IMG/VR virus record: IMGVR_UViG_3300045988_040927
Span: 1-60,467 of that record
Length of the DNA stretch: 60,467 nucleotides
Reading direction: 5' to 3' (one strand)
Origin: a virus
Position numbers and translations under genes: made by a program. This document shows positions 1 to 60,467 of the stretch, piece by piece. Numbering within the stretch: position 1 is the stretch's first letter; every line of letters starts with the position of its first letter. Under the pieces are notes generated by a model, which saw only the letters and a program-made list of their open reading frames with translations, made no database searches and was not told where the DNA came from.

Positions 1-55
1 AAAACGATTCATGCGATATTCCAGCAGAAGTTCTAGTAGGTTCAAGTTATAGTAT
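1..55. repeat. 55-bp terminal overlap (identical to 60413..60467)
   Basis: The two ends match exactly, base for base, and the overlap lies inside a coding frame. This is a circular-assembly signature. Confidence 0.9.
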
Positions 56-134
56 TTCGGTAGAAGGTCGTAAAGGTGATTATCGTATACCATCTCGAAC
101 TATTACGGAACGTCAGTTAGGAGGTGTTGGATAA
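1..134 (+). CDS. 3' end of the wrap-around structural gene that starts at 60229
   Basis: The frame opened at ATG 60229 continues through the 55-bp terminal overlap and ends at TAA 132-134. This stop overlaps the next start (TAATG). Confidence 0.7.
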   Translation, partial: NDSCDIPAEVLVGSSYSISVEGRKGDYRIPSRTITERQLGGVG

Positions 135-1903
135 TGGCTACAGCAGAAGAACTATTTTCATCACTTAATTCAGAAGAACCGCACATTATCATTAATAGCG
201 ATAGAACAATAACAATACCAGATGAACTTAAAAACGCAGCAGTTCAGTATGACCATAATATTGAAACTGTAACGTTTGATTGCCCACGATATTGGGATGG
301 TAATGATTTAAGTGAAATGATTGTTTCAATCAACTATAAGAGATCAGACGGTCATGAAGGAAGTTACACTTGTAAAAACGTAGTAGTTGATGGTAATGAC
401 TCTAATATAATGCATTTCGATTGGACAATTTCTAATGATGCTACACAAGTAGCAGGCGATCTCGTATTTATAGTTTGTGTAAAGAAAGAACATATTGATG
501 GGTACACGTCTCAAGTATGGCATAGTCAAAGATGTGAAACATTTTCGGTTATTAAAGGATTGAAGTGTATTCAAGCGCCCATTATACCTAGTGATCCAGA
601 GTATAGCGGTGTACAGGCTGATTACAATCAAAATAGCGAAACAGCAGCAGACTATATTAAGAATCGTCCTTTTTTCAATAAACTTCAAAAGTATACGTTC
701 ACAGAAGATGATTATAAGTCTCCAGTTGCGTCTATAGATAGCGATAACTCTATATATAAGTTATCAGATGACATTATTTCAATAGATGCATTAAGTGTTA
801 GCACTATATCTATACGTAATTTATTACCAACTGAAGAGGATCCTGATGAAGTACATCGTGATATACCAATGTGGGTCGATTTTGGTAATGGCAGTGTTTA
901 CCCTGGAGATCCGAATGATGTCTATATGACATTAACTGTGGATGATGGAACTGGAAACGTACCGGAAAATATATATGAAGATACACAAGCTATATTAGGT
1001 GATGGTATATGTTTTATATATAAAGAGTATAAAGCACAAGAAGATCCTGATATTACCTTATCTCCAGGAATATATGCAATTATAGACCAACAATATAGAC
1101 CAGAAGATTTAACAATTAATAATATTAAGAAGATTGACAGTAGTTTTTTACCGACTGACAATATTATCAAACTCATTTTACAGAATAGTATAAACGAATC
1201 AACTATTAATAACATGATAACTGATAGACTTAAGTCGATAAATAGTCATTTAAATAATGTAGATACGTCACTTAATAGTATACGATCAGACATAAATAAT
1301 ATAAATAATGTTTCTATAAAAAATATAAGATATGATATAGACAATGCAAGTAAGTATACATCAAATATGCGTAAAGATGTAGATACGCTACAACAAAATA
1401 TAGTACCTATTAAGAGTTTATACATAGATAATGCTACGCGCATGTTTCTTAATTGTGATTTTACAAGTTTGCCATTAATAGTTTTATCGAGTAATTATTT
1501 TACTGAAACTTTTAAAAATTGTTCTAAGATGACTTTTTGTAACATAGCATCGTCTGATAGATATAAACCAAAAAATATAGATGAAATGTTCTATAATTGC
1601 GTAAAACTTACTGATATTTCATCTAATACAATAAATATTCCATGTTTAGATTTAAGCGAATGTACATCAGCATTATCAACTTTTTACGAATGCCGAAATC
1701 TTACAACTATCTACTTGATTACATCCATTAAGATATCTCTTGATTTTTCATGGTGTCCTCTTGATGATAAGACAGTTGATATGATTTTATCTAATTTATT
1801 ACCAGTAACTGAATCACAAGCTATAACATTTAAACCAAATATATTAGATAAAATTACAGATGAGCAATTAGCAAAAGTGCCATCTGGATGGGTAATACAC
1901 TAA
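134..1903 (+). CDS. Receptor-binding/baseplate-like protein: BppU-N-like Ig domain, coiled coil and C-terminal BspA-type leucine-rich repeats
   Basis: 589-aa ORF translationally coupled to the upstream gene. The N-terminus resembles BppU N domains (from memory). An N/S/I-rich coiled coil lies mid-protein. Residues ~440-560 show LRR_5-like periodicity (FKNCSKMTF, FYNCVKLTDI, FYECRNLTTI). Confidence 0.5.
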   Translation: MATAEELFSSLNSEEPHIIINSDRTITIPDELKNAAVQYDHNIETVTFDCPRYWDGNDLSEMIVSINYKRSDGHEGSYTCKNVVVDGNDSNIMHFDWTISNDATQVAGDLVFIVCVKKEHIDGYTSQVWHSQRCETFSVIKGLKCIQAPIIPSDPEYSGVQADYNQNSETAADYIKNRPFFNKLQKYTFTEDDYKSPVASIDSDNSIYKLSDDIISIDALSVSTISIRNLLPTEEDPDEVHRDIPMWVDFGNGSVYPGDPNDVYMTLTVDDGTGNVPENIYEDTQAILGDGICFIYKEYKAQEDPDITLSPGIYAIIDQQYRPEDLTINNIKKIDSSFLPTDNIIKLILQNSINESTINNMITDRLKSINSHLNNVDTSLNSIRSDINNINNVSIKNIRYDIDNASKYTSNMRKDVDTLQQNIVPIKSLYIDNATRMFLNCDFTSLPLIVLSSNYFTETFKNCSKMTFCNIASSDRYKPKNIDEMFYNCVKLTDISSNTINIPCLDLSECTSALSTFYECRNLTTIYLITSIKISLDFSWCPLDDKTVDMILSNLLPVTESQAITFKPNILDKITDEQLAKVPSGWVIH

Positions 1904-1913
1904 ATGAAAGGAG

Positions 1914-2201
1914 ATGAATAAAATGACAATCGAAGAATTTACACAACTTTATGCTGATAAAGTAACGGTAACTCCAAGATTAAATGGTAAATGGTATTTT
2001 CTAGAAGCAAAAGATGGCTATTGCATTCTTAGTCCAGAAAATACTGTTACCGATAAAGAAGGTAATGTTATAAAAACTTATAAATATGCAATATTCTGCA
2101 CTGCTGATTATGATTGGAGTACACTTCAGATCGTACCGGTCGATAGTCTTGGTGAAGGCGATCGTTTAGCAGATGTCGGTATTGAAGGCCCGACCGCATA
2201 A
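1914..2201 (+). CDS. Hypothetical protein
   Basis: 95-aa ORF with an AAAGGAG SD; ATG 1923 is better spaced than 1914. Co-oriented and tightly packed. Confidence 0.55.
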   Translation: MNKMTIEEFTQLYADKVTVTPRLNGKWYFLEAKDGYCILSPENTVTDKEGNVIKTYKYAIFCTADYDWSTLQIVPVDSLGEGDRLADVGIEGPTA

Positions 2202-2242
2202 TTAATTTATGCAAAATTCAAAATGAAAGGAGGCAGTAACCA

Positions 2243-2581
2243 ATGGCAAAATCCACTACACAAGGATCTTCTAAATCATCTCGAACTAGAAGACCTGCTA
2301 TGACTCCAGATGCTAGAGAAAATCAGATGATAAATCTGGCGGTTGATTTAGCAGAAAGGCAGTTGGAAGAAGGTACTGCCTCTTCTCAGGTTATAACGCA
2401 TTTCCTCAAGTTAGGCTCATCAAAAGAGAGACTTGAGAGAGAAAAACTTGAAGAAGAAAACAAGTTGCTTAGAGCTAAAACAGAAAGTCTTCAATCTCAG
2501 AAGAGAGTTGAGGAGTTGTATGCAGAAGCTCTTTCAGCTATGCGAAGATATAACGGGCAAGGTGAACCAGATGAAGATTAG
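2243..2581 (+). CDS. Putative small terminase / DNA-packaging accessory protein
   Basis: 112 aa with a basic N-terminus, a TASSQVITHFLKLG helix and a coiled coil. It overlaps the HNH gene and lies upstream of terL. Assignment rests on position and family recollection only. Confidence 0.35.
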   Translation: MAKSTTQGSSKSSRTRRPAMTPDARENQMINLAVDLAERQLEEGTASSQVITHFLKLGSSKERLEREKLEEENKLLRAKTESLQSQKRVEELYAEALSAMRRYNGQGEPDED

Positions 2582-2987
2582 AACATATTCTGAACTGATT
2601 ACTTTGCCAACATTTGAAGAGCGATTTGAGTATTTAAAACTAGGTGGAACTGTCGGTAAAGAGACCTTTGGATTTGACCGATATCTAAACCAAACTTTCT
2701 ATAAAACTCAAGATTGGTTGCGTACCAGAGACCAAATTATTATTCGTGATAACGGCTGTGATCTCGCTGTAGAAGGCAGAGAGATTTACGGTCGTATTTT
2801 AATTCACCATATAAATCCTATTACCATGGAAGATATAGTGAATCGAAGTAGTTGGCTATTTGATCCAGAGAATCTTATATGCACTGTCAAGAATACACAT
2901 GATGCAATTCATTTCAGCGATGAGAGTTTACTAGTCAAAGATCCAATCGCTCGAAGTAAAAATGATACGTGTCCATGGCGACACTAA
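2571..2987 (+). CDS. HNH endonuclease (packaging-associated)
   Basis: ATG 2571 overlaps the upstream stop. HNH signature: ...ILIHHINPIT...NLICTVKNTHDAIH. The ORF-track start at 2433 would overlap 2243..2581 heavily. Confidence 0.8.
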   Translation: MKIRTYSELITLPTFEERFEYLKLGGTVGKETFGFDRYLNQTFYKTQDWLRTRDQIIIRDNGCDLAVEGREIYGRILIHHINPITMEDIVNRSSWLFDPENLICTVKNTHDAIHFSDESLLVKDPIARSKNDTCPWRH

Positions 2988-3002
2988 AAGGAGGAAAACA
3001 GT

Positions 3003-3350
3003 ATGTCTAATAAAAAGACAAAAGCCCCTGCACCTGAAAAGGTAGAAGAACCAAAAGTTACTGAAGCAGTAGAGCCTACTATCGATGCTCCGGTAGAACC
3101 TGAAGTTACAGAGACTAAGCCAGAAGAAGACATCCCAATCAAGAAGGTCGGTGTTGTTAAAGACTGTGGAAGTCTTAACATTAGAGCTTCAGCAGACATC
3201 AAATCTGAATCGCTCGGAACTATTCCGGTTGGTGAAGAAGTTGAAATCATCGACGAATGTCCAGGTAGCGACTTCTATGAAGTAGTTTACGGTAGTCTTT
3301 CAGGTTTCAGCATGAAACAGTTTATCGGCTTAGTAGCTGCTGAGGAATAA
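3003..3350 (+). CDS. Stand-alone SH3b-domain protein with an acidic P/E-rich N-terminus
   Basis: GGAGGA SD. The C-terminal segment GVVKDCGSLNIRASADIKSESLGTIPVGEEVEII...FYEVVYGSLSGF matches the bacterial SH3_3 pattern. Confidence 0.6.
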   Translation: MSNKKTKAPAPEKVEEPKVTEAVEPTIDAPVEPEVTETKPEEDIPIKKVGVVKDCGSLNIRASADIKSESLGTIPVGEEVEIIDECPGSDFYEVVYGSLSGFSMKQFIGLVAAEE

Positions 3351-3361
3351 GGAGAATCGTC

Positions 3362-3730
3362 ATGGAGAGTATACTGACATCAGTTAAGAAGATGCTTGGT
3401 ATTACCGAAGACTATGAACACTTTGACCAAGACATTATCATACATATTAACTCCGTGTTCATGATTTTATGGCAGCTTGGTGTTGGTCCTTCCGAATGTT
3501 TCTCAATACAAGATAGTACAGCTATATGGTCTGATTTCATGGGTGATAATACCAAGATCGAGGCTGTTAAGACGTATATGTATTTGAGAGTCGGTCTCTT
3601 GTTTGATCCTCCGCTTAGCTCTTCAGTATTGGAAGCTAAGAATAACCAAATCAAAGAATTGGAGTGGCGTTTGCATATTATCGGTGATTCGCCAACCAAT
3701 GAAGAAATTCAAAATGGAGGTGATGGCTAA
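3362..3730 (+). CDS. Head-tail connector/adaptor (gp6-like) protein
   Basis: 122 aa. The N-terminal pattern VKKMLGITEDYEHFDQDIIIHINSVF..LWQLGV is typical of gp6-like DNA-packaging/adaptor proteins (from memory). Confidence 0.4.
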   Translation: MESILTSVKKMLGITEDYEHFDQDIIIHINSVFMILWQLGVGPSECFSIQDSTAIWSDFMGDNTKIEAVKTYMYLRVGLLFDPPLSSSVLEAKNNQIKELEWRLHIIGDSPTNEEIQNGGDG

Positions 3731-4170
3731 TGTCAGATTTTTATTATCCACAATATCCAGATGAGTTATACCACCATGGAGTCTTAGGTATGAAGTGGGG
3801 TGTTAGGCGTTATCAGAACAAAGACGGCTCACTCACAAATGCTGGTAGGAAGAGACAAGCTAAGGCTGAGAATAAGGCTGAAAGGAAAGATCGAAAGACC
3901 GCTTCCAAAAATCGAAGAACACTATCTGATGCTGATCTAAAAAAGCGTATAGAGCGTATGCAGATGGAGAAGCGTCTGAAGGATTTAACCGATGAGGATC
4001 TTAATCCTGGCAGAAAAGCTACTTCCGAAGTTATGAAAAATGTCGGAAAGAAAGTAGCAACAACAGTTATCGCCGGAGCTGCAATATATGGTATTAAAGC
4101 AGCCTTGACAAAGCATTTCGATCCAGTTGAAGCTGCTAAGTATATGGCACCAAAGCCTAAGAATAAATAA
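3730..4170 (+). CDS. Basic protein with an N-terminal MSDFYY..DELYHHGVLGMKWGVRRY motif
   Basis: TAATG coupling to the upstream gene. K/R-rich middle and a C-terminal hydrophobic helix (VATTVIAGAAIYGIKAAL). Its N-terminus is paralogous to 5977..6387. Confidence 0.5.
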   Translation: MSDFYYPQYPDELYHHGVLGMKWGVRRYQNKDGSLTNAGRKRQAKAENKAERKDRKTASKNRRTLSDADLKKRIERMQMEKRLKDLTDEDLNPGRKATSEVMKNVGKKVATTVIAGAAIYGIKAALTKHFDPVEAAKYMAPKPKNK

Positions 4171-4186
4171 CTAAAGGAGTAACATT

Positions 4187-5932
4187 ATGGCATTATCAAA
4201 CACTGCCGTCCCTATCTATTACGGCCAGTTTCGTGATGCCGTATTGAGAGGCGAAATACCAGTATGTAAAGAGATTGCTATGGAAATGAATCGTATTGAC
4301 GATAACATAGCTAATCCTGGTCTTTACTATGATGATGAAGCTGTAAATGGATTTATCGATTACTGTGAAGAAGAACTCACATTAACCGATGGAGAAGACT
4401 TACATCTCCTTGATTCATTTAAGCTTTGGGCTGAACAGATATTCGGATGGTATTATTTTGTTGAAAGAAGTATCTATGAACCATCTCCCGATGGTCATGG
4501 CGGACACTATGTTAAAAAGTCCGTTAAGAAACGTCTTGTCAATAAGCAATATCTAATAGTCGCTCGTGGCGCGGCTAAGTCTATGTATGGTTCATGTCTT
4601 CAAAACTTCTTCTTGAACGTTGATACATCTACCACACATCAGATAACGACAGCCCCGACCATGAAGCAGGCTGAGGAAGTAATGTCACCGATTAGAACTT
4701 CTATAACCAGAGCTAGAGGACCGTTGTTTAAGTTCCTCACAGAAGGTTCCTTACAAAACACCACAGGTTCCAAGTCGAATCGTGTAAAACTCGCTTCTAC
4801 CAAGAAGGGTGTCGAGAATTTCTTAACCGGATCTCTCCTTGAGATCAGACCTATGAGTATCGATAAGCTTCAAGGGTTGCGATGTAAGATAGCGACAGTC
4901 GATGAATGGCTTTCTGGCGATATCAGAGAGGATGTTATCGGTGCTATTGAACAAGGTGCTTCTAAGAACGATGACTATTTAATAGTAGCAATCAGTTCTG
5001 AAGGTACTGTTCGTAACGGTAGCGGCGATACAATCAAAATGGAGTTAATGGACATCCTTAAAGGCGATTATGTTAACCCTCATGTATCTATCTGGTATTA
5101 TAAGCTAGATTCTGTAGATGAGGTCGCTGATCCGGACATGTGGATTAAAGCCAATCCGAATCTTGGAAAGACTGTTAGCTATGAAACGTATCAATTGGAT
5201 GTTGACAGAGCCGAGAATGCTCCTGCAACTAGAAATGATATTTTAGCAAAACGTTTCGGAATTCCAATGGAAGGTTATACATACTATTTCACTTATGAAG
5301 AGACACTTCCACATAGAAGAAGAGATTTCTGGCAAATGCCATGTGCGCTAGGAGCAGACCTTTCACAAGGTGATGACTTCTGCGCTTTTACTTTTTTATT
5401 CCCATTATCAAATGGTTGTTTCGGTGTTAAGACTCGGAACTATATTTCAGAGTCTACTCTTATGAAGTTACCAGCAGCTATGCGAATGAAGTACGATCAA
5501 TTCATGCAAGAAGGAAGTCTAATGGTTCTCGATGGAACTGTATTAGATATGATGGAGGTTTATGACGATCTCGATAAGTTTATTCTTGATTCTGAATATG
5601 ATGTACGCTGCTTTGGCTTTGATCCATATAACGCTAAAGAATTTGTAGCTAGATGGGAAACTGAAAACGGACCATTTGGAATCGAAAAAGTTATACAAGG
5701 TGTGAAAACCGAATCTGTTCCGTTAGGCGAACTCAAGAAACTCGCTGAAGAGAGAAAGTTACTATTTGATGAAGAGCTTATGACTTTTGCTATGGGTAAC
5801 TGTATTACTCTTGAAGATACTAACGGAAATAGGAAACTACTTAAAAAGCGACGTGAGCAAAAGATTGACGCCGTAGCAGCTATGTTGGACGCTTATGTGG
5901 CTTTTAAACTTAATAAAGATGCTTTTGAATAA
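4187..5932 (+). CDS. terL: Terminase large subunit
   Basis: 581 aa. Walker A-like LIVARGAAKSMYGS, Walker B-like KIATVDEW, and a C-terminal RNaseH-like nuclease region (GADLSQGDDF...DPYN...IDAVAAMLDA). Confidence 0.9.
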   Translation: MALSNTAVPIYYGQFRDAVLRGEIPVCKEIAMEMNRIDDNIANPGLYYDDEAVNGFIDYCEEELTLTDGEDLHLLDSFKLWAEQIFGWYYFVERSIYEPSPDGHGGHYVKKSVKKRLVNKQYLIVARGAAKSMYGSCLQNFFLNVDTSTTHQITTAPTMKQAEEVMSPIRTSITRARGPLFKFLTEGSLQNTTGSKSNRVKLASTKKGVENFLTGSLLEIRPMSIDKLQGLRCKIATVDEWLSGDIREDVIGAIEQGASKNDDYLIVAISSEGTVRNGSGDTIKMELMDILKGDYVNPHVSIWYYKLDSVDEVADPDMWIKANPNLGKTVSYETYQLDVDRAENAPATRNDILAKRFGIPMEGYTYYFTYEETLPHRRRDFWQMPCALGADLSQGDDFCAFTFLFPLSNGCFGVKTRNYISESTLMKLPAAMRMKYDQFMQEGSLMVLDGTVLDMMEVYDDLDKFILDSEYDVRCFGFDPYNAKEFVARWETENGPFGIEKVIQGVKTESVPLGELKKLAEERKLLFDEELMTFAMGNCITLEDTNGNRKLLKKRREQKIDAVAAMLDAYVAFKLNKDAFE

Positions 5933-5976
5933 ATAATACGGGGTAATTTCATCTATAAAAAGGAGGTTAAAAACCA

Positions 5977-6387
5977 ATGTCAGATTTTTATTTTAACCCT
6001 AATGGTTCAGACGAGCTATATCATAGCAAATACTTACGCAAATACATGGGTAAGAGCGGAAAAATGATATATGTTTATAAAAATAGTTCGAAAGATGCTA
6101 AAAATGGCTTTCAAACAAAATGGACAGATTTTAAAAACAAAAAAGGTGAAACATTACTTACAACCGAAAAAGGACATAATAAAAAAAATAATTTTAAAGG
6201 TGTAAGCATTGGCAAGGGTGCTAAATCTGCCAAAGATTATAAATATTATAGTGGTTCTTTAAAAATTGGTAAAAAAGAAATTACTATTGACAATGACGAA
6301 GGCCGACTTAATATGTATGTATTTACAAAGAGAAAAAAGAAGCAAATCGATAAAGGTCGTAGTATTGCTAAAAAATACTTACGTTAG
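5977..6387 (+). CDS. Lysine-rich small protein, N-terminal paralogue of 3730..4170
   Basis: AAAGGAGG SD. MSDFYFNPNGSDELYH aligns with MSDFYYPQYPDELYH. About one quarter of residues are Lys. The locus is locally very AT-rich and lies between terL and the portal gene. Confidence 0.5.
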   Translation: MSDFYFNPNGSDELYHSKYLRKYMGKSGKMIYVYKNSSKDAKNGFQTKWTDFKNKKGETLLTTEKGHNKKNNFKGVSIGKGAKSAKDYKYYSGSLKIGKKEITIDNDEGRLNMYVFTKRKKKQIDKGRSIAKKYLR

Positions 6388-6399
6388 GAGAAATTCAAA

Positions 6400-7692
6400 A
6401 TGGCGGATACATTAATTTCCAGACTTAAACATGGCTGGAACGCTTTTATGAATCGAGACCCTACTAATACTAATTTTAGAGATTTCGGTGCTAGTTATTC
6501 TTATCGACCTGATAGAGTTCGTTTCTCCGGAGGTAATGAAAAATCTATTGTTACCTCAGTATATAATCGAATCGCTATGGATGCAGCTCAAATCGATATC
6601 AAACATGTCCAACTCGACGATGATGAAAGATATGTTAATACTATTGACTCCGGTCTTAATAACTGCCTCACAGTAGAGGCTAATATTGACCAAACCGGTA
6701 GAGCATTTTTGCAGGATGTATTCATGTCAATGCTTGATGAAGGCTGTATAGCAATTGTCCCTACAGATACTACACTTAATCCGAAAGTTACTAGTAGCTA
6801 TGACATCTTGACAATGCGAACAGGTAAGATTCTAGACTGGTATCCAGATAAAGTGCGAATTCGATTATACAATGAACAAACAGGTAAAAAGGAAGAAGTA
6901 TTGCTTCCTAAGAAAACAGTTGCGATTATTGAAAATCCTTTATATGCGGTCATCAATGAACGTAACTCAACCATGCAACGACTTATCAGAAAATTGAATC
7001 TATTAGATGCAATAGATGAACAAAGCGGTGCTGGTAAATTAGATTTAATCATTCAGCTACCATACACTATCAAATCAGAAGCTCGACGTAAGCAGGCCGA
7101 AGATAGACGTAAAGATATTGAACGTCAGTTAGCTGGATCTAAATATGGTATTGCCTATACTGATGCTACTGAACATGTAACACAGTTGAATCGTTCGCTT
7201 GATAACAATCTAATGAAGCAGATTGAATACTTAACGAGTATGCTATACAGCCAGTTAGGTATCACTCAGACAGTATTAGATGGCACAGCAGACGAGAAGA
7301 CAATGCTTAACTATTACAATCGAACAATTGAACCGATTGTATCGGCAGCTGTTGATGAAATGAAACGTAAATTTCTCACTAAGACTGCTCGTTCGCAAAA
7401 CAAATCTATCGCTTACTTTAGAGATCCATTTGGTCTTGTTCCAGTATCTGATATCGCTGAAATTGCAGATAAATTTACTCGAAATGAGATAATGACATCT
7501 AACGAAATCAGACAAAAGATAGGAATGAAACCATCAGATGATCCAAAGGCTGACCAGCTTATTAATAGTAACATTAGTCAACCGATGGAAGATCAGCAGA
7601 TGTATCCGGAAGAGGAGGTTCCTGATGAAGCTGAAGAAGAACCAAGTGAACCAGTAAATTTAGCTGATATGAAAGTTAGCGATCTCAAATAA
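6400..7692 (+). CDS. Portal protein
   Basis: 430 aa, positioned after terL and before the protease/capsid gene, with the acidic C-terminal tail typical of portals. The call is based mainly on position and size. Confidence 0.65.
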   Translation: MADTLISRLKHGWNAFMNRDPTNTNFRDFGASYSYRPDRVRFSGGNEKSIVTSVYNRIAMDAAQIDIKHVQLDDDERYVNTIDSGLNNCLTVEANIDQTGRAFLQDVFMSMLDEGCIAIVPTDTTLNPKVTSSYDILTMRTGKILDWYPDKVRIRLYNEQTGKKEEVLLPKKTVAIIENPLYAVINERNSTMQRLIRKLNLLDAIDEQSGAGKLDLIIQLPYTIKSEARRKQAEDRRKDIERQLAGSKYGIAYTDATEHVTQLNRSLDNNLMKQIEYLTSMLYSQLGITQTVLDGTADEKTMLNYYNRTIEPIVSAAVDEMKRKFLTKTARSQNKSIAYFRDPFGLVPVSDIAEIADKFTRNEIMTSNEIRQKIGMKPSDDPKADQLINSNISQPMEDQQMYPEEEVPDEAEEEPSEPVNLADMKVSDLK

Positions 7693-7710
7693 TCAAGGAG
7701 GAAATTCAAA

Positions 7711-9573
7711 ATGAGCAAGTATGATTTCAGTGGCTGGGCTACCCGAAATGACCTTAAGTGCTCTGACGGAAGAACAATCCGTAAAGGTGCATTTAAGCAT
7801 AATGACGGACAGACAGTTCCTCTTGTATGGAATCATCAGCATAATGACTCAATGAATGTACTCGGTCATGCTTTATTGGAAGAGCGTGATCAGGGTGTAT
7901 ATGCGTATTGCACATTTAACGACACTGAAGCTGGACAGAATGCAAAGCTTTTAGTTCAGCATGGCGACGTAACAGCATTGTCTATCTATGCTAATCAGCT
8001 TAAGCAGCAGGGTGGCGATGTATTACATGGCGCTATTCGTGAAGTTAGTCTTGTTCTCGCCGGAGCAAATCCTGGCGCATACATAGACGCTGTAATGAGT
8101 CATGGTGAAGAATCAGACGAAGAAGCCATTATTTATACTGGCGAAGAGCTTGATCTTTCACACTCTGATGATGACAAGAAACCAGACGAAACCAAAAAAG
8201 AAGCCGCAAAGGAGGAAAAACCAGTGGCAGAAGAAAATAAGGAAAAGACCGTACAGGACGTATTCGACGAATTCACGGATGAACAGAAGGATGTCGTATA
8301 TGCAATGATCGGTATGGTACTTGAAGATAAAGATGCCGACAACGAAGATAATTCAGAAGGAGACGATGAAGACATGAAACACAACGTATTTGACAACGAC
8401 GAAGTTTATCAGAAGAACGTTATCACACACGCTGATCAGGAAGGCATTATTGCTATGGCTAAGCAGAGCAATGTTGGTACATTCCAGAATGCTCTCGAAG
8501 CTTATGCAGATGATAATAATCTTCAGCACGATGCAATCAGCAGTGGTTTCAATCAGACAGGTGAAGGCAATGTTACAATGCTCTTCCCTGAGTATCAGGA
8601 AGTAAGACCGGGTGCTCCAGAACTCATTACTAATGATCAGGGCTGGATTTCACTCGTTATGAGCAAGGTACATAAGAGTCCTATCTCAAGAATCAGAACA
8701 AGTCAGGTTGACATTCGTAATATTGATACTCTCAGAGCAAAAGGTTATAAGAAGGGTAAGCAGAAGGCTCAGACAGGCAACTTTAAGCTTGTAAGAAGAA
8801 CAACTGACCCTCAGACTGTTTATGTAAAGAATGCTCTTCACAGAGACGATATCATTGATATTACAGATTTCGATTATGTTCAGTATCTCTACAATATCGA
8901 TAGAATGATGCTTAACGAGGAACTTGCTACAGCTATTATGCTCGGCGATGGCCGTGATGATGGTGATGAAGCTAAGATTGCCCCAGAGCATATTCGTCCA
9001 ATTTGGCTCGATGATGATCTCTACACAATTCACGTTGATCTTGATATCGACGCTGCTAAGAAGGAGCTTCAGGGTACAAACACTGGCGCTAACTTCGGCG
9101 AGAACTATATCTATGCTGAGGCTATGATCAACACTGTTCTTTACTCAAGAGAAAACTATAAGGGTTCAGGCACACCGGATCTTTATTGCACACCACACAT
9201 GCTTAATGTAATGCTTCTTGCTCGTGATATTAACGGTAGAAGAATTTACTCTTCAAAGGCAGAACTTGCTTCAGCACTTAATGTTGGCTCTATTATTACA
9301 GCAGAGCAGTTTGAAGGTAAGACAAGAAAGACTTCTGATGGTAACTCTAAGAAGCTTATTGCTATCATTGCAAACCTTTCAGACTATTCTCTTGGCGCTA
9401 CAAAGGGTGGCGAAATCACTCACTTTACACAATTTGATATTGACTTCAACCAGGAGAAGTCATTGCTTGAAACAAGATGCTCAGGTGCTCTTACAAGAGT
9501 ATACTCAGCTATCGCTATCGAAGAGCCGGTTAAGGCTAGCTCATCAGACTCTGGAGAGCAGGTAGCAGGCTAA
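7711..9573 (+). CDS. Prohead serine protease (S78/HK97-type) fused to a major capsid protein
   Basis: The N-terminal ~130 aa match the S78 pattern (GWATRND..GRTIRKGAF...VWNHQH...EVSLVLAGANPGA). An acidic K/E/D linker follows (aa ~135-225). The C-terminal ~390 aa are capsid-sized, and no separate capsid gene is present. Confidence 0.8.
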   Translation: MSKYDFSGWATRNDLKCSDGRTIRKGAFKHNDGQTVPLVWNHQHNDSMNVLGHALLEERDQGVYAYCTFNDTEAGQNAKLLVQHGDVTALSIYANQLKQQGGDVLHGAIREVSLVLAGANPGAYIDAVMSHGEESDEEAIIYTGEELDLSHSDDDKKPDETKKEAAKEEKPVAEENKEKTVQDVFDEFTDEQKDVVYAMIGMVLEDKDADNEDNSEGDDEDMKHNVFDNDEVYQKNVITHADQEGIIAMAKQSNVGTFQNALEAYADDNNLQHDAISSGFNQTGEGNVTMLFPEYQEVRPGAPELITNDQGWISLVMSKVHKSPISRIRTSQVDIRNIDTLRAKGYKKGKQKAQTGNFKLVRRTTDPQTVYVKNALHRDDIIDITDFDYVQYLYNIDRMMLNEELATAIMLGDGRDDGDEAKIAPEHIRPIWLDDDLYTIHVDLDIDAAKKELQGTNTGANFGENYIYAEAMINTVLYSRENYKGSGTPDLYCTPHMLNVMLLARDINGRRIYSSKAELASALNVGSIITAEQFEGKTRKTSDGNSKKLIAIIANLSDYSLGATKGGEITHFTQFDIDFNQEKSLLETRCSGALTRVYSAIAIEEPVKASSSDSGEQVAG

Positions 9574-9592
9574 TTAAAGGAGAAATTTCAAA

Positions 9593-9916
9593 ATGGCAAA
9601 ATTTTATGGAAAGATAGGCTATGCTGAGACAGTGGAAACTAATCCGGGAGTATGGCAAGAACAGATTACTGAGCGTAGCTACTTTGGTGATTTAGGCCGT
9701 AATACTCGTATGTTACAATCTTCCAGCCAGCTCAATGACAATATTAATATCGCTAATGAAATTAGTATTGTCGCTGATCCATTTGCCAATCAGAATTTTC
9801 ACTTAATGCGTTACGTCGAGTTTATGGGTGCTAAATGGAAGATAACAAATGTCGAAGTTAAGTACCCTAGACTCATACTGACTGTAGGGGGTGTGTATAA
9901 TGGCGAGCAGGCTTGA
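9593..9916 (+). CDS. Head-tail joining protein (assigned by position)
   Basis: 107 aa with a GGAG SD, lying between the capsid and tail tube genes. Confidence 0.45.
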   Translation: MAKFYGKIGYAETVETNPGVWQEQITERSYFGDLGRNTRMLQSSSQLNDNINIANEISIVADPFANQNFHLMRYVEFMGAKWKITNVEVKYPRLILTVGGVYNGEQA

Positions 9917-10205
9917 ATTGCAGACTAAACTCGAAGAGTTATTAGGTTCACGAAATGTATACTTTCAACCCCCTGCATCAGTAAAGATGCAATACCCAGC
10001 GATTGTATATGAGCTTGATGATATTAACAATAAATTTGCTAATGATTCAGTTTACAATCAATCACTAAAATACAAAATAACCGTGATGGATTTTAATCCT
10101 GATAGTGAAATAGTTAAAAGGGTTTCAAAACTTCCTCGATGCAGATTTAATCAACATTTCACATCAGATAATATTAATCACGATGTATTTACACTATATT
10201 TTTAA
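9900..10205 (+). CDS. Head-tail joining / tail completion protein (assigned by position)
   Basis: ATG 9900 is preceded by GGGGGTG. It overlaps the upstream gene end. The ORF-track start at 9891 lacks an SD. Confidence 0.45.
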   Translation: MASRLELQTKLEELLGSRNVYFQPPASVKMQYPAIVYELDDINNKFANDSVYNQSLKYKITVMDFNPDSEIVKRVSKLPRCRFNQHFTSDNINHDVFTLYF

Positions 10206-10219
10206 AAGGAGAATGAAAC

Positions 10220-10885
10220 ATGTCTAAACTTGTTTGGGATCAGACCGGTGAACGTCTTTATGAAGCCGGCGTTAAAATGGGCGTATTGTATCCACAGGCA
10301 ACTGGCGGTACATACCCAAAAGGTGTAGCTTGGAATGGTCTTACATCAGTATCAGAAAGTCCAGAAGGTGCAGAGCCTGAACCGCTTTATGCTGATGATA
10401 TTAAATACCTTAACCTCATGTCAGTTGAGGAATTTAAGGCTACTATTGAAGCTTACACTTATCCAGAAGAATTTGCAGAATGTGATGGCTCAAAGTCAAT
10501 TGCAACTGGTGTAACTGTTGGTCAGCAGAAGCGTAAAGCATTTGGCCTCTGTTACAGAACAACTCTTGGTAATGATGTTGATGGTAATGATCACGGCTAT
10601 AAGCTTCATATCGTTTACGGTGCTCTTGCGGCTCCATCAGAGAAAGCTTTCGAGACAATTAATGATAGTCCAGAAGCTGCTACTTTCTCTTGGGAAATCA
10701 GCACAACTCCAGTAGCTGTATCAAAAGAAGGTTGTCAGCCGACAGCATCAATTACAATTGATTCTACTAAAGCTGATCCTACTGCACTTAAGAAACTTGA
10801 AGATATTCTTTATGGCTCAGGAGATACAGAAGCAAGACTTCCTCTTCCTGATGAGATTACCACTCTCATGGCAGCAGCAGGCTAA
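10220..10885 (+). CDS. Major tail (tube) protein
   Basis: 221 aa with an AAAGGAG SD, immediately upstream of the chaperone-like genes and tape measure gene. A terminator/attenuator hairpin follows it, as is common for highly expressed tail tube genes. Confidence 0.6.
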   Translation: MSKLVWDQTGERLYEAGVKMGVLYPQATGGTYPKGVAWNGLTSVSESPEGAEPEPLYADDIKYLNLMSVEEFKATIEAYTYPEEFAECDGSKSIATGVTVGQQKRKAFGLCYRTTLGNDVDGNDHGYKLHIVYGALAAPSEKAFETINDSPEAATFSWEISTTPVAVSKEGCQPTASITIDSTKADPTALKKLEDILYGSGDTEARLPLPDEITTLMAAAG

Positions 10886-10908
10886 TCTTAAATAAACGTT
10901 TATATTTT

Positions 10909-10950
10909 CGGAGTCGTACTCAGTCTAGGCTGGCGGCTCCGTTTTCATTT
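10909..10950 (+). terminator. Intrinsic terminator/attenuator after the major tail gene
   Basis: CGGAGTCG...CGGCTCCG stem followed by TTTTCATTT. Confidence 0.6.
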
Positions 10951-10967
10951 GAAAGGAGAAAACTATT

Positions 10968-11387
10968 ATGTTAAAAGAAACAATTACTTATACAGACTTC
11001 AACGGAAATGAACAAACAGAGGATGTTTATTTCAACCTCGCAAAACATGAATTAGCAGACATTGCTCTTGATTTGCCAGACGGCGTAATCGTTACAGATG
11101 AAAAGACTGGTGAAGTTAAAGAAAATCATGTTGTTGATAAACTCGGCGATAAAGGTATCTACAAATTTATCAAGGATGTTGTCAAGAAGGCTTACGGTGT
11201 TAAAAGCGCTGACGGTAGAAGATTTATTAAATCTGATGAACTCACTTTGGAATTTACTCAAACTCCAATGTATGATGCTATTCTCACTAAGCTCACAAGC
11301 GATGACAGTGCGGCTACAAAATTCATTACATCTGTTATTCCTGCCGATGCAGCTAAGGATATACCAAGCCTTAAAGTTAAAGAATAA
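10968..11387 (+). CDS. Tail assembly chaperone-like protein
   Basis: 139-aa acidic protein in the gpG position. Confidence 0.45.
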   Translation: MLKETITYTDFNGNEQTEDVYFNLAKHELADIALDLPDGVIVTDEKTGEVKENHVVDKLGDKGIYKFIKDVVKKAYGVKSADGRRFIKSDELTLEFTQTPMYDAILTKLTSDDSAATKFITSVIPADAAKDIPSLKVKE

Positions 11388-11412
11388 AATTGAAAATTAG
11401 GAGGGTCGAGTA

Positions 11413-11955
11413 ATGCTTCAAATAACTGTTCCCGCTACAGAAGAATGGGACGAGTCTAAACAGGAATTTGTGTATACAAAAGAAACGACATTACAGCTTG
11501 AGCATTCACTCGTCTCTCTTTCAAAATGGGAATCTAAATGGTGTAAGCCGTTTCTTTCAGACGAAGACTTAACCGAAGAAGAAACCATTGATTATATAAA
11601 GTGTATGACAATTACACAAAATGTTAATCCAGAGGTGTATAAATGCCTCACACAAGAAAACATATATCAAGTTCGTGATTATATTTCAGCTCCTATGACT
11701 GCTACTTATTTTTCAAAAGAGAGAAATAGTAGACCTAGTAGAGAAATAGTAACATCAGAACTTGTATATTATTGGATGATATCATTAAACATCCCATTTG
11801 AATGTCAGAAATGGCATCTCAATCGTCTACTTACTTTGATACGAGTATGCAATATTAAGAACAAACCAGCAAAGAAAATGAGTAGACGCGAAATTATGGA
11901 ACGAAACACAGCGTTAAATGAATCTCGTAGAAAACAACTTAATACAAAAGGGTGA
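11413..11955 (+). CDS. Second tail-assembly-associated protein (gpT position, separate ORF)
   Basis: 180 aa with a GGAGGG SD and a basic C-terminus. No frameshift link to 10968..11387 is detectable. Confidence 0.4.
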   Translation: MLQITVPATEEWDESKQEFVYTKETTLQLEHSLVSLSKWESKWCKPFLSDEDLTEEETIDYIKCMTITQNVNPEVYKCLTQENIYQVRDYISAPMTATYFSKERNSRPSREIVTSELVYYWMISLNIPFECQKWHLNRLLTLIRVCNIKNKPAKKMSRREIMERNTALNESRRKQLNTKG

Positions 11956-11960
11956 GTTAT

Positions 11961-12581
11961 ATGAGAAAAGGTATAGATGTATCCGCTTGGCAAGGAAAAG
12001 TCGATTGGGACAAAGTAAAGTCATCAGGTATTGATTTTGCTATTCTTCGTTGTGGTTATGGACATGACGACACGAAACAAGATGACAAATATTTTACTAG
12101 AAACGTAAAAGAGTGTAAAAGAGTCGGAATGCCTTACGGTGTCTATATTTATAGTTATGCAAAGAGCGTGAAAGACGCTGAATCGGAAGCAAAGCATGTG
12201 CTTCGTTTATTAAAAGGCTGCAAACCAGAGTATCCTATCTATTATGATCTAGAGGATGCGAATACTACTGGTAAATGTAGCAAAAAGCAGATTCTGCAAA
12301 TAGCTAAAAGGTTTGTAGAGATTCTCGAATCTAAAGGTTATTGGGTAGGTATTTATGCTAGTAAACACTGGAATACTACATACCTTACTGATAAATGGTA
12401 TAGCACCAAAGCTCGTTGGATCGCGCAATACGGCGATAAATGTTCCTATAAAGGAGAGTACGGGCTTTGGCAGTATTCTTGTGAAGGAAAAGTTAAGGGT
12501 ATTAATGGTAGTGTAGATTTGAATTACGCTTACATAAATTATCCTAAACTTATTAAAGAGAAGAAAAAGAACGGCTTTTAA
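11961..12581 (+). CDS. GH25 muramidase (lysozyme), catalytic domain only
   Basis: GIDVSAWQGKVDWDKVKSSGIDFAILRCGYG...YGVYIYSYA...YPIYYDLED is the classic GH25 signature. ATG 11961 follows AAAGGGTGAG; GTG 11952 is an alternative start. No binding domain is present. Confidence 0.85.
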   Translation: MRKGIDVSAWQGKVDWDKVKSSGIDFAILRCGYGHDDTKQDDKYFTRNVKECKRVGMPYGVYIYSYAKSVKDAESEAKHVLRLLKGCKPEYPIYYDLEDANTTGKCSKKQILQIAKRFVEILESKGYWVGIYASKHWNTTYLTDKWYSTKARWIAQYGDKCSYKGEYGLWQYSCEGKVKGINGSVDLNYAYINYPKLIKEKKKNGF

Positions 12582-12608
12582 AGTCGTAGATATATAAGGG
12601 GTTTTCGT

Positions 12609-12986
12609 ATGATAACGTTCAGACAAAAGGGTGACTTTTCTAAACTCACCAGTTTCTTAGAAAGAGCTAAGGAAGCTGTTCGTATCGGCGATCTCGACAA
12701 ATATGGTCGAGAAGGAGTGGCCGCCCTTTCGTCTGCAACACCTGTACGGACGGGCTTGACAGCTAACTCCTGGTATTACGAGATAGAACATCAAAATGGA
12801 TCTGTCTCGATAACATTTAATAACTCAAATGTTAATAAAGGAGTTCCAATTGCTATTATTTTACAGTATGGGCATGGAACTCGTAACGGAGGTTGGGTGC
12901 AGGGGCGAGATTATATCAATCCTGCTATCCAGCCTGTTTTTGATAGAATCGCAAACGAAGCATGGGAGGAGGTTACCAAGATATGA
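12609..12986 (+). CDS. HK97 gp10-like tail component
   Basis: 125 aa. The pattern ...ATPVRTGLTANSWYYE... and its size match the HK97 gp10 family (from memory). Confidence 0.55.
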   Translation: MITFRQKGDFSKLTSFLERAKEAVRIGDLDKYGREGVAALSSATPVRTGLTANSWYYEIEHQNGSVSITFNNSNVNKGVPIAIILQYGHGTRNGGWVQGRDYINPAIQPVFDRIANEAWEEVTKI

Positions 12987-15900
12987 GTCAAGTAGTTGAT
13001 AAAAGAGTCGTAGAGATGCAGTTCGACAATAGACAGTTTGAAAGTGGTGTTCAGACTTCTATGTCAACACTCGAAAAGCTTAAAAGAAGTTTAAATCTCG
13101 ATGGTGCAGCTAAAGGTTTAGAGTCAGTTAATGCTGCTGCTAAAGATTGCGACATGTCAGGTATTGGAAAAGGTGTCGAAACTGTAAAAGCAAGATTCTC
13201 AGCTTTGCAAGTTGCTGGCGTGACCGCTCTCGCTAATATTGCAAATTCAGCTGTAAACGCTGGTAAAAGATTAGTTTCAGCATTTACGATTGATCCGATT
13301 AAAGATGGTTTTGCAGAGTATGAAACTCAGATGAATGCCGTTCAGACAATATTGGCCAACACACAATCTGAAGGTACAAACGTTAAAATCGTTAATAAGG
13401 CTTTAGATGAACTTAATACATATGCGGATAAGACCATTTATAACTTTACTGAAATGACTCGTAACATTGGTACCTTTACTGCTGCTGGCGTTAAACTTAA
13501 AACTTCAGTTAGTGCTATCAAAGGTATTGCCAACCTTGCAGCTGTTTCTGGTTCGAACTCTCAGCAAGCTTCAACAGCAATGTATCAATTATCGCAGGCT
13601 ATCGCTTCAGGTTCTGTTAAGCTTCAGGACTGGAATTCAGTAGTTAATGCTGGTATGGGCGGTAAAGTATTTCAGGATGCTCTTGTACGAACATCTGAGC
13701 ATTTAAAAACAGGCGCAAAATCGGCCATTAGTGCTAAAGGTTCATTTAGAGAGTCACTAAGAACAGGTTGGCTAACAACAGAAGTTCTTACACAAACTCT
13801 TGATCAATTCTCAACTGCCGCAGATACAGAAAAAGAGTACGAAGCAGCAGTAGCAAAGTTTGTGAAACAGGGATATTCAAAGGAACAAGCTAAGCAGATG
13901 GCTGATATGGCTAGAACTGCTGGTGAAGCTGCAACTAAAGTTAAGACATTTACACAGTTGATGGATACATTAAAAGAAGCCGCTGGTTCTGGTTGGACTA
14001 CAACTTGGCGATTAATAATCGGTGACTTCGAAGAGGCGAAAGGTCTTTGGACTGATGTATCAGACACATTGAGCGATATGATCAACAAATCATCAGACGC
14101 TCGTAATAAGATGGTCGAAGGCTGGGCTAAAGGCGGTGGTCGTGACGATCTTATTGAATCCTTAACAAATGCTTTTGAAGGATTAATGAGCGTAATTAAG
14201 CCTATTAAAGAAGCATTCAGAGAGATATTTCCATCTGTTACATCTGAACAGTTAATAAAATTTACCGAAAATCTGAAAGCGCTTACAGAAAAAATGAAGC
14301 TAAGCGAAGAAAGAGCCGATAAAGTCAAAAGGATTTTTAAAGGTGTATTTGCTATTTTTGATATTGGTAAAAAAGCAATAGTAGCTCTTATAAAGCCATT
14401 TTATGAATTATCGCAGTCTAAAGGATTTAACAGTTTAGCAGATTCTTTGCTTGAAATACTAGCAACAGTTGGTGATTTCTTTACAACTTTAGATAATGGC
14501 TTTAATACTAGTGGTATCTCTGCATTTTTATCAAAAATTACCTCAGGATTTTCAAAAGTATCTTCTGTGATATCAACGTTTTTAGATTCAGCAGTTAGCG
14601 GTTTGAAAAATTTTGGTAATGTTCTATCAACAGTTGGTAAATGGATATCAACCACATTTACTAAAGTATGTAATGCTCTTAAACCTGTATTTACATGGAT
14701 TAAAGATAAACTTTCTTCCGCCTTTACATGGATTAAAGAAAATGTATCCATAGGTGACATATTCGCTGGTTTAGCTGGTGGCGGAATATTTGTAGCATTT
14801 AAGAAATTAGCAGATCTTATAGGTAAAGTAAAAGATATAATTGATGGTTTATTTGATAAAGAAAAATCAGGAGGAATGTTAGATAATTTCTCTAATATTC
14901 TAGATTCAGTTCATAATTCATTAGAATCTTTTACTTCTGGCATCAAAATTGCTTCACTTGTAAGTATCACAGTTGCAGTAGGTATACTTTCTGCTGCACT
15001 TTCTTCTATAGCCAAACTTGATGTAAAAGATGTTGCTAAAGGTCTTGTAGGCATCGGCGCATTATTAGGCATGCTCAGTTTAAGCTTTAAGTCATTAACC
15101 AAGTCGTTAACAAAATTTGATTCTAAAGGCGTTGTTAAATCAGGACTTGCAATGATTGCAATGGCTGTTGCTATTAAAATATTAGCTAGTGCGTTAAAAG
15201 ACATAGCCGAATTACGATTTAAGGATATAGTTAAAGGACTTGTCACCATTGGTGTTGCTTTAGCTGAACTTGTTGGAGCTTTGAAACTGATAGGTAAAAC
15301 TAAAGTATCACTTAAATCAGTATTATCTATGATTATAATAGCTGAAAGTTGTAAAGTCCTTGCTGATGCACTAGCAGATATAGGTAAAATGTCTTGGTCT
15401 GAAATAGGTAGAGGATTAGCTGGAATGGGTGGCGCTTTAGCCGAAGTTTCAGCCGTTGCTGCTATTTTAGGTAAATTTGGAAAAGGCGGCTCTATTGTTG
15501 GCGCTATAGCTATTCTAATCATGGTACAGTCTTTGGATGAAATATCCGATGCGCTAAAGAACATAGGTTCTCTTTCATGGGAAGAAATAGGTAGAGGCTT
15601 AGCCGGTATGGGCGGTGCCTTAGCCGAATTAGGAGTCATTGCTGCTGTTTTAGGCAAATTTGGAGGAATGTCCAGTATAGCTGGGGCAATTTCTGTTGTA
15701 ATTATGACTAAAGCATTGGAACCAATAGCAGATACATTAAGTCAAATAGGCTCATTTTCATGGGATACAATCATAAAAGGCTTAACAGGTATGGGCGTAG
15801 CTCTAGCAGAATTAGGCATAGTGGCAGGAGCTTTAGGTAAAATAGCTGGTTTCTCTGGCATATTGGGCTCTGTTTCAATATTGATTATGGTGCAGTCACT

Positions 15901-18544
15901 TCAACCAATAGCAGATACATTAAGCCAAATAGGAGCTCTTTCATGGGAAGAAATAGCTAGAGGCTTAGTTGGTATGGGAGGAGCACTAGTAGAATTAGGT
16001 GTAGTGGCAGGACTACTTGGTACACTTACAGGTTTATCGGGTCTTATTGGCGCTGCAACTATTCTTATTATGGTGCAATCATTGCAACCTATAGCTAATG
16101 CCTTAGCTCAAATAAGTATATTATCTTGGGGAGAAATAGCCAGAGGCTTAACCGGAATGGGAGGAGCCTTAGTAGAATTAGGCGTAGTGGCAGGTCTTTT
16201 AGGTAAACTTGCCGGATTCTCAGGTTTAATAGGCGCAACTTCGATCCTTATCATGGTTCAAGGTCTTGGCGATCTTGCTAATGCATTGATGAAATTCGGT
16301 ACTATGTCATGGAAAGAAATAGCCAGAGGATTAGTCGGAATGGGTGGCGCTCTAACTGAATTAGCAGTCATTAGTGGATTGCTTGGAAATTTGGGAGGAT
16401 TAGGCGCTGCTTTAGGAGCAGGAACAATACTACTGGCAGTCCAAGGACTTGGTGATCTTGCTGATGCATTAAAGAAATTTGGCGAAATGCCTTGGGATGA
16501 AATAGGTAGAGGTTTAACTGCTATGGGAGCAGCTTTAGGTGAAGTCGCTCTAGGATCACTTTTAAACACTTTATCAGGTTTGGGTGCTTTATCTATTTCA
16601 ACAGTTGCGGAATCTTTAGGCATTTTAGCCGATTCAATTAAGAAATGGGCAGGCGTGACTATTCCTGAAAATTTGGGCTATCAATTGGGTGTATTAGCCG
16701 GAGGTATTATGACCTTTACATTTGATGGAGCTGGTGCAAACGCTATATCAACAGTTGCAGGTCCATTAGGCATCTTAGCAGACTCGGTAAAAAAATGGAC
16801 TGGTGTTGTTGTTCCAGAAGGTATAGGAGCACAATTAAAGCAACTGGCAAATGGTGTAAAATCATTCACATTTGGCGGATTAGGTGCATCTTCTATAGCT
16901 ACCGTTGCAGCGCCATTAGGTACATTGGCCAATTCAGTTAAGAAGTGGGCTGGCGTTACTATACCAGAAGGTTTAGAGTCAAAATTAAAATCCATATCTA
17001 ATGGCGTAAAATCATTCACTTGGGCATTTGCCGGAGGCTGGTCACTAAGTGCAATAGTCGGTCCATTGGGTAAACTGCCTGATGCTATTAAGAAATGGAA
17101 CGGAATCACGGTTCCTGATAATATAAGCAGTCAATTAAAATCTATATCTAATGGTGTAAAATCATTCACTTGGGCTTTTGCTGGTGGCTGGTCTATTGGC
17201 GAAATAATTGGTCCGCTTAGCAAATTACCAGATGCTATTAAGAAATGGAATGGCATTAAAGTACCAGAAGGCTTAGAAAAAAGTCTAAAGAGTATATCTA
17301 ATGGCGTAAAATCATTCACATGGGCTTTTGTTGGAGGTATATCATTATCAACAATTGCTGGTCCGTTCAAGCAATTGGCAAGCGGAATCAGAACACTTTG
17401 CAGTGTTAAAATTCCAAAAGGTATAGGCGACAAACTCAAGTCTATAGCTGGTGGAATCAAGTCTTTTGCTGGTATTGGAGATATATCAGGTGCATCTGGT
17501 AGTATCAAATCCATTGCAAATTCGACTGTTAAACTTTCAGGAATAAACTTTAAATCTATAAGTTCTGGACTTAGTACATTAGTTTCAAGCCTTAAAAAAC
17601 TTTCAGGCGTTACGATTAACACTAAATCATTAACTTCCGCAATGACAAGTATAGCTAATGCCGTTTCAAAAATGATGAAGACCATAAATTTGACTATCCG
17701 ATCTGGTAAATCATCTATAACAGGAGCAATGAAAACCGCTATGTCTGGCGTACCTGGAGCAGTAAAGAACACTACAAATACTGTTAGGTCAGCTGCTAAT
17801 GCATTAACATCATCTTTTGCTAAGGCAATTTCAGGTAAGAAGCAATCTGTAACATCAGCATTTAAAACTCTTGTTTCGGGAGCATCCGGTGCTGTTAAAA
17901 GCAAAAGATCTTCTATGGTATCGGCAGGTAAGAATTTAGGTTCTGGACTTGTACAGGGTATCAATGCAAAGCAACAGGCAGTATATAATGCTGCATTTAA
18001 GCTTGGTCAAAAAGCTGTACAGGGTGAAAAAGATGGACAGAAGTCAAATTCGCCATCTAAACTTACTATTCAAGCCGGTCATTGGTTTGGTGAAGGTCTT
18101 GTCATAGGTATTGGTCAGATGGGATCAAAAGTATATTCAGCTGGTTATGATGCTGGTGACACAGCAGTACAAGCTATGTCTGGTGCTATTGCTAGATTAT
18201 CAGATGTCGTAGATAGTGATATCGATGCGCAGCCTACAATCAGACCGGTTCTTGATTTAAGCGATGTTAGATCTGGAGCTGGTACAATCAGCGATTTATT
18301 CAATAGAAAGCAGACTGTTGGAGTAACTTCTAATGTCAATGCTATAAGTTCTATGATGAGTCGCAGAAATCAAAATGTAGGAAATGTTGAAATCATAGAG
18401 GCTATTAATAAACTTCGTAAAGATGTAGGTAATATTGATGCTGCTTCATACACTATAGGTGGTATAACATATGATGACGGAAGCAGTATTTCAGAAGCTG
18501 TTAGATCACTTATAGATGCAGCAAGAATAGAAAGGAGGATGTAG
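12983..18544 (+). CDS. Tape measure protein
   Basis: 1853 aa from ATG 12983, with a GGAGGAGG SD and an ATGA overlap with the upstream stop. It has a helical N-terminal TMP core and two long in-frame repeat arrays of hydrophobic G/A-rich units. It is the largest gene in the tail module. Confidence 0.9.
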   Translation: MSQVVDKRVVEMQFDNRQFESGVQTSMSTLEKLKRSLNLDGAAKGLESVNAAAKDCDMSGIGKGVETVKARFSALQVAGVTALANIANSAVNAGKRLVSAFTIDPIKDGFAEYETQMNAVQTILANTQSEGTNVKIVNKALDELNTYADKTIYNFTEMTRNIGTFTAAGVKLKTSVSAIKGIANLAAVSGSNSQQASTAMYQLSQAIASGSVKLQDWNSVVNAGMGGKVFQDALVRTSEHLKTGAKSAISAKGSFRESLRTGWLTTEVLTQTLDQFSTAADTEKEYEAAVAKFVKQGYSKEQAKQMADMARTAGEAATKVKTFTQLMDTLKEAAGSGWTTTWRLIIGDFEEAKGLWTDVSDTLSDMINKSSDARNKMVEGWAKGGGRDDLIESLTNAFEGLMSVIKPIKEAFREIFPSVTSEQLIKFTENLKALTEKMKLSEERADKVKRIFKGVFAIFDIGKKAIVALIKPFYELSQSKGFNSLADSLLEILATVGDFFTTLDNGFNTSGISAFLSKITSGFSKVSSVISTFLDSAVSGLKNFGNVLSTVGKWISTTFTKVCNALKPVFTWIKDKLSSAFTWIKENVSIGDIFAGLAGGGIFVAFKKLADLIGKVKDIIDGLFDKEKSGGMLDNFSNILDSVHNSLESFTSGIKIASLVSITVAVGILSAALSSIAKLDVKDVAKGLVGIGALLGMLSLSFKSLTKSLTKFDSKGVVKSGLAMIAMAVAIKILASALKDIAELRFKDIVKGLVTIGVALAELVGALKLIGKTKVSLKSVLSMIIIAESCKVLADALADIGKMSWSEIGRGLAGMGGALAEVSAVAAILGKFGKGGSIVGAIAILIMVQSLDEISDALKNIGSLSWEEIGRGLAGMGGALAELGVIAAVLGKFGGMSSIAGAISVVIMTKALEPIADTLSQIGSFSWDTIIKGLTGMGVALAELGIVAGALGKIAGFSGILGSVSILIMVQSLQPIADTLSQIGALSWEEIARGLVGMGGALVELGVVAGLLGTLTGLSGLIGAATILIMVQSLQPIANALAQISILSWGEIARGLTGMGGALVELGVVAGLLGKLAGFSGLIGATSILIMVQGLGDLANALMKFGTMSWKEIARGLVGMGGALTELAVISGLLGNLGGLGAALGAGTILLAVQGLGDLADALKKFGEMPWDEIGRGLTAMGAALGEVALGSLLNTLSGLGALSISTVAESLGILADSIKKWAGVTIPENLGYQLGVLAGGIMTFTFDGAGANAISTVAGPLGILADSVKKWTGVVVPEGIGAQLKQLANGVKSFTFGGLGASSIATVAAPLGTLANSVKKWAGVTIPEGLESKLKSISNGVKSFTWAFAGGWSLSAIVGPLGKLPDAIKKWNGITVPDNISSQLKSISNGVKSFTWAFAGGWSIGEIIGPLSKLPDAIKKWNGIKVPEGLEKSLKSISNGVKSFTWAFVGGISLSTIAGPFKQLASGIRTLCSVKIPKGIGDKLKSIAGGIKSFAGIGDISGASGSIKSIANSTVKLSGINFKSISSGLSTLVSSLKKLSGVTINTKSLTSAMTSIANAVSKMMKTINLTIRSGKSSITGAMKTAMSGVPGAVKNTTNTVRSAANALTSSFAKAISGKKQSVTSAFKTLVSGASGAVKSKRSSMVSAGKNLGSGLVQGINAKQQAVYNAAFKLGQKAVQGEKDGQKSNSPSKLTIQAGHWFGEGLVIGIGQMGSKVYSAGYDAGDTAVQAMSGAIARLSDVVDSDIDAQPTIRPVLDLSDVRSGAGTISDLFNRKQTVGVTSNVNAISSMMSRRNQNVGNVEIIEAINKLRKDVGNIDAASYTIGGITYDDGSSISEAVRSLIDAARIERRM
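15008..16648 (+). repeat. In-frame repeat array A in the tape measure gene (9 units of ~59-65 aa)
   Basis: Unit starts at 15008, 15203, 15380, 15563, 15746, 15929, 16112, 16295 and 16478. From 15380 onward the spacing is exactly 183 nt. Unit pattern: IG.LSWEEI.RGL.GMGGAL.ELGV.AG.LGK..G.SG..GA..ILIMVQSL.PIA..L. Confidence 0.85.
16649..17480 (+). repeat. In-frame repeat array B in the tape measure gene (~5.5 units of 50 aa)
   Basis: Unit starts at 16649, 16799, 16949, 17099, 17249 and 17399, with exact 150-nt spacing. Unit pattern: .G..VPEG....LKSISNGVKSFTWAFAGGWS...I.GPL.KLPDAIKKW. Confidence 0.85.
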
Positions 18545-18546
18545 AA

Positions 18547-21096
18547 TTGGCAGAAATTTATACAGTCAAAAAAGGTGATACCTTATCACAAATATGCGAG
18601 AAGTATAAAACTAAATATGGTTACGGTTCTGGCTATGCTGAAACAACAAAATACATGAATGCGGTAGCAAAGCTTAATGATATCGATAATGTTAACCTTA
18701 TTTACACAGGTCAAAAAATTGACATGGATGTAAAGAACAGTAAACCAGCAGCAAAGCCAGCTACATCCTCTAAACCTTCGATAAAACATTTTGGTCTTCA
18801 ATCTGATACCGATAGAACGGTATTTGCTACTTGGCATTGGTCTAAAGATCATACTGATCATTATAAGTGTGCGTGGTACTACTGGGTGCCAGGCAATAAT
18901 ACTTGGTTTGAAGGAAGTATCTCAGATGTAACCAGTAAACAGAGTGTATATAATGCTCCAGCTAATGCTAGCTCAGTTAAGTTTAAAGTTAAACCTATTT
19001 CTAAGAAGCATAAAGTAAACAAAAAAGATGTTGTATATTGGACTGCGGACTATTCTAGTGAGAAAAAATATAGCTTTAACGCTAATCCACCATCTACGCC
19101 ACCAGTACCAACTGTTGAAATAGATAAATACACGCTCACAGCAAGTATCGATAATTATGATGATGCATTAGCAAGTAAAGTATTCTTTGAAATAGTTAAA
19201 GATAATACTGTAAACTTTAGCAAAAGTGATGGACTATCTCGTACTAAAAATTCTGCATCATATTCGTGTAAGATTGAGGCTGGCGGTGAATACAAAGCTC
19301 GTTGTAGAGCTTACAATGAAAGGTCACAAGAGTATAGTGACTGGTCCGAGTATTCGAATAATGTTGGAACTATTCCGTCTACGCCTGGCGAAATAGAATA
19401 TATTAAAGCTTTGTCGAAAACAGTATTACAACTTAAGTGGGGTAAAGCAACCAATGCCACAAGCTGCGAAGTAGAATATACAACAGATTCAAGGTATTTC
19501 GACAGTTCTAGTGCAGTTCAATCAGTAACCGTTAATTCTTTAGAATATTGTGAAGTAGTAGGCTTAGAGCCAGGTAACACCTATTACTTTAGAGTAAGAG
19601 CTGTAAATGAGAATGGTAAATCTGGATGGACTGGTGTAAAATCAGCTGTTTTAGGTCAAAAGCCAGCGGCACCTACTACATGGTCATCTACAACAACTGC
19701 AATTACTGGCGAACCCTTAACTCTGTATTGGATTCACAATGCAAAAGATGGATCTAAACAAAAATATGCAGAAATAGAGTTGACTATTGATGGAGTCACA
19801 CAAACAATAAATCCTCCATTTGATGCGGTATCAGATGATGACGAAGAAAAGACATATTCATATCCTATCAACACCTCGGTGTATGTCGAAGGCACAAAAA
19901 TATTATGGCGTGTCAGAACTGCCGGTATAACTGGTGAATATGGTGATTGGTCTGCACAAAGAACGGTCGACATTTATGCTCCTCCAACATTAACAATCAA
20001 AATGACCAATACAGCAGGAGAAGAAATTAGTTCGCTTAGATCTTTTCCTTTTTATATTTCTGGTATTGCAGGTCCTCGTACCCAAGCTCCTATTGGATAT
20101 AATTTAGAGATTGTATCAAACGAGCAATATGAGACTGTTGATCAAATCGGAAATCAAACAATCATAAACGAAGGGGAAACTGTATATTCTAAGCAATTTG
20201 ATACGAAGGAAACTTTGTTAGTCGAACTATCAGCACATAATATAGATCTCGAAAATAATGTGACATATACCGTCAATTGTACAGTATCTATGAATTCTGG
20301 CTTATCTGCGTCTGCATCATTGGAATTTACAGTATATTGGGCTGATGAAACGTATGGTCCAAATGCAGAAATAGCTTATGATCCTGACACTTTAACCGCT
20401 TCTATAAGACCTTATTGTGAAGAGGAAACTATAGAGGTAGATGATAAAGGAAATGAGACTATTACAACTAATCTTGTTCCTAATATTACGCTATCTGTTT
20501 ACAGACGTGAATATGATGGTAAATTCGTAGAATTAGCTACAGGATTATCTAATACTAAAAGCACATTTACTACCGATCCTCATCCAGCTTTAGACTATGC
20601 TAGATATAGAATCGTAGCTATAGCTAATGATACTGGTGCTGTTAGTTTTTATGATGTCCCAGGTTACCCTACAGGTGAAAATGCAGTTATTATTCAGTGG
20701 AATGAAGCCTGGTCAAATTTTGATACAAACAATGAAGATGCGTTGGAAAATCAACCATGGTCTGGATCATTATTAAAACTTCCATATAATATTGATGTGT
20801 CTGATAGTAACAAACCAGATGTTGAATTGATTGAATATATCGGTCGTCCTCATCCAGTTAGCTATTACGGTACACAGCTAGGTACAACCTCGACTTGGAA
20901 TGTCGAAGTACCTAAAGACGATATTAATACATTATATGCTTTACGCCGCCTGTCTATATGGATGGGCGATGTTTATGTTAGAGAGCCATCAGGTAGCGGA
21001 TATTGGGCAAATGTTACAGTATCGTTTAGTCAAAAGCATTGCGCTGTTACTATACCGGTTACTCTTAATGTAACTAGAGTAGAGGGAGGAGCTTAA
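18547..21096 (+). CDS. LysM- and FN3-domain tail protein (distal tail protein position)
   Basis: TTG start 8 nt after GGAGGA. LysM at aa 3-60 (YTVKKGDTLSQICEKY...IYTGQKIDM). At least one clear FN3 domain (LQLKWGKATNATSCEVEY...GNTYYFRVRAVNENGKSGW). It directly follows the tape measure gene. Confidence 0.65.
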   Translation: MAEIYTVKKGDTLSQICEKYKTKYGYGSGYAETTKYMNAVAKLNDIDNVNLIYTGQKIDMDVKNSKPAAKPATSSKPSIKHFGLQSDTDRTVFATWHWSKDHTDHYKCAWYYWVPGNNTWFEGSISDVTSKQSVYNAPANASSVKFKVKPISKKHKVNKKDVVYWTADYSSEKKYSFNANPPSTPPVPTVEIDKYTLTASIDNYDDALASKVFFEIVKDNTVNFSKSDGLSRTKNSASYSCKIEAGGEYKARCRAYNERSQEYSDWSEYSNNVGTIPSTPGEIEYIKALSKTVLQLKWGKATNATSCEVEYTTDSRYFDSSSAVQSVTVNSLEYCEVVGLEPGNTYYFRVRAVNENGKSGWTGVKSAVLGQKPAAPTTWSSTTTAITGEPLTLYWIHNAKDGSKQKYAEIELTIDGVTQTINPPFDAVSDDDEEKTYSYPINTSVYVEGTKILWRVRTAGITGEYGDWSAQRTVDIYAPPTLTIKMTNTAGEEISSLRSFPFYISGIAGPRTQAPIGYNLEIVSNEQYETVDQIGNQTIINEGETVYSKQFDTKETLLVELSAHNIDLENNVTYTVNCTVSMNSGLSASASLEFTVYWADETYGPNAEIAYDPDTLTASIRPYCEEETIEVDDKGNETITTNLVPNITLSVYRREYDGKFVELATGLSNTKSTFTTDPHPALDYARYRIVAIANDTGAVSFYDVPGYPTGENAVIIQWNEAWSNFDTNNEDALENQPWSGSLLKLPYNIDVSDSNKPDVELIEYIGRPHPVSYYGTQLGTTSTWNVEVPKDDINTLYALRRLSIWMGDVYVREPSGSGYWANVTVSFSQKHCAVTIPVTLNVTRVEGGA

Positions 21097-21097
21097 T

Positions 21098-22159
21098 ATG
21101 ATTGATTGGACATCGACTATGCAACAAACATTCGAATATTATATAGTAGATCCTGGCACTTGGTGCGACGATAAAAGGCTAGATAATGTTCGTTCGTGCA
21201 CTATAACTAGAGATTCCGATGCTGATACATTAGGTTCCGCTACTATTGATGTTGATAACATGACGGGAGAATCTTATATAAGAGCGTATCTCATAGCAAT
21301 TCAAAATGGTGTTAAATATAGGATTCCTTTAGGTACATTTCTTGTGCAGACACCATCATCAAAGTATAGCGGAGCATTACGTAGCGTATCAATGCAGGCG
21401 TATACTCCTTTATTGGAACTTAAGGAATCGCAACCGCCTCTTGGCTTTTATATTCCGAAAGATACGAATATTATGCAATATGCATATATGATGACCAGAG
21501 AACATGTTAGAGCTCCAGTTGTTAAGGGTTCTAATGACACTAATGTGTATGCTGATTTTGTAGCATCAACTGATGATAATTGGTTGACATTCCTACAAGA
21601 TCTTATAGCAAATATTAAATATCGTTTTGATCTTGATGAAATGGGCCGTATTCTATTTGCTCCTAAGCAGGAAACGGCCTCTTTACAGCCTGTTTGGACA
21701 TATAATGATGACAATAGTTCGATTATATATCCAGAATTGACCATGGAACATGATTTATACGGAATCCCTAATGTTGTAGAGGTCATATATTCTTCTAATA
21801 GTGGAGATTACTATTATACAAGAGTTGTTAATGACGATGCTAATAGCTTAACGTCTACTGTTAATCGTGGACGAGAAATAGTCCATCGAGTTACTGATTT
21901 AAGTGCAATCGGAAATCCGACACATCATCAAATAGATGATTACGCTAAACAGCTCCTTAGAGAATTGTCATCTATAGAATATTCTATAACATATACTCAT
22001 GGTTATTGCCCTGTTCGATTAGGTGATTGTATTCGACTTAATTATTCAAGAGCAGGTCTGACCAATATTAAGGCTAAGGTCGTTAGTCAATCTATCAAAT
22101 GCGAACCAGGCTGTCCTGTAACTGAAAAAGCAGTCTTTACTGTTGATTTATGGAGGTGA
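21098..22159 (+). CDS. Tail hub / Tal-like baseplate protein (N-terminal domain size)
   Basis: 353 aa, coupled to the upstream gene, in the Tal position after the Dit-position gene. Confidence 0.45.
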   Translation: MIDWTSTMQQTFEYYIVDPGTWCDDKRLDNVRSCTITRDSDADTLGSATIDVDNMTGESYIRAYLIAIQNGVKYRIPLGTFLVQTPSSKYSGALRSVSMQAYTPLLELKESQPPLGFYIPKDTNIMQYAYMMTREHVRAPVVKGSNDTNVYADFVASTDDNWLTFLQDLIANIKYRFDLDEMGRILFAPKQETASLQPVWTYNDDNSSIIYPELTMEHDLYGIPNVVEVIYSSNSGDYYYTRVVNDDANSLTSTVNRGREIVHRVTDLSAIGNPTHHQIDDYAKQLLRELSSIEYSITYTHGYCPVRLGDCIRLNYSRAGLTNIKAKVVSQSIKCEPGCPVTEKAVFTVDLWR

Positions 22160-22165
22160 TATATT

Positions 22166-25117
22166 ATGGGTTTGTCCAGTGATTTGATATCTCAATTCGT
22201 AAAAATCACAAATGATACCAATAAGTCTAAAAAAGAAACGACCGCATACGGAACAGCTGTATCTTACAACGGAGATATGTGGGTACGTCTCGACGGATCA
22301 GACTTATTAACCCCTATGACAAAAACTGTCGGCGTTAAAGATGGAGATCGTGTAACGATAACTATCAAAGATCATGCAGCGACAGTAAATGGCAATATAT
22401 CATCTCCGTCAGCAAGTAGCAGCGAGTTAAAAGCAATAGATAGCAAAGTAGGCGAATTTGTAACTGTTACCACTGAAGAACTTATAGCTCAAAGCGCTAA
22501 AATCGAAGATCTTACAGCTGATAATGTAACTATCAATGAAAAGTTAACGGCCAACGAAGGTTATATTTCAAAACTTCAAGCGGAAAATGTAACTATTAAT
22601 AAAAAATTAACAGCCAATGAAGCTGATGTAAAAAAGCTCACCGCTGATTATGCTGAAATTAATAGCTTAGTTGCTAAAAAAGCATCTATAGAAGATCTTG
22701 AAGCGACTAATGCGAGTATTCATAATTTGGCGGCAGACTATGGTAATTATAAAGATTTAATTACTGATAAATTTGTAGCATATGATGCGACTATAAAAAA
22801 GTTAGATGCTGACAAAGCTAACATCGTAGACTTAAATGCGGCAACTGCTGAAATAGATAAGCTTTTAGCTAAGAAAGCGTCTATCGATGATTTAGATGCA
22901 ACCAATGCACGTATAGATACGCTCACAGCATCACAAATTACCACTGAGTATCTGAAGGCTAATTATGCTAACATTGACCTCGCTAATGTGAATAATACAT
23001 GGATTCAAAATGGTATTATTAAAAACGGCGCAATAGGTGCGGCCGCTATTCATGAGGGTGCTATAACGAACGCTAAAATTGCTGATGCGACAATCGAAGC
23101 TGCTAAGATCAAAACCATCAACGCTGATACTATTACAGCTGGTACATTGAAGACTAACCGACTCATTATAACTAGTGAGGATGGTACCGATTCAATCGTT
23201 AAAGCTATAAACACCGCAAATGGTGTAGCTGAAGCAAACGGTATGAAGTTGCAGGCTGCATCAATTGATGTTGTGGATCTGTCAGCTTTCAATGCGAAGA
23301 TCGCTCAGTTTATTTTAAAGGATAACGCTATTTATAGCGGTAAAACCTCAATCACAGATCCTACTAGTGGTGTTTATATTTCTACTACTGGTATTGGTGT
23401 TGGTAATGGTGCTTTAACTGATACTAATGAATCACCGGTACAGATATATGCTGATGGTGGAATGAAATTAAAGGCTAAGAATGGTTATATTGACTTTAAT
23501 TCTGTTACAGGTGATCTGAATATTAATGCTACAACTTTGAATATCAATTCTAAAACAATAGCTAGTAACGAAGATGTAACAGATGCTATCGATAATATTG
23601 AAATCGGCGGTAGAAATTACATACTAGATTCAGCATTTAGTAAGTACACACCAGACGGTTCTAATATAACTAAAGATGGTGAAGTTATAACATTTAACGG
23701 TGGAGATCCTAAAAATTATCTTAGTCGTACAGCTTCTAGTAGCTTCAAATCTTCTGCTAGAGGAAAAAAGTTGGCATTATCAATGGATATAAAGGTTAAC
23801 GAAGAAATTACATTCGGAACCACTAATCCATGGATCGGATTTGAAATATCAATTAGCTACACGGATGGCACACAAAGTTGGCTCGACTTACTTGGAGGTA
23901 AAAAAATGCCAACAGAGGTCGCTGATTGGAAACGATATACGTCGATTGTAACAGTTAAAGATACTGAAATTAAATCGATAGGTGTATCTATTGTATGTCG
24001 TGATTTTACAGGTTCAATAAGTGTAAGGCATCCAAAAGTTGAAATATCTACAAAACCGACTGATTGGACTCCTGCTCCTGAAGATATTAATTCAGATCTC
24101 GATGCTGTAAAAACTAGAGTCACATCTGCTGAAACTAACATTGAACAGAATTCAACTGATATTGCTCTTCGTGCTACTAAGACCGAACTTACCAACGCTA
24201 TCGACGGTGTTAATACGACGATGGGTCAATTAGAAACAAGCATTCAGGAAAATGCTAATGCTATATCTCTTCGTGCTACTAAGACTGAAGTAACAACTGC
24301 TAAATCAGAAGCAATCAACGCAGCGGCTACCGACGCTTCAACCAAAGCAAATGCGGCATTAACTGATGCAAAGGCTTATACAGATGCTCAGATTAAGATA
24401 TCTGCTGACAGTATAACTTCAACTGTTAGTAAAACATATCAGAATGATAATCAACCTCCGTCTTGGTATATGACCAATTATCCAAGACAAGTTGTTACGG
24501 AATTTAAATATAGTAATATTATCGGTCTACCAAAGAACGAAACGTATTGTACTCTTGAAACAACTGTTCCTTGGAATGATAAGTCTGGCGGTTACCCTAA
24601 GCAAAGAGCTCAGATGGCAGGTAAAGTATATTATCGAATAGGCATTTCTGAATCAGAATGGGGTATTTGGAAAGATACCCTTGATGTAGCTACAGCAGAT
24701 AGTACATACGCTACATCTAAATCAGTAGATGCGTTGGCTGGAAATGTTAATGCTTACATCGAGAGTAGCACAAAGATGATCCAAGACATAAACGGATGGC
24801 AGTTTAACTGGAATAAAATCTTACGTACAGATGAAGCTAATGTGGCTAAGCACCAAGACTATATCACATTTAAAAATGGCGATATTATACTTGGTGAATC
24901 TAGTAGTGATTTAAAGGTTAAAATTGGTAACGATGCTATTCAGTTTAAAGGTGAAAGCGGAAGTGAAACAGCAGTAACACCTGATTCTGATGCTACCGCT
25001 TGGATTACAGGTCAATCATTTAATATTAACGCTGGTGAAATACATACTTCTCTCAAAGTAGGTAATCTCCAGTTCACACCACGACCAAATGGTAATTTTA
25101 GTATAACTATAGCATAA
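22166..25117 (+). CDS. Tail fibre / minor structural protein with a long coiled-coil repeat stalk
   Basis: 983 aa. Repeated heptad-like segments (DLTADNVTINEKLTANE / AENVTINKKLTANE / KKASIEDLEATNA / KKASIDDLDATNA). Further TKTE..A repeats and a beta-rich C-terminus. Confidence 0.6.
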   Translation: MGLSSDLISQFVKITNDTNKSKKETTAYGTAVSYNGDMWVRLDGSDLLTPMTKTVGVKDGDRVTITIKDHAATVNGNISSPSASSSELKAIDSKVGEFVTVTTEELIAQSAKIEDLTADNVTINEKLTANEGYISKLQAENVTINKKLTANEADVKKLTADYAEINSLVAKKASIEDLEATNASIHNLAADYGNYKDLITDKFVAYDATIKKLDADKANIVDLNAATAEIDKLLAKKASIDDLDATNARIDTLTASQITTEYLKANYANIDLANVNNTWIQNGIIKNGAIGAAAIHEGAITNAKIADATIEAAKIKTINADTITAGTLKTNRLIITSEDGTDSIVKAINTANGVAEANGMKLQAASIDVVDLSAFNAKIAQFILKDNAIYSGKTSITDPTSGVYISTTGIGVGNGALTDTNESPVQIYADGGMKLKAKNGYIDFNSVTGDLNINATTLNINSKTIASNEDVTDAIDNIEIGGRNYILDSAFSKYTPDGSNITKDGEVITFNGGDPKNYLSRTASSSFKSSARGKKLALSMDIKVNEEITFGTTNPWIGFEISISYTDGTQSWLDLLGGKKMPTEVADWKRYTSIVTVKDTEIKSIGVSIVCRDFTGSISVRHPKVEISTKPTDWTPAPEDINSDLDAVKTRVTSAETNIEQNSTDIALRATKTELTNAIDGVNTTMGQLETSIQENANAISLRATKTEVTTAKSEAINAAATDASTKANAALTDAKAYTDAQIKISADSITSTVSKTYQNDNQPPSWYMTNYPRQVVTEFKYSNIIGLPKNETYCTLETTVPWNDKSGGYPKQRAQMAGKVYYRIGISESEWGIWKDTLDVATADSTYATSKSVDALAGNVNAYIESSTKMIQDINGWQFNWNKILRTDEANVAKHQDYITFKNGDIILGESSSDLKVKIGNDAIQFKGESGSETAVTPDSDATAWITGQSFNINAGEIHTSLKVGNLQFTPRPNGNFSITIA

Positions 25118-25132
25118 AGGAGGTAGATACTC

Positions 25133-27310
25133 ATGGCTGATGATAAAGGATATTATGTCTTTTGGGGATGCCCTACAGAATTAAAAACAGATCAGCAGTA
25201 TACATATCAAATGTCGACTACTGGTGGAGACATGACAGATGTCACATATAAATTCCGTTGGGAGTTTACGTGCGATGGTGTTACTACCAAAGAAACAATT
25301 GCTAGTGGTTTAACAAGCCTGACATACACATGGACTCCTACCAGTGTAAAATTTGGTCCTCTTATGAAAAAAAGTAAGAGTGGGACACTTAAACTTATAG
25401 TTGCGACATCAACTGGTAAAATGACTTATTCAAAAGTATTACCTCTTACGATATCAGATTCTATAAAACCATTAATATCAGGAGCTACAATTACTAGAAC
25501 AAATGATTTTAACGACCTTTCAGTGTCAAATATAACATCGCATAAACTGTCATTTAATGTAGCTGGTCTTTACGGCGCTGATCAAACAGTAACGGTAGGT
25601 GTCGGCGATAATAACTATACAAAAAGTGTGGGTGCAGTAGCAGGCAATGCTGCAACTAAAGTCGAGTTTGATCTTGGTGTTTTTGACGCTGGTACGTCCG
25701 ATACATACAAAAAAGCTATCACCATTCACGTTGCAGACAGTAGAAGTAATATAGCTGACACATCAACATCGATAGATATTTATAAATACGTACGACCAAC
25801 AGTTGAAGCATCAGTATATAGAAATGCTAATAATGAGAAAGCTTATATAGCATTTACTCCGACTATACAAACGACAGTTGCTGGCGCAGCTAATTCTATA
25901 AGTCTTTTCTATGCTAGAAGTATACTTGGTACAACTGTTGTCCAGACAGACCTTAAAACATCTCCGCAACAGTTAAATGGTGCTGATGATATTGATAAGT
26001 CTTATAACGTATTTGTATTCTTAAAAGATGCTGTTGGTGGAATAGCTGTCGCTCGTTTAGTTCTTCCTAGTAATATTCCGGTTATGGACATCGGATCTGA
26101 TGGTAAGACTGTAACGTTCTTCGGTACTTCGCCTACGACATCTGATGAAGAATTATTAACCATAGGTAAACTTGCATCATTCGGTAAACAAGCTAGGATA
26201 GGTTTTACAGATATTGCGTATACGTTGATAGGTACTAATGGTTTTTCGTATTGTACCTCACAAACAGAAAAACCAATAATGCGTATTGGCTCAGAAAGTA
26301 CAGATTATATCAATCCATATATAGCAATAGGACCGGATAATAGTGGTTATTATGGATTAGCTATTGGTAATAATAATTATATAGATGGTGGTTGTGCTAT
26401 TGGTATTTATAATAGAGTTAAAGATTTTGGACTCGCAATAGGTGCATATTGTGTAATAGGTCAAAGCGTGACGATGTCTGGTTATGGAACTTTGGCCGCT
26501 GGTATAGGAGTTGAAGCATACAGAAATGGTCAATGTGTGTTTGGAAAGTATAATGTCATCGATAACGGTTCTGATGAGTTAGAAAAATGGGAACGCCAGA
26601 TATTTATTGTCGGCAATGGTACAAGCGATACTGATCGATCATCAGCATTTATAATATACGAAGACGGTAGTGTATATATATCGGGAAATGCACAAGCTAA
26701 TAAATTCAGATTATACACTTTCCTGGATTCAGATGCTATTATTGACTGTTTATGGCTTGATAAGAATTATCACCCAATTGTTTCAAGGGGACAGAATAGC
26801 AATACCGCATATTTTGGGCCATATGCTAATTCTTACCAAGGAGAGTATACTGTTACAAATGTAAGAGGCAGGACTGTTCAGATTAAAGGTACTGCCATTA
26901 GTCTTAGTGGTAATACTTGGGTGAAGTCTGATGAACGATTAAAAGAAGATTTTCAGTCGCTGGATAAATGGGAATCTTTCTTTGACTATCTTGAGCCATG
27001 TGCGTTTAAATTTAAAGACGGCACTTCTGGTCGCTATCATCTAGGTTTTAAAGCTCAACAGGTAAAAGAATCTCTTGAAAAATCAGGGTTGACTACCAAA
27101 GATTTTGCTGGATTTGTTACTGATAAATATTTACCTGATGAAGAAAATGTTGATGAAATCAAGTTATATCATAAATTAGGTATTGATCCGGGAGAAGACA
27201 TTCACGGATTAAACTATACTGAATTTGTTGCATTACAGCATAATGAGATTCAAAAATTAAAAGAGCGGGTTAAAAATCTCGAAACTGAGATAAATGCTCT
27301 TAAACAATAA
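25133..27310 (+). CDS. Tail fibre with a C-terminal S74 intramolecular chaperone (auto-cleaving) domain
   Basis: The C-terminal sequence SDERLKEDF...YHLGFKAQQVKESL...LNYTEFVALQHNEIQKLKERV matches the Peptidase_S74 signature. This domain maps to nt ~26927-27307. Confidence 0.8.
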   Translation: MADDKGYYVFWGCPTELKTDQQYTYQMSTTGGDMTDVTYKFRWEFTCDGVTTKETIASGLTSLTYTWTPTSVKFGPLMKKSKSGTLKLIVATSTGKMTYSKVLPLTISDSIKPLISGATITRTNDFNDLSVSNITSHKLSFNVAGLYGADQTVTVGVGDNNYTKSVGAVAGNAATKVEFDLGVFDAGTSDTYKKAITIHVADSRSNIADTSTSIDIYKYVRPTVEASVYRNANNEKAYIAFTPTIQTTVAGAANSISLFYARSILGTTVVQTDLKTSPQQLNGADDIDKSYNVFVFLKDAVGGIAVARLVLPSNIPVMDIGSDGKTVTFFGTSPTTSDEELLTIGKLASFGKQARIGFTDIAYTLIGTNGFSYCTSQTEKPIMRIGSESTDYINPYIAIGPDNSGYYGLAIGNNNYIDGGCAIGIYNRVKDFGLAIGAYCVIGQSVTMSGYGTLAAGIGVEAYRNGQCVFGKYNVIDNGSDELEKWERQIFIVGNGTSDTDRSSAFIIYEDGSVYISGNAQANKFRLYTFLDSDAIIDCLWLDKNYHPIVSRGQNSNTAYFGPYANSYQGEYTVTNVRGRTVQIKGTAISLSGNTWVKSDERLKEDFQSLDKWESFFDYLEPCAFKFKDGTSGRYHLGFKAQQVKESLEKSGLTTKDFAGFVTDKYLPDEENVDEIKLYHKLGIDPGEDIHGLNYTEFVALQHNEIQKLKERVKNLETEINALKQ

Positions 27311-27329
27311 TAAGAAATGAGGTTATTTA

Positions 27330-27695
27330 ATGAAAGCTTTTGAAGTACAAAAATTACATGAGGCTTTTACATCATTAAGCAATGAAAAGATGGACTATGC
27401 TACCGCTTGCATCGTTGTAGATAACATCGATGCTCTGGAGAATCCTATGAAGGTGTATAATCAGATGCGCGATGATGTGATTAAAAAATATGCTGATAAG
27501 GATGAAAACGGAGAACTCATTGTTACAGATAAAGGAGCGGTTCACATTAATGATCTCGTTTCTTTCAACAATGAAATTATGGAGCTTAATGAATCTGAGA
27601 TTGAAGTTGAAATCAAAAAGATTAGTTCGGCTCTTATTGAGCGTATGGACATTACACCATCAATACTCAAAGTTCTCCGTCCGTACATTAACTAA
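27330..27695 (+). CDS. Hypothetical protein
   Basis: 121 aa with an SD-like GAGG, between the fibre and holin genes. Confidence 0.5.
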   Translation: MKAFEVQKLHEAFTSLSNEKMDYATACIVVDNIDALENPMKVYNQMRDDVIKKYADKDENGELIVTDKGAVHINDLVSFNNEIMELNESEIEVEIKKISSALIERMDITPSILKVLRPYIN

Positions 27696-27710
27696 GAAGG
27701 AGGTATAAAC

Positions 27711-27983
27711 ATGGATTTTTCAGTATTAAGTGAAAACTTTGTTTTTGTAGTAATGGTTGCTTGTCTGGTGATCGGATATATCATCAAGCATGCGACTTTT
27801 TTAAAATGGATTTCAAACGATAATATTCCAGTAATTCTTGCTGTATTTGGGGCTGTCCTTAATGCGATTGTCAGTGGCATATCTGTCGAATCTATCGTAT
27901 ACGGTGCTGTAATGGGATTGGCCTCTACAGGTCTACATCAATCATTTAAGCAGTGGGTCGAAAATACTAAATCTAAAAGGTAA
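27711..27983 (+). CDS. Holin
   Basis: 90 aa with a GGAGG SD, 2-3 hydrophobic helices and a charged C-terminus (KQWVENTKSKR). It sits in the canonical post-fibre position. Confidence 0.65.
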   Translation: MDFSVLSENFVFVVMVACLVIGYIIKHATFLKWISNDNIPVILAVFGAVLNAIVSGISVESIVYGAVMGLASTGLHQSFKQWVENTKSKR

Positions 27984-27985
27984 GT

Positions 27986-28264
27986 GTGATTAACATGGAT
28001 CAGATGGAATTTTTAGGCTATCTAGTTTGTGCCCTCATTACACTTGGAAGTTTCGTAGCTGTAGTTATGAAATTCACCAAACCAATAAATGATTTACTTG
28101 TGGCTATTCAGAAGCTCAATGACAACATTGACGGTATAAAAAAAGATAACGATATCCAGAATTCTAGAATTACAAAACATGGTGAACAGATTGACGATCT
28201 AAATAATCGTATGGGAACGATTGAAACTAAGGTAGAGCATATAGAGCATCATCATGTACAGTGA
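27986..28264 (+). CDS. BhlA/UviB-like holin-associated membrane protein
   Basis: An N-terminal TM helix (FLGYLVCALITLGSFVAVVM) is followed by a coiled coil, the same layout as BhlA. Possible starts are GTG 27986, ATG 27995 or ATG 28004. Confidence 0.5.
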   Translation: MINMDQMEFLGYLVCALITLGSFVAVVMKFTKPINDLLVAIQKLNDNIDGIKKDNDIQNSRITKHGEQIDDLNNRMGTIETKVEHIEHHHVQ

Positions 28265-28274
28265 ATAGTAAAAA

Positions 28275-28312
28275 GGGAGTACGTAAAATACGCATTCCCT
28301 TTTCTTTTTTTT
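28275..28312 (+). terminator. Intrinsic terminator after the holin genes
   Basis: GGGAGTACG-taaaata-CGCATTCCC followed by TTTTCTTTTTTTT. Confidence 0.65.
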
Positions 28313-28316
28313 ACTC

Positions 28317-28343
28317 CGCAAAAATTACATATCCTCTTATGGA
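28317..28343 (+). promoter_or_regulatory. 27-bp conserved motif, copy 1
   Basis: CGCAAAAATTACATATCCTCTTATGGA. It abuts a terminator T-run and lies 25 nt before ATG 28369. Confidence 0.6.
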
Positions 28344-28368
28344 GATAAAACAAAAGGAGGAGTTTATC

Positions 28369-28518
28369 ATGGGTGTAAAGAAATTCATCAAAACTTTAAT
28401 TACTTTAGACAAATTGAATCAAAAGTTCAATGAAGAACTTAACGAGAACATTAGAATTCTGAAGGCACAAGTTAAAGAAGAAGAGAAGAACCCTAAACGC
28501 TGGAAACCTGAGTCTTAA
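28369..28518 (+). CDS. Small coiled-coil protein
   Basis: 49 aa from ATG 28369, preceded by AAAGGAGGAG. The longer ORF-track start (28261) runs through a terminator and a motif copy. Confidence 0.45.
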   Translation: MGVKKFIKTLITLDKLNQKFNEELNENIRILKAQVKEEEKNPKRWKPES

Positions 28519-28532
28519 TCTCCATAAGAAAA

Positions 28533-28566
28533 GACCCGTCTTTATGACAGGTCCTCTTCTTTTTTT
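28533..28566. terminator. Bidirectional terminator at the convergence of the + and - strand genes
   Basis: GACCCGTC-tttat-GACAGGTC, flanked by an A-rich 5' side and a T-rich 3' side. Confidence 0.6.
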
Positions 28567-28568
28567 CC

Positions 28569-28823
28569 TTATCCTAATTTCTTATCCTCCTTCGTACCAA
28601 TTATCTCTATCCCATATTCTAATCTCTTAGGTAACTTGTGATGTTTTCTTCCCTCATAACCCAAAGCTTCATCAATCGCATTCTTAGCGCATCTATTTGT
28701 TCTGTAAATGTTATTATCTCCAGGTATGCTGATAGACCAACCGTTTTTATAACCCTCGATCCAGTAACCTCTGTACTTAAAATCAGCTCTTGTAACAGCC
28801 GTATCTTTCCATACTATTCTCAT
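28569..28823 (-). CDS. Hypothetical protein (possible lysogeny-expressed cargo gene)
   Basis: 84 aa on the - strand with a GGGAGGAA SD, downstream of the integrase. It is bounded by a bidirectional terminator. Confidence 0.5.
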   Translation of the reverse strand: MRIVWKDTAVTRADFKYRGYWIEGYKNGWSISIPGDNNIYRTNRCAKNAIDEALGYEGRKHHKLPKRLEYGIEIIGTKEDKKLG

Positions 28824-28950
28824 TTCTTATTTCCTCCCAAATGTTGATTTATCAGTGTTTTTAAGCCATCCCAGTTAGGTATATATCAAGAGGGTGTTAT
28901 AAAAATAACGCCATAATGATATACACGCGGGGTAAAAGCTAACCCACACT

Positions 28951-29139
28951 TTATTGGTGTAGGTCTATGTCTAATATAAATTCTACATCATTTTCACGAC
29001 TGAATTCAATTCTACTGATTATTTGCTTGAGGGATTCATTTTTAGTAGCTGCATCTAAGTAATCATCTTGGATCACCATAAGAGCATCTGACACAAGTAT
29101 TAGCTTCTCCTCATATTCTTCTTTTTCTGGAATAGCATA
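28951..29139 (-). pseudogene. Detached C-terminal 62 codons of the serine recombinase, in frame beyond TAA 29140-29142
   Basis: Reading on in the same frame gives YAIPEKEEYEEKLILVSDALMVIQDDYLDAATKNESLKQIISRIEFSRENDVEFILDIDLHQ*. This looks like the usual C-terminal end of Firmicutes large serine recombinases. Confidence 0.55.
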
Positions 29140-30591
29140 TTAGAGGTCTTCTATTTGTTTCTCTAATACTTCTAATCTTTGATTATGGATTGCCTTACGT
29201 TCTACAAATTCGTTATTTGTAATGTCGTCATTTTCCCACGAATCGAATAACTTCGACTTCTTCTTTTCTATCTTACGCTTCTCTTTGACAAGTCTGTCTA
29301 TTTGTTTCTGAATATCGTTCTCGTCTATATCTGGAGAATTTTCTATCTTTACTTCAAAGTCGTCCACATACGTACGCAACGCTTGAGTGACAGCTGCAAT
29401 AACATCCGAGGCGATTGCAGATTTAACTTTACATCCAGTAGTGTTGCTTTTGTGTACGATTCGGTTATTTCTATTTTCTTTATAAGGTTGTAAATGCATT
29501 GACTTGCCACATTTCTTACAGTACACCAAACCTGCAAGAGGGTTTTTAAGCTGCAACCCTGAACGAGTACGATCTTTGTAAAATTTCTTTTGAGCTTCTC
29601 TGAAAGTTTCCTCATCTACAAGAGCATCGTTCATGTGTTTACCATCGTATAGCATATACTGATCTGAATGATATCTTGGACGAGTTATTTTCAGTTCACC
29701 ATTGACCATCGTCTTAATACGCATACGGTTATTCCATCTAACCTTTCCCATATAAACAGGGTTTGTCAAATATGTTTTAACTGAATCTTTAGTCCAATCA
29801 GTATCACCTCTGTAAGTAGGAGCTCCCATAGCTGTTAATCGCTTAGCTATATCGTTAGTTGACAAGTTATCTTTAACTGACCATTCAAATATTTTCTTAA
29901 TGTAAGGAGCCTCAATTTCGTTAGGGACTAGTGTACGCTTTGTCTTAGTCTTTACAATATTGTATCCGTACGGACGATAAGCACCCATGTAATTTCCTTC
30001 GACTACAGCCTGCCTACGACCTCTGTCCATACGTTTGTGGATCATCTTATATTCTCTACGTGACATAAATAGTTCAAATTCCATATATTCTTCGTCTTCT
30101 TGAGAGTGCGCTACATCATATGTTTTGGTTGGAGTTACGACTAATACGCCATTATTCATATTCGAGTATTTAAGACAGTCCATAATTGTTTGGGCATCTC
30201 CTTGATTACCACGAGACAAACGAGTTACTTCAACTATGAGGATACCTTTATATTTTCCTTTGTAGCAATCTTCTAGTAATTTCTGTATCTTAGGTCTGCC
30301 AGCGATTGATTCGCCAGATTCTAACTCGGTGTATATTTCACCAATGTAAAATCCTTTTCTAGCTGCTAACTCTTCTAGCATTTTCCTATGTCTAGCTAGT
30401 GTCTCTCCTTCACCGAGTTTCTCGGCTTCTAAATCAGCTCTGGACTTCCTCAAATAAATCGCATAAACATCCATATCCAAAGCTTTAGATGTTACGTTGT
30501 TCATATCAAATGTTGTCATGGAGTCACTTCCTATATCTATGATGTACTTGCCAAGGGATAAAGTTGGCATCACCTCCTTCGCGTAATTCAC
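29140..30591 (-). CDS. int: Large serine recombinase (integrase), ending at an in-frame TAA
   Basis: Resolvase-type N-terminus (VYAIYLRKSRADLE...), recombinase domain and zinc ribbon (CKKCGKSMH...C), then a coiled coil. The start is ambiguous: GTG 30591, ATG 30570, or ATG 30519 (the last has the best SD spacing). Confidence 0.9.
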   Translation of the reverse strand: MNYAKEVMPTLSLGKYIIDIGSDSMTTFDMNNVTSKALDMDVYAIYLRKSRADLEAEKLGEGETLARHRKMLEELAARKGFYIGEIYTELESGESIAGRPKIQKLLEDCYKGKYKGILIVEVTRLSRGNQGDAQTIMDCLKYSNMNNGVLVVTPTKTYDVAHSQEDEEYMEFELFMSRREYKMIHKRMDRGRRQAVVEGNYMGAYRPYGYNIVKTKTKRTLVPNEIEAPYIKKIFEWSVKDNLSTNDIAKRLTAMGAPTYRGDTDWTKDSVKTYLTNPVYMGKVRWNNRMRIKTMVNGELKITRPRYHSDQYMLYDGKHMNDALVDEETFREAQKKFYKDRTRSGLQLKNPLAGLVYCKKCGKSMHLQPYKENRNNRIVHKSNTTGCKVKSAIASDVIAAVTQALRTYVDDFEVKIENSPDIDENDIQKQIDRLVKEKRKIEKKKSKLFDSWENDDITNNEFVERKAIHNQRLEVLEKQIEDL

Positions 30592-30606
30592 ATTCTCCTT
30601 TATGAA
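30580..30606 (+). promoter_or_regulatory. 27-bp conserved motif, copy 2
   Basis: CGCGTAATTCACATTCTCCTTTATGAA. It overlaps the integrase 5' end on the opposite strand and lies 13 nt before ATG 30620. Confidence 0.55.
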
Positions 30607-30619
30607 AGGAGTGGTTTAT

Positions 30620-30832
30620 ATGTTTGATAAAAAATATAAAAAGACTTTAGAAATACTTGACAGCGAAAATGAAATGTATTATAGGTTGTATCTCAAATAT
30701 TTAGATTTAGCAGATACTTCAAAGGATGAGAAATCAAAAATATGGCATTTGGATAAAGCTAGCGAGTATCGTGAAGTATTTATAGCATTATCAGATTTTA
30801 AAAAAAAACTTTATAAAGAGATGGAGTCCTAA
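30620..30832 (+). CDS. Small hypothetical protein between integrase and repressor
   Basis: 70 aa from ATG 30620, 8 nt after AAAGGAG. A motif copy lies at 30580 and a terminator overlaps the stop. Confidence 0.5.
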   Translation: MFDKKYKKTLEILDSENEMYYRLYLKYLDLADTSKDEKSKIWHLDKASEYREVFIALSDFKKKLYKEMES

Positions 30833-30849
30833 CAAGGGCTCTTTCTTTT
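30824..30849 (+). terminator. Terminator overlapping the stop codon (GAGTCC-TAACAA-GGGCTC module)
   Basis: The hairpin includes the TAA stop; a TTTCTTTT run follows. Confidence 0.6.
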
Positions 30850-31234
30850 ATTTTTGTCTCTGCGAAATTAAGAATCTGCCATACTCCATTAACTTTTCAT
30901 GTTCCTCATCGGTAAAAGGGTCCATGCCAAACGCCTTATGCCAAGCCTCTACATGCCTCACATAAGTCTCGTTTACGGACGAATATACAGCCTCTTCTTC
31001 TCCGTCTGATATTTTTGTAGATAGCATCTCTTTAGTGTTCCATCCCATCAAATGAGCAGGAGTCGTATCTAATGCTTCAGCAAGTGGATTGAGAATACCT
31101 AATGGTAGATTCTCAATATCACCATTCTCATATCTATATATTGTGGTCCTATTCTTACCTAACTTTTCAGCAAGATCATCAATCGACAGACCTCGCTTCG
31201 TTCGTAATAATTTTATTCGTTTTCCTATAGACAT
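30848..31234 (-). CDS. CI-like repressor (XRE-family HTH)
   Basis: KRIKLLRTKRGLSIDDLAEKLGKNRTTIYRYENG is a classic HTH_3 sequence. It is divergent from the early + strand genes. Confidence 0.85.
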   Translation of the reverse strand: MSIGKRIKLLRTKRGLSIDDLAEKLGKNRTTIYRYENGDIENLPLGILNPLAEALDTTPAHLMGWNTKEMLSTKISDGEEEAVYSSVNETYVRHVEAWHKAFGMDPFTDEEHEKLMEYGRFLISQRQK

Positions 31235-31261
31235 TATCTTGTCTCCTTTCTAACAATAATT

Positions 31262-31290
31262 ATCATATACTAATATTTGCACATGTGCAA
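31262..31290 (-). promoter_or_regulatory. Sigma-A-like leftward promoter for the repressor gene
   Basis: On the - strand: TTGCAC, 17 nt, TATGAT. The -35 element lies inside the 16-bp palindrome. Confidence 0.45.
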
Positions 31291-31291
31291 A
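31276..31291. promoter_or_regulatory. Operator-like perfect palindrome TTTGCACATGTGCAAA
   Basis: A perfect 16-bp palindrome. Related half-sites TTGCA/TGCAA recur at 31318-31333 (TTGCATATTATGCGAA) and 31379-31395 (TTGCACGAAACGCAA). Confidence 0.55.
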
Positions 31292-31300
31292 CAAAATGCA

Positions 31301-31311
31301 AACCTAGATTA
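31301..31311 (+). promoter_or_regulatory. AACCTAGATTA box, copy 1
   Basis: Exact 11-mer, located in the switch region. Confidence 0.4.
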
Positions 31312-31342
31312 AATTTATTGCATATTATGCGAAAAAAATGTA

Positions 31343-31372
31343 TTGACAGAAAAATTGGAATGGTGTTATCTT
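31343..31372 (+). promoter_or_regulatory. Sigma-A-like rightward early promoter
   Basis: TTGACA (31343-31348), an 18-nt spacer containing TG, then TATCTT (31367-31372). It is upstream of GTG 31405. Confidence 0.55.
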
Positions 31373-31404
31373 TTATTTGTTGCACGAAACGCAACTAGAA
31401 AGAG

Positions 31405-31590
31405 GTGTATGCATTGGATGCAAATAAATTGATTTTTAAGATTTTTGAAAAGAGTTTACATGTTGATACAGCTGCTGAACTATATAAAAAGGTTTCTCGT
31501 GACGAGGCAATAACCATTAGCGAAGCACTTAAATTGAAAGAGCTATTGAATTTAACAGATTTAGAAGCAATTGATATTTTCTTATCTTAG
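31405..31590 (+). CDS. Early small protein in the Cro position
   Basis: 61 aa with a GTG start after AGAAAGAGG. It is the first gene downstream of the sigma-A-like rightward promoter. Confidence 0.4.
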   Translation: MYALDANKLIFKIFEKSLHVDTAAELYKKVSRDEAITISEALKLKELLNLTDLEAIDIFLS

Positions 31591-31602
31591 AGGTGTTTGC
31601 AC

Positions 31603-31731
31603 ATGAAAACATACAGATTTAAAAACGCTATCGTACGTATCCATGGCGAGGTGAATAAGAAACGACTTGAAAAGGCGACTATTAAACTTGTCAAAGGAAC
31701 TATGAAATATAAGAGAGGAGTTAATAAGTAA
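31603..31731 (+). CDS. Small basic protein (42 aa)
   Basis: ATG 31603 follows GAGGTG. The TAATG overlap couples it to the next gene. It is not in the ORF track because it is under 60 aa. Confidence 0.45.
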   Translation: MKTYRFKNAIVRIHGEVNKKRLEKATIKLVKGTMKYKRGVNK

Positions 31732-32144
31732 TGGGTACAGTTATTCGTCCAGAGATTTCAAAGAAGAATAAATATTGGATCGACAAACATAGACACTATG
31801 AACTAAAACATTTCTGCTTACAGTATCCTACATGGAAACGAGTCTATAAGGACAGTCCTAAGATATCATTATCCGTATATGAGGATATTCCTAGCAATAA
31901 TGAGCCTGGAGATCCAACAGCCAGACAAGCAGTTAGACGAGCACAATACTTAGAACGTATCAATTTAATTGAACGTACGGCTAAAGATGCCGACAATGAA
32001 CTACATAATTATATTTTAAAAGCTGTAACAGAAGGTCTATCCTACACACACTTGAAATCGAAGTTTGATATACCATGTGGCAAAGACTTGTATTACGACA
32101 GGTACAGACGATTCTTCTGGTTATTAGATGAATTAAGAGATTGA
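31731..32144 (+). CDS. Putative sigma-like / late transcription regulator (region-4-like C-terminal HTH)
   Basis: 137 aa. Contains YELKHFCLQYPTWK and a C-terminal GLSYTHLKSKFDIPCGKDLYYDRYRRFFWLL, reminiscent of ArpU/RinA/sigma-r4-type phage regulators (from memory). Confidence 0.4.
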   Translation: MGTVIRPEISKKNKYWIDKHRHYELKHFCLQYPTWKRVYKDSPKISLSVYEDIPSNNEPGDPTARQAVRRAQYLERINLIERTAKDADNELHNYILKAVTEGLSYTHLKSKFDIPCGKDLYYDRYRRFFWLLDELRD

Positions 32145-32160
32145 TATTTTAGGAGGAGTA

Positions 32161-32391
32161 ATGATGGTAGGTAAAACTAAAAGAGAGATTAGAAATAAGA
32201 CGAGACTAGCTTATTGCCTAGTTGATATTTTGGAGTATGACATCGACAATCTTAAGAACGAGGCATATGATTGCGATCCAAATATTCTTATGGAAACTGT
32301 TCAAGAGACCAAAACAACACTACAGAATATTGTAGATATTATTACCGAACTGGAATACATCTTATATTTAGAGAAACTTAAGGAGTCCTAA
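32161..32391 (+). CDS. Hypothetical protein
   Basis: 76 aa with an AGGAGGAG SD. The stop is embedded in a terminator hairpin. Confidence 0.5.
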   Translation: MMVGKTKREIRNKTRLAYCLVDILEYDIDNLKNEAYDCDPNILMETVQETKTTLQNIVDIITELEYILYLEKLKES

Positions 32392-32408
32392 CAAGGACTC
32401 TTTTTTTT
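32383..32408 (+). terminator. Terminator overlapping the stop codon (GAGTCC-TAACAA-GGACTC module)
   Basis: Perfect 6-bp stem followed by T8. Confidence 0.7.
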
Positions 32409-32409
32409 G

Positions 32410-32436
32410 CGCGAAATTAACAGGGTGTATTATGGG
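32410..32436 (+). promoter_or_regulatory. 27-bp conserved motif, copy 3
   Basis: CGCGAAATTAACAGGGTGTATTATGGG. It abuts a terminator T-run and lies 33 nt before ATG 32470. Confidence 0.6.
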
Positions 32437-32469
32437 AAACCAATAATTATATTTTAAGGAGATTATACT

Positions 32470-32643
32470 ATGAGCATTTTTAAGAAAACTTTTGAAATCA
32501 CAGAGATTCATGAGGACGGTAGTCAATTGACTCATCAACTTAAAGGATCAAAGAGATCAATCAAAAAAGACATTAAAATGTATCAGGACATTTCAAAAAA
32601 CTATTTAATGGTTGGGACAGATGGAATGATCGTGTGGGCTTAA
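32470..32643 (+). CDS. Small hypothetical protein (57 aa)
   Basis: AAGGAG SD with a motif copy 33 nt upstream. Not in the ORF track. Confidence 0.45.
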   Translation: MSIFKKTFEITEIHEDGSQLTHQLKGSKRSIKKDIKMYQDISKNYLMVGTDGMIVWA

Positions 32644-32668
32644 CCGCCTGCATGATCTTTTCTTTTTT

Positions 32669-32679
32669 AACCTAGATTA
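32669..32679 (+). promoter_or_regulatory. AACCTAGATTA box, copy 2
   Basis: Exact 11-mer directly after a T-run and 8 nt before motif copy 4. Confidence 0.4.
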
Positions 32680-32686
32680 GAATCTC

Positions 32687-32713
32687 CGCAGTATATACAA
32701 CTCCTATTATGAG
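32687..32713 (+). promoter_or_regulatory. 27-bp conserved motif, copy 4
   Basis: CGCAGTATATACAACTCCTATTATGAG, 15 nt before ATG 32729. Confidence 0.55.
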
Positions 32714-32728
32714 AGGAGGTGAAATCCG

Positions 32729-32902
32729 ATGTTCGAAAAGATTGATCCATCCTTTGTGGCGATTATCAAAGAGAGAAGAGAAAATGGAACCTTGGCTATA
32801 ACAGCCGGTTCAATAATCGCTTTTGGTGTAGCGATTGGAGCTATAGCTATATATGATAGCATAGTCAAAAATCAAAACGCCAAAGACAAAAAGAAGGAAT
32901 AG
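32729..32902 (+). CDS. Small single-pass membrane protein (57 aa)
   Basis: GAGGAGGTG SD. TM helix LAITAGSIIAFGVAIGAIAIY and a K-rich tail. Not in the ORF track. Confidence 0.5.
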   Translation: MFEKIDPSFVAIIKERRENGTLAITAGSIIAFGVAIGAIAIYDSIVKNQNAKDKKKE

Positions 32903-32912
32903 CAGTACTTCT

Positions 32913-32949
32913 AGAGCCTGGTTAAACCTGGGCTCTTATCTTTTGTTTT
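32913..32949 (+). terminator. Intrinsic terminator
   Basis: AGAGCC...GGCTCT followed by TATCTTTTGTTTT. Confidence 0.5.
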
Positions 32950-32975
32950 CTACCAAACTTAGAAGGGTGAGACAG

Positions 32976-33728
32976 ATGAACAAAACAATTTACAAAGTTA
33001 AAGGATTTTTGAAACATCAGTCTCCAACGATCTTGACTTGTGTTGGGGCTGCCGGTGTGGTTGTGACTTCAGTGATGACCGCTAAGGCAACTATCAAAGC
33101 AACAAAATTATTAGAAAAAGCTGAGACAGAGAAGGGAGAAAACTTGACGAAGAAGGAGAAATTTAAAGTAGCAGCACCAGCTTATATTCCTACAGTTATT
33201 GTCGGCGTATCCACAATCGCTTGTATCTTTGGGTCTAATGCTCTTAATAAACGTAAGCAGGCGGCCTTAGTCAGCGCTTATAAAGTACTGGACCGATCTT
33301 ATAAAGAATATAGAGAAAAGGTTGAAGAGGTTTACGGCGAAGGTGCTGATAAAGTTATTAGAAAAGAAATTGCCAAAGATAAGTACGAACAGCAGAAACC
33401 AAAAGACACTGGTAAGGAACTGTTCTATGACGATTTCTCTAGACGATATTTTGAGTCAACAAAAGAAGATATTTTGGCTGCTGAGTATGAAATTAACAAA
33501 CGATTAGCGTATCATGGCGGAGCATGTTTGAATGAGTTCTATCAATTGGTTGGCTTAGGTCCGGTTACAGACGGAAAAGAGACTGGATGGAATACGGGAC
33601 AAATGATGGATATGTATTGGGATGCTTGGTTAGAGTTTTATCACGAGGATGTAGAATTACGTGATGGACGTAAATGTACAAATTTATATTTTACTGAACC
33701 AGTATTAGACTTCGAAAATTACTGTTAA
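32976..33728 (+). CDS. Two-TM membrane protein, paralogue 1 of 4 (DUF6353-like family, from memory)
   Basis: ATG 32976; the ORF-track start at 32943 lies inside a terminator. TM hairpin: SPTILTCVGAAGVVVTSVMTAKAT and YIPTVIVGVSTIACIFGSNALNKRKQAAL. C-terminal motif LNEFYQLVGL..G..GW. Confidence 0.7.
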   Translation: MNKTIYKVKGFLKHQSPTILTCVGAAGVVVTSVMTAKATIKATKLLEKAETEKGENLTKKEKFKVAAPAYIPTVIVGVSTIACIFGSNALNKRKQAALVSAYKVLDRSYKEYREKVEEVYGEGADKVIRKEIAKDKYEQQKPKDTGKELFYDDFSRRYFESTKEDILAAEYEINKRLAYHGGACLNEFYQLVGLGPVTDGKETGWNTGQMMDMYWDAWLEFYHEDVELRDGRKCTNLYFTEPVLDFENYC

Positions 33729-33731
33729 GTA

Positions 33732-33758
33732 CGCATAAATAACACGCTCCTTTATGAA
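33732..33758 (+). promoter_or_regulatory. 27-bp conserved motif, copy 5
   Basis: CGCATAAATAACACGCTCCTTTATGAA, 13 nt before ATG 33772. Confidence 0.6.
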
Positions 33759-33771
33759 AGGAGTGATATTT

Positions 33772-33933
33772 ATGTTTAAGAAAGAAACAAAGTATATCTT
33801 AGGCACAGCGATTATTGGAGTAGTAATGTTTACCATTGGATATGGTAATGCCCAATACTACAAAGGTCGAATTGATATGGCTAACGATGTAATGAATACT
33901 ATTAAAAACATAAACGTTACCACTATTAAATAA
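33772..33933 (+). CDS. Small single-pass membrane protein (53 aa)
   Basis: AAAGGAGTG SD. TM helix YILGTAIIGVVMFTIGY. Not in the ORF track. Confidence 0.5.
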   Translation: MFKKETKYILGTAIIGVVMFTIGYGNAQYYKGRIDMANDVMNTIKNINVTTIK

Positions 33934-33939
33934 GAGATT

Positions 33940-33965
33940 GAGCCTTACATAGGCTCTTTCTTTTT
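33940..33965 (+). terminator. Intrinsic terminator
   Basis: GAGCCT-tacat-AGGCTC followed by TTTCTTTTT. Confidence 0.65.
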
Positions 33966-33970
33966 ATATT

Positions 33971-33997
33971 CGCAAAAATAACATAGCACTTTATGAA
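33971..33997 (+). promoter_or_regulatory. 27-bp conserved motif, copy 6
   Basis: CGCAAAAATAACATAGCACTTTATGAA. It follows a terminator and lies 14 nt before ATG 34012. Confidence 0.6.
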
Positions 33998-34011
33998 AGG
34001 AGTGATGTTTA

Positions 34012-34341
34012 ATGAAAACATTAAGCAAATATGCAAGACTATTTGACAACACAAATGTAAATTGGAATGCCAATGTGTTAGATAGTCGGAGGTTTTTAAA
34101 GTGTGTAGAACGCTATGCTAATGACCTTTTGAAACGCAGAGGAACAATATTTTTAAATGACATTTATGAAATGTTGGGATTCGAAAGAACGCAAACAGGT
34201 CAAGTTGTAGGGTGGCACTATTCTAAAGAAAATCCGATTGGCGATAATATGGTTAAATTTGATTTGCATGGAGGGAAAAAAGGTAGTATTGAAATAGACT
34301 TTAATGTTGATGGAAGCGTCATTAATTATTTAAAGGATTAG
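34012..34341 (+). CDS. Stand-alone copy of the C-terminal domain of the paralogue family (no TM region)
   Basis: FLNDIYEMLGFERTQTGQVVGWHY...IEIDFNVDGSVINYL aligns with the C-terminus of 39828..40835 (FLNEVYEMLGIPATKAGQVVGWIY...ILLDFNVDGYILDKV). Confidence 0.65.
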   Translation: MKTLSKYARLFDNTNVNWNANVLDSRRFLKCVERYANDLLKRRGTIFLNDIYEMLGFERTQTGQVVGWHYSKENPIGDNMVKFDLHGGKKGSIEIDFNVDGSVINYLKD

Positions 34342-34363
34342 CCAGCAATGGCTTTTCCTTTTC
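34340..34363 (+). terminator. Terminator overlapping the stop codon (AGCCA-GCAA-TGGCT module)
   Basis: The TAG stop is part of the 5' context; TTTCCTTTT follows. Confidence 0.6.
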
Positions 34364-34370
34364 ATATTTT

Positions 34371-34381
34371 AACCTAGATTA
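34371..34381 (+). promoter_or_regulatory. AACCTAGATTA box, copy 3
   Basis: Exact 11-mer after a terminator. It lies upstream of gene 34486, which lacks the 27-bp motif. Confidence 0.4.
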
Positions 34382-34485
34382 AAAAGTACCGTACGTAGGT
34401 TACCGTAAACCATGCTAAATTAATATCATAAAAATTCCCGGTGGGATATTTCATAAAAACATTTTAGAAAGGAGAGTGATTTGGT

Positions 34486-34746
34486 TTGTCATTATTTACA
34501 TACGTATGCCTTGGTTTATTAATCATCGCATGCCTCGTTATAGCAGTGTTAGCGATTCAGATTTCAATACTTAAGTCACGATTAAGCAAAGATCCAATAG
34601 GTGTGCTTAAAATCGATAGTTCTGACATCGTAGATGGACCTCTATTATTTTTGGAATTGAATCGAGACGTTGACACAGTGAAGCTAATGCACGATAAAGA
34701 AATAATGTTAAAAGTTGATGCCACAGACTTCGTTTCGCACAAATAA
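34486..34746 (+). CDS. Single-pass membrane protein
   Basis: TTG start after AAAGGAGAGTG, with an N-terminal TM helix (VCLGLLIIACLVIAVLAIQISIL). Confidence 0.5.
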   Translation: MSLFTYVCLGLLIIACLVIAVLAIQISILKSRLSKDPIGVLKIDSSDIVDGPLLFLELNRDVDTVKLMHDKEIMLKVDATDFVSHK

Positions 34747-34762
34747 CACTTTCTATTATGGA
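34736..34762 (+). promoter_or_regulatory. 27-bp conserved motif, copy 7
   Basis: CGCACAAATAACACTTTCTATTATGGA. It overlaps the stop of 34486..34746 and lies 41 nt before ATG 34804. Confidence 0.55.
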
Positions 34763-34803
34763 AGGCCATTTAAAATCAATATTTTAGAAAGGAGAAATTA
34801 TAA

Positions 34804-35211
34804 ATGGACGAAATTAGAGGTTTGTTAGGAGAGGAAATTAAAGACGAGATTCAAGAAATATCCTCTTTAGAAGCTGGAAGCGAAGCGAAATCAAAAGCAA
34901 TTGAAGATGTAGCGAAACTTTACAGATTACGAATCGAAGAAATCAAGGCGGAAACGGAGAAGATTGATGCTCAGAAACGTGTCGAACTCGAAGAAAAGAA
35001 GAGAGACGATTCGATTAAGAGTGAAGAACTTCAACGTGAAAACCAAAAGATTGATCGATGGGTAAATGTAGGGTTACAAGCTGGTCTTATGATTGGCGGT
35101 TGGATCGTTTACGATATTTGGCAACGAAGAGGACTTAAGTTTGAAGAGAACGGCGTAGTTGCCTCGCCTTGGACAAGAAATCTAATGTCTAAGATGTTCC
35201 CTAGAAAGTAA
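34804..35211 (+). CDS. Coiled-coil protein with a C-terminal TM helix
   Basis: 135 aa with an AAAGGAG SD, an E/K-rich coil, then VNVGLQAGLMIGGWIVYDIW. Confidence 0.55.
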   Translation: MDEIRGLLGEEIKDEIQEISSLEAGSEAKSKAIEDVAKLYRLRIEEIKAETEKIDAQKRVELEEKKRDDSIKSEELQRENQKIDRWVNVGLQAGLMIGGWIVYDIWQRRGLKFEENGVVASPWTRNLMSKMFPRK

Positions 35212-35238
35212 GATTTCAAATGAACTAAAAAGCGAATC

Positions 35239-35270
35239 GTACGTGTGAAATACATGTACTTTTCGTTTTT
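35239..35270 (+). terminator. Intrinsic terminator
   Basis: GTACGTGT-gaaat-ACATGTAC followed by TTTTCGTTTTT. Confidence 0.65.
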
Positions 35271-35286
35271 ATCCTTGGAGTTGCTT

Positions 35287-35646
35287 ATGCGATATTACTA
35301 TAAAAAGCCATCTTTTTACAAATCTATATATGGTGAATGCTACAAATGCAATCATCCTGTATATAACGAATGCACATTATTTAAAATCGGAGACAAAGGA
35401 TTGGCTGTCATTCAGCAGAGATTTGACAAATTAACAAAGTGCACACGATGGAGTAAATTAGATCCTTGGTTAACTAACGATTTATATTTGCATCCTCTAT
35501 TTAAAAAGTTCTTTGATGATCGTGCAGGTGAGGCTACAGACGGATTATATCCTACAGTTACTGTCCGTCAAATTATGTGGGCTTTGAAGATGAAACCTCT
35601 TCCTAGAGAACGATGGGAAACTGTATTCGACAGAAAAAATATCTAA
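35287..35646 (+). CDS. Hypothetical Cys-containing protein
   Basis: ATG 35287 lies 6 nt after GGAG. The ORF-track start at 35245 lies inside terminator 35239..35270. Confidence 0.55.
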   Translation: MRYYYKKPSFYKSIYGECYKCNHPVYNECTLFKIGDKGLAVIQQRFDKLTKCTRWSKLDPWLTNDLYLHPLFKKFFDDRAGEATDGLYPTVTVRQIMWALKMKPLPRERWETVFDRKNI

Positions 35647-35649
35647 GTT

Positions 35650-35676
35650 CGCAAAATTTACATGTCCCTTTATGAA
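35650..35676 (+). promoter_or_regulatory. 27-bp conserved motif, copy 8
   Basis: CGCAAAATTTACATGTCCCTTTATGAA, 23 nt before ATG 35700. Confidence 0.6.
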
Positions 35677-35699
35677 CTAAATGAAAGGGGTTTTATTCT

Positions 35700-35882
35700 A
35701 TGAAATCTATATTTAAAAAACGTAAAGAAAGAAAATTAGTAATGGCTAAATCATATTTAACATTAGCCGATGGTTTACTTAAAGTCGCAGACGATCTCGA
35801 TGAGGGCGATCCTAAACGATTGGAGTATACCTACGAGGCATTTAAATATATGACTAAGGCTTTTAAACTGATTAACTGTTAA
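35700..35882 (+). CDS. Small hypothetical protein
   Basis: 60 aa with an AAAGGGG SD and a motif copy 23 nt upstream. Confidence 0.45.
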   Translation: MKSIFKKRKERKLVMAKSYLTLADGLLKVADDLDEGDPKRLEYTYEAFKYMTKAFKLINC

Positions 35883-35931
35883 AAACGTTTAAAATTCATC
35901 ACCGAATAAATCTAATTTTAATCGAAAGAAT

Positions 35932-35956
35932 GGGTCAGCAATGACTCTTTCTTTTT
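35932..35956 (+). terminator. Intrinsic terminator
   Basis: GGGTCA-gcaa-TGACTC followed by TTTCTTTTT. Confidence 0.6.
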
Positions 35957-35957
35957 A

Positions 35958-35984
35958 CGCAAAATTTACATGTCCTCTAATGAG
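35958..35984 (+). promoter_or_regulatory. 27-bp conserved motif, copy 9
   Basis: CGCAAAATTTACATGTCCTCTAATGAG. It abuts a terminator T-run and lies 23 nt before ATG 36008. Confidence 0.6.
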
Positions 35985-36007
35985 ATAACTCAAAGGAGGA
36001 GTTTACA

Positions 36008-36235
36008 ATGATGGATATTTTGAAATTAAAGCTATCTACAAAATTTATGAAAGGAATTGCAGCCAAAGTATTATCAAGAAACATTTACAAAAAGTTAGGA
36101 TACAAGATTGATATTCAGCTTAATGATGTACAGCTTGATGTTATTGACGGTGAAGTAAAATTTCATATTGATGCAGATGGCAAAATGAACAAAACCGAAT
36201 TCAGTAGACTTATGGAAGATATCGGAGAGGATTAG
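36008..36235 (+). CDS. Small hypothetical protein
   Basis: 75 aa with an AAAGGAGGAG SD. A motif copy lies upstream and a terminator overlaps the stop. Confidence 0.5.
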   Translation: MMDILKLKLSTKFMKGIAAKVLSRNIYKKLGYKIDIQLNDVQLDVIDGEVKFHIDADGKMNKTEFSRLMEDIGED

Positions 36236-36257
36236 CCAGCAATGGCTTTTCCTTTTT
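36234..36257 (+). terminator. Terminator overlapping the stop codon (AGCCA-GCAA-TGGCT module, second copy)
   Basis: The same ~29-bp string as at 34334..34362. Confidence 0.6.
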
Positions 36258-36258
36258 A

Positions 36259-36285
36259 CGCGAAATTTGCAAATACTATTATGAG
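36259..36285 (+). promoter_or_regulatory. 27-bp conserved motif, copy 10
   Basis: CGCGAAATTTGCAAATACTATTATGAG. It abuts a terminator T-run, with an 88-nt structured leader before ATG 36374. Confidence 0.55.
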
Positions 36286-36373
36286 AACAGGTCTGGAGAA
36301 ACCTATATGGTTATTGTGAAATCACGTTCGATTCGTGAGCCTATTCTTTTAATTTTTTGAAAGGAGTAAACCA

Positions 36374-37135
36374 ATGAAAGGAGCAAAAGTACGTTTATAT
36401 TTAAAACGTAATTCACCAACAATAGTGTCTTGTATAGGTGCAGTTGGAGTCGTAGCTACTACTATTGCAGCAATAAAGGCTACACCTAAAGCTTTGTCAC
36501 TGATCGAGGATGAGAAAGCATGTATTAATAAGCAACTCGAACAAGGCGGATGGCAAACTAGAATTGATAAACTGACTACTGCTGAGACTATTAAAGCTAC
36601 TTGGAAATGTTATATTCCAACGGCGGTAATAGGACTTTCCACAATAACCTGTATATTTGGAGCAAATGCACTAAATAAGAATCAACAGGCAGCACTTACA
36701 AGCGCTTATATTCTTTTAGATAATGCCTATAAAGAGTATAAGAGTAAAGTTAGTAGCTTACTCGGTGAGGATGCTAATGTACATATTCAGAAGTCTATAG
36801 TCGAAGATCGGTATGCCGATGCTGATATTTCAGTGTCTGATGAAAACCAATTGTTCTATGAATACAATTATGGAGAATTCTTTGAACGTACAAAAACTCA
36901 AGTATTAAATGCTGAGTATAGCTTCAACCAAAAATTTATATCTGATGGATATGCCACATTAAACGACTTCTATGAATTGCTCGGTTTACCTAAAACACAA
37001 GAAGGCGAAATTATAGGTTGGTCAGTTCAAGAAGGATATTTGTTAGTAGACTTTGAACATGAACTATTAGAGATGGAAGATGGTATGGAATGTACAATTA
37101 TAAATCTACCAGTTGCACCATCTATTGCATATTAA
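36374..37135 (+). CDS. Two-TM membrane protein, paralogue 2 of 4
   Basis: SPTIVSCIGAVGVVATTIAAIKAT, YIPTAVIGLSTITCIFGANALNKNQQAAL and LNDFYELLGLPKTQEGEIIGW are all collinear with 32976..33728. Confidence 0.7.
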   Translation: MKGAKVRLYLKRNSPTIVSCIGAVGVVATTIAAIKATPKALSLIEDEKACINKQLEQGGWQTRIDKLTTAETIKATWKCYIPTAVIGLSTITCIFGANALNKNQQAALTSAYILLDNAYKEYKSKVSSLLGEDANVHIQKSIVEDRYADADISVSDENQLFYEYNYGEFFERTKTQVLNAEYSFNQKFISDGYATLNDFYELLGLPKTQEGEIIGWSVQEGYLLVDFEHELLEMEDGMECTIINLPVAPSIAY

Positions 37136-37138
37136 GTT

Positions 37139-37165
37139 CGCAAAAATTACACGTTGTATTATGGA
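37139..37165 (+). promoter_or_regulatory. 27-bp conserved motif, copy 11
   Basis: CGCAAAAATTACACGTTGTATTATGGA, 16 nt before ATG 37182. Confidence 0.6.
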
Positions 37166-37181
37166 AAGGAGTGAAAGCTTT

Positions 37182-37352
37182 ATGAATAATTTAAAAGCAC
37201 TTAAAATCGTTGGAGCAGTATTATCTGTAATCGGTGCTGGTGTATCGCTTGGAATGAGCGCAATCAGCGACAAGAAAACAGATCTTGAGCTTGACGAAAA
37301 GGTGGCACAAAAAGTAGCAGAAGCTATCGCTAAAGCAAGTGAGGAGTCCTAA
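37182..37352 (+). CDS. Small single-pass membrane protein (56 aa)
   Basis: ATG 37182 follows GGAAAGGAGTG. TM helix LKIVGAVLSVIGAGVSLGMSAI. A terminator overlaps the stop. Confidence 0.5.
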   Translation: MNNLKALKIVGAVLSVIGAGVSLGMSAISDKKTDLELDEKVAQKVAEAIAKASEES

Positions 37353-37371
37353 CAAGGGCTCTTCAGTTTTT
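37344..37371 (+). terminator. Terminator overlapping the stop codon (GAGTCC-TAACAA-GGGCTC module, third copy)
   Basis: Hairpin followed by TTCAGTTTTT. Confidence 0.55.
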
Positions 37372-37382
37372 GGGAGGACATT

Positions 37383-37718
37383 ATGGACGAAATAATAATG
37401 AAGATTCAAAAGTATATAGACGAGTCCTTATTTGAACCTCATATAAATTGGCCAAAATACGAATTTCTCAGACGTAGTTATTCACGCTGGGCTGCCAATG
37501 AGATTTTATGTCGTATTTTAAAGGAGTCATTAAAACCACCGCCGTATATTACAGGTTTTGAACCAGAGACTCCATCAGCGATTATCAGAGAGTTTATAGA
37601 CGAAATGGATTACTATTCCGACATAAGCACCGATAATAAAAAACAGCGTATATTCATTATTGCTAAGGAAACAGCAATAGACATTAACACATTTATATTT
37701 GAAAGGAGACTAGCATGA
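37383..37718 (+). CDS. Hypothetical protein
   Basis: 111 aa with a GGGAGGA SD, coupled to the next gene by an ATGA overlap. Confidence 0.5.
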   Translation: MDEIIMKIQKYIDESLFEPHINWPKYEFLRRSYSRWAANEILCRILKESLKPPPYITGFEPETPSAIIREFIDEMDYYSDISTDNKKQRIFIIAKETAIDINTFIFERRLA

Positions 37719-38494
37719 GTAAAGTTAATTTATCTACAATTGCTAAAAATGTTCACGCATCAACTGTAAAACATCAGCCAGAGATTCTTACTGGTATAGG
37801 TATTGCAGGTATGCTTACGACAACAGTCATGGCTGTAACTGCGACACCTAAAGCGTTAGATCTTATGGCGGAGATCAAAGAAAACCATGAGGAGGACACA
37901 GACAAAAAAGCCTATGCTAAAGATATTGTTCTTAGAGTAGCGCCTGTTTATATTCCGGCAGCTATTATTGGCATATTGTCAGCATCCTGTCTAATTGGCG
38001 CTAATTCAGTAAACCTTAAACGTAATGCAGCATTGGCTACAGCATACACTCTTTCTGAGTCAGCATTGAATGACTATCGAGGTAAGGTAATTGAAACGCT
38101 CGGAGAGAAAAAGGATAGAGCAGTAAGAGATGCTATCGCTAAAGATAAGATCGAACAGAATCCGGTTGTAGACAGAGAGGTCATCATTACTAATAATGGT
38201 GAAACTCTTTGCTACGATGTTCTCTCTGGACGATATTTTAAATCTGATATTGAGAAACTTAAGCGGGCTACAAATGAACTTAATCGCAAAATGTTAAGTG
38301 ATAATTATATTTCCCTTAACGAGTTCTATGATGAAATAGGCTTGAACTATACGAAAGTCGGTGAAAATATCGGATGGAATATTAGTCGAGGATATATTGA
38401 ACTCGACTTTAGTTCTCAGTTAACAGCCAAAGGCGAACCATGTTTGGTTATTGATTATCGTGTAGAGCCTCGCTATAACTATGACCGATGCTGA
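37715..38494 (+). CDS. Two-TM membrane protein, paralogue 3 of 4
   Basis: QPEILTGIGIAGMLTTTVMAVTAT, YIPAAIIGILSASCLIGANSVNLKRNAAL and LNEFYDEIGLNYTKVGENIGW. Confidence 0.7.
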   Translation: MSKVNLSTIAKNVHASTVKHQPEILTGIGIAGMLTTTVMAVTATPKALDLMAEIKENHEEDTDKKAYAKDIVLRVAPVYIPAAIIGILSASCLIGANSVNLKRNAALATAYTLSESALNDYRGKVIETLGEKKDRAVRDAIAKDKIEQNPVVDREVIITNNGETLCYDVLSGRYFKSDIEKLKRATNELNRKMLSDNYISLNEFYDEIGLNYTKVGENIGWNISRGYIELDFSSQLTAKGEPCLVIDYRVEPRYNYDRC

Positions 38495-38496
38495 TA

Positions 38497-38523
38497 CGCG
38501 AAAAATACATATAGTATTATGGT
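38497..38523 (+). promoter_or_regulatory. 27-bp conserved motif, copy 12
   Basis: CGCGAAAAATACATATAGTATTATGGT, 44 nt before ATG 38568. Confidence 0.55.
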
Positions 38524-38567
38524 AGAACATACCGAAATAAATTAAATTTCTTAGGAGGAAATTAAAA

Positions 38568-38813
38568 ATGGAAACAAACGAAATTTTGACAAACGAAGAG
38601 GTTCAGAATGCAACAGAAGAGCTTGCTACTACAGCTTCAGAAAACGGTGTTGGTGTTGGCATGGCAATTGGTGCAGCAGTAGTGCTTGTAGGTGCAGCAG
38701 CTTATAAGTACATAGCTAGACCACTTGCGGCTAAGATCAAGGCAAAAAAAGAAGCTAAGGAAACAGCTGAAGTTAAGTCTGACTGTAACGAAGTCACAGA
38801 AGATGTTGAGTAA
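38568..38813 (+). CDS. Single-pass membrane protein
   Basis: 81 aa with an AGGAGGA SD. TM helix GVGVGMAIGAAVVLVGAAAY. Confidence 0.5.
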   Translation: METNEILTNEEVQNATEELATTASENGVGVGMAIGAAVVLVGAAAYKYIARPLAAKIKAKKEAKETAEVKSDCNEVTEDVE

Positions 38814-38856
38814 TTTGATTCTAAAGAAATCGAATATTTGACTATGTTCAACAAAA

Positions 38857-38897
38857 GGGAGAGTACCTGTAACAGGGTACTTTCTCTTTTTGCTTTT
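38857..38897 (+). terminator. Intrinsic terminator
   Basis: A long imperfect stem GGGAGAGTACCTG-taa-CAGGGTACTTTCTC followed by TTTTTGCTTTT. Confidence 0.65.
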
Positions 38898-38914
38898 ATG
38901 AAAGGAGATAGTTG

Positions 38915-39520
38915 ATGGAAAACTATAAACCAAATTCCCATAAATCAAAGGAACAGCAAGAACCAGTACCTGAAAAGAAACTTGAGAAAGTTGTTCAGGG
39001 TAAAGTTACAACCAAAAAGAAAAGTGAAGTTAGCAAGCTCGCAGATATATTTGTACCTGGAGATGTAGCTAACGTTAAATCTTATGTTGTTATGGATGTG
39101 CTTGTTCCAGCTGTTAAAAAAGCAATTTCTGATATTGTTACGAACGGTATTGACATGATTCTCTATGGCGAAAGTGGACGTACTAGAAAGAGTGGTCCAG
39201 CATCCAGAGTATCATACAGTCAATATTATGATCGTGACAGAGTAAGAAGAGATCGTGAACCAGTTGCACCAAGAGCTAACTACAGTTACAACGATATTCT
39301 TTTGGATAATCGTGGAGAAGCTGAGGAAGTTCTTGCAAGGATGGACGAATTAGTGGCTACATACGGAATGGTAAGTGTAGCTGATTTAAACGAACTTGTC
39401 GGCATTACTGGTAACTATACAGACAATAATTATGGTTGGACCAATATTAAGTCTGCGTATGTGCAAAGGGTACGTGATGGATATTTGCTCAAACTGCCAA
39501 GAGCAATTCCGATTGATTAA
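38915..39520 (+). CDS. Soluble basic protein sharing the family's C-terminal ..L.ELVGI...GW module
   Basis: ATG 38915 lies 8 nt after AAAGGAG. GMVSVADLNELVGITGNYTDNNYGWTN resembles the LN[DE]xY[DE]xxG...GW motif of the paralogues. Confidence 0.5.
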   Translation: MENYKPNSHKSKEQQEPVPEKKLEKVVQGKVTTKKKSEVSKLADIFVPGDVANVKSYVVMDVLVPAVKKAISDIVTNGIDMILYGESGRTRKSGPASRVSYSQYYDRDRVRRDREPVAPRANYSYNDILLDNRGEAEEVLARMDELVATYGMVSVADLNELVGITGNYTDNNYGWTNIKSAYVQRVRDGYLLKLPRAIPID

Positions 39521-39537
39521 TGGAGGTGTTTATATTT

Positions 39538-39825
39538 ATGTATGAATCAAACGATGCAATGGTATCTCATCCAAACCATTATCAATCAAAAGCGGGAATG
39601 GAAGTCATCGATGTAATTGAGGCTTTCACTGAGGATTTAAACGGCATTGAGGCCGTAGATACAGCGAATGTACTTAAGTATATTTGCCGCTGGAAACATA
39701 AGAACGGTAAACAAGATCTTGAGAAGGCTATGTGGTATCTTCAGCATTTACTTGATCATGTTGCCGCTGAAGAAATTAATCAAATATCAAAAATTAATCA
39801 AATATCAAACGAAAAGGAGAACTAA
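39538..39825 (+). CDS. DUF3310-like protein
   Basis: HPNHYQ...EVIDVIEAF...NVLKYICRWKHKNGKQDLEKAMWYL is the DUF3310 pattern (from memory). ATG 39538 follows GGAGGTG. The C-terminus carries an 18-bp tandem duplication. Confidence 0.6.
   Translation: MYESNDAMVSHPNHYQSKAGMEVIDVIEAFTEDLNGIEAVDTANVLKYICRWKHKNGKQDLEKAMWYLQHLLDHVAAEEINQISKINQISNEKEN
39775..39810 (+). repeat. 18-bp tandem duplication in the DUF3310-like gene
   Basis: ATTAATCAAATATCAAAA / ATTAATCAAATATCAAAC, encoding INQISK INQISN. Confidence 0.8.
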
Positions 39826-39827
39826 TC

Positions 39828-40835
39828 ATGAATAAAACTGAAATCATGAACAAAATCACAAGAGCAGCTCATAAGACTGGTTTTGCTCTTAAACAACACA
39901 GTCCTGAAATTCTTGCAGTGACTGGTACAGTAGGCGTTGTAGCAAGCGCAGTATTGGCATGTAAAGCTACAACAAAAGTTAATGGTATTATAGAAGACAC
40001 AAAATCTCAAATCCACGAGCTTCATCTTGTAGCTTCTGCGGCTGGTATTGAAGAAAAGAAAGAAGAATATTCAGCTGAAGACGCTGAAAAGCTCGAAGTA
40101 TTAAAAATGCATACCGTAGTTCAAGGATATACGGCTGAAGATTCTCGTAAAGATTTAACTCTTATTTATGTTCAAACAGGCATTAAATTTATTAAGTTAT
40201 ATGCACCTGCTATCATTCTTGGAGCTGCATCTCTTAGCTGCTTGCTTGCTTCTAATAACATTTTACGTAAGAGAAACGCTGCTCTCGCTGCCGCATACGC
40301 TACAATCGACAAAGGTTTCAAAGAATACAGAAGTCGCGTTGTTGAACGTTTCGGTGAAGAAGTTGATAAAGAACTTAAATACAATGTTAAGGCTCAAGAG
40401 ATTGAGGAGACTGTTATTGACAAAAACGGCAAAGAAAAGACTGTTAAAAAGACAGTAAAGGTTGCAAATCCAAATGAACACAGTGAATACGCTCGTTTCT
40501 TTGACGATGGTTGCACTGGATGGGAAAAGAACTCAGAGTATAATTTAGCTTTTCTTAACTCTCAGCAAAACTATGCAAACGACAAGCTCAGAGCTCAAGG
40601 ATATTTATTCCTCAATGAAGTTTATGAGATGCTCGGTATTCCAGCAACAAAAGCAGGTCAAGTTGTAGGTTGGATTTATAATCCGGATGATCCAAAGAGC
40701 GGCGATAACTATGTTGATTTCGGTATCTATGATATTTATAACGAAAAATGTCGTGACTTTGTAAACGGTTATGAACGTACAATCTTACTTGACTTCAATG
40801 TTGATGGCTATATTCTCGACAAAGTTGCATTCTAA
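39828..40835 (+). CDS. Two-TM membrane protein, paralogue 4 of 4 (longest, with an insertion between the TM helices)
   Basis: SPEILAVTGTVGVVASAVLACKAT, YAPAIILGAASLSCLLASNNILRKRNAAL and LNEVYEMLGIPATKAGQVVGW. Confidence 0.7.
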   Translation: MNKTEIMNKITRAAHKTGFALKQHSPEILAVTGTVGVVASAVLACKATTKVNGIIEDTKSQIHELHLVASAAGIEEKKEEYSAEDAEKLEVLKMHTVVQGYTAEDSRKDLTLIYVQTGIKFIKLYAPAIILGAASLSCLLASNNILRKRNAALAAAYATIDKGFKEYRSRVVERFGEEVDKELKYNVKAQEIEETVIDKNGKEKTVKKTVKVANPNEHSEYARFFDDGCTGWEKNSEYNLAFLNSQQNYANDKLRAQGYLFLNEVYEMLGIPATKAGQVVGWIYNPDDPKSGDNYVDFGIYDIYNEKCRDFVNGYERTILLDFNVDGYILDKVAF

Positions 40836-40854
40836 ACTATAAGAAGGAGAGACT

Positions 40855-41412
40855 ATGAATAATACAGTTAAAGGTTTATTGATATTTGCTGCCGGGGCTG
40901 CTGTTGGTTCAGTAGCCACTTGGCAATTTGTCAAGAAAAAATATGAGCGAATTGCTCAGGAAGAGATTGATTCAGTTAAAGAGGTATTTTCAAGAAAGCA
41001 AGAAACCCCTATTCCAGATGAGGAAGAACCAGAAGAAGCTCCATATGAATTTACTGAGAAAGAGGTTCAGGAGCAAAAGGATATTATTGAGGAATGCGGC
41101 TATATGCAAAAAGAAGATATTAAGTCAGCAAAACCAACTGTAATTTCACCAGACGAATTTGGTGAGATCGATGGATATGATGAAGTCAGTCTCACATATT
41201 ACATCGACGGTGTTCTTGCTGACGAAAATGACGAACCGGTTGAAGATGTGGATAACATTATAGGGTTTGAATCCTTGAATCATTTCGGAGAATATGAGGA
41301 TGATTCAGTATTTGTAAGAAATGATAGATTACGTTGCGATTTTGAAATCCTTCTCGATCAAAGGAATTACTCAGACGTTATTAAAACTAAGCCACATCCA
41401 GTGGAGGAATAA
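40855..41412 (+). CDS. N-terminally anchored acidic protein
   Basis: 185 aa with a GGAGAG SD. TM helix LLIFAAGAAVGSVATWQFV, then an E/D-rich domain. Confidence 0.55.
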   Translation: MNNTVKGLLIFAAGAAVGSVATWQFVKKKYERIAQEEIDSVKEVFSRKQETPIPDEEEPEEAPYEFTEKEVQEQKDIIEECGYMQKEDIKSAKPTVISPDEFGEIDGYDEVSLTYYIDGVLADENDEPVEDVDNIIGFESLNHFGEYEDDSVFVRNDRLRCDFEILLDQRNYSDVIKTKPHPVEE

Positions 41413-41963
41413 TGACACGAGATGAGCTAATTAATGAATATTTTGATTGGATGTGCCAACTCGTATCTGATAAGCGTTATACAAGAAATCAATCATACAG
41501 AAAGCTACTATCCAAACTTCATAATATAGATTTTGTTTATGCAATTGATATGGATGGAAATAGGGCTGCTGATGGTATTGATTTGAGATATTATTTCGGA
41601 GGCGAGCGTGGCTATGAAGATTATATTATCACATCATTCTTAGATGATAGACCTTGCAGCATTCTAGAAATGATGATAGCTCTTGCTAAGCGTTGTGAAA
41701 ATATTATGGAAGATCCTGAGATAGGTGACAGAACTGCGCAATGGTTTTGGGAGATGATATCTAATCTTGGTCTTTATGACATGTATGATTCTAATTTTGA
41801 TAGAAACTATGTTGAAGGGACTATTGATATTTTCCTTAATCGAGGATACGAACAAAACGGCAAGGGCGGTCTATTTGTGATCAAGCATCCAAAACGTGAT
41901 TTAAGAACTGTTGAAATCTGGTATCAAATGAATTGGTATTTAGATAGCATTTTAAATATTTAG
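41412..41963 (+). CDS. Hypothetical conserved phage protein
   Basis: 183 aa, coupled by a TAATG overlap. Confidence 0.55.
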   Translation: MTRDELINEYFDWMCQLVSDKRYTRNQSYRKLLSKLHNIDFVYAIDMDGNRAADGIDLRYYFGGERGYEDYIITSFLDDRPCSILEMMIALAKRCENIMEDPEIGDRTAQWFWEMISNLGLYDMYDSNFDRNYVEGTIDIFLNRGYEQNGKGGLFVIKHPKRDLRTVEIWYQMNWYLDSILNI

Positions 41964-41977
41964 AAAGGAGAAACGCG

Positions 41978-44900
41978 ATGATTGACTTTTTAATGATTTC
42001 TACGCGTACTAAGAAATCTGGCGTAACAGAAATCTATCCAAAGTTTATCATTAAGAGATCTTCCGATCTAATGATTCGCGGTGGCGATTTCTATGCGATA
42101 TGGATTGAAGAGCGTGGATTATGGTCTACAGATGAAAACGACGCTCTACAATTAATTGACCGTGAGCTTGATAATTTTGCAAAAGAGAATCGTCAAAAGC
42201 TCGGCGATAATTGTATCATTTTGCATATGTGGGACGCTGAAACCGGTATGGTTGATTCTTGGCATAAATACTGTCAAAAGCAGATGCGAGATTCGTTTCA
42301 TATGCTTGATGAGAAACTTATATTTTCAAATGATGAGACTGATAAGAAAGATTATGCTAGTAAAAGACTCAGCTATCCTCTTGAACAAGGCAGCATCGAA
42401 GCCTATGACAAATTGATATCTACTCTTTATACAAAAGAGGAAAGAGAGAAAATTGAGTGGGCTATAGGTGCTATTGTTTCAGGTGACTCTAAGAAAATAC
42501 AAAAGTTCATGGTTCTATATGGTGCAGCAGGTACTGGTAAGTCAACAATATTAAACATCATTCAGATGTTATTTGAGGGATATTATTCAGTATTTGATGC
42601 TAAGGCATTAGGATCTTCTAGCAACGCATTTGCATTAGAAGCATTTAAAACGAATCCACTTGTAGCTATCCAGCATGATGGTGACTTGTCAAGAATCGAA
42701 GATAATACTAGACTTAACAGCTTGGTTTCTCACGAATTGATGACAGTTAATGAGAAATTCAAATCCACATATACAAATCAATTCAAAGCTTTCCTATTCA
42801 TGGGTACCAATAAACCAGTAAAAATTACGGATGCTAAATCAGGTCTTATTCGAAGATTGATTGATGTATCACCATCTGGAAACAAGGTTAGTCCTAAAGA
42901 GTATAAGGCTATAATGAAGCAAATTGAATTTGAATTGGGCGGCATTGCTTATCATTGTAAGGAAGTATATATGAGTAACCGTGGACGTTATGACGACTAT
43001 ATTCCAGTTACAATGCTCGGTGCCTCTAATGATTTCTATAACTTCATTATTGATTCCTATCATATTTTCAAAAGAGATGATAGTACGACTTTAAAAGCAG
43101 CATGGAGTATGTATAACACATATTGCGAGGAAGCAAAGGTCACTTATCCATATTCCCAACGCATATTTAAAGAAGAACTTAAGAACTATTTTAGAGATTA
43201 CAAGGAACGTTTCAATCTTGCTAATGGTTCAAGAGTCAGAAGTTACTACAGCGGATTCAGGACTGAAAAGTTTGAAGAGGACATTACAAAAGAGCCGGAA
43301 GAGACTCCGGAATTGAGAACTATTAACTTTGAAAGTATAGATTCTATATTTGATAAAGAATGTAGTGAATGCCCGGCACAATATGCTACTCAAAACGGAA
43401 CACCATTAGAAAAATGGGACAAGGTGATTTCTAAGTTATCTGATTTAGATACTTCTAAAATTCACTTTGTTAAAGTTCCTGAGAATCATATTGTCATTGA
43501 CTTTGATATTCCTGATGAGAGTGGTAATAAAAGCTTTGAAAAGAATTTACAAGCGGCTAGTAAATGGCCGCCTACATACGCTGAATTAAGCAAAAGCGGT
43601 GCAGGGATACATCTTCATTATATTTATACAGGAGATGTGACAAAACTGAGCCGTGTTTATGATGATCACATAGAAATTAAAGTATTTTCTGGTAAGTCTT
43701 CACTTAGACGAAAGCTTACATTGTGTAATGACTTACCTATTGCGAATATTAGCTCCGGTTTACCACTGAAAGGAGAACAAAACATGGTAAATTTTGAAGC
43801 GATAAAAAGCGAGAAAAGTATTAGGACCTTGATTAAACGAAATCTCAATAAAGAGATTCATCCAGGTACTAAACCAAGTATCGACTTTATTAACAAAATA
43901 CTGAACGACGCATATTCGAGCGGAATGAAATACGATGTAACCGATATGCGAAATGCAGTATTAGCATTTGCGGCAAACAGCACTAATCAAGCTAGTTATT
44001 GTATTAAACTAGTTAATCAAATGCATTTTAAATCTGATGAGCCATCAGCTGGGATGAGCAGTGAGGATGAAAAAATGGTGTTCTATGATGTCGAAGTCTT
44101 TCCTAATCTATTTTTAGTAAACTGGAAAGTCGAAGGCGAAGGAAAACCAGTAGTAAGAATGATCAACCCTACTCCAACTGAAATTGAAGGCTTGATGCGA
44201 ATGAAATTGGTTGGGTTCAACTGCCGCAGATATGATAACCATATTCTATACGCTCGTTTAATGGGATATACGAACGAGCAGTTATTCGATTTATCTCAAA
44301 AGATTGTTAACGGAAGTAGAAATGCTTTCTTTGGTGAAGCTTATAATGCATCATACACAGATGTTTATGACTTTGCTGCTAAGAAACAGTCTTTGAAAAA
44401 ATGGGAAATTGAATTGGGTATTCACCATCAGGAGCTTGGACTTCCTTGGGATCAGCCTGTTCCTGAAGAGATGTGGACTAAAGTCGCTGAATATTGCGAC
44501 AATGACGTTATTGCAACTGAAGCAGTATTTAATCATCTTAAAGGTGATTTCATAGCTCGTGAAATTCTGGCAAATCTTGCTGGCATGACTGTTAACGATA
44601 CAACTAACAGCCTCACAACCAGAATCATTTTCGGCAGAGAACGTAATCCAGAATTAGTCTATACAGATTTGTCTGAGACTTTTCCTGGATATATGTTTGC
44701 TACATGGAAGGAGTATTACGAACAACATCCTGAGTATATTCCTGAAGATAAAGATCTGTATGCTGAGAGATTAAAAGATGGTACGACACGTAATTTATAT
44801 CGTGGCACAGATCTTGGCTTTGGTGGTTATGTGTATGCTGAACCAGGCATGTATGTACTTGCAGCGTTACTTGATGTTGCTAGTTTGCATCCGCACTCAG

Positions 44901-46081
44901 TTATAGCTATGAATTGCTTTGGCGAGTATACGAAAAACTTCAAGGATATTCTTGATGCTCGTATATTCATAAAACATGGTGACTTTAAAGCTGCTAGAGA
45001 AATGCTTGACGGTAAGCTCGCTCCGTATTTGGATGATGAGACTACGGCTAAGGATTTGGCTCAGGCACTTAAGATAGCTATTAATTCTGTCTATGGCCTT
45101 ACAGCAGCTAATTTCGATAATCCATTCAGAGATGTACGAAATAAAAACAATATTGTTGCTCTACGTGGAGCATTGTTCATGCGTACTCTTCAGGACGAGG
45201 TAGCATCTAGAGGATTCACTGTAGCTCATATTAAGACAGACTCCATTAAGATACCTAATGCTACACCTGAAATCATTGAATTCTGTATGGAGTTTGCTAA
45301 TAAATATGGCTATACATTTGAGCATGAGGCAACATATTCTCAGATGTGTCTGGTTAATGATGCAGTTTACATCGCTAAGTATAAGGATGGTAAACATGCT
45401 GGGGAATGGACAGCAACAGGTACACAGTTCCAGGTTCCATACGTATTCAAGACTCTATTCAGTAAAGAGCCAATTGAGTTTAAGGATATGTGTGAGACTA
45501 AATCTGTAACATCATCTTTATATTTGGATATGAACGAGAGATTACCAGATGTATCTGCTGAGGAAAAAGAATTGACTAAGCTTATGAAAGAGTATAAGAA
45601 CTCTGATACTTTACCAGATAAAGTTCATGAGCTTGAAGATGAAATCAGTAAAGGTCATAACTATATATTTGTAGGTAAGGTCGGTCAGTTCTGCCCTATT
45701 AAACCAAACTGCGGTGGTGGTTTACTTATGCGAGAAAAAGACGGTAAGTATTATGCTGCTACTGGTTCTAAAGGATATCGTTGGCTTGAATCTGAAATGG
45801 TTAAACAACTTGGTAAAGAAACTGATATTAACCGTTCATATTATGACAAGATGGTTGACGATGCTGTAGATACGATATCTCAATACGGCGACTTTGAATG
45901 GTTCGTTTCAGATAACGATCTTGAAGAAGTTCCATGGTTCGCTCCATGCGGACGTAAAACATGTTTCACCTGCCCTAATTTCATACGTTATGGAGATACA
46001 GGTAGTGTAACGTGTAAAGACGGTTATGATATTAATTCGCAATTTTTAGAAACAGCTGATGACGCTTTTCAGAAGCGCTAA
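41978..46081 (+). CDS. Replicase fusion: SF3 (D5-like) helicase + AEP prim-pol domain + family B DNA polymerase with 3'-5' exonuclease
   Basis: - Walker A VLYGAAGTGKST (nt ~42521) and an SF3 motif C-like FMGTN.
- AEP motifs VIDFDIP and SGAGIHLHY (nt ~43493-43620).
- PolB ExoI YDVEVFPN (44087), ExoII GFNCRRYDNHIL and ExoIII YCDNDVIATE.
- PolB motif A LDVASLHPHS (44873), motif B KIAINSVYG (45071) and motif C IKTDS (45239). Confidence 0.85.
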   Translation: MIDFLMISTRTKKSGVTEIYPKFIIKRSSDLMIRGGDFYAIWIEERGLWSTDENDALQLIDRELDNFAKENRQKLGDNCIILHMWDAETGMVDSWHKYCQKQMRDSFHMLDEKLIFSNDETDKKDYASKRLSYPLEQGSIEAYDKLISTLYTKEEREKIEWAIGAIVSGDSKKIQKFMVLYGAAGTGKSTILNIIQMLFEGYYSVFDAKALGSSSNAFALEAFKTNPLVAIQHDGDLSRIEDNTRLNSLVSHELMTVNEKFKSTYTNQFKAFLFMGTNKPVKITDAKSGLIRRLIDVSPSGNKVSPKEYKAIMKQIEFELGGIAYHCKEVYMSNRGRYDDYIPVTMLGASNDFYNFIIDSYHIFKRDDSTTLKAAWSMYNTYCEEAKVTYPYSQRIFKEELKNYFRDYKERFNLANGSRVRSYYSGFRTEKFEEDITKEPEETPELRTINFESIDSIFDKECSECPAQYATQNGTPLEKWDKVISKLSDLDTSKIHFVKVPENHIVIDFDIPDESGNKSFEKNLQAASKWPPTYAELSKSGAGIHLHYIYTGDVTKLSRVYDDHIEIKVFSGKSSLRRKLTLCNDLPIANISSGLPLKGEQNMVNFEAIKSEKSIRTLIKRNLNKEIHPGTKPSIDFINKILNDAYSSGMKYDVTDMRNAVLAFAANSTNQASYCIKLVNQMHFKSDEPSAGMSSEDEKMVFYDVEVFPNLFLVNWKVEGEGKPVVRMINPTPTEIEGLMRMKLVGFNCRRYDNHILYARLMGYTNEQLFDLSQKIVNGSRNAFFGEAYNASYTDVYDFAAKKQSLKKWEIELGIHHQELGLPWDQPVPEEMWTKVAEYCDNDVIATEAVFNHLKGDFIAREILANLAGMTVNDTTNSLTTRIIFGRERNPELVYTDLSETFPGYMFATWKEYYEQHPEYIPEDKDLYAERLKDGTTRNLYRGTDLGFGGYVYAEPGMYVLAALLDVASLHPHSVIAMNCFGEYTKNFKDILDARIFIKHGDFKAAREMLDGKLAPYLDDETTAKDLAQALKIAINSVYGLTAANFDNPFRDVRNKNNIVALRGALFMRTLQDEVASRGFTVAHIKTDSIKIPNATPEIIEFCMEFANKYGYTFEHEATYSQMCLVNDAVYIAKYKDGKHAGEWTATGTQFQVPYVFKTLFSKEPIEFKDMCETKSVTSSLYLDMNERLPDVSAEEKELTKLMKEYKNSDTLPDKVHELEDEISKGHNYIFVGKVGQFCPIKPNCGGGLLMREKDGKYYAATGSKGYRWLESEMVKQLGKETDINRSYYDKMVDDAVDTISQYGDFEWFVSDNDLEEVPWFAPCGRKTCFTCPNFIRYGDTGSVTCKDGYDINSQFLETADDAFQKR

Positions 46082-46123
46082 ACAAAACTATTAAAATTAT
46101 TTATTCAAAGGAGAAATTTTATT

Positions 46124-46585
46124 ATGAATATTACATTTGCACCAAAAGGAATCTTACAAATTGATGACGCTAGAATAGTTTATCGTAACTTTTCAGGCAT
46201 AGGCTCTAAATACAACAGAGAAGGCGACAGAAATTTTGCTGTTGTAATTGACAATCAGGAAGCAGCTGACGCACTTCTTGACGAGGGCTGGAACGTTAAA
46301 ATTAAGCCACCTCGTGATGAGGACGAAGATCCGTTCATGTATCTTCCAGTTAAGGTTAAGTTCAATGATCGTGGCCCTAATGTATATTTGAAATCAGGTG
46401 CAAGACAGGTAAGACTCGACGAGGAAAGTATCTCTTGTCTTGATGACATTGATATTATCGGTGTTGATCTTGATGTAAGACCTTATGACTGGGAAGTTAA
46501 TGGTAAGACTGGACGTACTGCATATTTGCAGTCGATTCGTGTTACTCAGGATCTTGATCGATTTGCTACTGAAGAAGAATATTAA
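46124..46585 (+). CDS. Putative ssDNA-binding protein (gp2.5-like logic)
   Basis: 153 aa directly after the replicase. It is beta-rich and has an acidic C-terminal tail ending in an aromatic residue (DLDRFATEEEY), as in T7 gp2.5-type SSBs. This is an inference. Confidence 0.4.
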   Translation: MNITFAPKGILQIDDARIVYRNFSGIGSKYNREGDRNFAVVIDNQEAADALLDEGWNVKIKPPRDEDEDPFMYLPVKVKFNDRGPNVYLKSGARQVRLDEESISCLDDIDIIGVDLDVRPYDWEVNGKTGRTAYLQSIRVTQDLDRFATEEEY

Positions 46586-46592
46586 TCGGCTA

Positions 46593-46623
46593 GGGCTCGT
46601 CTACGGACGGGCTCTTTATATTT
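46593..46623 (+). terminator. Intrinsic terminator (34-bp module, copy 1)
   Basis: GGGCTCGTC-tacg-GACGGGCTC followed by TTTATATTT. The string 46590..46623 is identical to 50397..50430. Confidence 0.65.
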
Positions 46624-46637
46624 GAAAGGAGCAAATT

Positions 46638-46901
46638 ATGATATACGGTTACAAGTACAATACTGGCTATATTAAACTTAAGCGTGTTCTTTCTGAAAGA
46701 GACATCAAGCAGTATCAAATTGCAGGTGATATTGGTTTGAGCATGCAAACATTTAATAAAAAGCTTAATCATAATAAGACACATTTCACAGAGATAGAAA
46801 AACTAAAGATTCGTGAAGTTCTTAATTATTGGGACGTAGATCTGTTCTGTTTTATGGGTACCGATGGAAAAATCAAATATCCAGGAGGAGACGAATTATG
46901 A
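46638..46901 (+). CDS. Small HTH-like DNA-binding protein
   Basis: LKRVLSERDIKQYQIAGDIGLSMQTFNKKLN resembles a short XRE/Cro-type HTH. Confidence 0.45.
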   Translation: MIYGYKYNTGYIKLKRVLSERDIKQYQIAGDIGLSMQTFNKKLNHNKTHFTEIEKLKIREVLNYWDVDLFCFMGTDGKIKYPGGDEL

Positions 46902-47077
46902 AACTCTTAATTGGACTGATAGGAGCTATAGTCTCGTGGGGCATTTGCATGGCAGTATTTAAGATTGTAGCATTATGTTGTGATCTAAACTTTAATTTAC
47001 TAGTAGCCTCTGGACTATGGTTACTACTTGGATATTTGAAATGGTTCTTTATATGGGATCGAAAGGAAAGTGATTAG
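46898..47077 (+). CDS. Small two-TM membrane protein (59 aa)
   Basis: ATG 46898 follows AGGAGGAG and overlaps the upstream stop. The ORF-track start at 46829 is unsupported. Confidence 0.5.
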   Translation: MKLLIGLIGAIVSWGICMAVFKIVALCCDLNFNLLVASGLWLLLGYLKWFFIWDRKESD

Positions 47078-47078
47078 G

Positions 47079-47231
47079 ATGGAAGATAAATACTTAGAAG
47101 TAGATTTTGAGAAGTATTGTCCTACATGCAAATACTATAAATTGAATGATGTATTTGATCCGTGTAATGACTGCTTACAAAATGGCATGAATCTACATTC
47201 ACATAAACCAACAGAGTATAAAGAAAAGTAA
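47079..47231 (+). CDS. Small zinc-ribbon protein (50 aa)
   Basis: Contains CPTC...CNDC. The start lies 2 nt after the upstream stop. Not in the ORF track. Confidence 0.45.
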   Translation: MEDKYLEVDFEKYCPTCKYYKLNDVFDPCNDCLQNGMNLHSHKPTEYKEK

Positions 47232-47255
47232 TTGATATTTGAAAAGGAGATTATT

Positions 47256-47483
47256 ATGGGTATCAAACAAGAACTTATTAACATAATTAACGAGCATGAT
47301 GCTGAGGGCAAAGACTGCACATTAAGCGTAGAACAAATCGAGGCTATTGTATCAATGATCGATGACAGCGCTGCTAAAGATAATATGATTGAAGATCTTA
47401 AAATTAGATTGAAGTCTAAAGACGATCTTATTTCTAAGCTTTATGGTGGTATCATTAACAACTTCCTCAAAGAGAATTTATAG
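47256..47483 (+). CDS. Hypothetical protein
   Basis: ATG 47256 follows AAAGGAG (75 aa). Confidence 0.5.
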   Translation: MGIKQELINIINEHDAEGKDCTLSVEQIEAIVSMIDDSAAKDNMIEDLKIRLKSKDDLISKLYGGIINNFLKENL

Positions 47484-47492
47484 GAGGTCGCC

Positions 47493-47714
47493 ATGTCTGA
47501 ACAATTAGTATTTGAAGATGTGCTTAATTCAGAGCCAAAAAGCGACGGTTGGGCTGAAGCTTCAAAACTTAAAAAAGAAAATCGTCAGTTAAAAAATCAA
47601 CTGGAAGACGTTGATAGTCTTATAGACGAGATTACTCATGCTCTCGATTTAGGTCCAGATAACGATTGGGCTAGACGCGCTATTGAACGTTATAACAATA
47701 AGTATCATGAGTGA
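47493..47714 (+). CDS. Hypothetical coiled-coil protein
   Basis: 73 aa with an AGGAGG SD. Confidence 0.5.
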   Translation: MSEQLVFEDVLNSEPKSDGWAEASKLKKENRQLKNQLEDVDSLIDEITHALDLGPDNDWARRAIERYNNKYHE

Positions 47715-48927
47715 TAAGCAACAATTTCTATATGACCATCAGAGAAAGGCGATCGATAGGATGTTTAACGGCTGTATATTAAACGGTGGTGTTGGTAGTG
47801 GTAAATCCAGAACCGGTTTATTCTATTATTTCAAAGAGCAGGGCGGCTGGATTGAATACGACAAATACACTCCTATGAAGCATCCTAAAGATTTGTATAT
47901 CATCACAACTGCAATGAAAAGGGATACTTTGGAATGGGATGGAGAATTAGCTAATTTCCTTCTCTCAAAAAATCCCGAAGTGAACTTTTACAAAAACAAA
48001 GTGACTATTGACAGTTGGAATAATATTAAAAAATATGTTGAAATTACGGACGCTTTCTTTATATTTGATGAGGATCGTGTATGTGGATCTGGTGCCTGGG
48101 TTAAAGCTTTCTATAAAATTGCTAAGAACAATAATTGGATTATATTATCAGCAACTGCTGGAGATACATGGATTGACTATATTCCTGTATTTGTAGCTAA
48201 CGGTTTCTATAAAAACAAAACAGAATTTATGAGAGAGCATGTGCAGTTTGCTAGATATGCCAAATTTCCAAAGATCGAAAGATACTACAACACTAAGCGC
48301 TTGATTCGTTTACGTGACAAGATTCTTATTGATATGGATTTCCATCGTAACACTACTCCGCATCATGAAGATGTATTTGTTAGCTATGATATTTCAATGT
48401 ATAGGGATGCTATGAGAAATAGGTGGGATCCATTTAAAAATGAGCCTATTCAACAAGCATCCGGACTTTGCTATGTCCTTCGTAAGATAGTTAACTCTGC
48501 TGATTCTAGACAGATAGCTATATTAGAGTTAGCAGAGAGTCATCCTAGAATGATTATATTCTATAACTTTGACTACGAGCTTGACATTCTTAAGAGCATC
48601 TATTATGGAGACGATGTTGAGATCACTGAATGGAATGGTCACAAGCATCAGCCAATACCAGAGTCAAAGCGATGGATATATCTTGTGCAGTACACTGCTG
48701 GATGCGAAGGATGGAACTCTATTAAAACAGACACAATCGTCTTCTTTTCACAAAATTATTCTTATAAAGTAATGACTCAAGCTGCTGGCCGAATCGATAG
48801 ATTGAATACTCCTTATACAGATTTGTATTACTATCATTTAAAGAGTAGATCAGGCATTGATTTGGCTATTAGTCGTGCCTTGAAAGAGAAGAAGAAATTC
48901 AATGAAAGTAGATGGGTTAAATGGTAA
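47707..48927 (+). CDS. SF2 (DEAD/SNF2-like) helicase
   Basis: Motif I GGVGSGKS, motif II IFDED, motif III SAT and motif VI QAAGRIDR. ATG 47707 overlaps the upstream stop. Confidence 0.75.
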   Translation: MSDKQQFLYDHQRKAIDRMFNGCILNGGVGSGKSRTGLFYYFKEQGGWIEYDKYTPMKHPKDLYIITTAMKRDTLEWDGELANFLLSKNPEVNFYKNKVTIDSWNNIKKYVEITDAFFIFDEDRVCGSGAWVKAFYKIAKNNNWIILSATAGDTWIDYIPVFVANGFYKNKTEFMREHVQFARYAKFPKIERYYNTKRLIRLRDKILIDMDFHRNTTPHHEDVFVSYDISMYRDAMRNRWDPFKNEPIQQASGLCYVLRKIVNSADSRQIAILELAESHPRMIIFYNFDYELDILKSIYYGDDVEITEWNGHKHQPIPESKRWIYLVQYTAGCEGWNSIKTDTIVFFSQNYSYKVMTQAAGRIDRLNTPYTDLYYYHLKSRSGIDLAISRALKEKKKFNESRWVKW

Positions 48928-48930
48928 CCA

Positions 48931-48957
48931 CGCACTAATTACAACTCCTATTATGGA
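48931..48957 (+). promoter_or_regulatory. 27-bp conserved motif, copy 13
   Basis: CGCACTAATTACAACTCCTATTATGGA. A strong hairpin plus T-run follows it before ATG 49054. Confidence 0.55.
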
Positions 48958-48966
48958 AAGGCTGGA

Positions 48967-49010
48967 GGGTCTTGGCTAGAAATAGCTGAGACTCTTTTGC
49001 TTTTATATTT
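48967..49010 (+). terminator. Strong hairpin plus T-run located between motif copy 13 and gene 49054
   Basis: A 12-bp stem GGGTCTTGGCTA-gaaa-TAGCTGAGACTC with a GNRA-like loop, followed by TTTTGCTTTTATATTTT. Confidence 0.65.
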
Positions 49011-49053
49011 TGTCACTAAGCCACTGGATAAACTATCTTAGGAGTGATTTATC

Positions 49054-49419
49054 ATGGAAAGAACCATGAAATTGTACGGAAACAAAGTTTACGGTGAAGA
49101 GGTGTCTAAGTATGGATTAGAGAATGGATATTTGGATTATCTAACTCTATCTAAAATCATTGGACCTTGTATCATGAACAATTATCTTCGTGCAGAGACT
49201 ATGGAAGATTGGGAAATTGTGGCTGGTGATTTAGATCATGATATTTATCAGGATTACATTATCTCAGAGTATGGATATGAGTTCTTAGTAGAGTTTACAG
49301 ATGAGCTAGTATTCTATAACGATAAACTAAATATTTATATTTGGGGTGTTTCTCATTTTGGAACTAGCTGGGATTATGTACTGACTAATATCAGATTAGA
49401 AGGAGTTGACCAAGATTGA
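49054..49419 (+). CDS. Hypothetical protein
   Basis: 121 aa with an AGGAGTG SD. A motif copy plus a strong hairpin precede it. Confidence 0.55.
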   Translation: MERTMKLYGNKVYGEEVSKYGLENGYLDYLTLSKIIGPCIMNNYLRAETMEDWEIVAGDLDHDIYQDYIISEYGYEFLVEFTDELVFYNDKLNIYIWGVSHFGTSWDYVLTNIRLEGVDQD

Positions 49420-49607
49420 GATACGTTGACTATGTTTATGAGATTATTATCGATAAATGCAGTGACTTAGATTCAATCTATGAAGATCATATTGAGTTTC
49501 TCGTTGGATCAACGGGTTTGCTCGAATTGATCAAACATGGATGTTTAGAGAGCTGTGGTGTAGTTAATGGACGTAGGCTCTATGTTTTAGTCGACAGAGA
49601 TTATTAG
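49416..49607 (+). CDS. Hypothetical protein
   Basis: 63 aa with a TTG start overlapping the upstream stop. Confidence 0.4.
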   Translation: MRYVDYVYEIIIDKCSDLDSIYEDHIEFLVGSTGLLELIKHGCLESCGVVNGRRLYVLVDRDY

Positions 49608-49622
49608 AAAGGGGAAAGACTT

Positions 49623-49730
49623 ATGAAAAAACGGAGCATGTTGGGATTGATATTTGACTTTGTCATGGTGTTCTTGACTGGCGGTCTATGGCTTATATGG
49701 ATATTGATCCGATATTTACGACAAAGCTAA
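49623..49730 (+). CDS. Very small membrane protein (35 aa)
   Basis: GGGGAAAG SD. TM helix LIFDFVMVFLTGGLWLIWILI. Not in the ORF track. Confidence 0.4.
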   Translation: MKKRSMLGLIFDFVMVFLTGGLWLIWILIRYLRQS

Positions 49731-49754
49731 AAACCTACAAGGGGCTGGAAACTA

Positions 49755-50384
49755 ATGAAAAATACGAAAGTATTAGAAATGCTGAACAACGGACGGATTG
49801 ATGAATTAAAAGAAGCATTGAAAGATGAGGTGTATACTGACTCTTTAAAAGCTAATCCTAGTCAAAAGAAACGTTATGCAGCTATGAAAAGATATTTGAA
49901 AACTATCAGTGATTCAAGGCCCATTCTCACAAAACCTTGTGAAGTAGAATTCGAGGGTGAGAAGTATAACTCCTTTACTAATGCATATTCTCTAGTATTA
50001 ACTAAAGAATCTTGCGGAGAACTTGAGATGTGTAATGAGCCAGAAAGATATCCCGATGTCACTAGATTAATTATTCGCAGTGGAGATATCGGTACAATCA
50101 ATTTTAATAAAGTTCTAGCAGAAGCAAAAAGTAAAGGCTATAAGTATACTAAAAATGCGATTTTCAATAACAACTATCTTATGAGATATAACGACTCATA
50201 TTTTAGAATTGCCTTAGTTGATATTACTTACGGCGTGATCGACGAGGGTAAGGAAATCGAAGTATATTTCAACGGTAAAAATAGACCGATGGTTATCCAA
50301 AATGATTTGGGTATCGGAATGCTTTTACCTATTCGTGCTGATGGAGATTATGTGGATGCAGACTCTGTCATTATCGAAGTATAA
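49755..50384 (+). CDS. Hypothetical protein
   Basis: 209 aa. A repeated terminator follows it. Confidence 0.55.
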   Translation: MKNTKVLEMLNNGRIDELKEALKDEVYTDSLKANPSQKKRYAAMKRYLKTISDSRPILTKPCEVEFEGEKYNSFTNAYSLVLTKESCGELEMCNEPERYPDVTRLIIRSGDIGTINFNKVLAEAKSKGYKYTKNAIFNNNYLMRYNDSYFRIALVDITYGVIDEGKEIEVYFNGKNRPMVIQNDLGIGMLLPIRADGDYVDADSVIIEV

Positions 50385-50399
50385 ATTTAAGTCAATCTA

Positions 50400-50433
50400 G
50401 GGCTCGTCTACGGACGGGCTCTTTATATTTTTT
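50400..50433 (+). terminator. Intrinsic terminator (34-bp module, copy 2)
   Basis: The same hairpin as at 46593, followed by TTTATATTTTTTT. Confidence 0.65.
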
Positions 50434-50458
50434 TAAAAACTGAAAGGAAATACATATT

Positions 50459-50716
50459 ATGATTAAGATTGGACAAAAAGTAAAATTCGATCCATTGAGA
50501 GATATCAGCATAATGGGAGTACTTGACAGACGTACAGCTAAATTTGACCAGGTTGTAGGGACTATTACATATATTAATGCCCCTCATCGCTGGTTTTCTG
50601 TTGAGTATGGCGACAAAAAAAAGGGTTATCATCTTCGTACCAGCTTTAAATTCGACGATTATGGAACTAAAGTTACAGAAGTTCGTGAAAGGGGTATGCA
50701 GACATGCTGTTCTTAA
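50459..50716 (+). CDS. Hypothetical protein
   Basis: 85 aa with a GAAAGGAAA SD. Confidence 0.5.
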   Translation: MIKIGQKVKFDPLRDISIMGVLDRRTAKFDQVVGTITYINAPHRWFSVEYGDKKKGYHLRTSFKFDDYGTKVTEVRERGMQTCCS

Positions 50717-50874
50717 AATTATTTATCGCTGCACTTATATTTATAGCCATCATTATCGGCGCTATTATCGTTACATATAATGCATATCTCTCGATCATTA
50801 AAAACGATTATGTAAGACCACTAGATTATTCGGATTTTGATGATCCAGATATACATGAGGATGAATGGCTATGA
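50704..50874 (+). CDS. Small membrane protein (56 aa)
   Basis: TM helix LFLKLFIAALIFIAIIIGAIIV and an acidic tail. It overlaps both neighbours. Not in the ORF track. Confidence 0.45.
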   Translation: MLFLKLFIAALIFIAIIIGAIIVTYNAYLSIIKNDYVRPLDYSDFDDPDIHEDEWL

Positions 50875-51050
50875 ATTGTCCTAAGTGTAACGGAAAAATA
50901 ATAGTTTCTGATATTGTACATAACGACGATACTCAAGAAACATATAGAAAAAAGAAATGTATCGATTGTGGGCATGTATTTTATACAGTCGAGTTTGTAA
51001 CTGAAGAAACGAGACAGTTCAGACGAGATTGGATATACCATCATCGATAA
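50865..51050 (+). CDS. Zinc-ribbon protein (NrdR-N-like CxxC...CxxC)
   Basis: CPKCNGKII...KKCIDCGHVFYTVE. Confidence 0.5.
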   Translation: MAMNCPKCNGKIIVSDIVHNDDTQETYRKKKCIDCGHVFYTVEFVTEETRQFRRDWIYHHR

Positions 51051-51059
51051 GGGGTACAT

Positions 51060-51302
51060 ATGAAAAAATATTTTAGTAACCAGGACAATAACCCTCTTCG
51101 TAATCCTTCTGGCTATATTGATCATACGGCTCACGATGCAATTGCGCATGTAGACGCTGAAAGAGAACGTAAGAAGCGAGAAAGGAACCATGCACATCAC
51201 AAAGTAATAGAAACTATATTTACTATATGCGAATTGGCAGGGTTTGAAGTTGAGGGTCGTATTGTCCTGAAGGATAAAAAGACAGGTAAAGTTTATCGGT
51301 AA
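51060..51302 (+). CDS. Hypothetical protein
   Basis: 80 aa with a GGGG SD. Confidence 0.5.
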   Translation: MKKYFSNQDNNPLRNPSGYIDHTAHDAIAHVDAERERKKRERNHAHHKVIETIFTICELAGFEVEGRIVLKDKKTGKVYR

Positions 51303-51331
51303 ATATACTGATATTTTGAAAGGAGCAAATT

Positions 51332-51709
51332 ATGGCATTAGCTAAAAAATGTGATCGATGCGGTAAATTGTATGAGCACTATTATGACTTTAATTCATGC
51401 ATGGTAATTGTTGCTGATAAATATGGACACATTGGTGCTACATCAAAAAAGAATGACCTATGTCCTGATTGCATGCAGGCACTTACTGATTTTATGGAAG
51501 CGCCGCAGAGAGAAATAAATGATTCAAAAGAATCTTTAACACCCGACATAGGCATTGCTGGTATGATTACAACCACACTTGTTACTGGAACAATTGGTCA
51601 GGTTCTTGATGAATGTACACTTGACGGACATGCGAGAAAATTGTTAGACGAGCTTTATCAAACGGCATTGAATGACATGCAGGAGGCAAATTATGAAAAA
51701 ACGAATTAA
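51332..51709 (+). CDS. Zinc-ribbon protein
   Basis: Contains CDRCGKLY...CPDC. AAAGGAG SD. Confidence 0.5.
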   Translation: MALAKKCDRCGKLYEHYYDFNSCMVIVADKYGHIGATSKKNDLCPDCMQALTDFMEAPQREINDSKESLTPDIGIAGMITTTLVTGTIGQVLDECTLDGHARKLLDELYQTALNDMQEANYEKTN

Positions 51710-51938
51710 AAATTTGATCAACCGTTATTTTAATAAATTGCCAACGCCGGCAGCTAGATGCTGGTGTATAGGTAGTGATATTTGTGTTATTGACACATAT
51801 AGACTTTCTGCTTCTGGTTATCCTTATGAGACATTTTACGATAAGGATACTGGTATATGTTATATTGCTATCGGTAATGGAGTAACACCACTATACAATA
51901 AAGACGGAACCTTGAAGATTCATAAGGAGAGTAAATAA
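51693..51938 (+). CDS. Hypothetical protein
   Basis: ATG 51693 follows AGGAGG (81 aa). Confidence 0.5.
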   Translation: MKKRIKNLINRYFNKLPTPAARCWCIGSDICVIDTYRLSASGYPYETFYDKDTGICYIAIGNGVTPLYNKDGTLKIHKESK

Positions 51939-51940
51939 CT

Positions 51941-52642
51941 ATGGATATGTTAGATTGGGCTAAAAACGAAGTAAAAATTGCATGTGAAAAAGAACATCCG
52001 GGTCTTAAAAAAGGAGAATGGGATTACGGTTGTGCTTGTTATCAGAGTGCATTAAAAGCTTATAAAAGTTTGGACGAAGACGGTCATTCAGGATTTAGTT
52101 GGGCTATGACTGGATATATTTTAAAGAGGCTTATGGATAATAAACCTTTAACACCTATCGAAGATACTGATGACATTTGGAAGGATATGTATAAACAGCG
52201 ATATGCTAATCATACTGTGATGCAATGCCTTAGAATGCCATCATTATTTAAGTATATTTATGATGATGGTAGAATCGAATATTACGATAACGATCAATTC
52301 ATTGGCATTGATATTCATAGTGGCATTTCATACTCATTAGGCCTTATTAGAGATGTTATGCAAAAAGAATTTCCTATAACTTTTCCTTATATGCCAGGAA
52401 ATACCATTAAAGTATATTGTGAGGATTTTCTTGCAGAACCTGGGAACGGTGACTTTGATACTGTTGGAATTATGTATTATCAAACAGATGATGGTATAAA
52501 AGATGTCAAAAGATATTTTAAAGGCCTTTCTAATAATACACGGCACCTTTCTGATAATGGTTGGAGAGAAATCAGTTTTAGCGAATATATGAATAGAAAG
52601 GAAATGGCTGATAAGTTAAAGGAGAGTAAGGATGAACAATAA
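51941..52642 (+). CDS. Hypothetical protein
   Basis: 233 aa with an AAGGAGAG SD. Confidence 0.55.
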   Translation: MDMLDWAKNEVKIACEKEHPGLKKGEWDYGCACYQSALKAYKSLDEDGHSGFSWAMTGYILKRLMDNKPLTPIEDTDDIWKDMYKQRYANHTVMQCLRMPSLFKYIYDDGRIEYYDNDQFIGIDIHSGISYSLGLIRDVMQKEFPITFPYMPGNTIKVYCEDFLAEPGNGDFDTVGIMYYQTDDGIKDVKRYFKGLSNNTRHLSDNGWREISFSEYMNRKEMADKLKESKDEQ

Positions 52643-52877
52643 ACAATATTATGAAGCATATGCAAAAGAAGTATTTGATTTATATAAGAGTTTTAGACTT
52701 GCAGGATTTGATTACGATGATGCTTTTGAATTAACAAAAATATGCATTGCAAATCAAACTACTGACAACAGTTTTTATGCAGAACTTGATCGCAAACGTC
52801 GTAGTGACCGTTTAAAAGCTTCTTTAAATAATTTAAAAAGTTGTGAAGAAAAGGAGAAAAATCATGCTAGATTTTAA
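52632..52877 (+). CDS. Hypothetical protein
   Basis: 81 aa with an AGGAGAG SD, overlapping the upstream gene end. Confidence 0.5.
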   Translation: MNNKQYYEAYAKEVFDLYKSFRLAGFDYDDAFELTKICIANQTTDNSFYAELDRKRRSDRLKASLNNLKSCEEKEKNHARF

Positions 52878-53034
52878 AGTATATTATGATGATGGAGACT
52901 ATTGTGGTATTTCTAAGGTTTATGCTATTGATACTACAAGATATCGTTTTCTTGTATGCAGCTCATACGATGGTAGATTTCTATGGGTTGACATAAAAGA
53001 CTGCATACTTGAAAAGGAGAACAAAGATGATTAA
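52864..53034 (+). CDS. Hypothetical protein (56 aa)
   Basis: ATG 52864 follows AAAGGAG. Confidence 0.45.
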   Translation: MLDFKVYYDDGDYCGISKVYAIDTTRYRFLVCSSYDGRFLWVDIKDCILEKENKDD

Positions 53035-53740
53035 ATTCAAAAACACTATTACGCCTTCTGCTGAGCAATGGATGGCGATTATTCACGGCTTAAGAAATCC
53101 TATGAATAGTTGGGATAAATCAGATAGTAAAATGTATATAATAACAATGAACGCTGAAGGATGTCCCGAAAAACATAATTTTTTGATTGGGCCAAATGAC
53201 CGTGACCTCATGACTCGTCTTCGCAATGCTGGTATAGATCATCGTAAGTTCATGCGAATGATTACTGTATATGTTGATATTACTGCACCTTTATATTGGT
53301 GGAAAGAATTTGACACATATAAGGTTGGTACTGTTGCTAACTCTTGCTCAACTATGCACAAGATTCATGAGAAGGAATTTACGCTGGATGATTTTAGTTG
53401 TGAGCATCTGATCGATGTGACTACTTCCAAAGATAACGAGTCTGTATATTTGGACGGCATATATCATACGTCACGTGGGGTTCTCCTAAATATACTTGAA
53501 TGTCTGAATCATTTCAGAAAACTGTATCTCTTAACTAAAGACAAAAAATACTGGTGGCAGATGATCCAGCTTCTTCCTAGCAGCTATAATCAGCGTCGAA
53601 CCGTCATGCTTAATTACGAGGTTTTGGCTAACATCTATAAGTCTCGTAAGAACCATAAATTAGACGAATGGTCTGTTGGATTTATGGAGTGGATTGAGAG
53701 TCTGCCGTATTCTGAGTTGATCATCGGAAAGGATGAATGA
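53027..53740 (+). CDS. Hypothetical conserved protein
   Basis: ATG 53027 follows AAAGGAG (237 aa). See the rejected ThyX idea. Confidence 0.55.
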   Translation: MIKFKNTITPSAEQWMAIIHGLRNPMNSWDKSDSKMYIITMNAEGCPEKHNFLIGPNDRDLMTRLRNAGIDHRKFMRMITVYVDITAPLYWWKEFDTYKVGTVANSCSTMHKIHEKEFTLDDFSCEHLIDVTTSKDNESVYLDGIYHTSRGVLLNILECLNHFRKLYLLTKDKKYWWQMIQLLPSSYNQRRTVMLNYEVLANIYKSRKNHKLDEWSVGFMEWIESLPYSELIIGKDE

Positions 53741-53919
53741 GACAAATGAATAGCTTCTCATACACCTCGACCAACACACCAAAAATTCCATTACGATGCA
53801 AGATTAAACATCAGTTTATATTTAAGCCTGCAAACGAACATTGTGAATGGGGATTGGAGTATCCTCACGAGATATCTCTATGCTTCGCTTGCCCGCATTT
53901 TATTAAGGAGGGATTTTAA
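53737..53919 (+). CDS. Small Cys-rich protein
   Basis: 60 aa with an ATGA overlap with the upstream gene. Confidence 0.45.
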   Translation: MRQMNSFSYTSTNTPKIPLRCKIKHQFIFKPANEHCEWGLEYPHEISLCFACPHFIKEGF

Positions 53920-53989
53920 TGGAATGTGTTTGATATTTTTGTACGTCTATAAACCAACATACATATGTAATTGATGAAAGGAAACAATT

Positions 53990-54751
53990 ATGAAATTTAA
54001 TGAATGGGTAAAAACCTACAACGGAAAGAAAACAGACTTTGACGGAGCTTATGGTGTACAGTGTGTAGACCTTGCAAACTGCTTCATCAACAAATGCCTT
54101 GGACTTAAGATTGGCTTCTGGCCTAAATATGCTAAACAGTTCTGGACTGAGAGAAACAGCAGTGCTTGGCTTAAAAAGAACTTTGACTTCGTAACATGCC
54201 ACTATAAAGACGGTGAACTTAAGGCCGGCGATATCGGTGTGAGAACCTCTGGAACAGCTGGCCATATTTTCATCGTAGCTGAACCTACCAAGGGCGGTAA
54301 GATCAAATACTATGATCAGAACGCTGGCGGTAACGGTGAAGGCATGACTCTCAGAACTAAGCAATATTCTCAGTTTGTAATTACTGGCGTACTGAGGCCA
54401 AAGGATCGTAAGAACCTTCCGTCAGATACTAAGAAGACTGAGACAAAGAAGTCAGACAGCTCAAAGAAGACCGAAACCAAAAAGACCTCCACATACAAAG
54501 TTGGTGGCACTTATACTTTGCTCTTTGACGTTAAAGTACGTAAAGGTGCCGGTACTAACTTCGGTCAAAAGCTTCGTCCACAGCTCACTGCTAACGGTAA
54601 AAAGAATGCCAAAGCTGGTCTTTATGCTGTTCTTAAGAAGGGTACAAAGGTTACAGCAGTCTCTGTAAAGAAAAAAACAGACGAGATTTGGCTTGAAATT
54701 CCGTCCGGTTGGGTATGTGCTGTCTTGAAAAAAAAGACATTTATTAAGTAA
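53990..54751 (+). CDS. Endolysin: N-terminal CHAP peptidase/amidase + K/T-rich linker + C-terminal SH3b binding domain
   Basis: CHAP catalytic context: FDGAYGVQCVDLAN (Cys) and GTAGHIFIV (His). The C-terminal YKVGGTYTLLFDVKVRKGAG...WLEIPSGWV is SH3b-like. Confidence 0.85.
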   Translation: MKFNEWVKTYNGKKTDFDGAYGVQCVDLANCFINKCLGLKIGFWPKYAKQFWTERNSSAWLKKNFDFVTCHYKDGELKAGDIGVRTSGTAGHIFIVAEPTKGGKIKYYDQNAGGNGEGMTLRTKQYSQFVITGVLRPKDRKNLPSDTKKTETKKSDSSKKTETKKTSTYKVGGTYTLLFDVKVRKGAGTNFGQKLRPQLTANGKKNAKAGLYAVLKKGTKVTAVSVKKKTDEIWLEIPSGWVCAVLKKKTFIK

Positions 54752-54922
54752 TTTTGGCAATTCTGTGCCCACTTTTGGGTTTAAAAATCCGGGCTTTGCC
54801 CACTTTTAATTTGGCCACGACTATTTGGTAATGATATTTTGCTGACAAAAATGGCCATTTGCCCACTTTCTGCCCAAGTTTGAGAGATAAAAGTGGGCTT
54901 GAAACGGTCCTAATTTGGCCTG

Positions 54923-54987
54923 ATTTATACAATATCTTGTATATTTTGGGCTAAAATTGGGCTATTTATACAATATCTTGTATATTT
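54923..54987. repeat. Two 24-bp direct repeats ATTTATACAATATCTTGTATATTT (54923-54946 and 54964-54987)
   Basis: Exact copies 41 bp apart. Each contains the inverted repeat TATACAA-TATC-TTGTATA. Confidence 0.85.
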
Positions 54988-55039
54988 GAGTGCTCTCTGC
55001 CCACTTGCCCACTTTTTTTCTTTAATTCTTTAAAAAATA

Positions 55040-55069
55040 ATAAATTATAGTAAATATACTATAATTTAT
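55040..55069. repeat. AT-rich palindrome with 13-bp arms
   Basis: ATAAATTATAGTA-aata-TACTATAATTTAT. Confidence 0.8.
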
Positions 55070-55147
55070 AAAAATAAAAGAATAGGGCCGATAAAAGTGG
55101 GCTTTTGGCCACAAGCATATTCTTGACTAAGAAAGGAGTAAAAGCTT

Positions 55148-55552
55148 ATGGAAGTTATGGACGAACGTCTGTATACGAACTTTAAACAATATTTTCCCTT
55201 GTTTGCAGAAGATGCTGTTAGTTTCACTACAAGTAATATTCCATGCGAGTTGATAGTAAAGTTGACGGACGGTAGTTTTATATTGTATGACGATGTTGAC
55301 CGAACAATTAGAAATCTTCCAGATGATCCACACGAATTATCTAAAGAAGAATGTACTAAAGAGTTTAGTTATCGTCTAAGAAAAATGATGCAAATCAAAG
55401 GCGTTACACAGCAAGAGCTATCTAAACGAACAGGAATAGCTCAATCAAATATTAGCTGTTATGTAAGAGGTACTAATAGTCCATCTTTTTATGTCATTGA
55501 TAAAATTGCAAAAGCACTAGACTGTTCAATAGATCAGTTTAGATATTATTAA
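55148..55552 (+). CDS. XRE-family HTH protein with an extra N-terminal domain
   Basis: RLRKMMQIKGVTQQELSKRTGIAQSNISCYVRG. It lies immediately downstream of the iteron-rich region. Confidence 0.7.
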   Translation: MEVMDERLYTNFKQYFPLFAEDAVSFTTSNIPCELIVKLTDGSFILYDDVDRTIRNLPDDPHELSKEECTKEFSYRLRKMMQIKGVTQQELSKRTGIAQSNISCYVRGTNSPSFYVIDKIAKALDCSIDQFRYY

Positions 55553-55568
55553 AAAGGAGTAATCACAA

Positions 55569-55793
55569 ATGACACATATGCGTATAGTTAACTTTGATCG
55601 TACAGCACGTATCGAACAATTAAAAGCATGTGCTGAAACTATTATTAAAAATGCTGAGAGCATTATTGGTGATGAACATTATGCAGGAGATATGTCAGTA
55701 TCAATTATTTTAAAAGCTGATGCGTTTCCAAGCATAAAAGTTGATAAAGATATCTATCCGGATAGACTTGAAGAAATTTGTAGCATCAAGTAA
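55569..55793 (+). CDS. Hypothetical protein
   Basis: 74 aa with an AAAGGAG SD. Confidence 0.5.
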   Translation: MTHMRIVNFDRTARIEQLKACAETIIKNAESIIGDEHYAGDMSVSIILKADAFPSIKVDKDIYPDRLEEICSIK

Positions 55794-55813
55794 CAATCTC
55801 TATTTTTTAGCTT

Positions 55814-55840
55814 CGCGAAAAAAACATGCCCTTTTATGGA
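55814..55840 (+). promoter_or_regulatory. 27-bp conserved motif, copy 14 (upstream of the nuclease-RNA polymerase operon)
   Basis: CGCGAAAAAAACATGCCCTTTTATGGA. A 129-nt leader with two hairpin/T-run elements separates it from ATG 55970. Confidence 0.55.
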
Positions 55841-55880
55841 GAGAGAAGTAAAATATCTGCTTTCTCTTTTTATTTTTATA
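55841..55880 (+). terminator. Leader hairpin 1 plus T-run (attenuator-like)
   Basis: GAGAGAAG...CTTTCTCT followed by TTTTTATTTTTAT, directly after motif copy 14. Confidence 0.5.
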
Positions 55881-55886
55881 AACATA

Positions 55887-55947
55887 GTCTTAGATAGTAG
55901 AGCTCCCACCATAAGGGATGTCTTGAGGTCTAAGGCTTTTTATTTTT
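55887..55947 (+). terminator. Leader hairpin 2 plus T-run (attenuator-like)
   Basis: GTCTTAGA...TCTAAGGC enclose ~34 nt. TTTTTATTTTT follows, ending 4 nt before the SD of the VRR-NUC gene. Confidence 0.5.
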
Positions 55948-55969
55948 GAAGAAAGGAGGCTCATTGTTA

Positions 55970-56275
55970 ATGGCCAGAAGTTCTAGACTGGAAAGCGGTT
56001 TTCAAGACAAGCTTATAAAAGATCTAAAAACTATATTTCCAGGTTGCATGATTTTCAAGATGGACCAAATTCAGGGTATTCCTGATTTACTCGTTTTGTA
56101 TAAAGATAAGTGGGCCTCTTTGGAATGTAAAAAATTCGCGAACGCTAGGAAACGTCCAAACCAAGAATATTATGTGGACCTGATGAACAAGATGTCATTT
56201 TCTCGTATCATCTATCCTGAAAATAAAGCGGAGGTATTACATGAACTTCAACAATCATTCAATGCTCGAAGGTAA
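55970..56275 (+). CDS. VRR-NUC domain nuclease
   Basis: ATG 55970 follows AAAGGAGG. GIPDLLVLYKDKWASLECKK is the PD-(D/E)XK core of VRR-NUC. Confidence 0.7.
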   Translation: MARSSRLESGFQDKLIKDLKTIFPGCMIFKMDQIQGIPDLLVLYKDKWASLECKKFANARKRPNQEYYVDLMNKMSFSRIIYPENKAEVLHELQQSFNARR

Positions 56276-56798
56276 ACATGCATTTTTAGGAGCTAGCAAA
56301 TATCATTGGATCAACTACGATGCTGATAAAGTAGCTGATTCGTATTCTAAGTTTCTCGCTGTTCAAAGAGGAACAGAATTACATGACTTTGCAGCTCAAT
56401 GTATTAAACTTGGGCAAAAACTTCCAAAGTCTAAAAAGACTTTAAATATGTATGTGAATGATGCAATCGGCTTTAAGATGACACCAGAGCAAGTCTTATA
56501 TTATTCAGAGAATTGTTTTGGTACAGCCGATTCTATTTCTTTTAGAAATGGTTTGCTAAGAATTCATGATTTAAAGACTGGCGTAATACCAGCACACATG
56601 GAGCAGCTTATGATCTACGCTGCTCTTTTTTGTTTGGAATATAAAGTTAAACCGTCTGAAATTGATATGGAGCTTAGGCTCTATCAATCGGACAATGTTT
56701 TATATCATAATCCAACAGCTGAAGATATTGTTCCTATCATTGATAAGATTATATCTTTTGACAAGATTATAACAAATATTAAATTAAGGGAGGGTTGA
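56241..56798 (+). CDS. PD-(D/E)XK-type nuclease (RecB/Cas4-like fold, no Cys cluster seen)
   Basis: GTADSISF...LLRIHDLKTG gives a D...D-x-K arrangement. It overlaps the VRR-NUC gene by 35 nt. Confidence 0.5.
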   Translation: MNFNNHSMLEGKHAFLGASKYHWINYDADKVADSYSKFLAVQRGTELHDFAAQCIKLGQKLPKSKKTLNMYVNDAIGFKMTPEQVLYYSENCFGTADSISFRNGLLRIHDLKTGVIPAHMEQLMIYAALFCLEYKVKPSEIDMELRLYQSDNVLYHNPTAEDIVPIIDKIISFDKIITNIKLREG

Positions 56799-56802
56799 TC
56801 CT

Positions 56803-59577
56803 ATGAATCCTGTTGCTGAAGATATTCTATCCTATTATGGATGCGGTTCTGATGAAGAATCATTAGAACACTACGGAACGCCAAAGCGTTCTGGTAGATA
56901 TCCTTGGGGTTCAGGAGAAAACCCTTATCAGCATAGCGGCGATTTTCTTAGTAGAGCTGAAACTTTAAAAAAGCAAGGTCTCAGTGAAACAGAAATCGCT
57001 AAGAGTATGGGTCTTACAACAACTCAGTTTAGAACTCAAAAATCATTGGCTAAAGATGAAAGAAGAGCTTTGGAAGTTGAGACTGCTAAAGGACTCAGAG
57101 CAAAAGGATATTCGTTAAATGAGATTGCAGAAAAGATGGGTTATAATAACGATTCATCTGTAAGATCATTACTTAATGAAGGTTCTGAAGCTCGTATGAA
57201 TCAAGCTAGGAAGACAGCTGATTTCCTTAAAGATCAGATCGATAAAAAAGGTATGATTGATGTCGGAACTGGTGTTGAGCGTGAACTCGGTATATCTAAA
57301 GAAAAGTTGAATCAAGCGTTGTATATTCTTGAGATGGAAGGATATCCGGTTTATGGCGGTGGCGTTCCACAAGCTACCAATCCTGGTAAGCAAACAAACC
57401 TTAAAGTTATTTGTCCACCTGGAACTAAGCATAAAGATATTTATGACTATGACAAGATTAATTCTGTCAGGGATTATATTTCTTACGATGATGGCGAGAC
57501 CTTTAAGAAGGGATTTGTATATCCTGAAAGCTTAAATTCAAAGCGTCTTAAGATTCGCTATGCCGAAGAAGGCGGTCTTCAAAAAGATGGCGTTGTCGAA
57601 CTAAGAAGAGGCGTAGACGATTTATCTTTAGGTAATGCACATTATGCTCAAGTTCGTATTATGGTTGACGGTAAGAAGTACATAAAAGGTATGGCTGTAT
57701 ATTCTGATGACATGCCTGATGGTGTAGATGTTATTTTTAATACTAATAAAAAACAAGGAACACCAATGGGTAAAGTTCTTAAGGATATTAAGGATGATCC
57801 TGACAATCCATTCGGTTCTCTTATTAAGGAACATGGCGGTCAAAGCTACTATATTGGTAAAGATGGCAAAGAACATCTGTCTCTTATTAATAAGCGAGCT
57901 GATGAATCCGACTGGAGCGAATGGAAGGATGCTATTCCATCTCAGTTCTTGTCTAAGCAAAACGTATCCTTAGCAAAGAGACAGTTGAACTTAGCAGAGT
58001 ATGACAAAGTATCTGAGTTTAAAGATATTTGTTCAATTAATAATCCTACTGTTAAGAAGAAATTGTTAGATACATTTGCTAATGATTGCGATTCAGCAGC
58101 TGTTCATTTACAGGCAGCGGCTTTACCTAGACAAAAGTATCATGTTATTTTACCAATGACATCAGCAAAGGATAATGAGATATATGCTCCTAACTATAAG
58201 AATGGTGAGCAAGTAGCTCTAGTTCGATATCCTCATGGTGGTACATTTGAGATTCCTATATTAACTGTTAATAATAAATTAGCCGAAGGCAAGAGCGTAA
58301 TAGGTAGAACTTCAAGTGATGCTGTAGGTATTAACAGTAAAGTAGCTGAAAGATTATCTGGCGCTGACTTTGATGGTGACACTGTTATGGTTATTCCAAC
58401 AGGAGGTAAGATTAAGATTACCTCTACACCAACATTAAAAGGTCTTAAAGGATTTGATCCTAAAGATAGTTACAGTGCTGATGAAGTAAAGGTTGACTCG
58501 CATGGTGTCGAACATTTTTATCGTAATGGTAAAGAGTATCGTCTGATGAGTGAGAAGTATAAACAGAAACAAATGGGTGTTGCTTCTAATCTCATTACAG
58601 ATATGACATTGAAAGGTGCAAAGCCAGATGAATTAGCTAAGGCTGTTCGTCATAGCATGGTTGTTATTGATGCAGCAAAACACAAGCTTGACTATAAGCA
58701 AAGTGAGATCGATAACGATATTGCTGCTTTAAGAAAGAAATACCAAGGTCATATTGGTTCAGATGGTAGATACCATGAAGGAGCATCAACTCTTATTTCT
58801 AGAGCCAAGTCAGAGACTCAAGTTCTTAAAAGAAAAGGCAGTCCTATGATTGATCCTAAGACTGGTAAGGTTTCATATAAGGAAGTACACGAGGAGTATA
58901 TTGATAAGAATGGTAAGGTACAGATACGTACCCAGAAGAGTACAAAGATGGCAGAGACTAATGATGCCCGCACTCTTATTTCTGATGCTGATACTCCTAT
59001 GGAACGCCTATATGCTGACTATGCTAATAAAATGAAGTCCTTAGGTAATCAGGCCCGTAAGGAAATGGTTAGTACAGGTAGGATTCCATATTCTTCTACG
59101 GCCAACGCTACATATAAAAAAGAAGTTGACCATTTAAAAGCACAACTAAATATAGCTTTAAAAAATGCTCCTAGAGAAAGGCAAGCCCAGGTTATGGCTA
59201 ACGCTATTGTTAAAGCTAAGAAACAAGATAATCCTGACATGACTAAAGAAGAGCAAAAGAAAATAGGTCAACGAGCTTTAACCGCATCTAGAAATAAAGT
59301 TGGCGCTAAACGAGTATCAATTGAGATCTCTGATAAGGAATGGGAAGCTATTCAAGCAGGTGCTGTTAGCGAAAATATACTTAAAAAGATACTAGATAAT
59401 ACTGATATAGATAAGATTAGAGAAAGAGCTACACCTCGTTCTACTACATCTATCAGTACAGCTAAAGCTAATAAGATCAGTACCATGAAAGCTTCCGGTC
59501 ATACAACAGCAGAGATAGCACAAGCTCTTGGCCTATCAACATCGACTGTATCAAAGTACTTAAACGGAAAGGCGTGA
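56803..59577 (+). CDS. Single-polypeptide two-barrel (YonO-like) RNA polymerase with three fused HTH modules
   Basis: - A beta-like DPBB signature DGKKYIKGMAVYSDDMPDGVDVIFNTN at nt 57667-57747.
- A beta-prime-like VALVRYPHGG...SGADFDGDTVMVIP, with ADFDGD at nt 58363-58380.
- HTH-like repeats GLSETEIAKSMGL, GYSLNEIAEKMGY and GHTTAEIAQALGL. Confidence 0.7.
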   Translation: MNPVAEDILSYYGCGSDEESLEHYGTPKRSGRYPWGSGENPYQHSGDFLSRAETLKKQGLSETEIAKSMGLTTTQFRTQKSLAKDERRALEVETAKGLRAKGYSLNEIAEKMGYNNDSSVRSLLNEGSEARMNQARKTADFLKDQIDKKGMIDVGTGVERELGISKEKLNQALYILEMEGYPVYGGGVPQATNPGKQTNLKVICPPGTKHKDIYDYDKINSVRDYISYDDGETFKKGFVYPESLNSKRLKIRYAEEGGLQKDGVVELRRGVDDLSLGNAHYAQVRIMVDGKKYIKGMAVYSDDMPDGVDVIFNTNKKQGTPMGKVLKDIKDDPDNPFGSLIKEHGGQSYYIGKDGKEHLSLINKRADESDWSEWKDAIPSQFLSKQNVSLAKRQLNLAEYDKVSEFKDICSINNPTVKKKLLDTFANDCDSAAVHLQAAALPRQKYHVILPMTSAKDNEIYAPNYKNGEQVALVRYPHGGTFEIPILTVNNKLAEGKSVIGRTSSDAVGINSKVAERLSGADFDGDTVMVIPTGGKIKITSTPTLKGLKGFDPKDSYSADEVKVDSHGVEHFYRNGKEYRLMSEKYKQKQMGVASNLITDMTLKGAKPDELAKAVRHSMVVIDAAKHKLDYKQSEIDNDIAALRKKYQGHIGSDGRYHEGASTLISRAKSETQVLKRKGSPMIDPKTGKVSYKEVHEEYIDKNGKVQIRTQKSTKMAETNDARTLISDADTPMERLYADYANKMKSLGNQARKEMVSTGRIPYSSTANATYKKEVDHLKAQLNIALKNAPRERQAQVMANAIVKAKKQDNPDMTKEEQKKIGQRALTASRNKVGAKRVSIEISDKEWEAIQAGAVSENILKKILDNTDIDKIRERATPRSTTSISTAKANKISTMKASGHTTAEIAQALGLSTSTVSKYLNGKA

Positions 59578-59584
59578 ATCGACA

Positions 59585-59830
59585 ATGACGAATGAATGTA
59601 TGTTAACAACAGTTGACAATCCTTTTGATCCTTTCACACAGTTTGATTTATGGTTTCTGTTTGATGTTGAGAAAGGTTACAACAGTTGTGCTTACTTAGA
59701 TAGAATTGCTAAAACATCTGATCAACTCTCTGACAAAGAGAATGAAGAAGAGATTGAAAGAGCAATTGATGAAATTATTAAATATGATTTCATGAACATT
59801 TACAAAAAAGTTAAAAAAGAAGCAGAATAA
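59585..59830 (+). CDS. Hypothetical conserved phage protein
   Basis: 81 aa. The TTVDNPFDPF..FD.W..FD..KGY pattern recurs in Firmicutes phages (from memory). Confidence 0.5.
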   Translation: MTNECMLTTVDNPFDPFTQFDLWFLFDVEKGYNSCAYLDRIAKTSDQLSDKENEEEIERAIDEIIKYDFMNIYKKVKKEAE

Positions 59831-59904
59831 TTCAAATATTTTTGATTAAATTTGTTTCAAAAGCGATGAAAACTGAAAATAAAATTTTAAAAAATATTTT
59901 TAGG

Positions 59905-60060
59905 ATAGTGGGGGGTCTCCGAAAATCGCACCCCCTACCCACATCGCGGCGGCCCTCAAAAATTCTCCGGGGGAAAATTTGAGGAAACCATTTATATTTT
60001 GGCCGGGTGTTTCGCCTCGGCCTATTTCTCTATACAGCATTTAAGAGGGACCACGAGGCT
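59905..60060. other. GC-rich structured non-coding island (candidate cos/packaging site or structured RNA)
   Basis: Hairpins GGGGGGT...ACCCCCT (59909-59937), CCTCAAA...TTTGAGG (59954-59983) and GGCCG...CGGCC (60001-60022). By eye the GC content is far above the genome background. Confidence 0.35.
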
Positions 60061-60189
60061 ATTTATATTTCCCTATACGTGTTTTGTTGCTTTCGTTTTC
60101 ATAAGTCCGCTGTGGTTACTCCATTTACAATTTACTCCTTTCGGTAAAAGTATTCTAATAGTTTCGTGAGTCCTTTTAAATGCTGTATA
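60031..60189. repeat. 14-bp inverted repeat TATACAGCATTTAA / TTAAATGCTGTATA separated by 131 bp
   Basis: The arms are at 60031-60044 and 60176-60189, just upstream of ATG 60229. Confidence 0.75.
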
Positions 60190-60228
60190 AAAGTATATTT
60201 AAATTTATTAAGAAAGGGTGAAAACTAA

Positions 60229-60467
60229 ATGCGAACATTGTCTTATAAAGTTGAAGGTCAGCGACTTGAGCCTATTGGCAATCATAGTGGTGTCAAAGCT
60301 GGGTCAAAAGGATATTTAAGAGCTCAATTTAAGTTCAACGAAGACTGGGATGGATGCATAAAAGTTGCATCTTTTTTTTATAAGGGAGTAGAGTATGCAT
60401 GTAAATTAGATAAAAACGATTCATGCGATATTCCAGCAGAAGTTCTAGTAGGTTCAAGTTATAGTAT
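60229..60467 (+). CDS. 5' part of the wrap-around structural gene (Ig-like, BppU-N-like); continues at 56..134
   Basis: ATG 60229 lies 8 nt after AAAGGGTG. There is no stop before the window end. About 105 aa in total after joining across the 55-bp overlap. Confidence 0.7.
   Translation, partial: MRTLSYKVEGQRLEPIGNHSGVKAGSKGYLRAQFKFNEDWDGCIKVASFFYKGVEYACKLDKNDSCDIPAEVLVGSSYS
60413..60467. repeat. 55-bp terminal overlap (identical to 1..55)
   Basis: See the entry for 1..55. Confidence 0.9.

Follow-up and report, generated by a model that had tools for sequence, protein, structure and literature searches.

A repeated, oriented 27-base motif as a candidate promoter for a phage-encoded two-barrel RNA polymerase

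The window analyzed here (the whole stretch of DNA, 60,467 nt) holds the complete, circularly assembled genome of an Oengusvirus-like temperate phage, and its + strand carries 14 copies of a 27-base motif with starts from 28317 to 55814. What does this repeat do, and which protein reads it? An initial annotation had proposed it as a candidate phage-specific promoter outside the sigma-A class, read by a polymerase bearing helix-turn-helix (HTH) domains or by a sigma-like protein, with leaderless mRNA or uORF roles as alternatives.

Fourteen copies of one oriented motif

The fourteen repeats are real. Searching the whole window with the pattern CGCRNWWWWNRCA-N7-TWATGR at ≤1 mismatch returned exactly 14 matches and none on the − strand, against a chance level from 100 dinucleotide shuffles of 0.11 expected (maximum, 1). 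In a PWM scan of the window the 14 sites score 34 to 43 bits, the next + strand site −1, and the best − strand site 5.7, a gap that leaves no room for hidden weak copies. Every start coordinate of the initial annotation was recovered in this way, and the scan with shuffled controls added no further copies. Across phages the consensus is CGC-R-AAA-WWW-ACA-N7-TTATG-RRR, preceded by a T-rich stretch at motif positions −11 to 0; the motif is strictly single in orientation and lacks dyad symmetry. Its TATG is invariant or nearly so: T22 occurs in 84% of sites, and A23, T24, and G25 are the same in all genomes scanned, which is where invariance was judged, these three bases being fixed by the site search itself.

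As had been claimed, the 14 copies are confined to gaps and stop codons, and our scan of the window likewise found none within positions 1 to 28316 (structural genes) or in the 38.6- to 48.9-kb replication block. On the + strand, copy 28317..28343 stands downstream of the lysis genes and 5′ of a small gene (start, 28369), and copy 30580..30606 lies between the recombinase and repressor genes, with an SD from motif position 27 and a start codon at 30620. Copies 32687..32713 (start codon, 32729), 33732..33758 (start codon, 33772), and 33971..33997 also have an SD at motif position 27, and copy 37139..37165 has one at position 28 (start codon, 37182). The start codon comes 13 to 16 nt past the motif end (motif positions 41 to 44) in these five copies (30580, 32687, 33732, 33971, 37139), as many as the initial annotation had counted. 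Among all copies the start codon is 41 to 151 nt from the motif start, and each gene downstream is equipped with an SD and a start codon of its own.

Terminators are frequent neighbors. Copies 32410..32436, 33971, 35958..35984, and 36259..36285 begin 7 to 15 nt past a predicted terminator stem (32380-32403, 33940-33956, 35932-35947, and 36234-36247, respectively), at the end of the T-run, which copy 32410 adjoins; 36259 is also 5′ of a DUF6353 gene. Copies 28317 and 55814 come after T-runs. Copy 34736..34762 overlaps the stop of 34486-34746, copy 35650..35676 was found as a pattern match, and copy 38497..38523 is the last before the motif-free 10-kb replication block. Copy 48931..48957 is followed by a hairpin and T-run (48964-48997). 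The last copy, 55814..55840, is a candidate promoter for an endonuclease-exonuclease-polymerase operon and is kept in ~70 of 80 relatives; here a leader hairpin and T-run span 55838..55871 (+ strand), the 5′ arm beginning at motif position 25. Among 53 diverse relatives, the leader hairpin of the polymerase-operon copy is conserved in position, with differing stem sequences, and starts at motif position 25 in a plurality.

The lysogeny region and a gene called sigma-like

The lysogeny genes occupy the − strand at 29140..31234, with a serine recombinase (29140-30591) and a cI-type HTH repressor (30848-31234). Facing a cro-like gene on the + strand is a sigma-A-type promoter-like site (31343..31372; TTGACA-18-TATCTT with a TG), which is present where the initial annotation had placed it and forms a contrast class to the motif. 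The 137-aa protein that had been called sigma-like and proposed as a motif reader is encoded at 31731..32144 (+ strand). It falls in phrog_11237 (function unassigned there) and has homologs only in temperate Firmicute relatives; we found in it no Pfam match and no sigma or DNA-binding domain, and tblastn (E ≤ 1e-3) detected no homolog in Mudcat or RosaAsantewaa, two phages that carry the motif. These results argue against this protein as the reader.

Transcription start and fit to sigma-A

Among 325 non-redundant sites, the SD core begins at motif positions 25 to 29 in 77 (24%), and in Faecalibacterium phage FP_oengus a tRNA-like gene starts at motif position 26. SDs from position 25 and a tRNA-like gene from position 26 place the start of any transcript that includes the downstream ribosome-binding site at position 25 or earlier. 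The constraint proposed in the initial annotation, a start inside the motif, holds in the 325 sites. The base at position 25 is a G, replaced by A in the actinophage variants.

This bound is incompatible with a sigma-A −10 reading. In the only −10-like register, motif positions 19 to 24, the essential A is present at 50% of sites (A2 plus T6 at only 50%). This register predicts a start at 30 to 32, which at 24% of sites is past the point where the SD begins, and no −35 element was found 16 to 18 nt upstream of this register in the motif sites examined. The motif thus falls outside the sigma-70/sigma-A promoter class. Misfit to sigma-A geometry had been argued from a spacing of 14 to 16 nt; the misfit stands, but the spacing is 17 nt when TTCGCR and TATGRR are taken as the hexamers, and TATGRR does not end in the essential T.

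The polymerase and its operon

Downstream of copy 55814, as had been noted, lies the polymerase operon (+ strand), in which genes for an endonuclease (109 aa) and an exonuclease (185 aa), together at 55946..56798, are co-operonic with the polymerase in all relatives. The polymerase (56803..59577), the proposed reader of the motif, is a single chain of 924 aa with an invariant SGADFDGDT at aa 519 to 527 (GADFDGDT is the catalytic DxDGD loop) and three HTH motifs, two of them N-terminal and HTH-like and one C-terminal and sigma-70 region-4-like (aa 883 to 920). Foldseek searches with a low-confidence structure model (mean pLDDT, 62; low TM-scores of the fold matches) gave QDE-1 as the best PDB match (E = 3.9e-4), followed by Pol IV, RDR2, Pol II, poxvirus polymerase, and E. 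coli beta′. The protein belongs to phrog_4291, an "RdRP-like" family, and HHpred has assigned this polymerase family to the two-barrel RNA polymerases (bioRxiv 10.1101/842583). The loop, the low-confidence fold match, and the phrog and HHpred assignments together identify the 924-aa protein, from sequence and modeled structure, as a member of the two-barrel (DPBB) RNA polymerase superfamily. The earlier label "YonO-like" is not supported at the family level: SPbeta YonO has no detectable sequence similarity to the 924-aa protein (BLASTP E = 4.9), which we accordingly exclude from the YonO family. An 81-aa protein (59585..59830, + strand; phrog_4303) follows the polymerase gene in every relative; domain and phrog searches found no recognizable DNA-binding domain in it, and it is possibly a cofactor.

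Motif and polymerase in related phages

The motif co-occurs with the polymerase gene, in the same orientation, in Firmicute and actinobacterial phages, an association that the initial annotation had proposed to check. In FP_oengus (GC, 50%), whose polymerase is 51% identical, 13 co-oriented copies occupy equivalent positions, one of them before its polymerase operon. Arthrobacter phage Mudcat and Streptomyces phage RosaAsantewaa (polymerase ~50% identical) keep CGC-N8-CA-N10-ATG, and CGC, ACA, and G25 (or the actinophage A25) are conserved between Clostridia and Actinobacteria phages. Lactococcus phage 1706 (polymerase 38% identical) has a diverged form without the ATG. The 80 IMG/VR loci fetched through the polymerase hold 86 + strand motif copies versus 6 on the − strand, and ~70 of the 80 have a copy ~950 bp upstream of the polymerase gene. 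In the reverse scan, 72 of 80 viral contigs fetched by motif alone encode homologs of the window phage's proteins and are members of its phage group. MT835495 keeps the late module and polymerase cassette, lacks the early/replication genes, and has only two motif copies, both before the cassette. Lytic relatives without repressor or integrase also carry the motif. An oriented repeat above chance (14 versus 0.11) and its linkage to the polymerase in relatives (80 IMG/VR loci; 72 of 80 in reverse) are both features of promoters used by phage polymerases.

Candidate readers of the motif

Each motif copy probably serves as a promoter at which the phage's own RNA polymerase, the single-chain two-barrel enzyme of 56803-59577, initiates; the reading as a non-sigma-A phage promoter used by the HTH-bearing polymerase came out of the comparative tests as the best supported. 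No promoter has been described in the literature for this widespread polymerase family. We propose that CGC (positions 1 to 3) and WACA (10 to 13) are read as duplex DNA by the polymerase-fused HTH domains, that the AT-rich TWTTAT (19 to 24) melts, and that transcription starts at the invariant purine 25, giving T(−3)A(−2)T(−1)G(+1) and then a purine run. Twelve copies would drive small-gene units past the lysogeny module, copy 48931 would restart transcription, and copy 55814 would drive the polymerase operon, which in the circular genome would run through a cos-like region and on into the late operon, 28 kb long and free of the motif. The outcome would be positive feedback, with everything silent in the lysogen until some polymerase is made.

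Some observations count against a promoter of the phage's own polymerase. The polymerase operon itself stands behind a motif copy, and we found neither a conserved sigma-A promoter nor a second polymerase, of the virion type, that could supply the first polymerase molecules. About half of the sites have a decent TATTAT or TATAAT at positions 19 to 24 behind a T-rich stretch, where weak host initiation is conceivable, and intrinsic terminators of the bacterial type flank the units. Co-occurrence would fit the polymerase or the always-adjacent 81-aa protein alike as the reader.

Host promoters of an unusual sigma-A class would have TWTTAT at 19 to 24 as the −10 and the T-rich bases from −11 to 0 as a UP-like element, with the phage polymerase reading a different signal, for example a late promoter. 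TANNNT does occupy 19 to 24 in 48 to 50% of sites (in Mudcat as a perfect TATAAT), bacterial-type intrinsic terminators close the units, the bootstrap problem of the polymerase operon would be solved, and, as an analogy, YonO of SPbeta transcribes late genes only (PMC5467207). We nevertheless regard this as unlikely, given the missing −35, the absence of the essential A(−11) from half of the sites and nearly all FP_oengus copies, and a predicted start at 30 to 32 that would leave the SD out of the transcript in 5 of the 14 window copies (as in 24% of the 325 sites) and truncate the FP_oengus tRNA-like gene. The conserved CGC, ACA, and G25 play no part in sigma-A recognition, and in a prophage whose cI/cro switch is an ordinary one, fourteen constitutive host promoters would presumably be hard to silence. 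Small phage factors redirect the host polymerase in T4 (MotA/AsiA) and SPO1 (gp28), and a comparable role might fall to the 81-aa protein (59585-59830) or, among the temperate phages, to the 137-aa protein (31731-32144); that either plays it is very unlikely, because the start-site conflict is the same as for sigma-A and neither has a recognizable DNA-binding domain. The CGC, ~28 to 30 nt 5′ of the start predicted from a −10 at 19 to 24, does resemble MotA-box geometry. The 81-aa protein occurs in every motif-bearing relative, but its gene is also behind a motif copy and meets the same bootstrap problem; the 137-aa gene is the first after the sigma-A promoter and adjoins the first motif copies in many Firmicute relatives, but its product lacks a sigma domain and detectable homologs in the two actinophages.

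We consider it highly improbable that the motif is no promoter at all and serves as an operator (of the SPbeta SPBRE/MrpR or stoperator type) or a translation signal (start-associated sequence, uORF, or leaderless AUG). SPBRE, too, is an element repeated between the genes of a large temperate phage (PMC10516654), but its core, AAAAATATGTATA, is unrelated to the motif, which is present in lytic relatives without repressor or integrase and has a single orientation without dyad symmetry; a repressor site of the SPBRE/MrpR type does not match these findings. Copies just 5′ of start codons and an invariant ATG would suit a translation signal, and the initial count of four copies with the ATG in frame stands, but 4 of 14 equals the chance rate. 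The start codon lies at a varying distance (41 to 151 nt) and one copy is 5′ of a tRNA-like gene, which sets the motif apart from the start-associated sequences of Cluster K and EF actinophages. The leaderless-mRNA and uORF alternatives are likewise not supported, given that tRNA-like gene in FP_oengus, an SD and ATG of each gene's own, and the 1706 variant without an ATG; covariation supporting a fixed hairpin around the motif ATG was looked for, and none was seen. Several copies abut terminators, so that some promoter is needed exactly there.

Comparison with known promoter systems

In T7-type promoters, one block of ~23 to 27 bp comprises an upstream part recognized as duplex, then an AT-rich part that melts, and last the first transcribed purines. 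The motif shares this contiguous design and the many one-orientation copies between genes, and the Lactococcus 1706 variant CTATAG-TAGAAAG resembles T7 CTATAGGGAGA; the T7 polymerase fold is unrelated (right-hand Pol I-like versus two-barrel), and the resemblance is therefore functional only. P23-45 gp96 and gp64, like the 924-aa protein, are single-chain two-barrel polymerases, with AT-rich and GC-rich promoter motifs, one each (PMC10770324). Promoters there, like the motif here, were recognized as conserved sequences confined to relatives that encode the enzyme; the motifs differ, one P23-45 enzyme is virion-borne, and start sites and ChIP occupancy were measured there (PMC10770324). The 924-aa polymerase has fused HTH domains, and the term "helix-turn-helix" is absent from the P23-45 paper's text (PMC10770324).

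Late promoters of the AR9 non-virion polymerase, A(−11)ACA-N6-U-A/G(+1), share with the motif a conserved (A)ACA box that precedes a purine start by a short, constant interval (PMC7598289). The motif is not of the AR9 type AACA-N6-T-R(+1): its ACA is 11 nt, versus 7 in AR9, from the proposed start, which is also the nearest invariant purine, and AR9 needs a template-strand uracil and a separate specificity subunit (PMC7598289). The phiKZ non-virion polymerase needs T(−3)ATG(+1) at its late promoters, the same four bases as T22-A23-T24-G25 of the motif (PMC7598289), and a phiKZ-like start at G would fit the bound of ≤25, the purine at 25, and the purine run, from which the start is inferred here. 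The two enzymes are alike in being two-barrel phage polymerases of a non-canonical kind. That of phiKZ is built from several subunits and its promoters have no conserved upstream boxes, whereas the 924-aa polymerase is a single chain with fused HTH domains and the motif has invariant CGC and ACA boxes 22 to 24 nt and 12 to 14 nt upstream.

SPbeta YonO, like the 924-aa protein, is a single-chain two-barrel polymerase of a temperate Firmicute phage, encoded just upstream of the late operon (PMC5467207). YonO has one mapped start, before a single late operon, with upstream boxes unlike those of the motif (PMC5467207). The P_YonO primer-extension window contains TCATTTATGAGGG, which matches the 3′ box TTATGAGGG of the polymerase-operon copies, a comparison at the level of that primer-extension window. 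Tentatively, and with considerable doubt, we suggest that one polypeptide may read its own promoter without a sigma-like partner, the fused HTHs on CGC and ACA and the catalytic core preferring TATG(+1), and that this initiator, common to the phiKZ nvRNAP, the present family, and YonO (TCATTTATGAGGG), may be an ancient property of the two-barrel core. If so, the motif would give a first handle on the YonO promoter, left open in 2017.

A closed set of oriented motif copies

The initial annotation listed fourteen plus-strand copies of a 27-bp motif, starting at 28317, 30580, 32410, 32687, 33732, 33971, 34736, 35650, 35958, 36259, 37139, 38497, 48931, and 55814, and every one of them was confirmed. 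A degenerate-pattern search allowing at most one mismatch returned 14 matches, all on the plus strand, compared with 0.11 expected from dinucleotide shuffles, and a position-weight scan of the window scored these sites at 34 to 43 bits, the next plus-strand site at −1, and the best minus-strand site at 5.7. Because both searches return these 14 sites only, all on the plus strand, the set is closed and strictly oriented. The profile built from 325 non-redundant sites reads T-rich / CGC R AAA WWW ACA NN YYCTW TTATG RRR. As had been claimed, all copies lie between genes or on a stop codon, and the gap from motif end to start codon is only 13 to 16 nt in 5 of the 14; in four copies, a predicted terminator T-run ends where the motif begins. 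The distance to the start codon varies, and therefore the motif is not a start-associated sequence. No GenBank phage matched the early region in a DNA search at near-identity, and an Rfam scan of the window matched no family. Directly 3′ of copy 48931 and before the gene at 49054, a strong 15-bp hairpin with a T-run (48964-48997) forms a promoter-proximal terminator-like element resembling the hairpin after copy 55814.

A predicted single-chain two-barrel polymerase

Copy 55814 precedes an endonuclease-exonuclease-polymerase operon whose polymerase, a 924-aa protein (56803-59577), is a full-length member of phrog_4291 with an invariant SGADFDGDT loop, two HTH-like motifs at the N terminus, and, at the C terminus, an HTH scoring as sigma-70 region 4. 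Its AlphaFold model is of only moderate confidence (mean pLDDT, 62); the top PDB neighbor of this model is QDE-1 (E = 3.9e-4), and further neighbors are the Pol IV, RDR2, ASFV, Pol II, vaccinia, and E. coli beta′ large subunits. Based on the loop, the phrog assignment, and these structural neighbors, the protein is predicted to be a single-chain two-barrel polymerase; the earlier label "YonO-like" does not hold, since pairwise comparison with YonO, the RNA polymerase of SPbeta, shows no similarity and places the protein outside that family. A second, virion-borne polymerase (e.g., a tape measure fusion like that of P23-45) was considered and rejected because the window encodes no other DxDGD protein. 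Homologs number at least 8000 in a database search, come from gut and environmental metagenomes, and span whole actinophage clusters and Lactococcus dairy phages. In the searchable literature we found neither a demonstrated activity nor a described promoter for this family (including phage 1706, FP_oengus, the actinophage clusters, and two-barrel polymerases).

The motif travels with the polymerase

Motif and polymerase co-occur in related phages in both search directions, the polymerase lying outside the YonO family with which the association had been suggested. Faecalibacterium phage FP_oengus (GC, 50%) carries 13 co-oriented copies of the form CGCGAAAAAWNCA-N7-TTTATGRR, which sit in early gaps, one of them ahead of the polymerase operon. 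The actinophage forms are CGCGTAAATTACA-NGGGC-TATAATGAG in Mudcat and CGCAAGATYTACA-N-TTAAATGAGACCCC in RosaAsantewaa, where a variant precedes the nuclease-polymerase operon. Lactococcus phage 1706 has the most distant polymerase (38% identity) and a diverged motif, CRCATGTTTTACA-TAYRC-TATAGTAG. The phage 1706 polymerase gene itself is not preceded by the motif; the 450-bp gap there holds three copies of CTATCACGAAAAAACTTCGGGAAAACTTCGGGATTG (L007 2634-3081; record 51634-52081).

In 80 IMG/VR loci fetched via the polymerase protein, motif copies number 86 on the plus strand versus 6 on the minus strand, and ∼70 of these loci have a copy ∼950 bp upstream of the polymerase gene. Conversely, when the motif alone was used to fetch 80 viral loci, 72 of them encoded homologs of proteins of the window phage, and copies within each locus were nearly always co-oriented. 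The human-gut phage scaffold MT835495 shares with the window the polymerase cassette and a late module in which TerL is 83% identical; it lacks the early and replication genes of the window, and its remainder is unrelated. It has only two motif copies, both ahead of the polymerase cassette, and we found no other repeat family in its non-homologous part. One of its copies is followed by a tRNA-Met (1391-1466).

Transcription start

The initial annotation argued that any start must lie inside or at the edge of the motif, and this bound holds. The SD core begins at positions 25 to 29 in 77 of the 325 sites (5 of the 14 window copies), and a tRNA-like gene of FP_oengus, whose ARAGORN anticodon call is odd, starts at position 26 of one motif copy (L003 2910-3006); the start must therefore fall at or before position 25, within the conserved 3′ box. 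Position 25 itself is probably the start, for four reasons. It is a purine (G, or A in actinophage variants) followed by three more purines. The initiator of the phiKZ non-virion polymerase, T(−3)ATG(+1), requires all four bases (PMC7598289), and T22-A23-T24-G25 of the motif are the same bases. Third, a leader hairpin and T-run follow the motif copy of the polymerase operon, at 55838-55871 in the window and in 53 diverse relatives; position 25 is the commonest start of its 5′ arm in these relatives, also in folds that extend into upstream DNA. Stem sequences vary between phages, and the pattern is the one expected of a 5′-terminal stem-loop. The hairpin could stabilize the 5′ end, act as an attenuator, or stop host read-through. 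Fourth, an ATG-centered hairpin (positions 14-22 with 26-34, including anti-SD/SD pairing) looks convincing in single copies only and was rejected, as the 325 sites show no covariation beyond base composition.

Candidate readers of the motif

If host sigma-A read the motif, the sole −10-like register would be positions 19-24, yet the essential A is present there in only half of the sites and the register predicts a start at positions 30-32, downstream of the limit at position 25. Moreover, CGC, ACA, and G25 are invariant and have no sigma-A role, yet are kept across phages of Clostridia and Actinobacteria. Register and start-site evidence thus disfavor sigma-A, which had already been judged unlikely, and on sequence grounds the motif does not appear to be a sigma-A promoter. 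TTGACA at 56758, close upstream of the polymerase ATG, was considered as part of a sigma-A promoter and rejected as well: the hexamer is explained by conserved codons for F-D-K, and conservation does not extend to the −10 part. The 137-aa protein (31731-32144) proposed earlier as a sigma-like reader contains neither a sigma nor a DNA-binding domain, and no homolog is detectable in Mudcat or RosaAsantewaa, which excludes it as a general reader. Its gene (phrog_11237) is the second after the sigma-A-like promoter at 31343 and, in many temperate Firmicute relatives, adjoins the first motif copies. Among proteins common to all motif-bearing genomes, the candidates for reading DNA are the polymerase, which has three HTH motifs, and possibly the 81-aa protein (59585-59830) encoded next to it in every case.

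Genome organization and proposed regulatory logic

The window ends (1-55 and 60413-60467) are identical over 55 bp, and the sequence is therefore a complete phage genome (∼60.4 kb) assembled as a circle. In gene order and protein similarity it matches FP_oengus and, more distantly, the actinophage clusters and phage 1706, a grouping already known (bioRxiv 10.1101/842583). Its minus strand encodes a serine recombinase and a cI-type repressor; the genome further contains a sigma-A-like promoter (31343), an array of small genes with DUF6353 paralogs, a replication block (1367-aa polymerase/primase and helicase), the polymerase operon, and a motif-free 28-kb structural and lysis operon. A GC-rich non-coding gap (59831-60229; GGGGGGTCTCC...CACCCCC...GGCGGCCC) separates the polymerase module from the first late gene (60230, wrapping to 134) and is probably cos, since genome ends of relatives fall at that place. 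The four DUF6353 paralogs and a C-terminal fragment (32943-33728, 34012-34341, 36374-37135, 37715-38494, 39828-40835) for the most part follow motif copies, and FP_oengus, Mudcat, RosaAsantewaa, and 1706 all keep members of this family. Many intrinsic terminators are predicted, including one (38853-38890) that separates copy 38497 from the motif-free replication genes. Terminator-like hairpins themselves form small repeat families, GGAGTCCTAACAAGGRCTC (30823-30842, 32380-32403, 37340-37365), AGCCAGCAATGGCT (34340-34353, 36234-36247), and AGGGCTCGTCTACGGACGGGCTCT (46592-46615, 50399-50422), a pattern that suggests duplication or exchange of cassettes made up of promoter, gene, and terminator.

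During lysogeny, the sigma-A promoter at 31343 would be under the control of the cI-type repressor, and the 14 motif promoters would all stay inactive as long as phage polymerase was missing. As soon as some of the enzyme had been made, copy 55814 would establish positive feedback and, on a circular or concatemeric genome, supply transcripts that run through cos and on into the late operon, which has no motif copy of its own. The remaining copies would serve the replication block, the small-gene units, and a possible excision function at 30620.

Significance and comparison with known systems

The polymerase becomes testable in vitro, since its candidate promoter is defined at 27 bp and has three invariant boxes, and culturable systems are at hand in FP_oengus/F. 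prausnitzii and Mudcat/Arthrobacter. The motif would permit annotation of transcription units in thousands of phage genomes, could be developed into a compact orthogonal system for expression in Gram-positive bacteria, and bears on how minimal two-barrel polymerases locate promoters without sigma factors.

In SPbeta, primer extension has been published for the YonO promoter, P_YonO (PMC5467207). A CGC-N6-ACA-N6-TTATG match just after yonN was rejected as P_YonO because it lies upstream of the published forward primer and so is not the mapped start. Between the published primers, ∼108 nt from the reverse primer, is TCATTTATGAGGG, with a second copy 157 nt upstream; the two TCATTTATGARGG copies in the yonN-yonK gap (L209 15444 and 15601, minus strand) lie in or adjoin the primer-bracketed segment. 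Within the 40 kb examined, the TCATTTATGAGGG element has no matches besides these two. It is conserved among YonO relatives (identity of 83% or more) and matches the 3′ box of the polymerase-operon motif copies; it is placed relative to the primers, not to the published start (2225998). The motif is not SPBRE, which is unrelated in sequence; the motif also occurs in lytic relatives. Functionally, the motif would represent a class of phage-polymerase promoters of the kind known for T7, N4, phiKZ, AR9, and P23-45.

Follow-up and report, generated by a model that had tools for sequence, protein, structure and literature searches.

A predicted single-chain two-barrel RNA polymerase with fused helix-turn-helix modules, and a DNA motif that accompanies it, in a temperate gut phage and its relatives

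Introduction

By what means the minimal single-chain relatives of cellular RNA polymerases locate their promoters is an open question, and has been stated as such for YonO of the Bacillus prophage SPbeta, a proven DNA-dependent RNA polymerase for phage genes in which promoter recognition is unresolved (Forrest et al. 2017, PMC5467207). The question is raised anew by one gene in a 60,467-nt virus sequence (IMG/VR record IMGVR_UViG_3300045988_040927, analysed whole and hereafter called the window), whose product belongs to a family that offers a testable answer, namely fused helix-turn-helix (HTH) readers together with a short promoter recognisable across phages of two bacterial phyla. A sequence-only reading of the window had described this product as a YonO-like two-barrel polymerase with three built-in sigma-r4-like HTH modules, and had pointed to a matching multi-copy DNA motif.

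Results

Gene, operon and family

The source is a temperate, Clostridia-type gut phage that carries a serine integrase, and the window is a circular assembly (positions 1-55 are identical to 60413-60467). The polymerase gene starts with ATG and was confirmed at the position first proposed, with the quoted catalytic motifs in place and their residues invariant across the family. It is the third gene of a tightly packed operon:

55946..56275, + strand: VRR-Nuc-type endonuclease, first gene of the operon (phrog_93; synteny)
56241..56798, + strand: Cas4/RecB-type exonuclease (phrog_3953, 278 bits; synteny)
56803..59577, + strand: polymerase, 924 aa
59585..59830, + strand: conserved 81-aa ORF (phrog_4303), directly following the polymerase gene; possible partner

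The described packing behind two nucleases, upstream of the structural genes on the circular map, was borne out: the exonuclease start overlaps the endonuclease, 4 nt separate the exonuclease end from the polymerase ATG, and at 4.2-18.5 kb come the genes for terminase, portal, capsid protease, tail and tape measure. No RNA genes were found in the window by Rfam (gathering thresholds) or ARAGORN.

The protein is a full-length member of PHROG 4291 (E = 0, 1313 bits; residues 16-922 on profile positions 7-907 of 909), and the match spans both terminal HTH regions. The family comprises proteins of 251 GenBank phages (38-57% identity) and of prophages in 358 bacterial species, forming ~1,225 clusters at 50% identity. 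The order endonuclease, exonuclease, polymerase, small ORF, and genome end or structural genes is shared by the window and phages P092, OhMyWard, KeaneyLin, DrGrey and Count, whose hosts span four genera plus Lactococcus, and a phrog_4303-type ORF lies 3' of the homolog in these five phages and in phage 1706. This kind of protein is not new. A 2019-21 preprint described PHROG 4291 as an HTH-flanked putative RNA polymerase of an actinophage, Lactococcus and Faecalibacterium phage supercluster (FP_oengus AUV56548.1), with motifs of RdRP/YonO type and HTH domains at both termini, in an account that is in silico only and makes no mention of promoters, motifs or terminators (Koert et al., bioRxiv 10.1101/842583). 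The additions made here are the recurrence of the motif, its contrast with sigma-A promoters, its covariation with the second HTH unit and leads towards the virion. We found no biochemical or transcript work on any family member in the searchable literature, and nothing usable in the literature searched for the motif as a literal string or for phage 1706 proteomics.

Catalytic core and fold

Both catalytic signatures of two-barrel RNA polymerases lie in the one chain, behind a short N-terminal motif that was used as the family signature pattern:

56869..56916, + strand: HYG..(K/R)SGRYPWGSG, aa 23-38 (invariant columns; low-confidence segment)
57547..57903, + strand: first (beta-like) barrel region, aa ~249-367 (model strand pattern, invariant columns, whole-chain fold match to QDE-1/RDR2)
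58135..58398, + strand: second (beta-prime-like) barrel region, aa ~445-532 (invariant columns, AF2 model, Foldseek)

The first barrel holds the invariant YAQVR285I and YxK295G and a DMPDGVDxxFNTNK segment, with the beta-type motif DGKKYIKGMAVYSDDMPDGVDVIFNTN at aa 289-315 (nt 57667-57747). The second holds R475-x-P477-H, within VALVRYPHGGTFEIP (aa 471-485), and the metal-binding loop A521-D-F-D-G-D526 (ADFDGD, nt 58363-58380). Across an alignment of 80 sequences at 49-92% identity, Y281, Q283, V284, R285, K295, G296, N313 and K316 are invariant in the first barrel region, as are R475, P477, H478, G520, A521, F523, D524, G525 and D526 in the second; D522 is conserved in at least 90%, and D262 is also invariant, beside R285, K295 and K316. 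In QDE-1 the first-barrel basic pair and the acidic residue are R738/K743 and D709. The hallmark of the superfamily, a DxDGD loop preceded by R-x-P, is present as D522-F-D524-G-D526 and R475-Y-P477, with an R-to-D spacing of 47 here vs 45 in QDE-1 (QDE-1 residue numbers: PMC2919709).

The AlphaFold (AF2) model has a pLDDT of 79 and strand-rich segments at aa 249-367 and 445-532; pLDDT falls below 50 over aa 1-44, and the aa 23-38 segment is probably disordered. The best Foldseek matches of the model are QDE-1 (E 2.7e-6) and RDR2 (E 1e-5 to 3e-4), with probability 1.0, followed by a tail of weak matches to beta-prime subunits of multisubunit RNA polymerases. These matches uphold the proposed single-chain polymerase with a beta-like barrel before a beta-prime-like one, and the modelled architecture, two barrels in one chain, places the protein in the two-barrel (double-psi beta-barrel) RNA polymerase superfamily; its fold class is thereby established and its catalytic signatures are intact. 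Among sequence searches, a viral "RNA dependent RNA polymerase" model matches the protein (E 1.7e-7), and phmmer weakly aligned the GADFDGDT loop to the tape-measure-fused RNA polymerase of P23-45 (8H2N, E 0.057), the lone marginal PDB match. A search of PDB sequences with the family profile (hmmsearch) returned HTH repressors only and zero polymerases, Pfam gave no match on the isolated core (aa 151-860), and the link to RdRP PF05183 that the preprint reported via HHpred (bioRxiv 10.1101/842583) was not reproduced by hmmscan. The label YonO-like survives as a description of architecture and not of sequence: hhalign of the 80-sequence family profile against YonO gave a probability of 1% over 19 aligned columns outside the catalytic motifs, on which ground assignment to the YonO family was rejected, and YonO-type proteins are absent from the fold matches.

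Since the QDE-1 and RDR2 matches include enzymes that copy RNA, the fold does not settle the choice of template. An enzyme that copies RNA or makes primers alongside the adjacent nucleases, helicase and primase-polymerase, instead of transcribing genes, would accord with these best structural matches, with the database label "RNA-dependent RNA polymerase", with the conserved block of endonuclease, exonuclease, helicase and primase-polymerase genes and with a repeat-rich non-coding region upstream. We nevertheless consider such a role very unlikely, as the label reflects homology alone, a primase-polymerase is already encoded by the phage, and YonO, P23-45 gp96 and gp64, the single-chain two-barrel enzymes characterised from phages, are reported to be DNA-dependent transcriptases; moreover, three HTH units and a strand-specific, gene-proximal motif ahead of 14 transcription units (below) fit transcription rather than an origin.

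HTH modules

Three repeats, two N-terminal and one C-terminal, had been proposed, and the AF2 model forms a helix-turn-helix at all three units (aa 59-82, 102-125 and 899-922):

56977..57048, + strand: HTH1, aa 59-82, GLSETEIAKSMGLTTTQFRTQKSL (model helices 62-68 and 73-100; BLASTP repeat similarity)
57106..57177, + strand: HTH2, aa 102-125, GYSLNEIAEKMGYNNDSSVRSLLN (model helices 105-112 and 117-124; HTH_38 E 0.005)
59458..59568, + strand: HTH3, aa 886-922 (tri-helical, helices 886-897, 902-909 and 913-920; Pfam)

The repeat unit within HTH3 is GHTTAEIAQALGLSTSTVSKYLNG (aa 899-922), and the recognition helices read DSSVRSLL in HTH2 and STSTVSKYL in HTH3. Pairwise BLASTP relates HTH1 to HTH3 (E 2e-5) and to HTH2 (E 1e-4), and detected no similarity between HTH2 and HTH3. 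HTH3 scores above the Pfam thresholds for HTH_23, HTH_7, HTH_3 and HTH_24, with HTH_38 and Sigma70_r4_2 also among its matches; HTH2 is weak in Pfam (HTH_38, E 0.005), and HTH1 alone is not significant there (E >0.1). The qualifier sigma-r4-like had to be given up, since HTH_38, HTH_23, HTH_7 and HTH_3 score as well as or better than Sigma70_r4_2. On the whole protein Sigma70_r4_2 draws 30 bits from two stretches and ranks below HTH_38 and HTH_23, and the isolated C-terminus stays under the thresholds for both Sigma70_r4_2 (21.8 vs 25.7 bits) and Sigma70_r4 (17.8 vs 24.1); judged by these profiles, HTH3 is a generic tri-helical HTH. Nor are the HTH extensions unusual, as had been suggested, for essentially every one of the 251 homologs from phages has them, as do the top 150 representatives. 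Within HTH2, S118, S119, R121 and L123 are kept in every aligned member but that of Lactococcus phage P092.

A repeated motif ahead of the genes

The multi-copy motif was recovered as 14 copies of ~27-34 nt, all on the + (gene) strand and scoring 28-41 bits, against 0-1 matches in shuffled controls at a 14-bit cut-off. Its layout is CGC-N7-ACA-N5-TWTWAT-G/A, with blocks about one helical turn apart:

28310..28343, + strand: motif copy, 40.8 bits; directly after a terminator hairpin
30573..30606, + strand: motif copy, 32.4 bits; start codon 13 nt past the motif end
32403..32436, + strand: motif copy, 32.6 bits; directly after a terminator
32680..32713, + strand: motif copy, 29.5 bits; after a terminator
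33725..33758, + strand: motif copy, 35.6 bits; ribosome site 2 nt past the hexamer
33964..33997, + strand: motif copy, 32.4 bits; after a terminator
34729..34762, + strand: motif copy, 35.6 bits
35643..35676, + strand: motif copy, 40.7 bits
35951..35984, + strand: motif copy, 36.7 bits; after a terminator
36252..36285, + strand: motif copy, 32.8 bits; after a terminator
37132..37165, + strand: motif copy, 38.6 bits
38490..38523, + strand: motif copy, 28.3 bits
48924..48957, + strand: motif copy, 34.5 bits
55807..55840, + strand: motif copy TTAGCTTCGCGAAAAAAACATGCCCTTTTATGGA, 39.5 bits; heads the endonuclease/exonuclease/polymerase operon

The copies lie 13-105 nt ahead of a ribosome site and start codon, and the 28-kb structural module contains none. 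Six of the 14 stand directly after hairpin-plus-T-run terminators, which are themselves enriched in the window (22 vs 5.8 expected); sigma-70-like sites are not. A sigma-70 layout, TTCGCA-N17-TATGGA, was tried for the motif and dropped, the -10-like hexamer lying at motif positions 26-31 with a 14-nt spacer.

The motif is conserved alongside the polymerase across host phyla. In 80 related Clostridia prophage loci, whose polymerases are 60-74% identical, it has 163 matches on the gene strand and 0 on the other, and in most loci one copy stands ~940 nt ahead of the polymerase gene; three of the 80 (L042, L046 and L071) have none within the flanks examined. Identical blocks and spacing recur in Arthrobacter phage KeaneyLin, Gordonia phage OhMyWard, the oral contig89 and Lactococcus phages P092 and 1706, and a copy precedes the same operon in KeaneyLin, OhMyWard, DrGrey, contig89 and Count. 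It was not found in GC-rich contigs with a portal fusion, which cover structural modules only. Two P092 copies are followed by tRNA-like sequences that were not called as tRNAs.

Could the motif be a host sigma-A promoter, perhaps combined with an activator site, and the 924-aa protein mainly an HTH regulator whose core does something else or is vestigial? The Arthrobacter, Gordonia and P092 copies have exactly TATAAT, the sigma-A -10 consensus, as their hexamer, 7 of the 14 window copies have TATTAT, and many GenBank records name the protein as such a regulator, with "HTH DNA-binding domain protein" in most SEA-PHAGES records. Set against this, among 127 Clostridia-lineage copies the hexamer reads TTTTAT in 79, missing the A of position 2, and is followed directly by a G in every one, and the conserved upstream block, TTCGCR, lies 14 nt from the hexamer and not 16-18. 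Ribosome sites begin 2-4 nt past the hexamer in five window copies, an identically spaced ~26-nt motif across Actinobacteria and Firmicutes hosts is not expected of host promoters, and catalytic residues invariant across ~1,225 clusters argue for an active enzyme. Judged by its letters and spacing, the motif is a poor host sigma-A promoter, and we regard this explanation as very unlikely, granting that host RNA polymerase may be involved at the TATAAT-bearing Arthrobacter, Gordonia and P092 copies.

Because the hosts differ in phylum and GC content, the reader of the motif should be phage-encoded. Among non-structural proteins common to the three lineages, the polymerase alone has recognisable DNA-binding domains; DUF6353 proteins, phrog_4079 and the 81-aa ORF are likewise conserved and could be a specificity factor. 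The polymerase might then be only the engine, with one of these proteins reading the motif and the HTH units serving for non-specific DNA anchoring, for handling the downstream duplex or non-template strand, or for packaging. Several uncharacterised proteins co-conserved over three lineages, a small ORF always 3' of the polymerase gene, portal-fused relatives with an intact core and no HTH units, and the equally unsettled need of YonO for extra factors all speak for this division of labour. It appears unlikely, if worth keeping in view, given that no DNA-binding domain was detected in any of the other conserved proteins and that the strong conservation of the HTH recognition helices across phyla parallels that of the motif. 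HTH2, besides, diverges exactly where the CGC block is lost: phage 1706 retains a C[G/A]C block and has ESSVR in HTH2, whereas P092, from the same host species, lacks the CGC block and has PGSVT. The upstream block thus seems to co-vary with HTH2, in one contrast that represents one evolutionary event.

Discussion

We think it probable that the gene encodes a promoter-specific, DNA-dependent, single-chain phage transcriptase with built-in HTH readers. Its catalytic core (aa ~130-880) would combine a beta-like barrel (R285, K295) with a beta-prime-like barrel (R475-x-P477, D522-x-D524-G-D526) and act on a DNA template. The two tandem N-terminal HTH units and the C-terminal one, rather than another factor, would read a three-block promoter, CGC-N7-ACA-N5-T(W)T(W)AT-G/A, after which the enzyme would melt the AT-rich hexamer and presumably start at the invariant purine just behind it. 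Fourteen such promoters would direct transcription of the small early and replication genes, and of the endonuclease/exonuclease/polymerase operon as well, with hairpin terminators dividing the transcription units. A bolder version, in which each of the three fused HTH units of a self-sufficient polymerase reads one block (CGC, ACA or TWTWAT-purine), enzyme and promoter are co-inherited across Actinobacteria and Firmicutes phages, and the protein is carried in the virion for early transcription, we hold only tentatively and would not bet on as a whole.

One difficulty for this reading is that a prophage whose polymerase operon is under the control of the motif would have to obtain its first polymerase molecules by some other route. 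Under the favoured transcriptase reading, the enzyme may be a virion component that enters the cell together with the DNA and sets the programme going. Delivery of this kind is hinted at by the phage 1706 homolog, orf75, which carries the GenBank label "structural protein", and by two metagenomic relatives, P0369 and P0388, which occupy the portal slot of head-morphogenesis modules, or lie next to it, with their catalytic motifs intact; in P0369 the polymerase is joined to a domain recognisable as a portal. None of the three HTH units is present in the portal-fused relatives, which implies that the core can function, or reach its target, in their absence.

The family is abundant, including in prophages of common gut Lachnospiraceae, and some of its members, in Arthrobacter, Gordonia, Streptomyces and Lactococcus, can be cultured; its proteins are mostly annotated simply as "HTH DNA-binding protein". 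Were the transcriptase reading true, thousands of genes would need new annotations, there would be an explanation for how a large phage supercluster runs its transcription, and a compact polymerase, promoter and terminator set would become available for Gram-positive synthetic biology. Were the three-block version also true, this would be the first two-barrel RNA polymerase with covalently built-in, sigma-independent promoter readers, and a natural orthogonal polymerase/promoter system across two phyla.

Comparison with known systems

T7-type RNA polymerases also unite promoter recognition and catalysis in one polypeptide, and use a compact promoter of ~23-27 bp in which an AT-rich block for unwinding immediately precedes the purine start, as well as dedicated hairpin terminators. 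They are a functional analogue only, with an unrelated (right-hand, Pol I-like) fold, and recognise promoters by a specificity loop and an AT-rich recognition loop, not by HTH domains. Within the two-barrel architecture, Neurospora QDE-1 and plant RDR2 have the DxDGD loop in common with the polymerase of the window, at ~10-12% identity and a global TM-score of ~0.3; however, they are eukaryotic silencing enzymes without HTH modules or promoter-driven gene transcription.

Among phage enzymes, gp66 of the crAss-like phage phi14:2 and the tape-measure-fused gp96 of P23-45 (PDB 8H2N) are virion-delivered single-chain two-barrel DNA-dependent RNA polymerases that transcribe early genes. Neither is reported to carry fused HTH modules (the terms "HTH" and "helix-turn" are absent from the P23-45 paper), and neither is among the top fold matches of the polymerase studied here; the likeness lies in the single-chain two-barrel build, in the weak alignment of the DFDGD loop to 8H2N, in the portal-slot relatives and in the "structural protein" label of phage 1706. 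YonO resembles the polymerase of the window in being a phage-encoded single polypeptide with a beta-like barrel before a beta-prime-like one, to which the window's family adds three HTH units. Closest of all are the described PHROG 4291 phages, which have the same DxDGD loop, terminal HTH domains and operon order, and from which the window's copy differs in belonging to a temperate, Clostridia-type phage with a serine integrase.

The polymerase gene and its conserved residues

The 924-aa ORF proposed as an RNA polymerase in the sequence-only reading (56803..59577, plus strand) was recovered exactly, as were its beta-like segment DGKKYIKGMAVYSDDMPDGVDVIFNTN (aa 289-315) and its beta-prime-like segments VALVRYPHGGTFEIP (aa 471-485) and ADFDGD (aa 521-526). 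Across two alignments, one of 17 and one of 80 family members (49-92% identity), invariant residues comprised Y281, Q283, V284, R285, K295, G296, N313, and K316 in the first barrel, and R475, P477, H478, G520, A521, F523, D524, G525, and D526 in the second, with D522 conserved in at least 90%. Because they are invariant across the family, these catalytic motifs are selected features and not chance strings.

Three helix-turn-helix (HTH) units flank the catalytic core. The tri-helical HTH at aa 886-922 (HTH3) is solid, but the "sigma-r4-like" label given to these units is not specific, as HTH3 is generic and HTH_38, HTH_23, HTH_7, and HTH_3 score at least as well as Sigma70_r4_2. Pfam support is weak for HTH2 and not significant for HTH1; both form helix-turn-helix structures in an AlphaFold2 model, resemble HTH3 or one another in sequence (E 2e-5 and 1e-4), and have recognition helices kept family-wide in both alignments. 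The HTH extensions are a trait of the family, and not peculiar to this phage. The best-conserved N-terminal stretch, HYG..(K/R)SGRYPWGSG (window 56869-56916, aa 23-38), is left disordered by the model and might serve as a peptide for targeting, cleavage, or binding of a partner; a loosely similar stretch, RVPRGFEGGGRFR, comes after the portal domain in the fusion proteins described below.

A multi-copy motif lies ahead of genes

The repeated DNA motif that had been matched to this protein (CGC-N7-ACA-N5-TWTWAT-G/A) is real: a PWM census scored 14 copies at 28-41 bits, and shuffled sequence gave 0-1 hits above 14 bits. All 14 lie on the plus strand within 28.3-55.8 kb, none were found in the structural module, and a ribosome site and start codon follow 13-105 nt downstream of each copy. 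Six copies come directly after a hairpin plus T-run, and terminator-like sites are enriched in the 28-40 kb region (22 vs 5.8 ± 2.2 expected), where sigma-70-like sites showed no enrichment. The operon encoding the two nucleases (an endonuclease and an exonuclease) and the polymerase is itself headed by a copy of the motif.

55807, plus strand: motif copy heading the operon (PWM census)

Terminator hairpins share the loop context CC-TAACA-(A/C)GG between the window phage and Arthrobacter phage KeaneyLin, which suggests that a signal for termination or processing has been conserved and moves together with the polymerase and promoter.

30823-30842, 32380-32403, 37340-37365: hairpins with this loop, window
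near 3560, 3850, 4840, 5690, 5990: hairpins with this loop, KeaneyLin (L090)

The window also encodes five DUF6353/phrog_2152 paralogs, one of them a C-terminal fragment and most situated behind a motif copy, with homologs in KeaneyLin and Lactococcus phage P092.

32943-33728, 34012-34341, 36374-37135, 37715-38494, 39828-40835: DUF6353/phrog_2152 paralogs, window

Across 80 prophage loci (1.45 Mb) with polymerases 60-74% identical to that of the window, all 163 hits of the window PWM fell on the polymerase-gene strand, with 0 on the opposite strand, and most loci had a 27-38-bit copy ~940 nt upstream of the polymerase gene. KeaneyLin has at least eight copies of CGCGTAAATTACA-N5-TATAAT-GA, one of them before its operon; a copy occupies the same place in Gordonia phage OhMyWard and an oral siphovirus, and a degenerate copy does so in Streptomyces phage DrGrey and Microbacterium phage Count. 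Lactococcus phages P092 and 1706 have 9-10 copies of TTTTACAYACCC-TATAAT-GA and ~12 copies of C[G/A]CA-N6-ACA-N5-TATAGT-AG, respectively. Spacing is identical in every lineage (CGC to ACA 10 nt, ACA to hexamer 5 nt). A literature search for the motif as a literal string found no description, and this cross-phylum polymerase-promoter association is apparently undescribed so far. Behind two of the P092 copies (L089, ~5600-5700 and ~5990-6090) are ~75-nt tRNA-like sequences followed by a T-run, with D-arm/T-arm strings TAGCTCAGAGGTAGAGC ... GGTTCGAGTCCC, in which ARAGORN called no tRNA.

Host or phage promoter?

The hexamer looks like a -10 box, and a host promoter was therefore considered as a rival reading. 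Among 127 unique motif copies of the Clostridia lineage, 79 have the hexamer TTTTAT, lacking the A at position 2 of the -10 box that sigma-70-family factors require, and the base following the hexamer is G in all 127. The upstream TTCGCR block lies 14 nt from the hexamer rather than 16-18. Moreover, five window copies have a ribosome site that begins 2-4 nt past the hexamer, so that a transcription start 7 nt downstream would delete the site, while a start at the invariant G would keep it. Finally, ~26 nt are kept across hosts of two phyla, which points to a phage-encoded reader.

Non-structural proteins common to the window, P092, and KeaneyLin comprise DUF6353 paralogs, phrog_4079, a primase-polymerase, an ssDNA-binding protein, a helicase, two nucleases, the polymerase, and the 81-aa phrog_4303 ORF, and only the polymerase has recognizable DNA-binding domains. 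In P092 the motif has no upstream CGC block, and among the aligned members this phage alone has an HTH2 recognition helix (PGSVTNYAQ) without S118, R121, and L123, while 1706, from the same host species, retains both the C[G/A]C block and ESSVR. This apparent covariation is suggestive, although a single event gives a lead rather than proof. Most likely, the polymerase is the phage's own putative DNA-dependent transcriptase, whose fused HTH units, perhaps with a small partner protein, would recognize a tripartite promoter, with transcription predicted to start at the purine following the AT-rich hexamer and hairpin terminators probably punctuating the transcription units.

Regions flanking the operon

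Between the endolysin gene and an XRE-type regulator gene is a ~390-nt non-coding region (54760-55110) containing five exact and two near copies of TGCCCACTT, and a 24-bp palindromic site, ATTTATACAATATCTTGTATATTT, that occurs identically at 54923 and at 54964. A similar repeat-rich non-coding region, of ~700 nt, is present in Count (L006:1320-2035), and KeaneyLin has a 691-nt gap at this position, ahead of its nuclease/polymerase operon. The window region could be an origin or regulatory switch. A further ~400-nt non-coding stretch follows the 81-aa ORF (59831-60229), with G/C runs GGGGGGTCTCCGAAAATCGCACCCCCTACCCACATCGCGGCGGCCCTC that are unusual for a 36% GC genome and a GC-rich hairpin at 60001-60022; Rfam gave no match to this stretch, which could be a cos/pac region or structured RNA. 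The first large gene past the polymerase region on the circle (134-1903) encodes a 589-aa ORF with no PHROG match at E <= 1e-3, and the tape-measure gene (12962-18544) contains two in-frame repeat arrays within 15365-17367 (period 183 nt, six copies; period 150 nt, four copies).

Hints of virion delivery

On the circular map, the polymerase gene sits past the endolysin gene, with the packaging and structural genes directly following, a position compatible with late synthesis and packaging. In the 1706 record (EU081845.1), orf20, 21, 62, 71, and 75 are labeled plain "structural protein", including orf62 and orf71, which lie outside the morphogenesis module yet carry this label, and predicted functions are tagged "putative"; this suggests that the "structural protein" labels have an empirical basis. 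The polymerase homolog is orf75.

34083-37172 (L094): orf75 of 1706, polymerase homolog, 1,029 aa
1866-7235 (L092): P0369, metagenomic polymerase relative, high-GC contig
229-5658 (L093): P0388, metagenomic polymerase relative, high-GC contig

The latter two, on contigs of 69-71% GC, were outliers in the representative search, each resting on one metagenomic contig. They are ~1,800-aa proteins in which the whole core (~49% identity, catalytic motifs intact), with none of the three HTH units, is joined to an N-terminal region of ~1,050 aa that precedes it. Both genes belong to head-morphogenesis modules, where they occupy or adjoin the portal slot, and behind each come an ORF of ~200-220 aa and a Peptidase_S78 prohead protease. 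The N-terminal region of P0369 begins with a Phage_portal domain (Pfam, 102.7 bits), and its gene is flanked by a 533-aa gene (terminase-sized, unannotated) on one side and the Peptidase_S78 protease and a capsid gene on the other. Together, these observations hint at virion delivery of the polymerase.

Relationship to known polymerases

The polymerase matches PHROG 4291 ("RNA-dependent RNA polymerase") end to end (1313 bits). Full-length homologs (tblastn, 38-57% identity) occur in 251 GenBank phages, which comprise phages of Arthrobacter, Gordonia, Streptomyces, Lactococcus, Curtobacterium, Microbacterium, Rhodococcus, and Faecalibacterium and human-associated siphoviruses. Their records label the protein "RNA-dependent RNA polymerase" in some cases and "HTH DNA-binding domain protein" in others. 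Relatives are carried by 358 species-representative bacterial genomes, the closest being prophages in Lachnospiraceae, Ruminococcus, and other Clostridia, cultured strains among them, and an exhaustive HMM search (E <= 1e-30) yielded 1,225 clusters at 50% identity. A preprint on the same family (10.1101/842583) used HHpred to link it to the RdRP family and described its DxDGD loop, its kinship to YonO and to crAss-like enzymes, and its HTH domains at each end of the chain, with no mention of promoters, motifs, or terminators. The original observation is confirmed, but the window protein is a further member of a family already recognized in silico, so its novelty is lower than claimed. A literature search found no experimental study of PHROG 4291, and the apparently undescribed cross-phylum polymerase-promoter association and the hints of virion delivery make the family a good experimental target.

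Known polymerases are out of reach of sequence methods alone for this protein: a Pfam scan returned HTH domains only, the family HMM against PDB sequences returned repressor HTHs only, and phmmer gave a single marginal match, aligning GADFDGDTVMVIP to GVDFDGDTLVVLP of 8H2N, the virion RNAP of Thermus phage P23-45, which is fused to the tape measure. Of the sequence-only interpretation, the two-barrel fold, terminal HTH, and multi-copy motif are supported, while sigma-r4 specificity and a specific tie to SPbeta YonO are not, with no profile-level kinship of the family to YonO detected (hhalign, 1% probability). The AlphaFold2 model built from the 80-sequence alignment (mean pLDDT 79, pTM 0.63) had QDE-1 as its top PDB structure match (E 2.7e-6, probability 1.0), followed by RDR2 of maize and Arabidopsis (E 1e-5 to 3e-4, probability 1.0) and a long tail of weak matches to beta-prime subunits of bacterial, eukaryotic, and viral multisubunit RNAPs, and its closest viral-model match was an "RNA dependent RNA polymerase" (E 1.7e-7). 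The matches to QDE-1, RDR2, and beta-prime subunits therefore support assignment of this protein to the two-barrel polymerases.
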